Notes: a model not told the origin generated them from the letters alone. Counted from the first letter of the stretch, positions 1 through 64,000 are shown. The stretch: 64,000 bases of DNA from Malacoraja senta (GCA_038087875.1 CM075988.1:24740001-24804000), one strand, 5' to 3'. Numbers and translations are program-made.

Positions 1-142
1 ATTATTACATATGCCACTAATCATGATAAAAGGACTTACAGCAATTTCAAAATTAGAACAAAAATTAAAAATCTAAATATTGACATAAGTATCGACGGCT
101 ACAGGGAGAGCTCTATCATGGGAAAGAACATGTATAAGTACA

Positions 143-275
143 TGTGTAGGAAGGAACTGCAGATGCTGGTTAAAACCAAAGCTAGACACAAAAAAGCTGG
201 AGTAACTCAGCGGGTGAGGCAGCATCCCTGGAGAAAAGGAATAGGTGACATTTCGGATTGAAGCTCTTCTTCAGA
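143..275 (-). mobile_element. Penelope terminal-repeat-derived short cassette with degenerate hammerhead core
   Basis: Reverse complement reads TCTGAAGAAGAGCTTCAATCCGAAATGTCACC...GATGCTGCCTCACCCGCTGAGTTACTCCAGC...CAGCATCTGCAGTTCCTTCCTACACA, matching the other copies in the window. Confidence 0.8.
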
Positions 276-964
276 TCTGACGGTCACTTATTGGAGAAGG
301 TCACTTATATAGGCTTCTCATGTCACCAGGCTAACTCTGATCGGATAAGAGCAGTTGAAAGAGTTATGACCGCATTGGAAAGACATAGTCCACCTGAATA
401 TGATGTGACTATATTTATGAAAGCTGTGGAAAAATTAAGAATTCATACACTAGCTTCTTGGGGCACAAAGCTAATACATCTTGCATCAAATGCTAAGCGA
501 ATTTACTGTGAATCCAGATCCAATGCAGTTAAAGTTTAGGTAGAGGAAGAGGTAAGCGATCCCTTGGTGATTTAGAGTATTAGTCTATATGACACAGAAC
601 AAGTAGGCAACATGCAGATTAAATTTCTCCATTCTCACTTTAAACCCATGCCCTCTAGTTCTAGACTTCCCTGCCCTTGGAAAAATATTCTGACTACATA
701 AGAAGGTAGAAATTAGCCATCCTTTTATTTCAGTACAACTATCACATTGAATACAGATCTTACAGCGAAATGCTATAGTACTTTATGAAAAGCCATGAAG
801 AGTATAGAGAACAAGCTTATGTTCCTCAGGTGATAGAATAGTCACTGTAGACACTGCAGAAAATACCTGGAACCACACAAAAAGCTTGGTTGGAAACAAA
901 TGTACAAATACACATTACGTAGATGGACAGGTTCGGACTTGGGTCTGAATAATGGCATGAAACT

Positions 965-1120
965 ATTTTATTGAAGATGATATTCTTGATTAGGAAGGGG
1001 ATCAAAGGTAACTGGGAGAAGGCAGGAGAATTGGGTTGAGAAGGAAACAGATCAGCCATGAGTGAATAGTGGAGTAGACTCGATGGGTTGAATGGGCTAA
1101 TTCTGCTCCTATGCCTTATA
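965..1120 (+). mobile_element. CR1 LINE 3' end fragment
   Basis: GGGAGAAGGCAGGAGAATTGGGTTGAG...ATCAGCCATGA...GAATGGGCTAATTCTGCTCCTAT resembles the 3' end of the CR1 at 34310-34415. Confidence 0.7.
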
Positions 1121-2357
1121 GTATTAAGCGTCCACCAATCTGAGTTGTATAGAATGATAACACTGGGTATATTACCAAAGGAATTGCAAAGGAAGATCAG
1201 GGAAGAATTTCATGCAGAATACTTTAGGTATAATAGTTATGTAGACAGTGATTCAAATATTTGTCCACTGGCCTGGCATTGACAAATGTATAGAAGAACA
1301 AGCCTGCTGAAACAAAGTAGGCCAGGGATGTTGGATGTGATTCCGTATGCACCATTGAGGGCATGGGTCTGGCTTGCAAGATAATTTGTGCTAATATTGT
1401 GGTAAAAAGGAGAAAAACGTACTGTATTAATTGACAACCATTGAAAATGTCTCGACATATGTGGTGTTGTATCTTATCAAGGAAGGCACGGTAGAGAAAT
1501 TAAGATCTATCTTAGCCACATATGAAGAAGTTTGTTTCAGATAATGATTCATAATTTAGATTATTCATCTTGAATGATTCATGAAGAGCAATGGAATTAA
1601 ATGTTGCTGCTTACAATTCAGTGCAAATTGGGAAGCAGAAAGATTATTTTATGTGGCAAAAGAGGCATTGCAAAAGGAAGTTATGGAATGAACTTTGCTA
1701 TGCAACATCAATTTGCAGCAGTTTTTCAGCAATGGGACAATGCCATACTCCACAGCAGGCGGCACTCCTGCAGAACTGCTTATGAACAGAAGGATGAGAG
1801 ACTGTGATTGAATCTCATCCAAACCAATTTGTAAGGGAAGTGGAGAATAGGGAATGAAAACGAAGAAGGCATCATAACACAAGTTGCACAGCAAGGAGAT
1901 CCAGCCTGCACAATAGAGTTCATGTCGTGAGACCTGTTAGCAGGTCGAAATGAGGTGTTAGTGGTGATATACAGTTTGAATTGTCATGAACGTTGGAAAT
2001 ATATGGACTTTTATGTATGTATATGTTGATCAGCTAATCCAAATAAACAATTCCCAACAATAGCAAAGAATACAGCTCAAATGCCTTTCTGAAGAGAATA
2101 CAACTATCATTCAGGAGTAATTTGTTTGATATTCCTACTGAGAGAGAGTTGAGACAATGTTGTGAAGTCCAGTAATACTCCATAAAACGTGGAAAACCAA
2201 CACCGTCCAGAATTAACATCTTGATTACATCTTAATTTGTGAAATAATACTAGTTTTATGCAGTTCATGGTAATTGTGAATGCCTAATTATCATTTGAGA
2301 TAAAATAGGCCGGGATACCATTTTTTAAATGCACTAGGAATTTGGAAAGTGTGGTGA

Positions 2358-3206
2358 TGTAGTAGAGGTTTTACAGTAAGGCAATTTCAATCATGCTGTG
2401 ATGGAAGAGATTACACAGGTCTTGGAGAAAGATACAATGTCCACAAGACTTCTGCTGTTAACCAAACTGCTAAGTAATTTGAACTGGGCTTACATTGAGC
2501 AAAATCTATCGAGGGAAGATTGTTTTTGCTATGTGATGATGAGATAAGGAAGCTAAAGATCGGATGTTTCCTCACGTCTGAATGCACCGACGTCAGCTCA
2601 GTACATTCTAGTTCGGGCGCAACAAGAAAGTTGGAATTGTGATGGCTGACTTGTAAGCAATGGAAACCATCTGGACGAAAGGTCAGAGATGATCACTTCC
2701 TAACTTCAAAGATGTCAGCTGAGAGAAGAAAGTGTAAGATCCACGGGGAGCTATATTAAGAGTTCTGAGATGTAATAGTAGGGCAAAAAGGAAGAAATAA
2801 GTTTTAAATGTTCCTGGTTGCTATTGTTGGTTATGTGATACTTGGGAATATTTTGGTATCATTTCAATTACTGCAAGACCTTATGGATATATCAGTTTAT
2901 GTTAGTTTAAGTTTTATAAATTATGTTTGGTAATTTATGTGATATTTTGCAGTCGTCTTTGGTATGGGGTTTGAGATTTGTTACATGTTACATGTGAAGT
3001 CCATTGAAGAAGCCATTATTGGGTTTATGCGTACCAGAGGCACATCTGTTGAATTGTTAAGGTTACATTGTAAACTTATAATATAGCTATATAAATAGTT
3101 GAGAGGAATAAAAAAAAAGATTTATGTTTAGGCTGATATATCTTGGTTGCCTCTGTTTATATGTTTCTGTAAATCATTAAATACTTGTATAATTTTATAT
3201 ATTACA
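2358..3206 (+). mobile_element. Candidate 3' LTR of the Gypsy remnant
   Basis: Purine-rich tract (GGAAAGTGTGGTGA) then TGTAGTA at 2358; a near-inverted TATTACA ends at 3206; AATAAA near 3107; lies downstream of the integrase remnant. No second LTR is in the window to confirm it. Confidence 0.35.
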
Positions 3207-3769
3207 TGTAAATCGTTGATTGGTCAAATTATGTAATATATTTAATATATTAATATATCATTTAATATATATAGACAGATATTACTTCTGAGGGTTTGTT
3301 ATATTTCATTTGAAACATAAAACATTGCTGTCTATTTGGTATGTGTACAATTTTAGAATTATGTACAACATGTTTTTTTTTAAATATTTTGTATCAGCTG
3401 CTAAAATTTGGGAAAGGTTTTATACTTTCATTGTCAAAGTTCTCTTGAACATTTTTGATCTACATTTAATAGAAAAGCATTCATGTACTTTCCGTTCAGC
3501 ATAACCGCAGAGGCTGCTGGCAGCATCCAGAAATACTGTTACAAAATAGCATTTGTGAATTTGTTGCTCTGGTCAAATTGACACTACCAATCTGAACACT
3601 GAGGCAGAGATCTGATTGTACCTTTCAATGGGTGCAATATTGGATCTGATGTTGAGGTTCAAATTGACTAATTCCCTTTGCTGCTGCTTGGAGTGAATGT
3701 TGTTCAAGATTTAACATCCAATTAAAACAAACTGATAGGATAGAAGCAGGCTATTCAGCCCATCTGTTG

Positions 3770-3880
3770 GGGTGGAAGATTGCAAACCTCCTGTTTCGAC
3801 TAATGCAATCAACGGAAGATCAAATAGAACAAGTTGTCCTACAACTTTAGGCTGTGCACGCCACACGAAAGAAGAAGAAG
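3770..3880 (+). mobile_element. Short (AAG)n-tailed retroposon (SINE-like, unclassified), copy 1
   Basis: Starts GGGTGGAAGATTGCA, ends CTGTGCACGCCACACGAAAGAAGAAGAAG; 13-bp TSD AGCCCATCTGTTG at 3757-3769 and 3879-3891; homologous to 14954-15092. Confidence 0.8.
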
Positions 3881-3956
3881 CCCATCTGTTGCTGGTGTTG
3901 GTGCTTCTTCTTTAAAGGAACCAATTCACGACCTGCTCTTTCGAACACATCCTTCT

Positions 3957-3988
3957 GTCTGAAGAAGGGTTTCGGCCCGAAACGTTGC
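3957..3988 (+). ncRNA. Minimal type I hammerhead ribozyme motif (best-preserved copy)
   Basis: GT-CTGAAGA(3959-3965)-A-GGGT/TTCG/GCCC (stem II with UUCG loop)-GAAA(3979-3982)-C-GTT-GC. The upstream GT can pair with the downstream GC (helix I). Predicted cleavage is after 3986. Activity is untested. Confidence 0.7.
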
Positions 3989-4054
3989 CTATTTCCTTCG
4001 CTCCATAGATGCTGCTGCACCCGCTGAGTTTCTCCAGCATTTTTGTGTACCTTC
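3957..4054 (+). mobile_element. Penelope terminal-repeat-derived short cassette
   Basis: Hammerhead core followed by the family body ATAGATGCTGCTGCACCCGCTGAGTTTCTCCAGCATTTTTGTG. Confidence 0.85.
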
Positions 4055-4243
4055 CTCTGTTTCTTTCTCTCTTGTGTGCTTATCTATCTTCCCCTTAAAC
4101 GCATCAATGTTAATCACCTCAATTTCTTTCTCAAATACGCATTCCCAAGAGGACTGTACTGTACCAATCATCTGATTTAAATTTCAAAATGGAAACATTC
4201 AGTTACAAACACCCAGATTATGGAGAGAGGATGATAGAGGATG

Positions 4244-4554
4244 GGAGGCACGGTGGCGCAGAGGTAGAGTTGTTGCCTTACAGCGCTTACAGCGCCAGAC
4301 ACCCGGATTTGATCCAGACAACGGGTGCTGGAGTTTGTATGTTCTCCCCATGACCACGTGGGTTTTCTCTGAGATTTTCGGTTTCCTCCTGCACGCCAAT
4401 GATGTACAGGTTTGTAGGTTAATTGGCTTGCTATAAATGTAAATTGTCCCTAGTATGTGTAGGATAGTGTGCGGGGATCACTGGTCGGCGCGGACTCAGT
4501 AGGCTGAAGGGCCTGTTTCCACGATGTATTTTTAAACTAAACTAAAACTAAACT
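4244..4554 (+). mobile_element. tRNA-derived SINE (HE1/V-SINE-like), near full length
   Basis: Head GGCACGGTGGCGCAGAGGTAGAG (A-box-like), degenerate B box, central GGAGTTTGTATGTTCTCCCC domain, CR1-like 3' part (GAAGGGCCTGTTTCC) and (TAAAC)n tail. Confidence 0.85.
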
Positions 4555-5537
4555 TAACCCGCAAACATCTTGAGAAGAGGCATTCAATTAATCTCAGACA
4601 TCTACATGTACTTGTAGATCTGCAGACTTTCCATTATAATGTCCTTCTGAAGTTTGCTGTTCGGTTTCTGCCACCACCCTCTCATGCAGTGCATTCCAGA
4701 TCACAACTCACTGCATAAAAACAAGTCTCTTCATGATCCCTCCATCAGGTACCAATTACTTCAAGTTATTGTTCTCTTGCCTGCCCTGCCACCAGAAGCA
4801 GATCCTCCAATTCAAATGATTGGATAAATTAATATTGAACCAATGAATTCCAATAAAAACAATTACTTGTTATAACTGCCAATGAAAACGATCACTTTTA
4901 AATTAAATTCTTTAAAACTTATTTCAGTAGTTTTAATTAATAAAAAAACAATATTTTGGAGACTGCCAGTTTGAGAATATCATACCTGAAAAGATGATAT
5001 TTTTAAGTTCCCTCAGATTTAAAAGTTGCTGCTGAATTAGCTGCACATGACAACGATTTTAATGTTGGTTTCAAAAACATATTTAACTATATGAAATTGT
5101 ATACATGCCAGCGGACTGCAGTGAATTTCAGTGGTAATGGCTTGGTGTTGAGTATTATGTTTCAGCTGAAACTTTAAGTGAAAGGCTTGATCTGAAAGGT
5201 TTTAAATATGTTTGCACTTAAACCTGAGGTTTGGGTTATTGAACAAAACCTTTTACTCTTGCAAGGCACAGTATTACATGTTGGGAAACACCACCCTGCA
5301 CATGTGTAGCCAACAGAAGGAAGAAAGGTCCCCAGTCTATTGTCCACCCGACAACTCCCAGCGTCTGGAATGCCCGTTCTATAACTCTGCACCTCCCTCA
5401 CTACCCCCTTGAAACCAGCATCACTTCGGATCATCCGGCCAAACATCACTTAATACGGATCATTATATATTATCCTGGTCATAGACGAATGGTACCAAAG
5501 ATTCAGCAGAATGATACCACCTAAGTTATGAGGAAGA

Positions 5538-5607
5538 TAGACATAAAATGCTGGAATAGCTCAGCGGGACAGGCAACATCTCTGGAGAGAAGGAATGGGT
5601 GACGTTG
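5538..5607 (-). mobile_element. Penelope terminal-repeat-derived cassette, truncated
   Basis: AAATGCTGGAATAGCTCAGCGGGACAGGCAACATCTCTGGAGAGAAGGAATGGGTGACGTT matches the family on the minus strand. Confidence 0.75.
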
Positions 5608-5609
5608 GC

Positions 5610-5900
5610 AACCATGAGGAAGAAACTCAAAGCTCTCAACGATCCCAACTTGGGCACAATTGAAGCTGACTGAGTTGTGTCCCTCAATCACCTTGTTTCC
5701 TGAAGCCATCAACTAACTCCATTGCCTTGCTGAAATTGAGGGAGAAATTATTATCCTGGCAACACATTACTATGCTCTCTATCTCATTCCTGTACTCCAT
5801 CTCATCACGGTTCGAGATCAGGCCCACAATGTCGGAATCATCTACAAACTAGGAATTGGGAGTTAAAGCAGAATTTGACCACACAGTCACGAGTGTATAA
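5610..5900 (-). mobile_element. Rex1/Babar-like LINE reverse transcriptase fragment
   Basis: Minus-strand translation YTRDCVVKF.../FVDDSDIVGLISNRDEMEYRNEIESIVMCCQDNNFSLNFSKAMELVDGFR fits the Rex1-type FADD..VGLI...YR.EV..L..WC..NNL.LN.SKTKE motif. Confidence 0.75.
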
Positions 5901-7496
5901 TTTAATTGATATATATAGTTGCGCTCCATTTTATGTCTAAAGTCCTATTCTCAGTCTCAATGTTACTTCAATGAGGTATCAGTTATTGTTAATCAAATAG
6001 ACAGGTGGTCCTCTTTGGCACAGTTGTCCGAGAAACAAACCAGGATCAATACAACTGTTTTGATGAAGGATTCATTACCTCTGCACTTTAAGTTGTTTAA
6101 ATGCACTTTAATCTGTTTAAATTGAAGTACATAAAATGTGGAGCATTGTTTGAGTTGTATCTACAGAAAGTCAAACAACACTTCTTTGTTAAAACGTTTC
6201 AGAAGATCCTGAGATCATGAAGTGCTACAGAAATATAAAATTGTCTCTGGAAGATTGCTAAACTTCATCAAACTACATTAAAATTTCAAACCCAGAGCCA
6301 TGAGCTTTTGAGCTTCTCAATGATGCCCCTTGAGGACTCGTGTGAATTGTTTTCCATTCTGATGCTCACCTCATCTGTCCTTTCTCTTCTTACTTTCTGG
6401 CAAAAATTAAAACACTTACTTAGCATCTAAGTTGAGCAGATAGTTATTCCCAGCCTGGGTTTGTGCCATTTCTAGCCTTTGAAATCTTGAATTGCAAACA
6501 GAAAATTCAGTTAAATTAATGAAAGCACCAGTCACCCTTGACCAGCTGATATTATTACACTATGTGGGTGGCTTGTAACAAGCAGCAGATGGAGGATGTG
6601 GCATAACTTTGAGTGTGTCTGTGAAAATAAAGAGAAGATTATTATCAGATCTTCTTAAATTCTGAATCAATCCAGTCCTTAATTCCAAGAATTGGCCTCC
6701 TACTCAGACAAAGGAAGAAATATGGCAACAGCAGTGAGCTGAGTATTTTCCCTCTAATGACTTCAATTTCTCCTCTCTCTGCTCTTTGAAATATTCACAT
6801 GCCTCAGAGGGCGGTCTCCTATTTAACCCATGTCACCATTGAAGGATATCCCTGGACTCTCTTCTCCCTCTCTTGGCAAAATATATATATTTTTTAATTG
6901 CCGCATGCAAACTTACTGGACTGCAAGATCGAGATAAGCAAGGAAGGTCCTCTGACAGTGACCCTGACATCCCCAACTTCCTATTTATTTATTGAGAACT
7001 ATGTTGGAGGGATTTTATACTTACTGCCATATTTTGAAAATTCTTTCTGCACTTAATGAAATGAATGCTACATTTTTTGTTCAATTGTGGAAATTTAAAG
7101 TTGTACAGCAGAGGTGACCTTTCAGCCCATTGTGCTTGTGTTAGCTCTTGGAAAGCTAATCGAAGTCTCATTCTCTGCTTGCTCACTGATGTTTTCTCCC
7201 CAGAACAGTTTATCCAGTTCTTTGAAAGCTCTTAAATTTGCTATTCCCCTTTCAAGAAAAATATTCCAGATTACAACAATTCATTAAAAAATATCCTGCT
7301 TCCAATCTTTTTTTTTTTGCTGATCTACTCTTCCCTGAGTGGAGATATTTTTTCACTTTTTAACTAAACAAACTTGCCTAATTTTGGTCATAATGACAAA
7401 AACAAACGAAGAAACATCACAGTAGCATCAATTAACAACACCAACTGGTGTTCGTATAACATATTTTTAGTGTAATAAAAAATTCTCATGCGCTTA

Positions 7497-8890
7497 GAAT
7501 TGTGCCTCTATTTAAGAAGGGCTACAAAAAACCTAGGAACTATAGAACAGCCAACTTAACATCTGTGGTAGGAGAGTTACTAAAGAGGACTCTGAGGGAT
7601 AAGGTTTCACAGGCATTTGGAAAGGCAGGGGTTGATTAAGGATAGTCAGCTTGGTTGTGTGTGTGGGAGGTCATGACTCAGGAATTTGATCGAGTTTTAT
7701 GAACAAGTAACCAAGAAGGTTGTTAATGGCAGGGTTGCAGGCATGGTCTATATGCATTTGAGCAAGACATTTGATAAGGTTTCTTATGGTAGGCTTTTCC
7801 GGATGGTTAGATTGCATGGGATCCAAGGAGAGCTAGCCAACTGGATACAGAATTGGCTTCATGGTAGGAAGTAGAGAGCGATGGTGGAAAGTTGTTTATC
7901 GGACTGAAGGTCAATGACTAGTGGTGTGCCTCAGGGATCAGTGTTGGGCCTATTGCTGTTTGTCGTCTATATCAATGATTTGGATAACTAAGTTTGCAGA
8001 TGACACTAAAGTAGGTGGTTTCGTAGACAGTGAAGATGGTATCAAGAATTATAGTGTGATCTTGATCAGCATAGCAAGTGGCCAATGGAGTGTAATTCAG
8101 ATAGGTGCAAGGTATTGCATTTTGGGAAGTCAAACCAGGGCAAGACTTTCACAGTGAATGGTAGGGTCCTGGGGTGTATTGTAGAGCAGAGGGATCTGGG
8201 CATACGAGTCCATAGAAAGTGATGCCACAGGTGGATATGGTGATGAAGAAGTATTTTGGCATATTGGCCTTCATTAGTCAAGGAATTGATTACAGAAGTT
8301 TGGATCTTATGTTAAAGCTGTATAAGACGCTGTCGCGGTTGCACGTAAAATATTGTGTTTGGTTTTGGTCACCCCGCAATAGGAAAGATGCTATTAAGCT
8401 GGAATGAGTGCAGAGAACATGTACAAAGATGTTGCCCGAACTCAAGGTCCTGAGCTATAAAGGATATAAAGCTATAAAGGACAGGCTAGGGCTTTATTCC
8501 TTGGATCTCATGAGGCTGTGGGATGATATAGAAATATATAAAATCATGAGAGGAATAGATACGATGAATGCACAGTCTTTTTTCCCATGGAAGAGGAATC
8601 GAGCTAGAAGGCATAGGTTTGAGGAGAAAGATTTAATGGGAATGTAAAGGGCAACTTTTTCGCACAGAGGGTGGTGGGTACATGGAACCAGCAGGAGGAC
8701 ATAGTTGAGGCAGGTACAGTATCAGCATTTGAAAGAATTTTGAAAAAGTACATGGATAGGAAAGGTTTAGAGAGATATGGGCAAAACGTGGGCAGATGAA
8801 CTAGCTTAGATTGGGCATCTTGGTTGGCATGAATGATTTGGGCCAAAGAGCCTATCTCTATCGTCGTGCTTTGTATGACACTATGACTTG
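7497..8890 (+). mobile_element. Degenerate CR1 LINE (RT and 3' end)
   Basis: Broken ORFs carry LSKTFDKVSYGRL, KFADDTKVGG and YCVWFWSP; ends in a CR1-type 3' UTR and (CTATGA)-like tail. Confidence 0.85.
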
Positions 8891-10988
8891 AGGACTTCAA
8901 ACAAAATTTAGCATCCACATCAAGGGAGATATTGAATCATGTCATCCAAAGTTAAATCAAAGAGATAGGATTCTCTTGATAATGGATGGAGGTAATAGAT
9001 CTAGGGTTGGAAAAACAGCAGATGAGTTAGACAACAAAGGTACAAGCCGTAATGGAAACTGCTAAAATTGTTGAAATTAAAGAGGCTGGAATTGGAGAAA
9101 AGCTTTTTTCATTCATCTTTTCATGGCAGAGATTTTTAGGGTGGAAAACCAATTCTAATTGCAAACACAGTAAATTAAATTAAATTCAGCTTTATTTGAT
9201 AAATGTTCTCCTTCGAAGTGAACCCACAATTCAATTAGTATATTTGACCATGACATTGTAACTCCAATTCTGTCATTTGGACACTTGGCAATTGAAAATC
9301 CAAAACCATCAGAAAAATTCTCTGAGGTGGGTTGAGCAGCAGGGGGTTGGAGGAGAGGGTGACCTTATCAAAATGCACACAAAAAACCAAAAAAAAGACA
9401 ATTCACTCTATTGCCTGTATCTTTAAAGTCCAGGAATCACAGAAAGCTCCAGATATAAGATTTTCCCTCTTTGTATGCCATCAGCTAACTTAATTCCTAA
9501 TATTTCCTTTTGTTTGTTATTCTGGATTTACAAAGAAATTAATGGAGGAAAGAGTATTTTTAAGCTTTGCCAAACCACGGTCTTTGATCTTCAAAGTTTG
9601 ATTTTCATTAAAGCTGATTTATGTGGGTAGTAATAAAAGAAGTGTGCGATGAAATGATACATATGAGTGTGTTTGTGTATATGCCTGTGTGGGTGGGTTT
9701 CAGCAGGGTGCCATGGCTGTTGTTTGGTGTATGATTCTAACAGCCGTTGGCAGCAGACCTGACATATTTAGTTGGCATTTGTTTCTCTGTGAAACTATAA
9801 GTGTCAGAAAGCAATTCGACTGTGAAAGAGGTCATAGTTGAGTGTATAACATGGACGCACACATGCACACACATGTATAAATGTACAAACATTTAACTAA
9901 GAATCATGTGAGGAGATATTAAGACTGGGCTTGATCAAAAAAGGTTGGTTTAAGCAGCAACAAAGAGATAGTGAGCAAGAAAGATAATGGGAGTGAATTT
10001 TAGAGTTTTAGATTAATGCAGATGAAGAAATTGCTACAGGTGACAAAGTGATGAAAACTGGTGATGAGCAAAATACCAGAATTGAACATGTACAGAAATC
10101 TCCAAGGTTTGCAAGAGATAAAAACAGAATGCTGGAAATACATTAGGCAGCATCTGTGGAAAGAGAAAGAATTTCAATGCGCCAGGTTGAAGTCTGTTTA
10201 TCAGGTTGTACCTGACAGGTGAATACTTCTAGTATTTCTGTGTTTCTTTCAGATTTTAAACTTCTGCAGTTCTTTTTTATTTGTAAGGCTGGAAGAGGTT
10301 GGGAGATGGGAAAGAGTAAGGTTATAAAAGTTTCTGAAAGCAAGAAGGAGCACTTGCCAAATTGGCCCTGAATCTCAAACCAGAGTTACCACTTCAAAGT
10401 TTGTTTGGGAGGCAGCAGGGTTTTCTGTGCTGGCAGGACCCCATTTATCTTTGTGGTGAAATCTTGCTTCACCTTTGCCCATCAAAATACTTGAAGTCAG
10501 GCCTTAGTCAGGTCTCTATCATTACTCGCAGAACTAGATAAAGTGAGTAACTGATCAACAGCGAACTAACATGACCAGAGGGTCCTGATTTGCATATCAA
10601 GTAAATATGTTGCTTGAAACAAGATGAGTTCTGAACTTCCAGCTATTTTGAAATTGGTACGGTTGAATGTCTGAGGTTCATGGGAAAATTAGATAATTGA
10701 CTCCATAGTGAAACCATCCTGATGATACTGATCAAATGCGATTGTCAACAACACCATATGCAGCAAGCTAGCAATCAGCACTGGGAATGTCATCTAGTTT
10801 TTCCCATGGTCACGAGTAGCACAACCAACATTAACCAGGGTCGGAGTGTTGGAGGGTCAGGGTGAGGTTGGGAGATGGTAGAGCACTTGGTGTCTAGTGG
10901 TTGAACAACAAGGAAGAGAATAGCACATATTGAACTTTGAACTCTGGTCTAACTCCAGTTGACAATTCACCTGTGAGCCCTTGGCAGA

Positions 10989-13625
10989 TAGAAACATAGA
11001 AATTAGGTGCAGGAGTAGGCCATTCGGCCCTTCGAGCCTGCACCGCCATTCAATATGATCATGGCTGATCATCCAACTCAGTATCCCGTACCTGCCTTCT
11101 CTCCATACCCTCTGATCCCTTTAGCCACAAGGGCCACATCTAGCTCCCTCTTAAATATAGCCAATGAACTGGCCTCGACTACCCTCTGTGGCAGAGAGTT
11201 CCAGAGATTTACCACTCTCTGTGTGAAAAAAGTTCTTCTCATCTCGGTTTTAAAGGATTTCCCCCTTATCCTTAAGCTGTGACCCCTTGTCCTGGACTTC
11301 CCCAACATCGGGAGCAATCTTCCTGCATCTAGCCTGTCCAACCCCTTAAGAATTTTGTAAGTTTCTATAAGATCCCCTCTCAATCTCCTAAATTCTAGAG
11401 AGTATAAACCAAGTCTATCCAGTCTTTCTTCATAAGACAGTCCTGACATCCCAGGAATCAGTCTGGTGAACCTTCTCTGCACTCCCTCTATGGCAATAAT
11501 GTCCTTCCTCAGATTTGGAGACCAAAACTGTACACAATACTCCAGGTGTGGTCTCACCAAGACCCTGTACAACTGCAGTAGAACCTCCCTGCTCCTATAC
11601 TCAAATCCTTTTGCTATGAAAGCTAACATACCATTCGCTTTCTTCACTGCCTGCTGCACCTGCATGCCTACTTTCAATGACTGGTGTACCATGACACCCA
11701 GGTCTCGCTGCATCTCCCCTTTTCCTAGTCGGCCACCATTTAGAAAATAGTCTGCTTTCCTGTTTTTGCCACCAAAATGGATAACCTCACATTTATCCAC
11801 ATTATACTGCATCTGCCAAACATTTGCCCACTCACCCAGCCTATCCAAGTCACCTTGCAGTCTCCTAGCATCCTCCTCACAGCTAACACTGCCCCCCAGC
11901 TTAGTGTCATCCGCAAACTTGGAGATATTGCCTTCAATTCCCTCATCCAGGTCATTAATATATATTGTAAATAGCTGGGGTCCCAGCACCGAGCCTTGCG
12001 GTACCCCACTAGTCACTGCCTGCCATTGTGAAAAGGACCCGTTTACTCCTACTCTTTGCTTCCTGTTAGCCAGCCAGTTCTCTATCCACATCAATACTGA
12101 ACCCCCAATGCCATGTGCTTTAAGTTTGTATACTAATCTCTTATGTGGGACCTTGTCGAAAGCCTTCTGGAAGTCCAGATACACCACATCCACTGGTTCT
12201 CCCCTATCCACGCTACTAGTTACATCCTCGAAAAATTCTATAAGATTCGTCAGACATGATTTACCTTTCGTAAATCCATGCTGACTTTGTCCAATGATTT
12301 CACCACTTTCCAAATGTGCTGCTATCCCATCTTTAATAACTGACTCTAGGAGTTTCCCCACTACCGATGTTAGACTAACTGGTCTGTAATTCCCCGTTTT
12401 CTCTCTCCCTCCCTTCTTAAAAAGTGGGGTTACGTTTGCTACCCGCCAATCCTCAGGAACTACTCCAGAATCTAAAGAATTTTGAAAGATTATTACTAAT
12501 GCATCCACTATTTCTGGAGCTACTTCCTTAAGTACTCTGGGATGCAGCCTATCTGGCCCAGGGGATTTATCGGCCTTTAATCCATTCAATTTACCCAAAA
12601 CCACTTCCCGACTAACCTGGATTTCACTCAATTCCTCCAACTCCTTTGACCCGCGGTCCCCTGCTATTTCCGGCAGATTATTTATGTCTTCCTTAGTGAA
12701 GACGGAACCAAAGTAGTTATTCAATTGGTCCGCCATATCCTTGTTCCCCATGATCAACTCACCTGTTTCTGACTGCAAGGGACCTACATTTGTTTTAACT
12801 AATCTCTTTCTTTTTACATATTTATAAAAACTTTTGCAGTCAGTTTTTATGTTCCCTGCCAGTTTTCTTTCATAATCTATTTTTCCTTTCCTAATTAAGC
12901 CCTTTGTCCTCCTCTGCTGGTCTCTGAATTTCTCCCAGTCCTCTGGTATGCTGCTTTTTCTGGCTAATTTGTACGCATCATCTTTCGCTTTGATACCATC
13001 CCTGATTTCCCTTGTTATCCACGGATGCACTACCTTCCCTGATTTATTCTTTTGCCAAACTGGGATGAACAATTTTTGTAGTTCATCCATGCAGTCTTTA
13101 AATGTCTTCCATTGTATGTCCACCGTCAACCCTTTTAGAATTAATTGCCAGTCAATCATGGCCAATTCATGTCTCATACCCTCAAAGTTACCTTTCTTTA
13201 AGTTCAGAACCATTGTTTCTGAATTAACAATGTCACTCTCCATCCTAATGAAGAACTCAACCATATTATGGTCACTCTTGCCCAAGGGGGCACGTACAAC
13301 AAGACTGCTAACTAACCCTTCCTCATTACTCAATATCCAGTCTAAAATAGCCTGCTCTCTCGTTGGTTCCTCTACATGTTGATTTAGATAACTATCCCGC
13401 ATACATTCCAAGAAATCCTCTTCCTCAGCACCCCTGCCAATTTGATTCACCCAATCTATATGTAGATTGAAGTCACCCATTATAACTGTTTTGCCTTTGT
13501 CGCACGCATTTCTAATTTCCTGTTTGATGCCATCTCCAACTTCACTACTACTGCTAGGTGGCCTGTACACAACACCCACCAGCGTTTTCTGCCCCTTAGT
13601 GTTTCTTTCTGCCCCTTAGTGTTTC
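10989..13625 (-). mobile_element. Young CR1 LINE, 5'-truncated within the APE endonuclease
   Basis: Uninterrupted 833-aa ORF, 3' UTR, TTCTATGTTTCTAT tail near 10989-11002; colinear with the copy at 31812-34440. Confidence 0.95.
11078..13579 (-). CDS. CR1 ORF2 (partial endonuclease plus reverse transcriptase), N-terminally truncated
   Basis: Motifs GVVYRPP, MGDFN, SDH, YRPVSLTS, QHGF, DFQKAFDKV, GVPQGSVLGP, FADD are present; the N-terminal NARSI/ITETW motifs and a real start are missing. Confidence 0.9.
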   Translation of the reverse strand: MGVVYRPPSSSSEVGDGIKQEIRNACDKGKTVIMGDFNLHIDWVNQIGRGAEEEDFLECMRDSYLNQHVEEPTREQAILDWILSNEEGLVSSLVVRAPLGKSDHNMVEFFIRMESDIVNSETMVLNLKKGNFEGMRHELAMIDWQLILKGLTVDIQWKTFKDCMDELQKLFIPVWQKNKSGKVVHPWITREIRDGIKAKDDAYKLARKSSIPEDWEKFRDQQRRTKGLIRKGKIDYERKLAGNIKTDCKSFYKYVKRKRLVKTNVGPLQSETGELIMGNKDMADQLNNYFGSVFTKEDINNLPEIAGDRGSKELEELSEIQVSREVVLGKLNGLKADKSPGPDRLHPRVLKEVAPEIVDALVIIFQNSLDSGVVPEDWRVANVTPLFKKGGREKTGNYRPVSLTSVVGKLLESVIKDGIAAHLESGEIIGQSQHGFTKGKSCLTNLIEFFEDVTSSVDRGEPVDVVYLDFQKAFDKVPHKRLVYKLKAHGIGGSVLMWIENWLANRKQRVGVNGSFSQWQAVTSGVPQGSVLGPQLFTIYINDLDEGIEGNISKFADDTKLGGSVSCEEDARRLQGDLDRLGEWANVWQMQYNVDKCEVIHFGGKNRKADYFLNGGRLGKGEMQRDLGVMVHQSLKVGMQVQQAVKKANGMLAFIAKGFEYRSREVLLQLYRVLVRPHLEYCVQFWSPNLRKDIIAIEGVQRRFTRLIPGMSGLSYEERLDRLGLYSLEFRRLRGDLIETYKILKGLDRLDAGRLLPMLGKSRTRGHSLRIRGKSFKTEMRRTFFTQRVVNLWNSLPQRVVEASSLAIFKRELDVALVAKGIRGYGEKAGTGY

Positions 13626-14079
13626 ACAGAACAAAAATTATATTTAAATTGAAGTGTTTCTTACACAAGTGGGAACACTCAATACCATCACTGGGTTTGG
13701 AACTGAATGTGTTCCACTGTTCAATATTGTCACTTCTCAGAGTGATGATGAGAAAAAAACAACAGACATTGGCTTTTCAATAGAAGCAGACAATAAATGA
13801 TGAGTAGGCTCAATTTCTTGTCAAAGACAAGGAAAAGGTTGAGTCTATTATTCGTTTAACATATCAATTTGTTTAAGGTGTGTATAAACCAAATTGGCAG
13901 ATCAATCACACGTTAAAGATTTTAATTATATTTTGTTCTTAATTTGTACTTGTTTTCAAAAACTCATTTTATTCCGACCAGTTTTCACCTTTCCATTCCA
14001 AAGTTGCTGACACGTGAGCTATTATTTCACGGATACTTGATGATTGGTATTCTAACATTGTAAAAGCAATTGTTTTCAA

Positions 14080-14445
14080 TGTAATAGGTCATGGGTAGCT
14101 GGGATCCAAGCACTGATCCTTGCGGTGCTCACTGTAACAGACTGCCAACCCGAGAAGGACTTTTACTTCTCTATTTTTGTTTTTTGTCCAATAATCACTT
14201 CTCAATCTGTGTCAGTACATATCCCCCATTTCCATGTGCTATAATATTGATAATTGTGGATGATCAGCCATGATCACATTGAACGGTGGTTCTGGCTCGA
14301 AGTGCCGAATGGCCTATTCCTGCACCTATTGTTTATTGTCTTTTGTCTATTGTCTATAGTCAACCTCCTGTTTGAGACCTGATCAAAAGCCCTCTAAAAT
14401 TCAAATACACCAGATCAACTGGTTCTACCTTATCTAATCTACTGT
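14080..14445 (-). mobile_element. Old CR1 RT fragment with a + strand CR1 3' tail inserted at ~14258-14357
   Basis: Minus strand encodes a PQGSVLG-like motif; the insert has GATCAGCCATGATCACATTGAA...CCTGCACCTATTG plus a (CTATTGT)-like tail. Confidence 0.65.
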
Positions 14446-15447
14446 TATTGTTCATCACTCGCTCTCGTCACACTAGGCTATAGTGTTGCAATGTGTACAG
14501 AAATGGTCATTAGTCCAACTTGATCTTGAAAGTAACCACCACACAGGTGAAAGAGCTACAGGGCTGCAGTAGCATCAGTGGTTTTTGATTTTCAAGATTC
14601 TCTTTTCCTGCTTCCTCCATTCTAGCTTCTTCATATCAACTAACACCACTTTTTATGCGTGTGCCAAACAGGATGATCCAATGGTCATTGATGCCAGTGG
14701 TGTGTGTGACTGTTGAAACTCTTCAGGGATGTTCTAAGAGAGTCTTTGGTTCTCTTTTTCCGTAGACCACGTGATCATTTGACCTCACTCAGGTCTCCAT
14801 AAAGTAGCTGTTTCAGTATTCTATGATTAGACAATCTTCTGACATGCAGCCCATCTGATCTGTCATTCTTTCAACAATATGTAGACGCTAGGGAAGGAGA
14901 TTTATCTGGGACAGAATCTGTGTCTAGTCACTTGATGAGAAGTATTTTCTACTTCTTCTTCTTGCGTACGGCGTGCACAGCCTAAAATTGTAGGACAACT
15001 TGTTCTATTTGATCTTATATGATTGTGCACGCTGGGTTGATTGCATTCGTCGAAACAGGGTTGCAATCGTGAAGGTTGTAATCTTCCACCCCTATTTTCT
15101 ACTGACAGGTCATGTGGAAGTTGTTACACTGTTGTCCGAAGCACATTGTTCAGGTCTCACAAGCATAGAGTAAGGTGGGTATGATAAGAACATGATACAC
15201 TATCAGCTTGGTCTTGAGACTGATTCTTCTTTGTTCCTTCACTTTACTGCTCAGTCTTTCAAAAGCAGTTCTGGCTTGTGTTATCCTGTTGTTGACTTCA
15301 TCATCATTGTTGAGTGAGAGTACGCTGCCAAGGTATATGAACTTGTCCACTACTGAAAGCCTCTGACCATTCACAAGGATGTTTGGTTCTGTATGTAGAG
15401 TTTTTAATGCAGGTTGGTGCATAATTTCTTCTCTCTTTGTCTTCACA
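14445..15447 (-). mobile_element. RTE-clade LINE 3' portion
   Basis: ORF 15150-15446 reads FIYLGSVLS..DDEVNNRI..ARTAFERL...TKLIVY..LIIPTLLYACET (RTE-type); 3' end CGAGTGATGAACAATA matches the copy ending near 45275. Confidence 0.85.
14954..15092 (-). mobile_element. Short (AAG)n-tailed retroposon, copy 2 (inserted in the RTE LINE)
   Basis: Reverse complement GGGGTGGAAGATT...TGTGCACGCCGTACGCAAGAAGAAGA; 11-bp TSD TATTTTCTACT at 14943-14953 and 15093-15103. Confidence 0.85.
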
Positions 15448-16692
15448 TAAATGAAGCAATATTCAGTTCAGTTGAGTTTATCGTTCAGTTTAGTTTATTG
15501 TCACGTGTACCGAGGTACAGTTAAAAGCTTTTGTTGCGTGGTTCCAATGTGGTTCCCTCGAAGAGCGTGGAATAGTAGATCTAATCTTTTCAGCAAGACA
15601 GCTCCAAGAGAAATGCCTTTTTTATTGCCTTCTTTTCAAACTTGGATGTAGATCATACAATCTTTAAAATTTAACAACTGTCAAGCTCACCAACTCCAAC
15701 ACTATTTTTAAAACTAATATTTAGTTCCTTCCATTCCTCATTCTCATTAGATCTCAGATTCTCTCATACATTTGGCAGTCTGTATGTGTCTATTCCATGA
15801 CACTAGATGCAAAGTAATGGTTTAATTCCTCTGCCATTTCTTTCATCCCCATTATATATTACCTGTCTTTAATTGTAAGGGCTCCACATTTGCCCTCACA
15901 TCCATTCCTTTTTACATAAGTATAGAAGCTCTCACAGTTAAAAAAAAAATTCTTACTAGTTTACACTCATATTCTTTTTACTTTTCTTTTTCACTTTTTT
16001 GACCCTCTTTTACTGAAATCTAAAATCTGTCAATCGTAGCTGGACACCATACCACTTCCACCCAGTGTAATTGACTTAACTGCTTCCCTTTCACAGCTCA
16101 GTGGCAATTTAGGGATAGTATATAAAAGGCAGGATTGCCAGTGGCATTTGAATCCCTGTGAAAAACTCAAAAAGGAACATCTCTTTCATGAAGTATGGGG
16201 ATTCCCCATCGTTAGCTGCCCTTGAGAAGCTGATGGTAAGCTTTCTTGAACTGCTGGGCAGCACACGTGGTAAAATAGTGCTGTTAGATAAAAGCTGCTA
16301 GCATCCTGACCAAGCAAGGATGAATGAACCGCTGATAACTGTTCAAATGGCAGTTCAAGTGTCTTACATAATATGTCAACATCAAACATGTGCAGGGCAT
16401 TGCTGCTCAGTACAATGTCAAGCAAGCGATCTCTGCTCCATTTAAACAACCTGTCTCTGCACGGAGGAGCATTTTGAACAGTGGCTGCCTCTTAGACATT
16501 ACGGAACTGAATTAAGGCAGTATTGTATTGTGGCCCTATTTGCTAAAAACTGGGTCTAAATTGCTCCAACAGTTGCCAGTCACATTCCCAGAGGATTCAT
16601 CAATAACGATCTTCCCCTAACTAACACATTTGTACCATTGGTTAGTTACTCAACGCAAAGCTCATGGCTCCACGGCTTTCCTCCAACATCAT

Positions 16693-17065
16693 CTCATATT
16701 TCGCTTGGGCAGCTTACAACCCAGTGGTATGAATATTTGATATCTCTAACTTCAAGTCTCCCTTGTATCTCCCCAATCTCCATCCCTCCCCCACCCGCTT
16801 CAGTCGTCTTGTTGAGTCTCATTGTCCATACTAGTTTCTTTTCACCTAGGCCACAGCTAACAATGGCCTGTTTCCTTCATCATCATTACTTTCTTGCATA
16901 TCTTTTATTCATTTGTTCTATATATCTCTATATCACCGCCTATATCTCTTGTTTCCCTTTCCCCTGACTCTCAGTCTGAAGAAGGGTCTCAACCCGAAAT
17001 GTCACCCATTCCTTTTCTTGAGAGATGTTGTTTGACCCGCTGAATGACACCAACTTTTTGTACCT
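16693..17065 (+). mobile_element. Penelope-like element 3' end (GIY-YIG C-terminus, 3' UTR, hammerhead-bearing terminal repeat)
   Basis: LIFRLGSLQPSGMNI at ~16693-16737 matches the C-terminus at 49540-49610; a pyrimidine-rich UTR follows, then GTCTGAAGAAGGGTCTCAACCCGAAATGTCAC at ~16974-17005. Confidence 0.8.
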
Positions 17066-18017
17066 AATCATTTGGTAATCAGCTTTCTTTTCTTTTCATC
17101 AATTACTCACAAATTCAAGTAATCCACGAAACTGGTAAAACAGCTGACCATAATTTGTTTTAATTTCTGCAATGAGATTTCTCCTGTTTAATTTTTGCTT
17201 CCACCAATGCCCAAAGATGAATTTTTAATTCCAGGGGATCTGGAGAGTTGTTAACTTTGCTCCAAAACAGATTGCATCAGATTCTTACATTCAGCAACTA
17301 GAAACTAGGTTTTGTTTAATCCTGGCTATACCTGAATGCAGGTCCAAAAGGTGAAAAACGAGGATGTTTCTACTTTCTCCATGGAGATAAAAATATACCC
17401 GACTTAATCTGGTGAGTGCACTTCAGCATTCTTTGATGTAAAACTCTCTGTCATCTTTTATTTAAAGAGGATTTAAGAGTTCATCCCAAAACCTGCTTTC
17501 TTTTAAATAATGAAACCTAGATTCCTTTGGTCTCTTAAGTAGACTGTGCAGTGTAGACAGGTATTTTTAATATTAGTTGATCCACAGGGAACCGCATTGA
17601 ATACTGTGGACAGTTATAGACTCTGTGTGTTATATAAAATTCTGTCTATTGGGTCACACCTAAAATTAATCCAAGCAGTTCTGGAAGTTTTCCAGAACCC
17701 TGCAGGATTTGATTCCCATTAACACTCGGTTTAACTTCGCTGTTAAATGATTACCATGATGTTTTAATGAAGAAAATACCTTTCAATGCTGAACGTTTTT
17801 CAGCGTGGTGAGCAATTTTTGCTTTTGTTTAACCTTACAGTGTTGCCACTGCTGGCAACTAGATTTGTCCTCTTTTTTTCTGGCGGTTCGGATTTCTCTC
17901 ACACTTCAATCGAGGCTGCCGTTCGCTTCCCTCCTTTCCCAAAGATAGTCAAAGGAAAAGAGAGAACTTCTGTTTCCATATCCTCGTTTGCCACCGCAGG
18001 CCATTATAGTGAATAAA

Positions 18018-18140
18018 AATACTCTACGCAATGTAGTCACTGCCATAGGGTCAAGAACGTGACAGCCAATTTCCACACAGCAGGAACCCACAAAGTGATC
18101 AGTAAGATTGTTTTTTTTCATAGAGATATTAGTTGAGGAA
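18018..18140 (-). mobile_element. Deu-domain SINE (SacSINE1/AmnSINE1-like) fragment
   Basis: Reverse complement TTTGTGGGTTCCTGCTGTGTGGAAATTGGCTG...CAGTGACTACATT resembles the 3' part of this SINE group; family named from memory. Confidence 0.5.
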
Positions 18141-18159
18141 ATGGGGAATGAATTGGATT

Positions 18160-18585
18160 AGATTGCCAAAGTTGCTAAAGAGAGTAAGGCTATCAAATTA
18201 TACAGCAGAATGTAGATCAACGACAGAAATGGGCAGAAAAAAATGTAGATGGAGCTTAATCCAAGTAAGTCAAGTGTTGTATTTTGAGAGGTCGAATGAA
18301 AGGGGAAGGTAACTGGTTGATGGCAAGATGTTTAACAACAATGAGGAATCTTGGAGTTCATGTCCATAGCTCTCTGAAAGTGGCAACACTAGTAGATAGA
18401 GAGGTAAAGAAGGCGTATGGTATGCTTGGTCGGGGCATGGAAAATAAGAATCAAGAAGTCATGATGCAGCTCTGTAAGGATGGAGGGATATAGATCTTAT
18501 GCAGGCAGATTACATTAGTTTATCTTGGCATCATGTTGGGCACAGAAGGGCCTGTTCCAGTCCTGTTCTTTTCTATGTTCCATGT
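18160..18585 (+). mobile_element. Degenerate CR1 fragments
   Basis: RNLGVHVHSSLKVATLVDREVKKAYGML, followed by a CR1 3' tail (GAAGGGCCTGTT...TTCTATGTTC). Confidence 0.75.
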
Positions 18586-19364
18586 TCTAGAAGTATTTAT
18601 CCAAGCTCTAGTATTCATAGCCAACTCAAAAATTATAGCCACAACCTTGTAAGATTTATACTTCAGTTGCAAACGTTTTATGAGCAATCTTAGTTTCTGT
18701 AATATTGGTAACCAAGCCAACTTATTGGCTTTCTGCCCTGGTTTGAATGGAAAATACTCAGTTCGGTTTAGAACTCAGCCACTGCAACTGCATGAACCAA
18801 GATTTGATTACTGGCCTATGCTTAGTTAAATGATCTTGGCTGAATTTCACAGTTTGTTGGCCAAAGTTCTTATGGCTTACTTATTATTGACTTCTCTGAA
18901 AATACACATTTGTAGACCTCATAAAGGGACAGGGTTAGGCTTGGCTGTGATGTTTCTTCCACACACTTGAATAGCCAATTAATCTGACAACATTTTATTT
19001 TTGTCTTCAATAGCTTCATTTGGCTTCATGGCTGCCTCACCCCTACCCGATCTCTGTAGCATCTTTCAGCCATGAGATTGCTGTACTCTCCGACCTCCGG
19101 CACCTTCTCATCCCCACTATTAATTGCTCTACCATTACGACCCATGCCTCCCCACACCTTTGGACCTAAGCTCTCAAACTCACCCTCCGACACCTTTCTG
19201 AATCTCTCTCACCTTCCCTCTTGATGATATTTAAAAGGCCTTTGGGCAGGTACATGGATATGGAAGGCCAAGAGGGATACAGGCCTAATGTGGGCAAATG
19301 GGATTAGCATAGATAGGCATCACTGTGAGAAAGATAGGTTAAAACAGCCTGTTTCTGTGCCATC

Positions 19365-19870
19365 GACGTGTTTGGCCCATATCCCTCTCAACTTTTCCAA
19401 TCTACGTACCTGTCTTAATATCTTTTAAATGTTGTTTCAATTTTTTACAAGCTCTATCGTATTGTTCTATCGTGTCTTATCGAGAGTACCTGCCTCAACT
19501 ACCCCCTCGGTCTGAAGAAGGGTCTCTCCCATTCCTTCTCTCCAGAGATGCTGCCTGACCCGCTGAATTACTCCAGCATTTTGTGCCTACCCCCTCTGGC
19601 AGCTCGTTCCATATACCTACCACCCTTGTGTGGAAAAAGTTGCCCAGCAGGTTCCTATTAAATCTTTCCCTTCTCGACTTAATCTCTATCCTCTGGTTCT
19701 TGATTCTCATACTCTGGGTAAAAGACTCATTTACCATTTGCATTTACTGTATCTATTTGTCTTGTGATCTTCCACACCTCTAAAAGATCACCCCTCATCC
19801 TCCTGCGTTCCAAGGAATAAAGTCCTAGCCTGTTCAACGCCGACCTATAGCTCAGGCCCTCGAGTTCTGA
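19365..19870 (-). mobile_element. CR1 3' fragment hosting a Penelope-derived cassette
   Basis: ORF 19495-19743 contains GNFFHTRVVGIWNELP. Confidence 0.75.
19509..19586 (+). mobile_element. Penelope terminal-repeat-derived cassette (hammerhead internally deleted) with TSD
   Basis: Starts GGTCTGAAGAAGGGTCTC; 10-bp TSD CTACCCCCTC at 19499-19508 and 19587-19596. Confidence 0.85.
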
Positions 19871-20245
19871 AGGTCCCGAAAGTAGTGATTTAAACTTTTT
19901 CTTCCACTCTTTAGGAAATTACAGTGTGGATTGCAACAACTTGTTGCACTAATCAAATCTTCTCATTATCTCTCAATTTATTTTGGTAATTAGTAAGGAT
20001 TCCATTCTGGAGCAGAAACTCATATTAATTGAAATTACCCAGAGTTACAGTAAAAAAGTAGGTACTTTGTAGTTTTTTAAAAATATACTTTCCAGATAAT
20101 TGAAACTTCAATTGTTTTTAATGGTGTCTCTTCATGTCTATTGGAAGCTGATTGGAAAGGTATTGACCTGAATGACATGTCCTAGACTCCATCTTGTCTC
20201 CTTATCATAATCTGTAACATTCCATATGTGGACTCAGCAACTTAA

Positions 20246-20573
20246 AGCCCAGTCCCACGGTACGAGTTCATTCCAAGAGTTCTCCCGAGTTTGCCCTGAT
20301 TCGAACTCGGAGATTTACGGTAATGGCCACTTGTCGGTACTCGGGGCTCTCGTGGACATTTTTCAACATGTTGAAAAATCTTCTCGAGTCTTCCCGAGCT
20401 TACCTGCCGTTAGCGAGTCTTCCCGAGTACCTGCCGTTAACGTTACGAGCCGTTAAGAGACGTCCCCGAGCTCCGATGTACCCGCTACATTCATTCTCCG
20501 TGCTTACTACGAGTTTGATTTTTTTAAAACTCGGGAGAGCTCTTGGAATGAACTCGTACCATGGGACAGGGCT
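20246..20573. mobile_element. MITE (non-autonomous DNA transposon), 328 bp
   Basis: 47-bp TIRs (20246-20292 and 20527-20573, 44/47 match), TTAA on both sides (20242-20245, 20574-20577), internal tandem CGAGTCTTCCCGAG..ACCTGCCGTTA, CpG-rich. Confidence 0.9.
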
Positions 20574-21589
20574 TTAACACAATCTCCCTTGATCCATGTT
20601 TAGCTTTAAAGTATTTTGGGGAAACATGGAATAAAGGTCAAGGCTTACAGTTGCAAAAGAATAGCAAATTACGTGATAAAATCATGGTTTATGGGCTTGG
20701 GCCCCTCAACTTTGGGTTTTAAAACCATTCAGATAATCACATTCTCTTATCTGGAGGTCTCGGGTAAGAACGAACGGAGAGCCTTGAGATAGAAACAGCA
20801 AAGAAAAAGAAAAACTGTACTTCAAATTTCCAAAGGAATATCACCAGGAAGCATTGCTGCGCATTGAAAGATGCTGCAATTTTTCTAAAGATATAATTTC
20901 AAAATTGAGATGAAGAGAATTCTATGGGACATGGTTACAGAAATAAAAGTAGCCAGATTAAGCTCAACTACTATGCCTTTGTGATTTAATTGAATAGAGC
21001 AACAGGTTTAAGGGGCTGAATGTTTTTTTGCATTTACAAACATTCCATGAAAAAAAAATGGATTTGTAAATTGATCAGTCTGGTCTTTGATTCAAGTTCA
21101 ATATTGTTGAAAACCTGATTGTATTATTGTATGTAGTTCAACACACAATAGACTCAAGAACACGATTCAGCATTGGGCAGGCCTTAAATGATCGCTCCCA
21201 CTAATGTACCTTGGTCACTCAGAAACAATTTCTAGTTCATTGTGCTGTATTTAAATAGGAAAGTATCCAATAAGCTAACCTCTAGGGCTGGCAAAGAATT
21301 CCAAACAGCAGTACCATAACATCAATAATCAGACTCAGAAAGGCTTTGATCATAATCTGTTGTCTCTGATCCTCATCCCCTACGCTTGTGATGACAAGAT
21401 TGTGCTACCACCTACAAGGGTAGCACACTGAAATAAACCTATTTCATCTGCAAAGGTTTATTGATGTTTGTGGTCAAGAATAGTTACAAGCTCACAGCTA
21501 GACAGCAGTCTGGGCAAAGAGTGATTTCACTACTAATATTACAAGCAACCCTGCGCAACTATGATTAAATCCAGTTGCACCCAAGAAAA

Positions 21590-21745
21590 TATTTGCCAAA
21601 TTCACTTTGGCAGGCACTTCATGTTATTATCTTTCCTGCGTTACAAAAGTAACTATACTTCAAAATTGCTTTATTGGCTAAAAAGTATGTTGAGATGTCC
21701 CCAAGGTCATAAAAAGCTTTATAAAAAAGGAAATTCTTTCTTTAG
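21590..21745 (+). mobile_element. Deu-domain SINE 3' fragment
   Basis: TTCCTGCGTTACAAAAGTAACTATACTTCAAAATTGCTTTATTGGCT...GAGATGTCCCCAAGGTCATAAAAAGC is similar to the 3' part of 54470-54820. Confidence 0.5.
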
Positions 21746-22390
21746 AATTCAGAATAGCACAGTAAGGAAATGGGCATTTCAATCAATTGTGCCAACACCT
21801 GTAAACAAAAGCAAAGTTTAAAAAAAAACTACAGATGCTAGAACTCCAAAATAGAATAGAAACTGCAGGATAAATATCAATAGGGTCTGGCAGCATCTGT
21901 GGAGAAATCTTGATTCAGGTTCTTCCTCTACATGGGTTAATCTCTCCATTGACGTGATATTCTCCTTTGTTTTGCAGATTATATAAATAATTTATCAATC
22001 GGCATCATGCATACTCTTGGCCCATATGTAGAATTTCTTTCCAGCCTCTCATGTTGCCATCCAAAGTACTTACAACAAAGGTTGTAAGTATCATTCTACC
22101 TATCCTGCACTCCACTCTTTTACTTCCATCCGATGGCCATTGAACATTTCCAACCTTGCTTTGTGCAGCTCACAACTTTTAATTGCATGTGAATAAGCAT
22201 TCAAATCAGTTAGTTACATTGTCACCTGTTTAATCAACCTAGCCTAATTTGTCTCCTACAAGTTGGTGGTCATGTGAACATAAAGATCACAAAGTATGCT
22301 GCTCAGTATAAACATCCATTTTAATTGTTTACTATAACAACCTTCCGTGAACCTCTTTTGTTCTGCTTTATAAAACATCATATAATAAAA

Positions 22391-22632
22391 TGTTTAAGAA
22401 AGAACTGCAGATACTGGAAAAATCAAAGGGAGACAAAAATGCTGGAGAACCTCAGCGGGTGAGGCAGCATCTATGGAGAGAAGGAATGGGCAATGTTTCA
22501 GGTCGAGACCCTTCTTCAGACCTGAAATGTCGCCCATTCCTTCTCTCCATAGATGCTGCCTCACCCACTGAGTACTCCAGCATTTTGTGTCCACCTTCGA
22601 TTTTACCAGCATCTGCAGTTCTTACTTACACA
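22391..22632. mobile_element. Fold-back (inverted pair) of the Penelope terminal-repeat cassette
   Basis: Arms 22391-22504 and 22519-22632 are diverged reverse complements around a 14-nt centre; the minus strand reads GTCTGAAGAAGGGTCTCGACCTGAAACATTG. Confidence 0.9.
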
Positions 22633-25399
22633 TTATATATAATTCATGTTTTTGTGTGTTATCTAAGTTAACGTGCCTGTGATGCTGCTGCAAGCAATAC
22701 TTTCATTGTACCTGTACCGTACTTGTGCAGATGACAAAAAACGTAACTTGACGAGGTAAAACTACAGTCATCCGTTCCCAACTATTGAACGGTTGGAACT
22801 GCATTAGTTTAGTGGATGTAGGAAGACAATATAAATTATTCCTATTGAAGCAAAGAGCCATTTTGCTTTAAATTACACAGCAATTGGGTTCAATGGTCCT
22901 CCGATAAACAAGGTAATTCAGTCTTTGGGGAGTGATTTGCTGAATCAGGCATGAAGACTTTGCTGAGGTTGGATTTTAAATGACGCATTCCAGTCTACAC
23001 CAAATAAATGCTGTTAGCTGCCCTGAGTAATGAGCCCATTCGTTTAAGTCACATGGTCATCTGTCTCAGCGAGCAGATGAGGTAATAGCTTCTACTGGGT
23101 CTGATGTTGAGGGCAGTCTTGATGCACTCAGAGAATCTCTCAATAGCTTGTATCAAGGGCTTTGTTAACCTGTTAAGCTCAAACACCAAGGTTCATGTGA
23201 GCACAATTTACAAGGTCACTGAAAACCAAAGTATAGCATCAAAGTAGCATGTGTCGGATGATATGAGGTGAAGATTCATAGCTGGAGTTCCTATTTACAC
23301 ACAATAGGAACAGTAAGTTGCTGCATTAGTAAACCTGCTGGAAACTTTTTCGCTCATTTGCACAAATAATATTAATCTATGTATCCACTCCACTAAATCC
23401 TGAAAAATATTGGATGAATGTAAAGCTTGCACCTAATAACTCACATTTGTTCCAATTTTTTTACAGCCACTTTGAAAGTGAAGTCACTAGCAAAATGTAG
23501 GAAACAATGTTGTTTAAATAAATTGTCCACATTTTCATGTTCCAAGATGTACCTTTGTAATAATCTGTTTTAGCTCGTAATTAAATACCCTTCAAAAGAT
23601 CTTGCAGTATTTGATTAGCTTGGTTGATAATAGCTTCACCTTCATGGATTGGAACATTCACGAGCACACTGAAATCCTTCTTCTTTTGCATCTTTGACTA
23701 CAGAACCAGTATCTCAGTTTCCTTTGATGATCTCTTCTATGAGTTGCCTGACATTTTCCGATGTTAAATTACTTGTATGAATGCAACTTGTTATTTTTGT
23801 CACGCCTCGCCAAGGTTGAAATTAGACATATTTATTCCTACTTCATATATTTAGCTAATGTATTTTCTTTGGCATTGCTCTTGATACTTTGGAGAACCTA
23901 TTATCTAATAACAGTAACATTATTCTTTACAGTAATGTTCCTTAAGTGTAAAGTGGCCTGTTCCTTTAAGACCACAGTTTCAATGCAATAAAAGTGGCAC
24001 ATTCAGTGGCCTCTTAGAGGTTAATTGTTGCTTATGAAGGAAGTTGAACAGATTGACAGGTATTTGGAAATTCCTGGCTCTGTAACTTGAATAAACCATC
24101 AAATGACTGGCCCTTTTCTCAATGCCTATTATTAGCAATTTAAAATGTGATCCCTGAAGTTTAATGGGTTTACCTCACCTTTGTGCAGTATGTCTCACAT
24201 TCAAGATATTAATTCAAATTTTTAATCAGGAATGATATGTTTTACTGCTCAAAAACATAGTAAAACATAAAGCAACATAGAATCACACAAGACCAAAGGA
24301 GGCCTTCGGTTCACTTCACTTCTTTTGGCTTTTTGCAAGGATTATTTGATTATTTCTATTCTTTGCTTTTCCCCATGGATCTGAAAAGTTTCATTGATAA
24401 ACATTTATCATCTTGAAAGTTACAAATGAATCTGGGACTGGCTCCCAGTACATGCCACAATGGTGACAAATTATCTCCATATCTCCCCCTTCATTCTTTT
24501 AACAAAGACCACAAATTTGTGTTCTCTGATTATCAATTGTCCTGAAAATGTTTTTTAAAAAACACACTGTCATTAAAACTCCATTTTACTTTGAATGCTT
24601 CTATTAAAGTTCACCTTCGTTGTCCCAATAAGTACACTTCTGGTCTCATCAGTTAATTGACCCAACTGAATTTTTCTCATCCCAAGTCCCTTTCAGGGCA
24701 GGAAAATTAAGGGCAGTTATTGGACTTCTTTAGAGAAATTTCAGTTAGAACCTTCTTGATCGAATGCCTTAAAATGAGGCATAGGAGCTATGCTTAAATG
24801 GAAACATGGAAAGACTGCTCTGTTATCTAATATTGATATTAAAATATGTTTGGGACAAATAAGCAGAGAATGGTTGGATCTACACTGCAGCTTACACAAC
24901 TCCAGAATGTGCAATGCCAATAGCCTACTATAAAAGTGTACTTTCAAAGTGTAAGTAGAAATCACAGAGTCAATTTGCTTGCAACAAGCTCCTACAAATA
25001 GCAATGCAAAAATGATCAGATGTTTTTCAGTAATGTTGACTAAGGGATCAAATGTGGGCCAGGATCATGAATAATTCATCTCAAGAGTACAAAGAAATTA
25101 CATTTTATGATCTCAAAAGGACACAGACCTACTTTTCCCTCTTTACATAAAGAACCAAAATCCTTTGGCTCTTTATGTAAAGTGAAGAATGATCTTGTGA
25201 ATGAAGCATTTCATGCAGAACAATCAAGCCAAACTTAAAATTTTTTTAAAAACTGTTGTATCTGGCGAAAGTTTCAAAAACAATGTGTGAACAAAATCTG
25301 TCACACAAGATCTATTTGGTGTATTGCAGAATAACAGATGCTCCTTGGTTTTAATGAGAGACAAATCTTTTCTCAACAGTGGAACAGTGGCTTCTGTGT

Positions 25400-26875
25400 G
25401 GATTGATCCTGAACAGCCCACAAAGGAAATAATTCCCTAAGGTCTGGTGTATCTCAGCCTGCCGCAGGATGCATGGAAGAGATTTCTGGTGTTTTGATAG
25501 AAAATTTCAAAACTTCGCTGGCTACAGACGAGGTACCAGAAGACTGGATAACAGTGAAGGCAAGAATGGCAGCAGGGATAAGCCAGGTAATTATGGACCT
25601 GTGTGTCTAACATCAATGGTAGAGAAATTTTTGAGAACAATTCCAAGGGACTGAATATAACTGCAATTGGAGGACCAGGGATTGGTCGAGAATAGTTGGC
25701 ATGGTTTTGTTAAGCGGAGGACTTGGCTGACTTATTTGCTTAGATTTTTTGAAAAGGTAACAAAGTGTGACAATCAGGGTAGTTTAATTGATGGCGTCCA
25801 CATGGACTGTGGAAAGGTTTTGTGTAAAGGTTTTGAATGGGTAACATAGGGAGGCAGGCCCAAAAGAGCCATAAGTTCCAGGGCAATTTGGCAAACTAGA
25901 AATGAAACTGCCATTTGCACTTGTGTACACAGAGTTCCACGCTGAGACCCTTGTTGATGGCTTTATATATTAACAATCTGAATGTGAATGTAGGAAGTAG
26001 GTTTGTAAGTTCGCGGATGACACATAAATCAGAAGTATTGTTGGTGGTGAAGAAGATTTTTGTAGGCTACAAGATGAAGTTGATTGTGTAAATGGACAGA
26101 ACAATAGCAGATGGAGTTTAATCCTAACAAGAGCAAGCAATGCAGGTTGGAAGAACTAATAAGGCTTGAACGTGCACGATGAATGGTAGGACCTAAGGGA
26201 GTATTGAGGAAGAGAAAGTAATCAGTGTACAAGTCCAAGGCTCCCTAACTGTGGCAGGACGTATAGGTGGTGAAGAAGGTGCATGGGCCACTTTTCTTCA
26301 TTAGCTGGGCAATGAAATATAAGCACATCAAGATTATAGTACATTCTTATAAAACATTAATTCAAGCACAGCTGGAGTAAAATGTTTAAATCTGGTCACC
26401 ACATTCTAGGAAGGACATGATTGCACTGGAAAGCATACAGATGATTCTCTAGTATTCTGCCTAGGTATGAAATATTTTTGTTATAAGTATAGGCTGGAAA
26501 GACTAGGTTTGTTTTTCTTGGAACAGAAATCTAATAGAGGTATACAGGATTATGAGAGGAATAGATAGGGTGTGTAGTGGGAAACCTTTCTCTACAGTAG
26601 AGGTACTTCAAGTTGGAGGCATGGGTTGCAGAGAAATGGTCTGGAGATGAAATGTCAAATAACTTTTTCACCCATAGAGTGGCTGGTTTATCGAATGCCT
26701 TGGCTGAATAGGTGGTGGGGGCATCACTCTCAATACACTCAAGAGATATCTACGCAATGACTTAAATCACCATTGCTTTGAAGGCTACAGATCGAGTGCT
26801 GGTAAATGGTACCTGAAGGTTGGCATGGACATGATGAGCTGAAGGACCTGTTTCTGTGCTGTAAGGCTCTATGGT
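25400..26875 (+). mobile_element. Degenerate CR1 LINE
   Basis: RDKPGNYGPVCLTSMV, WHGFVKRRTWLTYLLRFFEKVT, KFADDT near 26008-26025 and a CR1 3' UTR. Confidence 0.8.
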
Positions 26876-27560
26876 GTTATCAGTGACCTCCCCATTTGTG
26901 AAGAGGTCATTGAGTTAATTTAATCATTATGACTCCATCTTCAATGTAAATGAGCTCATATGTTTCTTTTTCATTTTTGCCGCAGGGTAAAAATATATTT
27001 TGTATTTAGCAACTTATATGAGGCAATGGTTGGATCAGTGCTTTTATAGGTCTTGTGGTGATTTGTCACCAGATGATTGCATAGTTAACTGGTCCATCCA
27101 ATTTCTTTTAATAGCATCTGCACATTTTCTGAAATAATCCAGACATTTTATGATTTTAAAAGGGAGAATGAGAAATCAAATTCAGGGAAATTTGTTCACT
27201 ATAGTGAAGGATTTTGAAGCCAGGTTAAGAAAAAAAGGATTTGCATGTTAGAATTAAAACCAGGCAGAATAATTTGCATTCATATAAGAATTTAAGCATG
27301 GTAATATGTCCCAAGGCGCAGTAATAATGAAACAGAATATAGTCAAATTTAAGGGAAAACGATCAAAACTTGGTCAAAAATGGTGAAAAAAAGGCCATTT
27401 AAAGAAAAGGAGAATACTAGCACTGAGAACTTAGGTTGGTGAAGACTTAGCCACAAATGGTGCAGCAATTAAAGTTGTGGATTTATGAGAAACCAAAATT
27501 GATAGAGTGTGGAGAGGGCCAGAAGAGATTTCAGAAATATCAGGCTACTGAAATAAGTTC

Positions 27561-27778
27561 CCAATTTTGACATTTTATAATGTCCTATACCGTGACGTTT
27601 TAGAAGAGTTGCAAATGGCTGTGGTAAATAGGTTCATGGTGAGATTTGGGTTGAGAGCAAAAGGCATGAGGATACCACTGGCAACTTGCCCCTATTGTGG
27701 CAAATAGCCTCCTTCAGTGCTGCCAATTTTGACATTTTAATTTGTCCTATACCGTGACGTTTTGGAAGAGTTGCAAAT
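27561..27778 (+). repeat. 56-bp direct repeat, two copies (27561-27616, 27723-27778)
   Basis: CCAATTTTGACATTTTA...TGTCCTATACCGTGACGTTTTRGAAGAGTTGCAAAT, 52/56 identical. Confidence 0.9.
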
Positions 27779-28179
27779 TTCCACCATACTTTGTGTGAGG
27801 AAGTGCTTCCTGATTAGATTATTGAATCACTCTTCAGGTTGTCCCCATGCTTTAGATTCTCTCACCAGAAGAAACAGTGTCTCTGTGTCCCCATAGAAAT
27901 TTACCCCGAGTTACTGCTAAACATGCTCTTTTGTAGCAGCCTGACTTTGTATTTGGCATTTGAAATCCAGTTCCATTGATTTCAATGCCATGAATTTCAG
28001 GTGGAATACAACAACCTGGTGTTGCTATATAGTTCATTGAGCGCTATTGGCTCTGATTGAATTTGAAGGCATGTATCGCTTAAATATCTTGAACAGCTTC
28101 TACAGTGAAGGGAATCATTCTAATCTGACTAGCAACATCCACCATGGTCAGATAACCTACGAATTCTCATTATCCCAAT

Positions 28180-28401
28180 AAATTCTCTGCCTCAGAGGGC
28201 GGTCGAGGCCAGTTCTCTGGATACTGTCAAGAGAGAGCTAGATAGAGCTCTTGAAGATAGCGGAGTCAGGGGATATGGGGATAAGGCAGGAACGGGGTAC
28301 TGATTGGGGATGATCAACCATGATCACATAGAATGATCACACTGAATGATCCGGCTCGAAGGGCCTACTCCTGCACCTATTGTCTATTGTCTATTGTCTA
28401 T
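28180..28401 (+). mobile_element. CR1 3' end with (CTATTGT)n tail
   Basis: AATTCTCTGCCTCAGAGGGCGG...GGATATGGGGATAAGGCAGGAACGGGGTACTGA followed by the tail at 28377-28401. Confidence 0.85.
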
Positions 28402-28430
28402 AAATGCCCAGTAAACATAAAAGCATAAGA

Positions 28431-28660
28431 GCGGTCACGGTGGCACAGCGGTAGAGTTGCTGCCTTACAGCAAAATGCAGCGCCCGAGAACCGGGTTCGA
28501 TCCTGACTAAGGGTGCTGTCTGTATGGAGTTTGTATGTTCTCCCCGTGATCTGCGTGGGTTTTCTCCGAGTTCTTCGGTTTCCTCCCACACACCAAAGAC
28601 GTACAGATTTGTAGGTTAATTGGCTTGATTAATTGGCTTGATAAAAATGTAAAATGGTCC
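28431..28660 (+). mobile_element. tRNA-derived SINE (HE1/V-SINE-like), 3'-truncated
   Basis: GTGGCACAGCGGTAGAG A box, GGTTCGATCC B box, central GGAGTTTGTATGTTCTCCCCGTG domain. Confidence 0.85.
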
Positions 28661-29289
28661 AAGTTGGCGATATGCAGAGTACTGCCCTGCGGACTACAAA
28701 ATTCAGAAGGTTCAGAAGGAGCACTCACTGAATAGGAAATAGGGGCTATTTAGTTCCAATTGTTACAATAGGCTTTTTTTTCAAAGCATAAAGACTCCAG
28801 TATTAAGTTATGCCCCTGTTTAGTTTTTCACAAAAAGTGGAAAGTGCAAGTGTTTGGTATTAACATGGTGGATAATGTTGTGGTTATTTACTAACACCGA
28901 ATGAGATAAATATCTCCAATGTTTCTGCCACCTGTAAGATCTTGCTTGTGAAATTAAGGTGGAGAATCTCGTTTAAGGCACAATTTATCTTTTACACAAA
29001 AGCCTTGATATGGTGGTATTTTTGGATAAACTTTAATACAGTAGAACTGTTGATCTTCAGTGGGAAACTGAGAATGAAAGTTAGTATTGTAGAAAGGAAC
29101 CAAATTACAATGAAATTACAATGTAATCCCAAATTACAATGAAATAGATTGTTTCAGTGCGGAATCAGAATAGTTGGGAATCAAAACCTCATATTGGCTT
29201 CATCCACCATCAAAAGTAACTTGTAAATCAGTAGCACCTTGAATGGGGTAGAGCTTAAACAATGTAAGAGAACATTGCATAATGTCAGA

Positions 29290-30150
29290 GATTAGGAGCT
29301 TGAAGTAGGCTATCCAGCGCATTGAACCTCCATTCAAAAATATATTGGTTGACTTTCTACCTATGCCCAATTTTTGCCAATCCAGATTCTTGGATTCCCT
29401 TAATATCCAGAAATCTATGGACCTCTATTTAGAGCAAGCTCACTGAAGGAGCCTCTTTTGTTCTCGAGGGTAGAGAATCTCAAAGATTCAGCACTCTCTG
29501 AGTGAAAAATTTCTCCTTATCACATTAATAAATGGCCTATCTCTTTTCTTGAGATTGTGGCCCCTCATTCTATCTTGCATCCAACCTGTCAAGCCATGCA
29601 ATAACTTTGTAAGTTTCAAAGATGTCACCTCTCATTCATCTAAATGTTATAGAATAAAGGCCAACTCTACTCAGTTTCTCCTCATGTTAATCACCTGCCA
29701 TCCCCGGAACCAATCCAGTGAATCTTCGCTTCAGTTCCTCTATAGCTAGTGTATCTTTTATTTTGTTAAGGAGTCAAAATTGTAAACAATATTCTCAGCA
29801 CGATCTCACAAATGCCCTATATTTCTGCAATAAATGTACACAAATCTTGTCACACTTACTCTGTTTTTTAACTATTTTGTGCACCAAATGGATGACCTCA
29901 CATTTTTCTACATTGTGTTCCACCGGCCATGTTCTTGTCCATTCACTTATCTGGCCCATATCTTCTTCAAACCTCTTTACATCCTCCTCGTTATTTTTGT
30001 GTCATCACCAAACTTGGAAATATAATATTTGGTTACCTTGGCTGAATGATTGATTTAGATTGAGAATAGCTGAGGCTCAAGTACTAACCTGTGCAGTCCG
30101 TCCGTAATCAGTGTTTAGAAAATTCCAGTTTATTCTCAATTTTTGCTGCT
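29290..30150 (-). mobile_element. Old degenerate CR1
   Basis: Colinear, low-identity match to the + strand text of 11000-12060 (e.g. CACCAAATGGATGACCTCACATTT). Confidence 0.7.
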
Positions 30151-31261
30151 GTAGAACCAAATCTGCCACCAGGCCTCCTGGAGGTAAATTTAGCCAAATA
30201 GGCAAAATCTTGGTCAAAGAAACAAAGTGTTGGAAGAGAAGGAAAACCAAAGTAGAGAGGCTGAGAGGTTTATGGAGGGATTTCTAGACCTTTGGTTGAG
30301 ACAATCAGGGTGAGGTGTAAAAGTGGGTACAATTGGAGGAGCCTGAAGATATTGGAGGATTGTAGAGGAAGTTATAGAGGAACAATACTGAAAAAACTAA
30401 ACTTGATCCTAGAAGTCAAGCAACATAACGTTGTTCGGTTAAAACAAGAGACAAATTGTTCAAGATGAAGGGGCATCTTCCAAATCGATGTTTACAGCAA
30501 TAAAAGACAAATGTCTTCAAGTGTCAATCATGTGTATAGGTATTCTGATTTAATGGGTTATTGCACATTACTGGGTTTTGGAAGCAGAGTCGAAGACAAA
30601 TCGCACGCATTATCAGTCTTGGCATGCAGTACACCTATACCATTTACCAGACTATGTCCTCGACGTATAAATCTTTTCAGGAAGATTACTTGTGAATGCA
30701 ATTCGATCAGTGGAAAATCCATTTGCAGATAGTTGCCGTACAATTAACTCAGCTTGTTCTAGCCATTAACCAAAAACCAGTCAAACTGCTGAATATAATC
30801 CTAGATACCCAGGAGCTAGTGGGAAAAACAAGCTAGATTTTTGCTATTGAACAAAATATAACCCTTAGTTTTCACTGGAACATGTTTTAAACAGAACATG
30901 ATGACACTTGAATATTTTTTTCTCATGGAAGGTATTTGAAAAGGAATCAAACTATCAGTATAGTGTTTAAGAAAGAGATCTCTTATGGACAATCCATCTA
31001 CAGAAATGTATACAATACTGGAATGCGACCAATAATCAGAAGGCTAGGAATGGCTAAGATACCGCAGAAAAGTGCTGGAAGCATTCATCATATCAGACAG
31101 CGCCTGTGGAGAGAGAAATAGAATTAATGTTGCAGATCCACAACCCTTCATCAGAAATGGAAAAGCTAGAAATGACTCAACAAAAACAACCATGTTATAT
31201 TCCAGAGTTTGCAATCAGTATCAAGCTATTCTCTTGATAGACTCAAATAGAGAATGCTATT

Positions 31262-34200
31262 AGACAGTGTGTGAGGCAGGAGGCAGAGAAGGAAAGCACT
31301 CAGACCCAACATGTAGGGGGGAAAGAAGAAAACAATAATAAACAGAGAATAAGAGGTGGTGGGGTTCTTAAATGGGTGAGCAGAGAAACAGAGGGGTGTA
31401 AAATGCGGGCGGAAGCAATAGGTAGCAAGGTGAAAGGTAAAAGTGGCAGGCAGACAAATCCAGGGCAAAAATCAAAAAGAGCCACTTTTCAACATAATTG
31501 TATAAGGGGTAAGAGCGTTGTAAAAACAAGCCTGAAGGCTTTGTGTCTCAATGCAAGGAGCATTCGTAATAAGGTGGATGAGTTGAACGTGCAGATAGCA
31601 ATTAATGATTATGATATAGTTGGGATCACGGAGACATGGCTCCAAGGTGACCAAGGCTGGGAGCTGAACATCCAGGGATATTCAATATTCAGGAGGGATA
31701 GAGAGAAAGGAAAAGGAGGTGGGGTAGCTTTGCTGGTTAGAGAGGAGATTAACGCAGTGGAAAGGAAGGACATTAGCTTGGAGGATGTGGAATCGGTATG
31801 GGTAGAGCTGCGAAACACTAAGGGGCAGAAAACGCTGGTGGGTGTTGTGTACAGGCCACCTAGCAGTAGTAGTGAAGTTGGGGATGGCATCAAACAGGAA
31901 ATTAGAAATGCGTGCAACAAAGGCAAAACAGTTATAATGGGTGACTTCAATCTACATATAGTTTGGGTGAATCAAATTGGCAGGGGTGCTGAGGAAGAGG
32001 ATTTCTTGGAATGTATGAGGGATAGTTATCTAAACCAACATGTAGAGGAACCAACGAGAGAGCAGGCTATTCTAGACTGGGTATTGAGTAATGAGGAAGG
32101 GTTAGTTAGCAGACTTGTTGTGCATGCCCCCTTGGGCAAGAGTGATCATAATATGGTTGAGTTCTTCATTAGGATGGAGAGTGACATTGTTAATTCAGAA
32201 ACAACGGTTCTGAACTTAAAGAAAGGTAACTTTGAGGGTATGAGACGTGAATTGGCCAAGATTGACTGGCAATTAGTTCTAAAAGGGTTGACGGTGGATA
32301 TGCAATGGAAGGCATTTAAAGACTGCATGGATGAACTACAAAAATTGTTCATCCCAGTTTGGCAAAAGAATAAATCAAGGAAGGTAGTGCATCCGTGGAT
32401 AACAAGGGAAATCAGGGATAATATCAAAGCAAAAGATGATGCGTACAAATTAGCCAGAAAAAGCAGCATACCAGAGGACTGGGAGAAATTCAGAGACCAG
32501 CAGAGGAGGACAAAGGGCTTAATTAGGAAAGGGAAAATAGATTATGAAAGGAAACTGGCAGGGAACATAAAAACTGACTGCAAAAGTTTTTATAGATATG
32601 TGAAGAGAAAGAGATTAGTTAAATCAAATGTAGGTCCCTTGCAGTCAGAAACAGGTGAATTGATCATGGGGAACAAGGATATGGCAGACCAATTGAATAA
32701 CTACTTTGGTTCCGTCTTCACTAAGGAAGACATAAATAATCTGCCGGAAATAGCAGGGGGCCGCGGGTCAAAGGAGATGGAGGAACTGAGTGAAATCCAG
32801 GTTAGTCGGGAAGTGGTGTTGGGTAAATTGAATGGATTAAAGGCCGATAAATCACCAGGGCCAGATAGGCTGCATCCCAGAGTACTTAAGGAAGTAGCTC
32901 CAGAAATAGTGGATGCATTAGTGATAATTTTTCAAAACTCTTTAGATTCTGGAGTAGTTCCTGAGGATTGGAGGGTAGCAAACGTAACCCCACTTTTTAA
33001 GAAGGGAGGGAGAGAGAAAACGGGGAATTACAGACCAGTTAGTCTAACATCGGTAGTGGGGAAACTGCTAGAGTCAGTTATTAAAGATGGGATAGCAGCA
33101 CATTTGGAAAGTGGTGAAATCATTGGACAAAGTCAGCATGGATTTACGAAAGGTAAATCGTGTCTGACGAATCTTATAGAATTTTTCGAGGATGTAACTA
33201 GTAGAGTGGATAGGGGAGAACCAGTGGATGTGTTGTATCTGGACTTTCAGAAGGCTTTCGACAAGGTACCACATAAGAGATTAGGATACAAACTTAAATC
33301 ACACGGTATTGGGGGTTCAGTATTGATGTGGATAGAGAACTGGCTGGCAAACAGGAAGCAAAGAGTAGGAGTAAACGGGTCCTTTTCACAATGGCAGCCA
33401 GTGACTAGTGGGGTACCGCAAGGCTCAGTGCTGGGACCCCAGCTATTTACAATTTATATTAATGATCTGGACGAGGGAATTGAAAGCAACATCTCCAAGT
33501 TTGCGGATGACACTAAGCTGGGGGGCAGTGTTAGCTGTGAGGAGGATGCTAGGAGACTGCAAGGTGACTTGGATAGGTTGGGTGAGTGGGCAAATGTTTG
33601 GCAGATGCAGTATAATGTGGATAAATGTGAGGTTATCCACTTTGGTAGCAAAAACGGGAAGGCAGACTATTATCTAAATGGTGGCCGATTAGGAAATGGG
33701 GAGATGCAGCGAGACCTGGGTGTCATGGTACACCAGTCATTGAAAGTAGGCATGCAGGTGCAGCAGGCAGTGAAGAAAGCGAATGGTATGTTGGCCTTCA
33801 TAGCAAGAGGATTTGAGTATAGGAGCAGGGAGGTTCTACTGCAGTTGTACAGGGTCTTGGTGAGACCACACCTGGAGTATTGCATACAGTTTTGGTCTCC
33901 AAATCTGAGGAAGGACATTATAGCCATAGAGGGAGTGCAGAGAAGGTTCACCAGACTGATTCCTGGGATGTCAGGACTTTCATATGAAGAAAGACTGGAT
34001 AGACTTGGCTTATACTCGCTAGAATTTAGGAGATTGAGAGGGGATCTTATAGAAACGTACAAAATTCTTATGGGGTTGGACAGGCTAGATGCAGGAAGAT
34101 TGTTCCCGATGTTGGGGAAGTCCAGGACAAGGGGTCACAGCTTAAGGATAAGGGGGAAATCCTTTAAGACCGAGATGAGGAAAAACTTTTTCACACAGAG

Positions 34201-34440
34201 AGTGGTGAATCTCTGGAACTCTCTGCCACAGAGGGTAGTTGAGGCCAGTTCATTGGCTATATTTAAGAGGGAATTAGATGTGGCCCTTGTGGCTAAAGGG
34301 GTCAGGGGGTATGGAGAGAAGGCAGGTACGGGATACTGAGTTGGATGATCAGCCATGATCATATTGAATGGCGGTGCAGGCTCGAAGGGCCGAATGGCCT
34401 ACTCCTGCACCTATTTTCTATGTATCTATGTATCTATGTA
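31262..34440 (+). mobile_element. Young CR1 LINE with complete ORF2; ORF1 and 5' UTR missing
   Basis: 1022-codon open frame, 3' UTR nearly identical to the 11 kb copy, (TATGTATC)n tail at ~34419-34442. Confidence 0.95.
31403..34339 (+). CDS. CR1 ORF2: APE endonuclease plus reverse transcriptase, apparently intact
   Basis: The frame is open from 31271 and the first ATG is at 31403. Motifs: LNARSI, GITETWL, GGGVALL, VYRPP, MGDFN, PTR..ILDWVL, SDH; YRPVSLTS, QHGF, DFQKAFDKV, GVPQGSVLGP, FADD. Confidence 0.92.
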   Translation: MRAEAIGSKVKGKSGRQTNPGQKSKRATFQHNCIRGKSVVKTSLKALCLNARSIRNKVDELNVQIAINDYDIVGITETWLQGDQGWELNIQGYSIFRRDREKGKGGGVALLVREEINAVERKDISLEDVESVWVELRNTKGQKTLVGVVYRPPSSSSEVGDGIKQEIRNACNKGKTVIMGDFNLHIVWVNQIGRGAEEEDFLECMRDSYLNQHVEEPTREQAILDWVLSNEEGLVSRLVVHAPLGKSDHNMVEFFIRMESDIVNSETTVLNLKKGNFEGMRRELAKIDWQLVLKGLTVDMQWKAFKDCMDELQKLFIPVWQKNKSRKVVHPWITREIRDNIKAKDDAYKLARKSSIPEDWEKFRDQQRRTKGLIRKGKIDYERKLAGNIKTDCKSFYRYVKRKRLVKSNVGPLQSETGELIMGNKDMADQLNNYFGSVFTKEDINNLPEIAGGRGSKEMEELSEIQVSREVVLGKLNGLKADKSPGPDRLHPRVLKEVAPEIVDALVIIFQNSLDSGVVPEDWRVANVTPLFKKGGREKTGNYRPVSLTSVVGKLLESVIKDGIAAHLESGEIIGQSQHGFTKGKSCLTNLIEFFEDVTSRVDRGEPVDVLYLDFQKAFDKVPHKRLGYKLKSHGIGGSVLMWIENWLANRKQRVGVNGSFSQWQPVTSGVPQGSVLGPQLFTIYINDLDEGIESNISKFADDTKLGGSVSCEEDARRLQGDLDRLGEWANVWQMQYNVDKCEVIHFGSKNGKADYYLNGGRLGNGEMQRDLGVMVHQSLKVGMQVQQAVKKANGMLAFIARGFEYRSREVLLQLYRVLVRPHLEYCIQFWSPNLRKDIIAIEGVQRRFTRLIPGMSGLSYEERLDRLGLYSLEFRRLRGDLIETYKILMGLDRLDAGRLFPMLGKSRTRGHSLRIRGKSFKTEMRKNFFTQRVVNLWNSLPQRVVEASSLAIFKRELDVALVAKGVRGYGEKAGTGY

Positions 34441-34589
34441 TCCACACCATCACTGATCCACGCGAAAGCATCACAATGAACCATTTAACCATCCCATTGA
34501 AATGTTGTTGTGAAGTGCTTGCTCCGAGCAATGAGATCTGCAGTGCAACATGCCATACTGCTCGACAATGCAAGACTGTGAAAACTAGC

Positions 34590-34920
34590 CACTTAAAGAG
34601 ATATTAGGATGTGATCAAAGCAGAAACTCTTAAGGAAGTGGAGCAGAGCAAGAGTTGGAGAGTGCTCATATAGAATCGCAGAAGTTCGGAATTCAAGGGG
34701 CTCGTTCAGTGCACCTTGATGGAATTCCAGAGTCTTGGGCCCTGACTGCCAAAGGCATGGCCTCCATTGGAGGCACTAAAGAAATTGGTGTGCAAGAAGC
34801 CAGAATAGTACTAATCCAGAAAGAGATTCCTCCAAGGTTAGAGAATGTTACAGAGGTTCTGTGGGGGGCAAAGAAAAAGAAGAATTTGAACACAGGAATG
34901 AAAATGTGGAAATTGAAGAC
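34590..34920 (-). mobile_element. Old L2-like LINE fragment
   Basis: GGAATTCCAGAGTCTTGGGCCCTGACTGCCAAAGGCATGGCC resembles fragments near 9900-10110, 27300-27540, 30200-30400 and 36260-36500; clade assigned from memory. Confidence 0.45.
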
Positions 34921-35450
34921 AATATCTCCACCAGTAAAATCAGCTGTCCTTCATGGTGGGGTAAAAATTGATCTGCTGGGAGTCCGATAATGTTCATAAA
35001 GCTCTAATTCATTTCAGTAAATTTAATCAAATCTTCTGAACATTTAAGGCACTTTATTTGTTTGCTGAAAAAATGAGTATCATTCTTAAGCTACACAACG
35101 TGGCTAATTTGAGTCATTTGACTTCTTTGGATTGAAAGATTTACAAAAATCTCGTTAAGATTAAAAATCCTAACATTTAAAATCTGCATACTCTGTACAA
35201 GCACTGACATAGTTAAGTTGGGCCAAAGGACCTTATTCTGTTCTAAAAGCTCTTGGTAGTGTTTAAGGAAATTGTCAACATTACACAACCTCATGTAAAA
35301 TGCACTCAGAATGGATTTTCGATTAAAGGAATAGATTGAGTCAAAATATGCATTTATGCAAAAAGAGACTTAATTGGATCATTTGGTTGCAATTTAAAGC
35401 AGAAATGAGATTCCAAAAAGAAATTGTGGGATTGGAAAGGTACAAATCAG

Positions 35451-35755
35451 GTGGCATAGTGGCACAGTGGCACAGCTGGTTGTCCCACTGGCTCAGGTTA
35501 TAGCAACTGGCTGCAATCCTGTTTCCAATGCTGTGTGTAAGGAGTTTGCACATTCATGTGGACTTCCTCTGAGTGTTCCAGTTTACTCCAACATCCTAAT
35601 AATGTATGGTTAGTTAGCTTGATTTGCCACTGCAGATTGCTCCAAGGGTGTAGGTGAATAGTAGCGTCTGGGAGAAAATTATGGAAATGTGTGAAGAATA
35701 AAATGGGATTCATGCAAATGGAAGCTTAATGGTTGACTTGGACTCGGTGAGACAA
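35451..35755 (+). mobile_element. Diverged tRNA-derived SINE
   Basis: GGCACAGTGGCACAGCTGG head and GGAGTTTGCACATTC central domain. Confidence 0.65.
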
Positions 35756-35799
35756 AAAAATCATTTTTGGACATTTTCTTCCCCTCAACCTACTTTCCT

Positions 35800-36237
35800 T
35801 CCTCTAGCTTCACAATTTGCAAATCCTTTTGTCTCACACCTTCTGCATTTTCATCTCTGGCCCTTGCCCAACCATCTACCTCTCAAAAGCCCCCGCTCGT
35901 CTGTATCAACCTATTACTTGCCAGCTTTAATGTTTATTGCTTTATGTGTCATTCTTAACCGTCACTGCATATCATGTTGTCACTTGCGGGCGGAGCACCA
36001 AGGCAAATTCCTTGTATGTGAATACTTGGCCAATAAACTTATTCATTCATTCTTTGTCCTGCTCCTCACTTCCAGCTTTCTTCACCCCCCCCCCCACCCC
36101 CCAATCAATCTGAAGAAGAGTCCTGACCACAAATATCAACTATCTATGTTCTCTAGAGATGCTGCCTGACCCGCTGAGTTACTCCAACACTTTGTGTCTT
36201 TTTCATACACCAGCATCTGCAGTGCCTTCTTTCTACA
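35800..36237 (+). mobile_element. Penelope-like 3' UTR and terminal repeat, interrupted by a LINE 3' tail (~35929-36052)
   Basis: Pyrimidine-rich UTR, TCTGAAGAAGAGTCCTGACC and family body; the insert ends GCCAATAAACTTATTCATTCATTC. Confidence 0.7.
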
Positions 36238-36980
36238 TAGATGATGTATTGTTTGGTTAAAGAAAATAATTGACAAGAGATTTAAAGAGGAAAGAGGTGG
36301 GCAGATTAAGGAAGATAATTACTATGTGTAAGGCTTTTGAAACCACAACCATTCATGTTGGAAATGTACAGAATGGCAGTACTTGAGAAGCACAGAGATC
36401 ACAGGTTTTTGCCAGGCTGAAGGAGGGTGCTGAGACAGGCTTTTGAAACATGACCGCTAGTATTATAATTGAAATGTTACTGGACCAGGAGCCAAGGACA
36501 GTGGGTGGATGAATGAATGGAGGAACTCTTTATTTGTGGCTTCATAGCACAAACAAAATACTGGGAACTCTTTCACCTTTGTTTCTATGACTTTCTTTTC
36601 AAAACTCCATACACAATCTGTATTTGTTCTGCATCATATTGTAATTTGCATTTAGAGTCATACAACGTGGAAACAGTCCCTTCAGCTCAACCTGCCCACA
36701 CTGACCGTGGTAGATTAACTTGTATTTTGATACATTTCTCAGTTCAAACACTTCATGGAACAATTGCCATTCACCTGATTGCCTACAGTAGGCAGGCTCG
36801 GTCTTGAACCTACATCCTTGATAATGTTATATCCCCTTACTGTTGTATTAGTGTGTCAACTTTGAACTTATCCCTAGTTCTTAATATGGAGGTAGATCGT
36901 ATAGTCTTCTGGCCCCAAAACAAATTATTTTAACCATTGAGGCAAACGAAATGTAATGCTAACAAACATAGCTGGATGAA

Positions 36981-37254
36981 GTCTGAAGAAGGGTCCCAAC
37001 CTGAAACATCACCTATGCATGTGTAAGAAGGAACTGCAGATGCTGGTTTAAACCGAAGATAGACACATACAGCTGGAGTAACTCAGCGGGACAGGCAGCA
37101 TCTCTGGACTGAAGGAATGGGTGACATTTCGGGTCGATACCCTTCTTCAGACATCACCTATGCATGTTCTCCAGGGAGCTGTCAGACCCATTTAGTTACA
37201 CTGGCACTTTATGTCTTTTTTTGTAACCCAGCATCTGCAGTTCCTTGTTCTGCA
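36981..37254. mobile_element. Nested Penelope-derived cassettes: a - strand copy (37023-37152) inside a + strand copy
   Basis: 17-bp TSD ACATCACCTATGCATGT at 37006-37022 and 37151-37167; removing the insert restores a contiguous + strand cassette. Confidence 0.9.
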
Positions 37255-38509
37255 TAGCTTAATGATTATCTGTTTTAGACCCATGCTGTTCCATATGACT
37301 ATTCTTAAAGAACATCTGGTTTTCTAATTAGCTTCAAAACAAACTGTGGAAGAAGGAAAAATAATCACCCCGTATTAGTGATTATTAAAGAAAAGCATAC
37401 TTGGTGTTTAACTGAATGTTCACTACAGTTGAATAGTGCACGAGATCTTATTGCTTTGGAATGACCATTTCAAGTATAAAATCATGAGAGGAATAGATCG
37501 GGTAAATGCACAGAGTCTCTTGCCCAGAGTAGGTGAATCGAGGACCAGAGAAAAAGAGAAAGAAAAGCCAAAGTTTGCTGGTTAAAAAAACTTGACCAGT
37601 TCACATTAAGAAATGCAACCAATGCAAAACTAAAGATAAACAGACATGTAAGTGGAGCCCCATGGAGTTTACATAATCCAGTCAGCCCAGTCTAATAAAA
37701 CCATTAAAAAAAATCAAATAAAGCACAGTGTTCCATAGTCAAGGAATAGAAGCGAAAAGCAGAGAAGTTATGTTAAACTCAGACTAACCCCTGGTTAGAC
37801 CACACTTGGAGTTCTGTGTCGTGGTTGATTTCCATTTTATAATAAATAATATAGAGGCTCTCGAAATGTGTTAAAATGATTGATAAGAATGTTACCAAAA
37901 TCATTATGTTATATCAGGAAAGATTGAAAAAAGAGAATGTTCAGGGGTGATCCCTCAAAGAAATCTTTAAGATTATGAAAAGAAGTGATGAAAAAAACAT
38001 TGAGAAAAATTTTCCAGTGGTGGAAGAGACTGGAATTAGGGACCTTGATTAAATTAGGACCCCAGAAGAACTCTACTCTCCTTCAAATTAGTACCATTCT
38101 ATTGTTAAAGGCAACTGAACCATCCGACACAACAAGAGAGCAGTCCTGTAACCTCCCAAGGAATTAGTCAGAGAGATGAGCAGAGATGAGCCAAGGTTAA
38201 TACTTCTATTTGTTTCTTTCTGTTGAGTGTGTAGTGTTTGTGAGTTAAATACAGTGACCAAAGGAGGAGGCGGTGGGGCAGGGGCTTGCCGACTAAGTCA
38301 ACAGTTTACGATTGACATTTATGTTTACTTACTGTGTGGGATCCTTTATTGCTTCATGTATTCTGGCTTCAATTTCTAGGATTTTAGGATTCCAGATACT
38401 TCAAGTTCTTGGATTTGTCCTTTAAATGTGGTCCAGTCACTAAACACTGACTACACTGTAGCATGTCAATGAGGTAACCGAAGCATATACAACAACACAC
38501 CAGATAGTC

Positions 38510-38573
38510 AGTCTGTAGAAAGGTCTCAACCCGAAACGTCACCCCTCCTTCTCTCCAAAGAGGCTGCTGAGTT
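38510..38573 (+). mobile_element. Penelope-derived cassette fragment
   Basis: GTCTGTAGAAAGGTCTCAACCCGAAACGTCACCC. Confidence 0.7.
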
Positions 38574-38864
38574 GTTGTCTAACAGTCTGGATATATCATT
38601 TAATTTAGCAGATAACCAGGGATTGGGTCCAATCTGTGGTGCAGTATTTTCTAATCAATGTACATCAGTGTTATATACTTAACTTCTGACAAAGGAAAAA
38701 GCAAACTTGCCTTGAAATTTTGCATCTGTTAGCACCATAATAAGTGAATTTGCCCAGTGCGATTCACTCAATTATTACTTTCAGCAGTATCAGGCATAAC
38801 TCAGTAGTTAGTCTGAACAATTTTTAATTCCACACAATGGACTTGAGTAAGAAGTCCATCCTGA

Positions 38865-39317
38865 TAACTCGAGGGTCTGAGCTACGGGGAGAGGTTGAGC
38901 AGGCTGGGACTCAATTCCTTGGAGAGGAGGAGGATGAGGAATGATCTTATAGAGGTGTATAAAATTATGAGAGGAATAGATTGGGTAGATCCACACACAG
39001 AGTCGCTTGCCCAGGGTATGGGAATCGAGAACCAGAGGGCATAGGTTTATGGTGAAGGAGGAAAGATTTAATAGGAATTTGAGGGGTAACTTTTTCACAT
39101 AAAGGGTGGTGGGTTTATGGAACGAGCTGCCGCAGGAGGTAGTTGAGGCAGGGACAATTGCAACGTTTAAGAAACAATTAGACAGGTACATGGATAGGAC
39201 AGGTTTGGAGGGATATGGGCCAAACCTAGACAGGTGGGACGGGTGTAGATGGGACAGGTTGGTCAGTATGAGCAAGTTGGGCCGAAAGGCCTGTTTCCAT
39301 TCTGTATGATTCTATGA
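38865..39317 (+). mobile_element. CR1 3' end fragment
   Basis: VVGLWNELPQEVVEAGTIATFKKQLDRYMDR, 3' UTR and TATGATTCTATGA tail. Confidence 0.85.
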
Positions 39318-39324
39318 TAAATCC

Positions 39325-39460
39325 AGTTCAATACTGAGGGAGTGCTTCACTGTCAGAAATATTGGCTTTTTGATAAAATATTTAACCTATTTGCACAGTA
39401 CTTTTAATAGGAGTTGGGAATATTCTCCTGGTGGCTTAGCCAATATGTATCCCTAAAGAA
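39325..39460 (+). mobile_element. Deu-domain SINE fragment
   Basis: ATACTGAGGGAGTGCTTCACTGTCAGA...TTCTCCTGGTGGCTTAGCCAATATGTATCCCT resembles the AmnSINE1/SacSINE1 central domain. Confidence 0.55.
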
Positions 39461-42400
39461 ACAATGTGATGCTGGTATTGGCGACCGGTAGGGGGTTATA
39501 GGAAGGGTGACATGGTGTACAGCACATGGTTTTCATCAGCTGTAATTATCTAATGACGCATCAACTCAGCACTGACCATTTATTAAATTTGTGCCCGCCA
39601 GTCTCTGGCAGCCTTCTCCACAGGGCCAGCCATTGTATGTTGACTTATTGAGGGAGTTGTTTATTCTTTGTCCCAGCGAAATGCAAAAAACAAGAATTTC
39701 CTACTCATTTGGAAAGTCAAATCCAAGACACCCCTTGATGTTAAAACGGATTTGCCTAACAAGGTCTATGGCAATTAAATTGGAATCATTGTAAAATCTT
39801 AAACCTGGAAGGTTTAAAATAAAGCTTTAAACAGTCTGGCCTTTCTCAATGGATAATAGGTTGTGCAAGTACTTTGTGTCCCCAGAATTATTCCAAGCAG
39901 GACATAATGTAATCAAACTAGCATTCGATAGGGGCCATAAATTATTAAATACATAAATCTTACGGAAGGAATCATTTTTCAGCCGCCCATCTCAGCAACT
40001 TCGATTTCCTCAGCAGAGAAAATCAATGGACCTAATCAAACAGCATTAAAAGGATGCTGTTTGTGTCTGTCAGATTGTTGGAATGCAACTATTTGAATTG
40101 AAACAAGATAATGAGCAGTGCCCTTCTCTACTCAGACGGCTAGTGTCTGGGGCAATGTCATACGGTCGTGTGGAGGGGTCTGGGACGAGGGGAGTTTAAT
40201 AAGCATTGTCAGAAGAGATATACAGGTCCACTCTGGTGTAATGAAAGCTTCTGTCCCACAGGAAGCCAGATTCAGTTACAGCCACAGAGTCTAGTGGAAG
40301 CACTAAAGCATTAAGAGGCTCAGGTGATGTCACACAATTATGCATATACTTTTTATGTACTTTTATTGCTGGCTGTTTTAAAAGGAGACAGTTCATCTGG
40401 GAAACCTCCCGTTAGAAGATTAGAATATGTGGTATAGAATTACATAAAATGTGCAGCATAGAAGCTGGTGCTCAGCTTGGCTCGGTCATGTTCATGTTTA
40501 TGTTCAATACAGACATTCTCCATTTCTCTTCATCAAATTTTATTATCATAACCTTTTGTTCCTTCCTCTCTCATGCACTCTTCCAGAATCCCCTTAAACA
40601 TATCAACCAGATTCTAACTACTATGTGTAAGGTTTCCCCTGAATTCTTTATTATTACTGCCGCCGGCACCTTATATATTTGTGGCTACTGATTATTGTTT
40701 CTCTTCATAAAGATAAACAGTTCTACATTTCTGCCCTATCAAGCCCAACCATTGTCTATCAGGACAGCCTTTAAGCTTTCAGCTTTTCAAAGAAAAGAAC
40801 CTTGGCCTATTTCCAGATAAGTTTACATTTTCAGATTTTAGCATCAATCTTTTGATTATTTGACAAGGTCTCACCTCCTAGTAGCGATAAAGTTGCACAA
40901 AATTAATAGCTGAATTGAAAACTGACTTGGCAATGAATAGCCGGTTCAATGGGCAGGGCTCTTATCTGGGGAATTGTCAATGAGTATAGTTTTGTCCCTT
41001 TGCGATTTAGCCTATTGTTTATCCTGCTGTTGCAACACACATGAAAACAGCTATTTGGGGGTATATTATCAAATTTGTGTATGAAATGCAACCAAAGCAG
41101 GCTGATAGTAGCATCGTAATTATGTTACTGGAATAGTAGTCGTGTTACTGGATTAGTAATCCATCTGGAGTAATGAGCAATAAACAAAAGTTAAAATCCC
41201 ATCACATCAGCTAGAAATTTAAACTCAGAGTAGATAAACAATCCTGGCCCTCTCCTGAGATTCCCACCATCACAGCAGACAGTTGTCGGACAATTTGATT
41301 CCCTCCACTTTATGTTAAGAAAAGGTTGCTTCATTTGAGACCCAAGCGAATATTAACATTTTGGATTGTTACGTGGAAAGTAACCTTCATTAAACATAGG
41401 TACTTTGCATTGACCAGGGTCTAACCACCTCTATTTGATAATCTGTGCTTGATTATTCTACTGTTTTCAACATTATATTTACACCCTTTTAAACAGAAAT
41501 CATCCATATGAATACTGTGTCTCACTTCCTGATTTCCGATAGCATTCTTTCTTTCTATATGGCATACTAAAGGATGATGGGGTCAAGGAAAGAGCGTTCA
41601 CGTCGCGGCCCTGTTTCCACCAATCTTTCCACCACCACGCACAAGAAGCACAAGCAGCGACAAGACAGGCACCATTGTGTGCAGATGCCGAGAGGTGTGT
41701 TCAGCTGTGGCTGAACAACTTCTAATCTTGTGTGTGGACTTGATAAGAAGAAGGAGTATGATGAGATGCTCTCCACTTTCCAATAGCTTAAGCAACACAC
41801 AAGGATCTCAGATTATGGCACAACAAAAAAGTCCCACTTGATTACCAACAATCTTAAAGATTTGCTGCTTTGCTTTGTTGCAGTGGCTGCCATCTCCCAG
41901 ATGGGCAGGAGGATTTGGTCAATTCTTCTCCAGTAGCACCTCTGGAAGTTGTGATCTCAACCGCACATGAATATAAGTGCATTCTAAGCATGGGAATAAT
42001 GCCACTCCCAAATTGATCTTCAAGACAAGACCATCTATATTGCAATCCTTTATTATTGCTGCATCATTTTATTAAACTCTGCACCGAACAGCAAGGGATG
42101 GCATTCAGTATTCAAGAGGCTCACGACTCCATTTTCAAGGGTGTCTTGGAATGTTCTTACCTGGGATACCCACATACCCAAGAAGAACCCAAAAAGGAAA
42201 TAGGTTAATTAGATTTGAAAGTGTGCAGAGGAATTAAAGCGTTTTGTGAACTGGACTTAATGTGGTAAATTGCCAGCTAATGATAAATAAGGCAAAAAAA
42301 TAAGTTGGTATAATGTGTGCATCAAGGGGAACAATCAAATTCCTCTCCCTTGGAAAGCGGTTCTATTGAAACCCTAACTATTTCTTTGTTGTGCTGAGAT

Positions 42401-43066
42401 GTACCACTGCTAGCCAACAAACCAATCAGCAATTTCCATCGGCAAGATTATCTAACATAAATCGTGAACATGCTGGTTGATTTACTTTCCCACACTATCT
42501 CCTATATAAATTGCACCTCTCCTTCATTCTGCATTGTAAAAAAACTTGCTGAACTGCTCTTTAAAATCAAATCAATCTTTCTGAGCTGACATCAACAGCA
42601 TAGCAACCTAATAATTATTAATGCAATGCCATTTAAACTCTACGGCTCAGAAATGGAATAATATGATCTCTTGATTTTCATTTCCAACAATAGTCATTTC
42701 TGCTTAAAGATTTTTAAGAAAGTTGGTGTTTTTTTCTTGTTTTTTTCTTTCTGTCTCCCTTATCTCTATTTTTTAAATTTAATCTTTCTTTCCATTTTTT
42801 TTATTTCCCCATTCTGAAACTTATTTGACTCTAATTTGCCCTGTTTCCTTCACTATCATCCCTGTATTTGTTAGTTGTTTAAAAGAACAGACTATTGAAC
42901 CCATCATTTGCAAAAGCCACATGAGTTCCACTGCCTAATGAAAGCAGAATTTGAGAAAGTCTAACTTTGGGAAAGATACAAAGGCAGAGGATCTCATGCA
43001 TGGCCTGAGATTCCCCGCCTAACCAAAGATGGGAAACAAAGAGGATTTGGATAGTGTCCTGGGCAG

Positions 43067-43326
43067 GTTTAGTTTAGTTTAGATGCAGCACGGAAACAGG
43101 CCCTTCGGCCCACCAAGACCACGCCAACCAGCGATCCCCATACACTAACATTATCCAACACACACTAGGGACAACTTACTTTTTTACCAAGCCAATTAAC
43201 CTACAAACCTGTATGTCTTTGTAGTGTGGGAGGAAACCGGAGCAGCCGGAGAAACCCACGTGGTCACAAGGAGAACATACTAACTTCATACAGACAACAC
43301 CCATAGTCAGGATCAAACCCAGGTTC
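43067..43326 (-). mobile_element. tRNA-derived SINE (HE1/V-SINE-like), 5'-truncated
   Basis: (GTTTA)n tail, GGAAACAGGCCCTTCGGCCC and the central domain in reverse. Confidence 0.85.
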
Positions 43327-44026
43327 TTCATTTTAGGAAGGAATCTAGATCTCAGTGAACCGTACAAAGGATTTCTTATTCTGGCACCAGGAATAAAAGG
43401 CTTAATAAAATGAAAGCCTAAAAGCCTAAGAGTCTGGAGAACTTGGGGGTGTTCTCTTCAGAGTCAGAATCGTAAAAGGAGATTTGATTAAAGTGGGCAA
43501 TATTGTAAAGTGCCTTGACAGTATGAATAAGATTATTTCTTTCCCAACAGCAGAAGAGTTGGTAACAAGAAAACACAAATCCAAGGCTATCGACGAAAGT
43601 ACTGCAGCTAACAGACATTTTTTTTAAATTCAGTGCTTTAATATCTTGAATGCACTGGCTGAAGAAGTGAAGATAGCAAATTTAATATTGTTTTTTTTAA
43701 ATGAATTGGATAAAAATTTGAAGGGGAAAATTGAGTCCCTAAAATTTGTCTCTAAAATGAATCAAATAAAACAACTATAAAATCTGCCAGATTTTTACAA
43801 ATATTCAACCAATTCAAACTGTTCAACACAGATATGCCATGCACAGAACACTGCCATCACTTCTTGTTCTAGCCTGTAAGTGAGCAAAGTCCTACATGTT
43901 GTGAATGAATCTCAGCACATTTCAGTTCAACTAATTTGTTAACTAATGAGCCTGGTTTACATTGACTAGGCTCATATTCTCTCGAGCTTCAAAGGGAAAG
44001 GAGTGTGCAGGCAGTGTATAGACTTG

Positions 44027-44111
44027 AGTCTGAAGAAGGATCTCGACCTGAAACGTCACCCATTCCTTCTCTCCAGAGATGCTGACTGTCCCGCTGAGTT
44101 ATTCCAGCATT
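44027..44111 (+). mobile_element. Penelope-derived cassette
   Basis: GTCTGAAGAAGGATCTCGACCTGAAACGTCACCCATTCC...CCCGCTGAGTTATTCCAGCAT. Confidence 0.85.
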
Positions 44112-44354
44112 CCAGAATACATCAAAGGTAAAGGAGTGATCCAATTAACATGATTAACAGATTTGATAGAGGTTTAGGGGCATAGCGACTCAAATGTGAT
44201 GAGAATTGGGCAGAAAAGAGGAGTTGAAGCCAAGATTAATCAGCAATGATATTATTGAATGGTGGAGCTGGCTTGAGGAGACTTATAGCCTCGTGGATTT
44301 CTTTGATTCAGATGTTCTTATGATGTAACAGATCTTAGGAACTACTTCCTCTGC

Positions 44355-45275
44355 TCAGAAGCTGATATGCAGGAAAACTCCGAAGTTAAAATGCTGGAGA
44401 GCTTGGACAAATTTGCCTGTAGCAACTTTAGCCTCACGATTAGCACCAAGGAAACAGAAGTTGTGCACGTCCTGCATCAAACAGCCCACATAGAGAATTA
44501 AACATCCTTGTGAGTGGTCAGAAGCTCTCAGTAGTGGAGGGAGCCCCCGCTCATTGCTGACAAAGTCATCGACAAGATGGCAAAAGCCAGCTCTGCTTTT
44601 GGAAGACTGAGAAATAAAGTGCGGGAATGGAGGGGAATCTGCCAACAAACAAAGCTAAATGTGTATCGTGTTGTTGTCAAGCCCACCTTACTTTATGCTT
44701 GTGAGATGTGCACAGTGTAAGTCAGACCTGCTAGATAAACTAACCACTTCCACATGACCTGTCTGCACAGAATACTTCACAGCAAGTGGCAAGACAAGAT
44801 TCCAGACACATAGACTCTGTCCCAGACAATCCTCCCCAGCATCTACACATTGCTGAAGGAATCGCGGATCAGATGGCAAGGACATGTCAGAATAACATCA
44901 GATGACAGAATACCAAAGCAGCTACTTTATGGAGAGCTGACTGAGGGAAAACGATCGTGCGCGGACATAAAAAGACTCACTTCTAACATCCCTGAAGAGT
45001 TTCAACACTGACACACGCCACTAGGAACAACAAACACTGGATTGTCCTGAATGGCATAACTGCGCAAAGTGGTGCCTGCTCACATGAGGAAGCTAGAATG
45101 GAGGAAGCAAAGAGAATAATTGAATCTTGAAAATCATAAACCATTGATGCAGCAGCAACCCCACATCTCTTTCACCTATCTGTAGAAGGATCTATCGAGC
45201 TCAGATTGGTTTAATCATCCATCTCTGTGCACATCACAACACTATATACTTGACACCGAGTGATGAACGACAATA
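44355..45275 (+). mobile_element. RTE-clade LINE 3' portion
   Basis: KASSAFGRL, TKLNVYRVVVKPTLLYACE, DDRIPKQLLYGEL; same family as 14445-15447. Confidence 0.85.
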
Positions 45276-45974
45276 CTTTCTCTGGAACAACGTGGTGTCA
45301 CCCTGAAATTTCATCTGGGGTAATCAAGAAGCACATTTTCACAGGAAAGATAATGGAAATCTGATCCCCCCCTCACCCGAAAAAAACCCTGTTGCGGCTG
45401 GAATTAGGTGAGTGGTTCATTAAACATTTCAAAACTGATAAAAGGTCCTTTTGTAAAAGATATTGAGGGATTGTCTCAGTGAACGGCAGAACATGTTTGA
45501 GAGGCTGGATAGCCTTCTGTTGTTCTTGAACACCAGATAAATACTGCCTTGTTAGAGATAGCCACATCTGAAGAGCCTGCAAAATGGAAACACGTACATA
45601 CTACAGATATAACTAAGCTCCATATATTTTAAAGATTGGTTGTAAAATTGAAGGGCATGAGATCTTAAACAAGACCAGAGAGTAAAAGTGCTATAAATCC
45701 ACAATATAGTCAATTTGTAAAATGGGATTTGGTCCAGAACAATCCCATTGTCTCTGGGATACTATGGCCCCCATATTAGCTCTGAAGGCAACAATACCAA
45801 TGTGGAACACATTAGTTTGAAGCTGTATAATGTTAGATTGATATCTTGTGCATATGATTGTCTTTGAGGTCTAGAGGAAATGTCACAGAGTTCTTGTTAG
45901 ATTTCCCTGCGGTATTGAGATCCTTGCAAGAAATTAAAACCTAGATTTTTCTACATGGTTAAATATGATTACTA

Positions 45975-46370
45975 TTTTTATTTTCATAACCTCTAAGATA
46001 TACCAAGCCATTTTCTAGCTGATGAAGTACATTTGATGTGTAGACATGATTATGTGGGAAATGTAATGGTGAATTCATGTAAAGCAAAGGCCCACACACC
46101 ACTGTGATAATAACAAGATTGTTTTTTTCTGGTAAAATTGGTTGAGCATCAAACAATAGTTGGAGCATTCAGAGCTTCTTGACTTTTCGTCAGAAGTGCC
46201 ACCCACCTGAGGAAGAAGGAAGGGCCTTATGTGTCATCAGCACTTGTAAAAATGCAGGACCTTCTCAATGGCACGAAGTGTCACTCTAAATGTTGTGGTC
46301 AGTTTTATGTATGTGTCAATTGAAACCATAGCCTTTTGAATGAGACCTCAACCTACTGAGTTTCTGATGG
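45975..46370 (-). mobile_element. Deu-domain SINE remnant
   Basis: GATGAAGTACATTTGATGTGTAG...GCAAAGGCCCACACACC...GGTTGAG...GTGCCACCCACCTGAG in reverse parallels 54470-54820. Confidence 0.5.
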
Positions 46371-47365
46371 TCTAGGCAAGCAGTCACATCAAATTGGGCG
46401 GAAATAAGTTAGATAGAGCCAAATAAAATCAGTGCTTAAAGAGTTAAAGCCAAGAACCTTTGTATCACTTTCCAAAATGTAATTCTCATCCATGCAAGAA
46501 ATTAGAAAAAGCAAGGCAGATATATAGAATGCATTTGTCAAAGAATGAGTGATTGGTACCAGCGCATACCTAGACATCATTGGTAATATATGGTGGCCTT
46601 TTCTGATGTTCTGTACAGTTGTAAAACTGAAATATAGGAAGATTAACATTGCTTAACTTCAAAAGTGGTACTTTGTGAGCACTTACAATTGAGCAGATTT
46701 GGTGCAGTCCCAGCCTTATCTGTCACAAGTAAGTTTCCACAAATGTACACAGGATAAAAGTACAAATTCCGGAATAGTTCCAAGAAATCTTACACAATCC
46801 TCGTAATTTTCCCTCTCTTGCCTCTTCTAGCTAATGCTATTAAATATTTATCGTCGCTTATTAAAGGGATTTGTAATTGGTCCGCCTCCCTAAACAAGCT
46901 TTACATAACCGTTCTTGTCTATCAGGAGACAGACAATGACAACTTTAATTGGTTTAGAATCTGTTCCAGGGAATTGCACCCTTAGTGGCCATGACCTCTG
47001 AGTCCTTCAGACATTCAGATTCTCCGCAGTGTGTCGTTCTCTGAATAGACAACACCCTGCAGAAGGAAGATTGCAAATGCTCATAATAAATCATGATGAA
47101 TATTTAAATCCTTGGCTAGCTGCTCCTGACTCTGGAATGATTCTGAATTTCTCTCACATACACACAGCACATGTTCACAAATTTACCTGAAGCATTGATT
47201 TCAAGCACCGGAACTGCTAGCTGAGCAAATGCAATTTCTGCCAATTGGTTTGATCCATTAAATTCATTTTCCTTTCATCATGCACGTTCACGTTAAATTT
47301 AACGTGTTGAATCCTTTGTCATTTCCACTGTTAAGATACTTCTTTCGCATCTACTCCCCACCCAT

Positions 47366-47535
47366 TCAGGGCAATTTACAAAGGCCAGTTAACCTACAAA
47401 CCTGCATGTCTTTGGAATGTGGGAGGAAGCCGGAGCACCTGGAGGAAATCCACGTTGTCACAGGGAGAACGTGCAAACTCCAAACAGACAGCACTCCAGA
47501 TCACGATGGAACCCAGGACTCTGGCACTGTGAGGC
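47366..47535 (-). mobile_element. tRNA-derived SINE fragment
   Basis: GGGAGGAAGCCGGAGCACCTGGAGGAAATCCACG...GGGAGAACGTGCAAACTCC. Confidence 0.8.
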
Positions 47536-48089
47536 AGCAGGTCTATCTGCTGCAACACTCTCACCTCACTGCATGTTGAGGGATCTTTCCCCTCTCCAAC
47601 TGAATCAGACAGCATGGTTTCATGAACAGTCACAAATGTTGCCAGCCCCTGGCAGAGCCTACATGGAGCAATGTGCATCTATGTGTGGTAGTGTTATGAT
47701 CTCTTGTAAACTTTGGTAATAGAGTCTGAAAAATATAAGGGGAATAGAGTTTTGACAAGAGATGAGACTAGGTGTTTTATCGTTGATAAGGTGAAAGTTA
47801 TAAATATCAATTTTTTGATGGGGTATCTTCCTTCAAACTAATCCAAACTTGTACACTGGCAGTTGCTGTCTAACCAGATATAGAAAAGCTTCAGTAACAA
47901 AAGTGAAAATCTTAACATGAGATATCATTGACCTGAAATATTAATTCTGTGTCTTTCTCACAGACGGTCCAAAATGTTGAGTGTCTCCAGCATTTTCTGT
48001 TTTATTTCAGATTTCCTGAATCTGGGCTATACCATTGTATTGTAGTATTAAAGTGCAAAATAATCCAAATTTCTGCCACAACATTTTAA

Positions 48090-48270
48090 GTAGAAACCAG
48101 GAACTGCAAATGCAAGGAATACAAAAAAAGACTAAAAGTACTGGAGTAATTCGGTGGGTCAACTGGAGAACGCGGATAGGTGACATCCTGACCTGTAACA
48201 TCAAATATTCATGCTCTCCAAAGATGCTGCCTGACCCACTGAGTTATTACAGTACTTTGTGTCTTTTTTG
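48090..48270. mobile_element. Diverged fold-back of the Penelope-derived cassette
   Basis: Left arm AAAAGTACTGGAGTAATTCGGTGGGTCA is the inverse of right arm TGACCCACTGAGTTATTACAGTACTTT. Confidence 0.75.
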
Positions 48271-48480
48271 GCATAATGTTTACCGTTACAATTAACAGGC
48301 TAATATTATAAATGGTATGCGGTTATGCTGCCAATACATAAAAACCTTCGGTGTGTGTACAATTGTGGGCTCTGGAACTTAGAAAGGATATGTTAGGAAG
48401 GAGTAGCTTGCAGATTTATCAGTTTATATTACCGGAACTCCAAATGTTCCAGTAATAAACTAGTAAGTAGATTCTAAGGC

Positions 48481-48614
48481 AGTCTGAAGAAAGGTTCCAA
48501 CCCGAAATGTCACCCATCCGTTTTCTCTAGAGATGCTGCCTGACCCGCTGAGTTACCCCAGCACTTTATGTCTATTTTCAGTATAAACCAACATCTGCAG
48601 TTGCTTCATACACA
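48481..48614 (+). mobile_element. Penelope-derived cassette with probable TSD
   Basis: Starts AGTCTGAAGAAAGG, ends CATACACA; flanks AGTAGATTCTAAGG (48466-48479) and AGTAGATTATGAGG (48614-48627), 12/14. Confidence 0.8.
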
Positions 48615-48840
48615 GTAGATTATGAGGATTGGTCATTTACGTCACATTTGTGTTCCTAGAATATCGATGGTTGGGTGATTTTATTTTTGAAAGGAATAGA
48701 GAGACGTATTTAATTCTGCTGGAGGGACCTCCTTTGCAGAGTCTGCCATGGTCGTAATGTTTCCAGCATTGTCATGGGTGTCACCACCCATGGTTTCATC
48801 CATGGTTCAATGGATTATTTTGCTGCCTTTGGATCAGAGA

Positions 48841-49120
48841 ATTGAATTGGGAATCCACCAGCCCCTAGTGTTGGGAGTCCATACACTGACTAGGTGATTA
48901 AATAGGGTCTCAGCATGCTGACCAGTCATGTAACAGGCATTGGAATCTGTTTTTGTACATCCTGGGCAGGAAATACTGGTTACTGGTGTGTTGAAACTAT
49001 TTGGGCACTCAGTGCTATAGTTGTCATGCATGCTCAAATGTTTTTAGTTTGTGAGATTATTTTTCTTTGAGACATTATTAAATTCATATATTTAATCTAG
49101 TCAATGAATGGAAAATAGAC
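48841..49120 (+). repeat. Diverged ~275-bp direct repeat, copy A (copy B at 52529-52800)
   Basis: Shared blocks in the same order: CATGCTGACCAGTCAT, CTGGTGTGTTGAAACTA, GTGAGATTATTTTTCTTTGAGA, TCAATGAATGGAAAAT. Confidence 0.85.
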
Positions 49121-49224
49121 TCAGCTTTATAGCAAGTTGACTGAACCATCATGACACTTCCCAACGTTCCCAGTGCAATACTAGGGGTTGTATTCCAGTA
49201 TTTACGGGTATTACAAGGCTCAGC

Positions 49225-49975
49225 CCAGCCACTCCCACTTATCCCCTCTCCCATCAGGCAAAAGGTACAGAAGTGTAAAAAAGCACACCTTCAGATTCAG
49301 TGTTTGAGAGGGAACTGCAGATGCTGGAACAATGGAAGGTAGACCCTAATGCTGGAGAAACTCAGCGGGTGAGGCAGCATCTATGGAGCGAAGGAATGGG
49401 TGACGTTTTGGGTCGAGACCCTTCTTCAGACTGATGAGGGGATGGGGGAGGGGGTGGGAAGAAGAAAGGAAGAGGCGGAGACAGTGGGCTGTGGGAGAGC
49501 TGGGAAGGGGAGGGGAAAGAGGGAGAAAGCAAGAACTACCTGAAATTGGAGAAGTCAATGTTCATACCGCTGGGATGTAAACTACACAAGCGAAATATGA
49601 GGTGCTGCTCCTCCAATTTACGGTGGGACTCACTCTGGCCATGGAGGAGGCCCAGGACAGAAAGGTCGGATTCGGAATGGGAGGGGGAGTTGAAGTGCTG
49701 AGCCACCGGGAGATCAGGTTGGTTATTGCGAACTGAGCGGAGGTGTTGGGCGAAGCAATCGCCAAGCCTACGATGTAGAGTAGCTGACACCTAGAGCAGC
49801 GGATGCAATAGATGAGGTTGGAGGAGGTGCAGATTCAGGGACAGTTTCTTCCCAGCTGTTATCAGGAAACTGAACATTCCTACCACAACTAGAGAGCAGT
49901 CCTGAACTACTATCAACCTCATTGGAGACCATGGACTATAGTTGATTGATCTTTACTGGCTTTATCTTGCAATAT
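49225..49975 (+). mobile_element. Rex1/Babar-like LINE 3' fragment (host of the Penelope insertion)
   Basis: Joined across the insert it translates PLPSGKRYRSVKKHTFRFRDSFFPAVIRKLN, a Rex1-type C-terminal motif. Confidence 0.75.
49301..49829 (-). mobile_element. 5'-truncated Penelope-like element: GIY-YIG endonuclease remnant plus hammerhead-bearing terminal repeat
   Basis: Minus strand reads TSSNLIYCIRCSRCQLLYI(deletion)RLGDCFAQHLRSV...RKLEEQHLIFRLCSLHPSGMNIDFSNFR*, then UTR and GTCTGAAGAAGGGTCTCGACCCAAAACGTCAC; 9-bp TSD CAGATTCAG at 49292-49300 and 49830-49838. Confidence 0.9.
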
Positions 49976-49982
49976 TCACACA

Positions 49983-50305
49983 TCAGTGTGTGCATGTGTC
50001 AGTGTGTGTGTGCGTGTCAGTGTGTGTGTCAGTGTGCGTGTGTCAGTGTGTGTGTGTGTGTCAGTATGTGTGTGTGTCAGTGTGCGTGCATCAGTGTGTG
50101 TGTGTGCGTGTGTCAGTGTGTGTGTGTATCAGTGTGATACAATATGATACAATTTATTTGTTGTCATGTGAACCTCATTGAGGTTCAAACGAAATTTGGT
50201 TTCTGCAGTCATACAAACAAGTAGAAGAACCAAGACACAACACAATTTACACAAACATCCATCACAGCGAATCTCCTCCTCGCTGTGATGGAAGGCAAAG
50301 TCTTA

Positions 50306-50341
<36 letters not shown>

Positions 50342-50942
50342 AGTGTGTGTGTGTCAGTGTGTGTATGTTAGTGTGTGTGTGTATCAGTGTGCATGTCAGT
50401 GTGTGTGTGTATCAGTGTGTGTGTGTCAGTGTGCGTGTGTCAGTGTGTGTGTGTGTGTCAGTGTGTGTGCGTGTCAGTGTATGCGTGCATCAGTGTGCGT
50501 GTGCGTCACCAGTGTGTGTGTGTCAGTGTATGTGTGTGTTAGTGTGTGTGTCAGTGTGTGCGCGTGTGTCAGTGTGTGTGTGTCAGTGTATGTGTGTGTT
50601 AGTGTGTGTGTCAGTGTGTGTGCGTGTGTCAGTGTGTGTGTGTCAGTGTGTGTGTGTGTCAGTGTGTGTGTGTGTGTCAGTGTGTGTGTGTCAGTGTGTG
50701 TGTGTGTGTCAGTGTGTGTGTGTGTGTGTCAGTGTGTGTGTGTCAGTGTGTGTGTGTCAGTGTGTGTGTGTCAGTGTGTGTGTGTGTCAGTGTGTGTGCG
50801 TGTGTCAGTGTGTGTGTGTCAGTGTGTGTGTGTGTCAGTGTGTGTGTGTGTCAGTGTGTGTGCGTGTGTCAGTGTGTGTGCGTGTGTCAGTGTGTGTGTG
50901 TCAGTGTGTGTGTGTCAGTGTGTGTGTGTCAGTGTGTGTGTG
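49983..50942. repeat. Compound CAGT(GT)n micro/minisatellite, split by an insert at ~50136-50307
   Basis: Directly visible variable-length GT runs punctuated by CA. Confidence 0.95.
50136..50307 (-). mobile_element. Probable LINE 3' tail with internal hairpins, inserted in the satellite
   Basis: Minus strand ends AATAAATTGTATCATATTGTAT; inverted repeats at 50169-50187 and 50258-50292. Confidence 0.55.
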
Positions 50943-50944
50943 AA

Positions 50945-51860
50945 TTCTGGCCCCGCTGCAATATCCGGTGTTGATTCTGTTTCAGGTGAATGATGCGTCG
51001 TGAGGTGAAGGGATGTGTAATTATTGAAAACCAGTGAATCTTTACAATGTAATAATGCACCCCTTGTCCTTCATGGCTTTTAAGTCATTTCTGATTGATC
51101 TCTAATTATTGGCGATTGATTCCCCGGAGAGGGGTCCCGGCCAGACAGGACTCCCCCCCCCCCCCCCCCCCTCTCTCTTTTCTTTCCGAAGCTTTGAGCA
51201 ATTCTCAGCTTCCACGAAATTGGACGGAAGATTTCCAGGGCAGCCTTGTGTTTCTGAAACCCTTCGAGTATCTGTATTCAATATCAGGCCCTTAAATCGT
51301 CGGCAAATCCACAGTCAGCGGAATAATAGATCGCCGCGTTCATTCACGGAAGAGAGTAGTTTTCGATTTGGAAGGACAAATGAAGTGGGACATTGTCTCC
51401 AAAAAAAAGGGGGGGGGGATTGAAGGATGGTTTCTTCGATTTTTTATTTTTGTGTTTTAAATGATGGAACTGGCTGGAGAGCATCGCGGAATCCCAGAGC
51501 TACACCTCGAACCCGCTGGACAGAGAAGGTAATGGCCAGGCATTGATTAGTGATCACATCAGCTTCACTTCCCCAATGAACAACAGTGACTCCTGAAGAT
51601 AATAAGTGGAGTCCAATTGATGGAGCAAGTTGGACTTTCTCACCCCGCCCCCTCTCCCCCCAAATTCATCAATGAGGAGATGTTCGTTTTCTACTTGGAA
51701 TCAATTGTGTGCGTGTGTGTTTTCTTTTTTAAACAGAGTTACAGAGCCCAAAAGAATGGGTAGGAAAAAATCTATAGATCACAAGTTGTGACGGCTCATG
51801 AATAAAGGGTAGAGATATATAATCCGGCAAGGTGCAGAGGAGGCGCCCAGTCCTGTACAC
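50945..51860. promoter_or_regulatory. CpG-enriched, repeat-free candidate promoter/enhancer
   Basis: About 30 CpGs in ~900 bp against a CpG-poor background; TGATTGAT 51092-51099, CCAAT 51613-51617, GC box CCCCGCCCCC 51643-51652, TATA-like near 51815. Confidence 0.4.
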
Positions 51861-52528
51861 TCAGTTTAGAATGACCTTTTTGAGAGTCAGGATGAGGCAC
51901 AAGGGTTGAGTGAGGCACACACACACACACACACACATATAGACAGCATTACTTGATTTGACTGCTTCACACGGCACAGGACTTCAAGCAGCACAACTTG
52001 AATCTCAAAGATTTCTCCCAGGCCAGGTATGCAATTATTTATATTTGCTAATTTCGTCTTTTGCACAGGTATACATTTCAGAAATCGTTTTGCACAGATT
52101 CTGTGCAAATGAATTAGCAATGTGTGTGTCAGGAGATATTATACAGGTTTGCTTGCATGTTTGTCAAGGCAGCTTCATTTAATAGTCTTTACCTTGAGAG
52201 ATGGATTATGTACAGATAAAACAGAAATGAAAGCTGCCTCTACCATTGCGTTACACCAGAAGTACTTTGGGTGAAAAATTGTTGTTGATTTTTTTTTTCA
52301 TTTTTATAAATGACCGGTTTTGAAAAGTTTTATGAAGCACAGCAATTAGTCATAAAACCATAGAGCTATTGTGTAGGTTCATAGATTATATGTATTTTAT
52401 TTTTAATTAATTAGTTAATGTATTTGTTCTGTGATTTCACAATGAATTAAATGTGTCTTTCCCATGTTGACCAGTCAGGGAGGTAGTTGATCTGGTGTAC
52501 TGTGGCCTCATGAACCGTCAGCTGCTGG

Positions 52529-52800
52529 ATTGACTTGGGGCATCTGCCAGCGCGTAGTGTTAGGGGTCCAGGCACTGACCAGATAATTAAATAGGCTATC
52601 CACATGCTGACCAGTCATTTGAATTAGTTGTTGTACATACTAGGCAGTAAATATTGGTTCCTGGTGTGTTGAAACTACTTGGCCACTTTGTGCCATCGTT
52701 GTGAAGCATATTCTTTTTTTTTTAAATTTAGTGAGATTATTTTTCTTTGAGATGTTATTAATTACAAATATTTAATCTATTCAATGAATGGAAAATGGAC
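52529..52800 (+). repeat. Diverged ~275-bp direct repeat, copy B
   Basis: Colinear with 48841-49120. Confidence 0.85.
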
Positions 52801-53119
52801 ACCTTGAAAAATGTTGAATGCACAATGTCAATTTTCATTCTCTCTTACTACATAATCCAAACAGGGTTGAAATCCTACTAATCTTTCATGACTAGTATCC
52901 CATGACTTGATTTCTACAGATGTTATTCCGTTTATTTTATTTAAGCCATGCAGGCAGGTTTAACAGTTTTTGAACAGGACCTCTTCAGACTACCTCATGG
53001 ACACCACATCAAATTTGAAAAGCGAGTCTATTCACCCTATTCTTCCCCAAAATAAATTTCTTCACCCTCCCCATCAGTGTCAATTTGTCGAACAACTCTA
53101 ATCAACAAATTGATTGATT

Positions 53120-53242
53120 GAGAAATGAGGAAAAACTTTTTTACCCAGAGAGTTGTGAATCTGTGGAATTCTCTGCCACAGAAGGCAGTGGAGGCCAATT
53201 CACTGGATATTTTCAAGAGAGAGTTAGATTTTGCTCTTAGGG
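53120..53242 (+). mobile_element. CR1 fragment
   Basis: MRKNFFTQRVVNLWNSLPQKAVEANSLDIFKRELD. Confidence 0.85.
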
Positions 53243-53590
53243 AGTTAGCTCTTAAAGAGTGTAATATATTATCTGCATTTAAATCAAACCGAGGAGTTGA
53301 TCCGTCATGGACTCAATTTATTGCGAGGAAATGCAACAGCATTGACTGGGGATCCCGAGCTTGCTGGTGGCTTTTGTGGATTGTTTAAACTTGCATCATC
53401 CAAATCAACCGTGAAATGTTGATGCAATGTCCTGACTGCAAGAGTCCACACTATTTGCTAACCTACTTTATGAACATTTGACATACTTTACTCAGTGTAA
53501 GTAAATTGCATTTCAAACCAAACCATAGCCAACTAGTCTTGACAGTAACAGTACACGGTGAGTCCAATATAATTTTTGTATTGTACTTAT

Positions 53591-53881
53591 GGGGCAGCAC
53601 GGTGGCGCAGCTGGTAGAGTCGCTGCCTCACAGTGCCAGAGACCAGGGTTCGATCCTGACCTCTGGTGCTCTCTGTTTGGAGTTTGCATGTTCTCCCAAT
53701 GGCTGCATGGGTTTTCTCCGATTACCTCCAACAACCCAAAGACGTGAGGTTAGTATGTTAATTCACTTTTGTAAATTGCCCCTAATGTGTACAGAGTGAA
53801 TGAGGAAGTGGGATAACATGGAATTAAGTGACTCGGTGCCCAAAGAGCCTTTTTTCCATGCTGTATCTCTGAATTAAACTA
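53591..53881 (+). mobile_element. tRNA-derived SINE (HE1/V-SINE-like)
   Basis: GGGGCAGCACGGTGGCGCAGCTGGTAGAG, GGTTCGATCC, GGAGTTTGCATGTTCTCCC and a CR1-like tail. Confidence 0.85.
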
Positions 53882-53897
53882 GCAAAATCATTTCACA

Positions 53898-54113
53898 AGA
53901 TAGGCACAACATGCTGGAGTAACTCAGCGGGTTACGCAGCATCTCTGGAGACAAGGAATAGGTGATGTTTTGGGTTGGACCCCTTCTGAGGAAATCTGTC
54001 AACCCGAAACGTCACCTATTCCTTTTCTCCAGAGATGCTGCCTGACCCACTAATTTATTCTGGCATTTTGTGTCTATCTTTGGTATAAACCAGTATCTGC
54101 AGTTCCTTCCTAC
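53898..54113. mobile_element. Fold-back Penelope-derived cassette
   Basis: Arms ~53898-53978 and ~54001-54078 are inverted; the right arm continues to the family 3' end CTGCAGTTCCTTCCTAC. Confidence 0.85.
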
Positions 54114-54247
54114 CATTAAACATTTCACACTTCTTCGTTATGTTAACTTTCATCTGCCCATTTCACCAGCCCAGTCTCCTCTGAAATCTATATCTATCAT
54201 CATATTCTTCATCACACTTCTGCGATCAGTGTCATTTACAGTCCTGC

Positions 54248-54400
54248 GGTAGACACAAAATGCTGGAGTAACTCAGCGTGACAGAGACCCTTAACGTCAC
54301 CCATTCCTTCTCTCCAGAGATGCTGCCTGTCCCGCTGAGTGACTCCAGCATTTTGTGCCTATCTTCGATTTAAACCAGCATCTGCGGTACTTTCCTCCAC
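54248..54400. mobile_element. Fold-back Penelope-derived cassette with internal deletion
   Basis: AGACACAAAATGCTGGAGTAACTCAGCG versus CGCTGAGTGACTCCAGCATTTTGTGCCT. Confidence 0.8.
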
Positions 54401-54469
54401 CTTTTGTCCTGATATTGGTTCCTTGACTTGATGTTGGTTTCCGATTGTGTTCCGATCAATTGAGTCATA

Positions 54470-54820
54470 AGGTTCATGTCCCACTTATTGAAAATTTAGA
54501 CTGACACCTCAGTGCAAAACTCATTGGAGTGTAGCATCCTCGTACTTCAAACAAGATGTTAAAACACAAAATGCTTTGTTCTTTAGGTGAGGACGTAAAA
54601 GATTCAGCAGCATAGTTTTGTAAAATAATGAAGTTCTTCCCCTGTGTATTGGACAATTTGCGCCTCAATCAAAATAGGTTATTCAGTTATTTTCATATTG
54701 CTATTTTATGTTCTTGCTGTTGTATTTATTACATGTTTTCAATGATTGCACTTCAAAAATGTATCATTGGTGTCAAAGTTCTTTGAGACAACTCAAGGGC
54801 AGAAAAGCTTCATATTTTGA
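54470..54820 (+). mobile_element. Deu-domain SINE (SacSINE1/AmnSINE1-like), diverged near-complete copy
   Basis: Ordered blocks GACTGACACCTCAGTGCA, AGATGTTAAA, AGGTGAGGACGTAAAAGAT, GTTCTTCCCCTGTGTATTGGACAAT, CACTTCAAAAATGTATCATTGG; family named from memory. Confidence 0.55.
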
Positions 54821-55146
54821 AAAGTTAGAGGAAGGGTTTAGGGTTCTGTGAATGTTGGTCATTTGTGTTACTACTAGGGCAGTACAATAGGATACGAATA
54901 CATCGCTGGAGGAGCTCAGGGGATCAGGCAGCATCTGCGGAGATGAAATGGACAGCTGAGGTTTTGGATCAGGGGCCTTTTTCAAATATATGAATAACTT
55001 GTGCATTCTCCCATTGACTTAATCAGCAATAGGAGAATTCAGCACCTATCCCTCTGACCTCTCTCTCTCTCTCTTGAGTGTTTGAAGATTCCTCTTCTTC
55101 CCCCAGTTCTGGTCATTTCATGTGAAGGATTTTCACTTCACTATCA

Positions 55147-55252
55147 GACACAAAAAGCTGGAGTAAATTAGTGGGTCAGACAGCATCTCTGGAGAAAAGG
55201 AATAGGTGATGTTTCAGGTGGAGACCCTTCCTCAGACTGGGTTCTTCAGACT
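55147..55252 (-). mobile_element. Penelope-derived cassette
   Basis: AAAAGCTGGAGTAA...GGAATAGGTGATGTTTCAGGTGGAGACCCTTCCTCAGACT. Confidence 0.8.
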
Positions 55253-56644
55253 AATTTCACTATTAATGGCTTCATATTCATTTTCTGTGATCCTACAGTG
55301 TCGTCCCCCCCCACCTTGCCCTATTCTCGCTTCTCCCCCCCTCCCCCACCCCCCTTCCTCTCATCACCCCTTATTCTGCCACCCATTTTAGCACCCCACC
55401 TCAGTTGGTAAACTAAAGAAGACATAGATAATGTAGCAGAGATTAGCATTCCCCTTTTTACAATGAGCATTTTTTATGAATACATTGGACTGGCTTTTCA
55501 TATTTTCGTAACGTTCGTTGTACATGTGGTGCAGGATGTTGGATAAAATGGGTCATGTGTAAGGAAGAGCTAGTACTCTTGAGCCCTGACCCAAAAAGCC
55601 ACCAATCCATGTTCTTCGATGTCTTTGTCTGACCCGTTGAGTTACTCCAGCATTTTTCTTTTGCTCTTGAACCGAGCTACGCATGCATCGATATATGCAG
55701 GAAAAGAGAGGAATAAAAATGAAGGGGACAAGAAAAATGAAACTTTCTGGATTAAACACATCTTTATGGGTTTGGCAACATCTCATGATTTTATTCTTTG
55801 TATTTCTGCTTTTCAGAGAATCTAAACTGGGCCTTTCCTTTAGTTTTTACCTCCAATTCTCTCTTAAGATGACATGATTCCATAACATTTAACGGTAAAT
55901 AGGTCAGTTTAAAAGTCAGATAAGAAGCTCTTGCAGTGTTTCACTGGAGTGCGCGAAACCTTTGTGCAGAAATAAATCAATGGTTTCTTCCTCGTGAGCC
56001 TTGACTTTATTGGGCTATAATGTACTATCTTAATTTGTCATACTGAGGATGGAGAGTTGCAACATACTTTTCCCTGCATATGGACTACTGACATTTTAAA
56101 GAGTCCAGTGTCCCATATTTTATGATCTGTGGATTAAATATATATTGCACTGCACAGACTTGCTTATAGAATCCAATAATCTCAATTTGATGTTCATATA
56201 AAAGGATTTAGTGAGTGCTGTTAAACCCTTCTCGAGATACATAAATGCAGACGTGCCGGGCTTATTCTGAAGAGAAGAAATAAAAGAAGACTTTCAAGTG
56301 CATCCTTCAAGTGGAAAGCGTCTGAGCCTTATTGATTTTGTATTTATAGATGTGCAAATGTGGATTTGTCTTCTCTTTCTTTTCCCCCCAAAAGGACGAT
56401 CAAGGTTGAGTCTTAACAGCGAGATACGATTCACAGGAGGAATGCTAATGAAGCATTAAATGGGAATGTTTGTAACACAGAGCAGACAAAAAAGAGGAAA
56501 AAGCATTAGCACTGCACAATGGAAACTGGAAGTTGAAGTTTTGCAAAACAGGATCACTAGCATTATTGTGAATAAAAGATGCGTTGAGGCACTTGGCTGA
56601 TACCGAACGCTTTGATGCATCTTGTCCATGAGTAACTTTGTAGA

Positions 56645-56868
56645 TTTGCTTTGTACTGAAGTCTCCCCATGACCATTGTGGGTTTTCTCCAGGATCTCTA
56701 GTTTCATCCCACACTCCAAAGGCTTGCAGGATTGTAGGTTAATTGGCTTTGGTAAAATTGTAAAAATTGTCCCTTGCGTGTGTAGGATAGTGCCAGTGTA
56801 CGGGTGATCACTGGCCGGCACGTCACAGCGGCCGAAGGGCCTGTTTCCATGCTGTATCTCTAAACTGA
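56645..56868 (+). mobile_element. tRNA-derived SINE, 5'-truncated
   Basis: Central domain and GGCCGAAGGGCCTGTTTCCATGCTGTATCTCTAAACT tail. Confidence 0.8.
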
Positions 56869-57142
56869 AGTGCTGGCCACGCTTTGTAATCTTGAAATTA
56901 TTATCTTCATGTTTATATCCTTCCATGGCCTTACTCCTTTTGTTCTGAAACCTCCAGAAACTGAGTAACATTGAAGTTCTGTGACTCTGGCCTTGTCCAC
57001 TCCAATATTCATTGCTTTACTGTTGTCCTCCTGGCTTTAACCGGTTAGACCCTAAGCTTCTGCGATCTCTTCCCACGTCCTTCCAATGCTTCAACTCTTT
57101 TAAGACAATACCGTGCACCTACCTGTCTAATCATAATGCTGT

Positions 57143-57252
57143 TCAAGAAGGAACTGCAGATGCTGGAAAAAAGAAGGGTTTCGGCCCGAAACGTTGCCTA
57201 TTTCCTTCGCTCCATAGATGCTGCCGCACCCGCTGAGATTCTCCAGCAATTT
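57143..57252 (+). mobile_element. Penelope-derived cassette with short inverted end piece and 19-bp TSD
   Basis: TGTCTAATCATAATGCTGT (57124-57142) and TGTCTAATCGTAATGCTGT (57253-57271); same UUCG-loop subfamily as 3957-4054. Confidence 0.85.
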
Positions 57253-58911
57253 TGTCTAATCGTAATGCTGTCTTGGTGACATTTCTTTCTGAGTGAATTC
57301 CTTGTCATGCTTTTCTACATTTAATGCTCAATATGACTAATTTTTTTAAATATATCTCAGTCTCCTGAAAAACTTTAGTGTGTGCATTCAAATCACTCTA
57401 GCTTTATTTCACTGTTAACGAGAACAACAAGTGGGTCCTTTACCAATAAAGTATATAACCACACCTCCCTTTTATACCAGTAAATATGAAGGTAAAATGG
57501 GATGCTTTGTATAGTTTTAGTGATTCTTGCACAATGTGATAACTGCATTGAAGAGGGTAATTCCTGGTACAGTAGGGTTGTTTAATGAAGAGAGAATGCA
57601 GCTGGATTTTCCAAAAAGTAGAAGAATGGTGAGTTTTTTGGGGGCTATATCTAAGGGTCACTATGTCTAAAAATGTAGTTGTCCATTTAGGACAGTGTTG
57701 AGAACAAAAATCTTGATTCCAAGAGCTGTGAACCTGTTGAATTATCTGCCTCAGAGGGACATAAATGCTTGGTTATTACATTCATGCTTCAAATCAGATA
57801 ACATTAGGATACTGTAAAATGTGGATTGATTGGGATAGTGTTGTTGATGCAAACTTTCTGTCACAATGTTCCTGAAGAGTAGTGTTGGCTCAAGTGGGGT
57901 TATAGCCCAGTTTAGCATTTCAGAAATTCCCTTGAAATGCAGAGCGCCATCTGATGGAAAAGAATGAATAACATGGAAAAAGTGCAATTGTGGCTGCTGC
58001 CTGGCATAGATTGGGTAGATAAGGGGAAGAAAGGTCCAATCGAGTAATGAAACCCAAGGGATTACAGTAAGATGTGGATGTTACAAAGGTTCCTGCTTGT
58101 CCACATGGTGAAACAAACAAATCCATCGCGGCTTTGGCTCTCTTCATTTTTCTAAATTGTTTCCTGCTTGCCATCCTGTGAACTGCAGTTTTGCTCAACT
58201 CCCCCTTCAATGTACATCTGGGAACAGAAATCTAGAAATGATGGTCTGATTCATATCTCAATGACCCACGAGAGCAAACGAGGATATAATCTGAGTTGCT
58301 TAGATGAAGAACTTGGTTAATTGATTTACACATGAGCAACTCTAAATTAGAATTTACGTTTAAAAAATGAACTGGGATTCAGTCAAAGACTACCACCAAT
58401 GTGTCGACATGAAGCAATCATTAAACATGTTGCATTTATGTCTTTTCATAGTAGCTTGCCCAAACTTGGGAACTGCAAAGTTTACAGATTTTATTGCATA
58501 TATATGCTTCAACAAAAGAAATTTGTCATTTATGGTAGTTTCAGGAATGAGCATGCTTTTTCGACATGAATCTTGGCTGTTGAAGTTCCTTGGACAAACA
58601 AAGAGTCAGACTGAAAGAATACAAGAATGCATTGACGATAGAATAGTGGTTCTTCACCAAGAAAAAGTACAGTCCAATGTGGCAAGTTGTAGGTCTCTTC
58701 ATTCTACTCATGCAAGAGGCCACTGGAATATTTTTGGATAATCACACCCTAATTGTCTGGTCTCTTTGGAAGCAACTTTCAGCAGTCTTGGGATTGCAGG
58801 TTGAAGCTTCTTGTTCACCCAATCCTCTGTTGACACTGTGTATATGATGTAAAGAAAGTGGATTTTATTGCCGCGTGTAATTATACCTTGATCTTTTTGA
58901 TCATGGAAGTC

Positions 58912-59180
58912 ATTTAGTTTAGAGGTACAGCACAGAAACAGGCCCTTCGGCCCACCAAGTCCACGTCAACCAGCGATCCCCGCACATTAACACTATCCAC
59001 ACACACTAGGGACAATTTACACTTACCCCAAGCCAATTAACTTATAAACCTGTACATCTTTGGAGCATGGGAGAAAACCGAAGATCTCAGAGAAAACCCA
59101 TGCGAGTCACGGGGAGAACGTACAAACTCCATACAGACAGCACCCGTAGTCTGCATCGTACCCGGGTCTCTGGCGCCGCT
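58912..59180 (-). mobile_element. tRNA-derived SINE interrupted by a MITE
   Basis: Tail, CR1-like part and central domain in reverse; breaks at TAA/GGGGCTGTCCCACT. Confidence 0.85.
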
Positions 59181-59182
59181 AA

Positions 59183-59465
59183 GGGGCTGTCCCACTGCAG
59201 TGACCTAATCTGCGAGTTTAGAAGAGTTTGCCCTCGACTCAAACTCGCAGCATGGTCGACACGAGGTCCCATGAGGTCACTGGAACTCTCCTTCATGCTC
59301 GAGGGAAGTTCCCGCATACTCGCGGCCTCAGCAAAGTCGCGGGAAAAATTGTCAGCATGTTGAAAAAATTTCCGCGAGTAAAAATTGGTTGGCATGGTTC
59401 TTTTGAACTCGTAGTGCAGTGGTGTTGGGTCGCTATGTAGTTACAGGCAGTCGAGGGCAGCCGAG
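59183..59465. mobile_element. Truncated MITE related to 20246-20573 (left TIR only)
   Basis: TAA-GGGGCTGTCCCAC start; shares GAGTTTGCCCT and CATGTTGAAAAA with the first MITE; no right TIR found. Confidence 0.7.
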
Positions 59466-60237
59466 GGCTGTGATTCAGTGTAGGGAAAACTACCAAGATT
59501 TCTAAATACTTTGTATGGTTTTCATCAATTGATCTAATAATCACAATATTATTGTGGCCCTGCAAAGTCAACAGCGATCATTCCCAGGCGCACTTAAAAA
59601 AAACTTTATCCTGAAATGTGATTAATGGAGTAGGTTCAAAGAAATCTTCCATCCCTCCTGAAAAATCAAATGGACCACATTACTAATGTTGCTTTAAATG
59701 ATTAGTTTTATTGATGTGCTCTTGTGTTCAGACTGCTAATCAGGTGTTCACAACACCAAGTTATGTACTGCAAGCTGATTGTCACCCTTCCTCTCAGTCT
59801 GGCTTGAAGAATCTGCAATTCATTTTAAAACAGATGTATTAGCCCTGGTTCATTGGCTAGTGTTCTCGCCTCTGAGACAAAAAGGTTATGAGTTTGAGCC
59901 TGTCTCTGTACATAATTCAACCTTCAGCATAATTGTGGTTAATCTACACTGTACTCTGCCAACATGCTTCCATGCTTCTGGCCTTTCACCAGTTGAAAAG
60001 TAGCAGTTCTATCGTATGCAGGAGTTTTCTGAATATTGCAGGATCTCGACAAAGTGAATAAAAGGAAACTATTTCTATTGGCGGAGAGGGCAAGGGTGAT
60101 GTGAAAAAAAACATTTTCATGTCCCAAGTTGTGGTGTGGAGTGTACTGCCTGAAAGGGGAGTAGTTTGTAAAAAAGAATTAAATATATGAAGAGAAAAGA
60201 ATCGCAGGGCTGTGAGGGAAATGGCCAACTGATTTGA

Positions 60238-60537
60238 TGTTAGTTTAGTTCAGAGATGCAGCGCGGAAACAGGCCCTTTGACCCACCGAGTCCGCACCGA
60301 CCAACGATCCCCGTACACCAACTCATACCCTACACACACTAGGGACAATTTACACTTATACCAAGCCAATTAACGTACAAACGTATATATCTTTGGAGTG
60401 TAGGAGGAACCGAAGATATCGGAGAAAGCTCACGTGGTCACGGGGAGAACATATAAACTCCGTACACACAGCAACCGTACTCTGGGGCTCTGGCGCTGCA
60501 AGCTCTGTAAAGCAGCAACTCCACTGCTGTGCTGTGC
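60238..60537 (-). mobile_element. tRNA-derived SINE (HE1/V-SINE-like)
   Basis: Reverse complement of the 4244-4554 family. Confidence 0.85.
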
Positions 60538-60678
60538 CAAGATTTGCAAGAAGCTGACAGGAGCCAAATGGCCTTCTGTACTGTAATAATCCTTAAACTC
60601 AATCCAGCAATGTAAAATCATATTATTTAAAAGAAGCACTGAGGGGCTGCATTGAAGATAATATGTAATTGTTGTTTA

Positions 60679-60747
60679 GAAAAGGAATAGGTGACGTTTC
60701 AGGTCGAGACGTCTTCAGACTGAGAGTCGGGGGAAAGGGAACCAAGA
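60679..60747 (-). mobile_element. Penelope-derived cassette fragment
   Basis: AAGGAATAGGTGACGTTTCAGGTCGAGACGTCTTCAGACTGAGAGTC. Confidence 0.75.
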
Positions 60748-61680
60748 AGCAAAATCGTTGTTTATTCGACTATAAAGGACCTCCTGCCACTATCTAGATA
60801 GGATAATGCATTCTCACTGGTCTACTGATCAATCCTTGCCACTCACTGAGATAACTAAAAACATTCTACCTGGTCTTTATCTCATTGGTTTTAATAATAA
60901 TTTACTATGAACAAATAGGTGCAACTCTTGCCTCATTAGAATGGTTATGAAACTTCAAACATATTTAATTGACTGTTAAGAACTCCAGGTTTTTGCTTTC
61001 AGTACAGGCCGAATTTGCATGGTTTCAATATCCAATTGACTAAAACATATTCAGGATCGAGACAATTGGAAAAAAAATTGAAATATAATTTGCATTTAAA
61101 GTTTATCCTTTTTTTTTTGTTTCATTGAAAGCTGATTTCATAAGTGCATTTTTGGCTATCAATCTGAGTTTTGATTGATGTACTTCTGAACTTTCTAGTC
61201 CATCCTTGATGTTACATACTGATGCCACTTTTATTCTGAGGAAGGCAGATTGAAGCAACACGAAGGAATTGACTTGTGACTTGAAGGAAGTGCAAGAAAA
61301 TCCTGACTACAAAGGAACGTTTTACTTCATTCAGAGTCAACAAGACAACCCATGGGGTTATAGAAATTAGCTCTTATTCTGAAAGAATAAAAAAAAGTGA
61401 CATTACTGAGTGTTTGAATTAATATCAGCTAAGGTACTGAATGGTGAACTGATAATGATATTTGCTGTATAATGTGCATGAAAGTGAAATTAGTGGTGGA
61501 AGCATTAAAAGCAGGTTATTTCAATATATAGAGAGTTCAGGAATACATTGGCACAGAAACCTAATTAATAAAATTAAGTCAAGATGCAAAGTTTCTAAAC
61601 TTTTTGAAAGGCATGTGAAATGAAAAAGCAGAGATTGATTTCTGAGTTAGCAGTTCTGATAAGAGATGTACTGAAGTACT

Positions 61681-61814
61681 TGTGTAGGAAGGAACTGCAG
61701 ATGCTGGTTTAAACCGAAGATAGACACAAAATGCTGGAGTAACTCAGCGGGACAGGCAGCATCTCTGGAGAGAAGGAATGGGTGGCATTTCGGGTCGAGA
61801 CCCTTCTTCAGACT
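61681..61814 (-). mobile_element. Full-length Penelope-derived cassette with 16-bp TSD
   Basis: ACTGAAGTACTTGTGT (61670-61685) and ACTGGAGTACTTGTGT (61812-61827); runs from GTCTGAAGAAGGG to CCTTCCTACACA. Confidence 0.9.
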
Positions 61815-62342
61815 GGAGTACTTGTGTTTCCTGTGATACTGTGGAGAGAATTGAGTTTTATTAAATGGAGTTTAAGAAACGAGCTTCAGTTGGTCTAAAT
61901 ACCTGATGTATTCCCGGACTTTGCTTGTATTGATGCTTCAAAGACAATAAAAGTTAGTATTTAAGAACATAAGAAACAGTGGTAGGCCAATCAGACCCAC
62001 CATTCGGTAAGGTGATGGCTGATTCCATTCTATGGCACAGTCCCATTCTCTCCCTATATCCCTTCTCTCCCTTCAAAGTCCAAACGTTTGTTAAAGGTGT
62101 CAGTCCTCCATTTGCCTGTACTCTAGTCTGTGTTTGGTTTTCCCAGTGATGATGGGGCCACGGTGTGGGCACTGGTTGTAATGCACCAAGATGGAAAAGA
62201 AGGAAGTGCATTGCCGCTTCACCTGAGAGAGTTATTTGGATATTGGGAAGTGATGAATCAAAAGAGCTTATTGAATTCCCTGTAAATGCATGGGAAAACT
62301 TTGAAGCTTGATGATAGACATAAAGTAGGAAATATTCATCCA

Positions 62343-62435
62343 AAAGGACACCAAGTGTTGGAGTAACTCAGCGGGTCAGGCAGCATCTCTGAAGAACATG
62401 GATAGGTGACATTTCGAGTCAGGACCCTTCTTCAG
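62343..62435 (-). mobile_element. Penelope-derived cassette
   Basis: GGAGTAACTCAGCGGGTCAGGCAGCATCTCT...GGTGACATTTCGAGTCAGGACCCTTCTTCAG. Confidence 0.8.
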
Positions 62436-63918
62436 GTGTCTTTTTAGTGACATTTCTTGAGTGCCATGTTTTTGACCATGAGCTACTTTAATTTTCTTTG
62501 TGAATGTTCCATGAATGTCCACTAGAGAAGATAGATGGGGCATTAAATTAATATTGCATCTGCTGGAAGACACCACTTCCAACAGTGCGTAATTTCATCA
62601 GTCTGTGAATCTCTGCTGCGCCACTTAAACCCACAACCTTCAGTCTCTGCTCCCAGCTCCTCATTGCACCATTGCCAATATCTCCAGTATCATTAATTAT
62701 CCTGCTGTTTTATAACATTAGTGGTCTGTGTACACGTTGGAATTTGACATTTCGGACTTTTCTAGAGTACAGGCAAATGTCCTTAATGTCATGAGATGCA
62801 CATGTCTGGAACTTTTTTTTATAATAGTCCAGGAGAGGTTTGTATGTTTATCAGTCATGTCGTCAGGGTGAAAATCGGGTTCAATTTTATCTAATCTTGG
62901 TTTTTTGTTCCCACTTAATACATTGGCTAGAAATCCTTCCCAGACATAGATAGTGCCCCTTTTAAATGTACACATTTGAATAGGAAAAGAAAATTACTTG
63001 ATATTTGTCACAAATCAGACTCGTTTATTAGCATTGCTTTAGGCTAGAAACGAGGCCTGGCAAAGTGAGAAGGCTGCTCTCTCTCTGCTGAAGGTGGGAG
63101 TCTAACGCTGATTCCAAACTACCTCATTTTCTGCGTGAATAATCTCCTTGGGTAATAGAGTATGACTCCAAATTTCCCTGGCTTAAATGCTTTTAGGTTT
63201 TTTTTTTCAGCTCTGTCAAGGGTTTACAAATCCATGCATGCCACTCTGCAGCTGACAGGCAGACTAAAAGCATTGGGGTCAGCAGGTCATCTGTCTGGGG
63301 CTCGGAGTTCACATGTCTTTGGCTTTGATCAGTCGTGGCATATTCTTCAGATGCAGCTGCTTGTTGCAGGATATTTTATTTCCTTCCCTTTTAAACGCCT
63401 TGACATGCATTGATGTTACAAAATTATTGCGCGGTTCAGATCTCGAAATACACTAGAATAATAAAGGCAGATTGGCGTCGACAGCATAGCGCAGTGGAAC
63501 AGCAGACGAGGGCCTGTGTTTGCACTTAGTTCTCTCTGATGCAGGAATAAAATTGCTCAGGGGTTTCATGGAATGCTCTCAGCGAGAGACACGTCTCCGA
63601 TTTGCCAGTCCTCCAGGATTCACCTGGAGACCCCAGATTGATAGATTTAATACAAGCATAATCCATGTGAAAAATCATAAAGGGATTACAAATATTTTCA
63701 CCATTTTTGGACATTTGATTCTAAAAGTATTGGAATAGATAGAAGAATTAAGTATCACCCAGTAAGATCCTGCATCTATTTGCTTTCTGTGAGGTTTTGT
63801 ATAGTGGGCTTGTTTGCCTCGTTGCTTATGAGTAACTAGATGCTTGGTATAACCTCCAGGAATCGGTCTAACTGGAGTTAGCAACATTAATAGGAAAGCA
63901 ATGCTCCTCACTGGAGCA

Positions 63919-64000
63919 CATGTTCCCGATGTTGGGGGAGTCCAGAACCAGGGGCCACAGTTTTAGAATAAGGGGTAAGCCATTTAGAACGGAGACAAGG
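63919..64000 (+). mobile_element. CR1 3' fragment running off the window
   Basis: ATGTTCCCGATGTTGGGGGAGTCCAGAACCAGGGGCCACAG parallels 34100-34170. Confidence 0.8.

What the first reader, a model, noticed from the sequence alone, without database searches (positions are those of the whole stretch)
143..62435. Dense family of ~25 hammerhead-bearing mini-elements derived from a Penelope-like terminal repeat
Seen: a ~130-bp unit (GT-CTGAAGA-A-GGGT-N4-RCCC-GAAAC-GTH-RC...GATGCTGCC..CCCGCTGAGT.ACTCCAGCA...CTGCAGTTCCTTC.TACACA) recurs roughly every 2.5 kb on both strands, counting older diverged copies. The same unit terminates two GIY-YIG-coding Penelope remnants (16693-17065, 49301-49829). Established: Penelope-like elements carry minimal type I hammerheads in their terminal repeats, with a palindromic ACGT helix III thought to work as dimers. 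Inference: here the ribozyme cassette has amplified on its own as a non-autonomous, retrozyme/SINE-like element. Two subfamilies keep the pairing (CTCG loop with GTC|AC; TTCG loop with GTT|GC), which argues for structural constraint.
Basis: partly seen in the sequence, partly recalled or inferred. Interest (0 to 1): 0.8.

Follow-up and report, generated by a model that had tools for sequence, protein, structure and literature searches.

The report
Skate Penelope ends with decaying hammerheads
These short repeats in a skate-type fish genome are the ends of known Penelope-like jumping genes, each with a tiny and usually mutated self-cutting-RNA motif; they are likely short copying by-products of those elements rather than a new ribozyme-driven element, and their fixed end points hint at how such elements copy themselves.

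Summary
The repeat is real: 32 hits (16 per strand) in 64 kb, forming 26 insertion events, and none in a reversed control. The unit is the terminal repeat (pLTR) of endonuclease-positive Penelope-like elements (PLEs) of a skate and carries a minimal type I hammerhead. It shows the published PLE marks: two 3' ends about 35 nt apart (the tail), five inverted pairs and target-site duplications. Public skate runs give over 400,000 contigs on one copy. The 5' ends pile up at the ribozyme's first bases (13 of 21 unpaired events), never at its cut site. The retrozyme reading fails. Head-to-tail joints are rare, 1 of 18 cores is fully intact, catalytic G12 decays like any CpG, and the two named subfamilies differ only by wobble changes. 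Three solo subfamilies have a counterpart still attached to upstream PLE sequence. Best reading: run-off copies made by PLE proteins from the uncleaved front of their own RNA, decaying after insertion. A self-amplifying mini-element is not excluded (about 20%). Solo minimal hammerheads from truncated PLEs were described in 2014. This scan has noted the same thing in several other shark and skate windows.

The parts
143..278 (-). solo unit, long tail; helix II disrupted
3955..4054 (+). solo unit, short 3' end, TTCG subfamily; the only copy with core and helices I-III intact (core starts 3959)
5534..5606 (-). unit truncated inside the ribozyme, short 3' end, 12-bp TSD with 1 mismatch
16686..17068 (+). 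PLE 3' remnant A: last codons of GIY-YIG (16684-16760), 3' UTR with TATA-like motif about 30 nt before the ribozyme, unit 16972-17068 with short end
19508..19591 (+). solo unit with 13-nt internal deletion, 10-12 bp TSD, one non-target G at the 5' junction
21819..21907 (-). old diverged fragment
   Evidence: E 2e-6
22389..22633 (.). head-to-head inverted pair, both arms with long tail, arms 94% alike and each other's nearest copy; folds as a hairpin of -173 kcal/mol
31069..31156 (-). old copy with CTGATGA core and U-A/U-A helix I; the only two-sided change in the pair count
36075..36237 (+). unit of the CCTG-loop subfamily with about 30 nt of upstream PLE UTR, long tail
36979..37251 (+). older solo unit interrupted by the next entry
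37020..37154 (-). solo unit, long tail, inserted antisense into an older copy; 19-bp TSD with 1 mismatch
38509..38600 (+). degraded solo unit
44025..44112 (+). solo unit cut at its 3' side; G before AGTCTG
47929..48022 (+). old diverged fragment
   Evidence: E 0.002
48095..48271 (.). inverted pair, long plus short end, CCTG-loop subfamily
48480..48614 (+). solo unit, long tail, TSD (10 bp by script; 14 bp with 2 mismatches by eye)
49301..49829 (-). PLE 3' remnant B: frameshifted GIY-YIG C-terminus (about 49539-49829), 3' UTR, unit 49301-49433 with long tail and G12 lost; 9-11 bp TSD
53897..54114 (.). inverted pair, short plus long end, 12-bp TSD with 1 mismatch
54250..54398 (.). inverted pair, short plus long end, both arms lack the core
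54895..54987 (-). old degraded unit
55144..55239 (-). solo unit, short end, with a partial duplicate of its first bases just upstream
55582..55660 (+). degraded unit without core
57140..57258 (.). inverted insertion: tail only (minus, 57140-57171) joined to a short-end TTCG unit (plus); 19-bp TSD with 1 mismatch
60678..60765 (-). unit with about 45 nt of remnant-A-type UTR, cut at its 3' side
61681..61815 (-). solo unit nearest the family majority, long tail, 16-bp TSD with 1 mismatch including junction microhomology
62341..62437 (-). solo unit, short end, CCTG-loop subfamily

Best explanation
These units are the hammerhead-bearing terminal repeats of several skate Penelope-like retrotransposon families, likely pasted in by the elements' own protein as short copies that start at one of two internal priming sites and likely run off the uncleaved front end of the element's RNA, and they then decay like unselected DNA. 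Shown: PLE origin, two fixed 3' ends, a fixed 5' edge two to four bases before the CTGA core, TSDs, inverted pairs, and decay of the core at the CpG rate. Inferred from the anole PLE work (PMC11167929): the protein cuts both DNA strands and primes reverse transcription inside the RNA about 100 and 135 nt downstream of the ribozyme start. Priming on both strands would give the head-to-head pairs, often with a tail on one arm only. Inferred and weaker: the 5' edge is the transcription start (TCAGTCT fits the recalled initiator consensus YYANWYY), so priming in the upstream repeat gives a solo unit and priming in the downstream repeat gives a truncated ORF-bearing copy. The ribozyme is likely constrained only in the parent elements and is not used to make these copies.
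For: The same unit ends two GIY-YIG remnants, 65-81% identical to skate and ray PLE proteins. 3' ends: 15 of 32 hits end at model columns 127-134 (one is an overrun by eye), 12 at 93-108, 5 elsewhere. In the runs laid on this copy, loose ends with unrelated flanks (agreement 0.34-0.40) pile at 61681 and 61716 in all four, and at 61717-61718 in the two contig runs. 5' ends: 13 of 21 unpaired events start at columns 1-3, 4 run on into PLE UTR, 4 start further in, and 0 of 32 hits start at the cut site. On remnant B, loose ends with unrelated flanks (agreement 0.31-0.40) pile at 49431-49432, and depth over the unit is 3.9-8.1 times that over the GIY-YIG end. TSD scores of 10 or more in 6 of 22 events, against 0 of 291 random intervals. 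In 4 of 5 inverted insertions one arm has the long end and one the short. Private substitutions 4/221 in the core against 41/1680 downstream, p 0.81; all substitutions 8/221 against 253/1680, p 2e-7. G12>A in 15-25% of laid sequence against 10-17% at a non-core CpG. Three solo subfamilies have a UTR-attached counterpart in the window.
Against: No transcription start was mapped, and no pile-up of RNA ends was reported in either lay. A TATA-like motif sits about 30 nt upstream in remnant A only, not in remnant B or the 36106 copy. A cap-type extra G is seen at 1 of 5 junctions where a TSD fixes the boundary (19508), and possibly at 44025. In reads it shows only as the plurality first letter of loose ends. 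No full-length parent lies in the window and no genome was held. The TTCG subfamily (3955, 57171) has no UTR-attached partner in the window. The UTR differs between subfamilies, which exaggerates the depth step just upstream of the ribozyme (14-84 fold), and contig depth is no copy number. Only 1 of the 4 inverted pairs tested has arms that are mutual nearest neighbours.
Confidence: 0.6

Rival explanations
1. Some subfamilies are true non-autonomous mini-elements: solo copies keep an internal promoter and the priming sites, are transcribed again and are re-copied by PLE protein, like a SINE.
For: Solo units outnumber ORF ends 4-8 fold and have sharp ends and TSDs. They match 0.3-0.5% of RNA reads. 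The TTCG pair is a supported clade (97/93) without a UTR-attached member in the window. D. virilis Penelope has an internal promoter (PMC2377424, passages).
Against: Three solo subfamilies mirror UTR-attached repeats, so at least three families independently leave the same stub. Copies decay without selection. The RNA reads are unstranded or of unknown direction, and 84-95% run on into unlike sequence, as expected for host transcripts.
Confidence: 0.2
2. All copies are primed at the 3' end of full-length RNA and are ordinary 5' truncations, with a strong stop at the ribozyme's first helix or at the pyrimidine-tract/CAG splice-acceptor-like site just before it.
For: Heavy 5' truncation is typical of PLEs (PMC8557442, PMC8969392, passages). 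The 4 UTR-bearing copies have a pyrimidine tract then CAG or CAA before the core. In D. virilis an intron ends at the 5' end of helix I (PMC4209133).
Against: Helix I is only 2-3 bp and the hammerhead is not the predicted stable fold, so a structural block is unlikely. Loose ends at the 5' edge share no upstream exon (agreement 0.31-0.40).
Confidence: 0.15
3. The unit is a non-LTR retrozyme: tandem copies self-cleave as dimers, circularise, and one round of reverse transcription around the circle gives a unit-length monomer.
For: Exact unit-length head-to-tail joints exist in DNA: 135 contigs in X1 and 107 in X5 among the joints listed. Retrozymes are proposed to derive from PLE pLTRs (bioRxiv 10.64898/2026.07.22.740005).
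Against: No tandem among 26 window events. The 135 and 107 contigs stand against 6,996 and 8,420 loose 3' ends (counts incomplete). There are three junction forms, not one, and only 4 and 5 RNA reads carry them. The hammerhead is the minimal PLE type, not the canonical type of described retrozymes (PMC7229834, passages). The libraries laid are oligo-dT or single-cell cDNA and would miss circles.
Confidence: 0.05

Closest known systems
Minimal hammerheads (min-HHR) in pLTRs of metazoan PLEs, including solo and opposite-strand copies (Cervera and De la Pena 2014, PMC4209133; parts 1-2 of 4 and part 1 of 3 of supplement 2 read)
   Same: Type I core, extra base between 9 and 10.1, G10.1-C11.1, palindromic 15.2-16.2, short helix I. 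Most motifs occur as single elements ascribed to truncated PLEs, some in opposite-strand pairs; thousands per genome in coelacanth and Xenopus.
   Different: No cartilaginous fish in Table S1, and 0 hits for shark, skate, Callorhinchus or Leucoraja in supplement 2 (file 1 could not be searched). Density here appears far higher. That paper proposes cleaved circular templates, whereas these copies keep the uncleaved 5' half of the ribozyme.
EN+ PLEs of Neptune/Nematis type: pLTR, inverted 5'-truncated copy, 30-40 bp tail (Craig et al. 2021, PMC8557442, passages)
   Same: C-terminal GIY-YIG, tail often on one end only, inverted copies. Ray homologues P0004 and P0005 carry a cysteine motif in the RT-EN linker.
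   Different: Here most insertions are only the terminal 100-135 nt. The clade is inferred from homologues because the window remnants start after the linker.
Poseidon_Ac of the green anole (Frangieh et al. 2024, PMC11167929; parts 1-2 of 4 read)
   Same: Two adjacent internal priming sites that define the tail, both strands cut and extended, uncleaved RNA as template, no RNA-seq ends at the cut site.
   Different: Different clade and host. The parts read do not discuss a fixed 5' edge at the ribozyme start.
Non-LTR retrozymes (PMC7229834, passages; bioRxiv 10.64898/2026.07.22.740005, parts 1-3 of 5 read, supplements not seen)
   Same: Short, non-coding, hammerhead-bearing, PLE-related. Dispersed monomers occur, and the one chondrichthyan sampled has such families (mean consensus 363 bp).
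   Different: Defined by tandem arrays with a ribozyme in each unit, mostly canonical hammerheads and circular RNA. Here the copies are dispersed monomers and inverted pairs with decayed minimal cores.

Membership tests
EN+ Penelope-like element end (pLTR) | follows a C-terminal GIY-YIG ORF | tested here: met
   homologues hit PF01541 weakly (E 5e-4 to 8e-3, below the curated cut-off) while the 78-aa window piece alone hits nothing
EN+ Penelope-like element end (pLTR) | optional 30-40 bp tail (two 3' ends) | tested here: met
   ends at 61681 and 61716-61718
EN+ Penelope-like element end (pLTR) | inverted 5'-truncated partner copies | tested here: met
   5 inverted insertions
EN+ Penelope-like element end (pLTR) | telomerase-like RT in a full-length parent, partial tandem | not testable with these tools
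   no genome held; 0 hits in collection scans
Neptune/Nematis clade | Zn-finger-like linker between RT and EN | tested here: inconclusive
   cysteine motif seen in P0004 and P0005, which are 65-67% identical to the window piece; linker absent from the window; no RT tree built
Minimal type I hammerhead | core CUGANGA...GAAA-UH with helix II and palindromic 15.2-16.2 | tested here: met
   majority line; 84% of cells paired against 12-47% in slid controls; intact in 1 of 18 copies
Minimal type I hammerhead | covariation in helices | tested here: inconclusive
   1 of 8 pairs and 1 cell with a two-sided change; 483 of 500 shuffles reach it; 16 sequences only
Minimal type I hammerhead | self-cleavage as a dimer | not testable with these tools
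   no RNA end pile-ups in libraries unsuited to the test
Non-LTR retrozyme | head-to-tail tandem units, each with a complete ribozyme | tested here: not met
   0 of 26 window events; about 1-2 joints per 100 loose 3' ends in contigs
Non-LTR retrozyme | abundant circular RNA | tested here: inconclusive
   4 and 5 joined reads, joints also in DNA; oligo-dT and single-cell libraries
SINE-like non-autonomous element | own lineage independent of autonomous ends | tested here: inconclusive
   three subfamilies have UTR-attached partners, the TTCG one does not; tree mostly unresolved
SINE-like non-autonomous element | tRNA/5S/7SL-derived Pol III head | tested here: not met
   the unit begins at the hammerhead; no such Rfam hit on any copy

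The most novel reading that the evidence does not exclude
The hammerhead is the first 33 bases of the capped PLE transcript. Skate genomes then hold hundreds of thousands of strong-stop-like run-off copies of that front end, and at least one subfamily (TTCG loop) has become a self-amplifying, Pol II-driven 100-nt retroposon that needs neither cleavage nor a circle.
Probability: 0.2. Interest if true: 0.6.

Novelty: new member of a known kind. Interest (0 to 1): 0.3.

Why it matters
As a family it is ordinary: PLE ends with minimal hammerheads are known from fish, coelacanth, frogs and reptiles. I did not find the skate family described (paper searches; 'Penelope' 0 times in the little skate genome paper's main text). 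Repbase and Dfam could not be checked. The value is mechanistic and practical. PLE insertion is poorly understood, and this very large set of short insertions records both priming sites, two-strand priming and a fixed 5' edge, so the in vitro model from the anole element can be tested at genome scale. The unit takes up 5% of this window, and its inverted pairs can be mistaken for MITEs or microRNA hairpins.

Tried and rejected
Rfam scan: no hammerhead family hit; the microRNA hits at 22451-22573 and 48120-48273 are the inverted pairs. No genome was held, so no genome-wide consensus, lineage test or full-length parent. Pattern scans of metagenome contigs and viral contigs gave 0 matches. Cleaved-RNA template rejected: 0 of 32 hits start after the cut site. 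Inverted pairs as ribozyme dimers rejected by geometry: any transcript holds only one sense core and folds as a long hairpin. Monomer folding: the hammerhead is not the minimum-energy fold of any of 4 sequences, z -1.6 to +0.5. A shared 8-bp stem in long-tail copies shows no two-sided change in 8 sequences. Splice-acceptor idea (pyrimidine tract plus CAG before the core and about 20 nt after the cut site): not supported and not excluded. Loose ends near 61771 are a subfamily variant, and only the top rows were shown. The strand bias in single-cell runs X21 and X22 was not used, since library direction is unknown. Loose ends at 49348 are an artefact of three mismatches in that copy. The position labels were wrong and were redone. 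Of the 24 runs listed, five were laid; the shares of the rest were not used.
Full report
Setting. The window is eukaryotic, with G+C of 35-47% per 2-kb bin and two 96%-identical LINE reverse-transcriptase ORFs. The best homologues of its GIY-YIG piece are from Leucoraja erinacea (81% and 79%) and Rhinoraja longicauda (75%), then rays (65-67%). The host is therefore a skate-type fish (inference). No whole genome was held.

The observation. A profile from 12 near-complete copies finds 32 hits, 16 per strand, 4.9% of the window, and none in the reversed window. They form 26 events: 21 unpaired and 5 inverted. Median identity to the window majority is 84%, range 60-96%. Laid on copy 61664-61843 at 82% likeness, two contig runs give 408,182 and 451,563 records (one on record as probably DNA, one of unrecorded kind). 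Two RNA runs give 64,975 of 12.9 million and 58,808 of 17.6 million reads. The family is therefore very large, although these are not copy numbers.

Origin. Remnant B (49301-49829, minus) holds a frameshifted GIY-YIG C-terminus. It is 65% identical over 78 aa to ray protein P0005, which hits PF01541 weakly, below the cut-off; the window piece alone hits no Pfam family. Remnant A (16686-17068) keeps the last codons of the same domain. In both, a pyrimidine-rich UTR leads to the unit. Two more copies (36106, 60722) keep 30-45 nt of such UTR. Diagnostic letters sort the units into at least three young types, each with a UTR-attached member in the window, plus a TTCG-loop pair without one and a few old copies. 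The tree resolves only 3 of 23 inner branches, so this sorting rests on motifs.

The ribozyme. The majority sequence fits the minimal type I hammerhead of Cervera and De la Pena (PMC4209133): 2-3 bp helix I, CUGAAGA, an extra A, 4-bp helix II, GAAA and a loopless ACGU helix III that can pair only in a dimer. Among 16 aligned copies 84% of cells pair, against 12-47% in slid controls. Only one cell, from the old copy at 31.1 kb, shows a two-sided change, and shuffles reach that in 483 of 500 cases. Across all copies the non-CpG core is far less variable than the downstream part (8/221 against 253/1680, p 2e-7), but private changes are equally frequent (4/221 against 41/1680, p 0.81). I read this as constraint in the source elements and none after insertion; the private-change test has little power. 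G12 lies in a CpG and is changed in 6 of 25 window copies and in 15-25% of laid sequence, against 10-17% at a non-core CpG. Twelve of 18 complete cores keep all 11 core letters, 6 keep ACGT, and 1 is intact throughout.

The ends. 3' ends fall in two groups in the window (15 of 32 hits at columns 127-134, one an overrun by eye; 12 at 93-108; 5 elsewhere). In reads, loose ends with unrelated flanks pile at 61681 and 61716-61718; 34-42% of RNA depth carries the extra piece. This is the PLE tail (PMC8557442, passages), which Frangieh et al. traced to two internal priming sites (PMC11167929). 5' ends: 13 of 21 unpaired events start within three columns of the ribozyme's first base with unrelated upstream flanks, 4 continue into UTR, 4 start further in, and no hit starts after the cut site. 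On remnant B, depth over the unit is 8.1 and 4.9 times that over the GIY-YIG end in RNA runs and 3.9 and 6.5 times in contig runs, and unrelated loose ends pile at 49431-49432. Loose ends at 49434 and 61815 have a UTR-like majority, so a sizeable share of copies does continue into PLE sequence. Six of 22 events tested have TSD scores of 10 or more, a level reached by 0 of 291 random intervals; four more score 8-9, reached by 10 of 291.

Arrangements. There are five inverted insertions with tails outward, four with one long and one short end. At 57140-57258 one arm is the tail alone, as if the two strands were primed at the two sites of one RNA. Arms share subfamily motifs by eye, but are mutual nearest neighbours in only 1 of 4 pairs tested. 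One copy sits antisense inside an older one (37020-37154). Genome-wide, tail-to-tail joints near the short end (421 and 363 contigs among listed joints) outnumber head-to-tail joints (135 and 107), against 6,996 and 8,420 loose 3' ends; the tool says these counts are incomplete. The head-to-tail joints come in three forms, each joining a tail end to (C)AGTCTG. That fits template jumps from a defined RNA 5' end better than one circular master. Only 4 and 5 RNA reads carry them.

Mechanism. Shown: PLE ends, two priming ends, fixed 5' edge, TSDs, inverted pairs, decay. Inferred from PMC11167929: both strands are cut and primed, on uncleaved RNA. Inferred here, more weakly: the fixed edge is the RNA's capped start. 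For this: TCAGTCT fits the recalled initiator consensus; a TATA-like motif lies about 30 nt upstream in remnant A and in one read majority; C, the plus-strand partner of an extra G, is the first letter of the loose-end majority at 49431 in 3 of 4 runs and at 49432 in 2 of the 3 runs listed. Against: no TATA in the other two UTR types, an extra G at only 1 of 5 TSD-defined junctions, and no mapped RNA start. D. virilis Penelope has an internal TATA-less promoter and an intron that ends at helix I (PMC2377424, passages; PMC4209133), which keeps the splice or strong-stop rival alive. I put the PLE-end identity at about 0.9 and the whole mechanism at 0.6.

What is known. Solo and opposite-strand minimal hammerheads from truncated PLEs were described in 2014 for fish, coelacanth and frog. 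Tails and inverted copies are standard PLE features. Retrozymes are defined as tandem arrays, mostly with canonical ribozymes and circular RNA (PMC7229834, passages). A 2026 preprint derives them from pLTRs and finds some in one chondrichthyan; its supplements were not seen and may list this family. Seven paper searches found no description of the skate family. The skate genome paper has no 'Penelope' in its main text, and the whale shark paper lists Penelope only as present. Earlier notes of this scan on other shark and skate DNA reach the same reading. They are not independent evidence; I took the TATA lead and the term 'run-off' from them and tested these only partly.

Verdict. This is a new member of a known kind, interest 0.3. 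The sharp 5' edge is the one point that could teach something about PLE copying.

Noticed in passing
window 41579-41630 (+): Single HDV/CPEB3-type ribozyme fold: Rfam CPEB3 hit of 33.4 bits (gathering 35), E 4.4e-5. By hand: P1 6 bp with a first G.U pair, P2 7 of 7 bp, P3/L3 identical to the CPEB3 consensus, almost no P4. An AAG-rich run near 41745 may be its tail. Earlier notes of this scan describe such heads on Vingi-type mini-retroposons in skates.
   Followed up: partly
window 11078-13615 (-) and 31241-34339 (+): Two young LINE ORF2 copies (endonuclease plus RT), 96% identical over 2.6 kb, the second open for 1,032 codons; CR1-like by recall.
   Followed up: no
window 49429-49432 joined to 49830 in runs X1 and X5: Several contigs join the ribozyme edge directly to the flanking host repeat at the same target site as remnant B, which may mean repeated insertion at one site of that repeat.
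   Followed up: no
window 49395-49432 and 61777-61814 (read joints); 55240-55255: 38-nt tandem duplications of the ribozyme itself (10 and 7 contigs on remnant B), some with one extra base at the joint: natural candidates for a dimeric hammerhead. A partial 5' duplication also lies in the window.
   Followed up: no
window 61716-61724 (read joints): Hundreds of contigs join a long-tail 3' end to the short-end region of another copy on the opposite strand, suggesting that the family targets its own copies.
   Followed up: partly
window 61681-61815 and other long-tail copies: An 8-bp stem joins the middle of the unit to the tail, and a small hairpin lies inside it; candidate protein-binding or priming structure, no two-sided change in 8 copies.
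   Followed up: partly
window 4251-4553, 28477-28626, 43071-43311, 47351-47558, 53602-53719, 56662-56749, 58913-59179, 60244-60485: A second abundant dispersed repeat with a TTTAG/CTAAA-type tail, SINE-like by recall.
   Followed up: no
window 44307-45008 (+) and 15134-15467 (-): Decayed RTE-like reverse-transcriptase fragments, named from recall.
   Followed up: no
window 49985-50945: Long (GT)n/GTCA microsatellite in two blocks next to remnant B.
   Followed up: no
proteins P0001, P0003, P0007, P0014: Public skate and shark gene models in which this PLE endonuclease piece is joined to unrelated domains (an RT fragment, receptor-transporting protein 3-like, neuromedin-U receptor 1); annotation artefacts or exonisation.
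   Followed up: no
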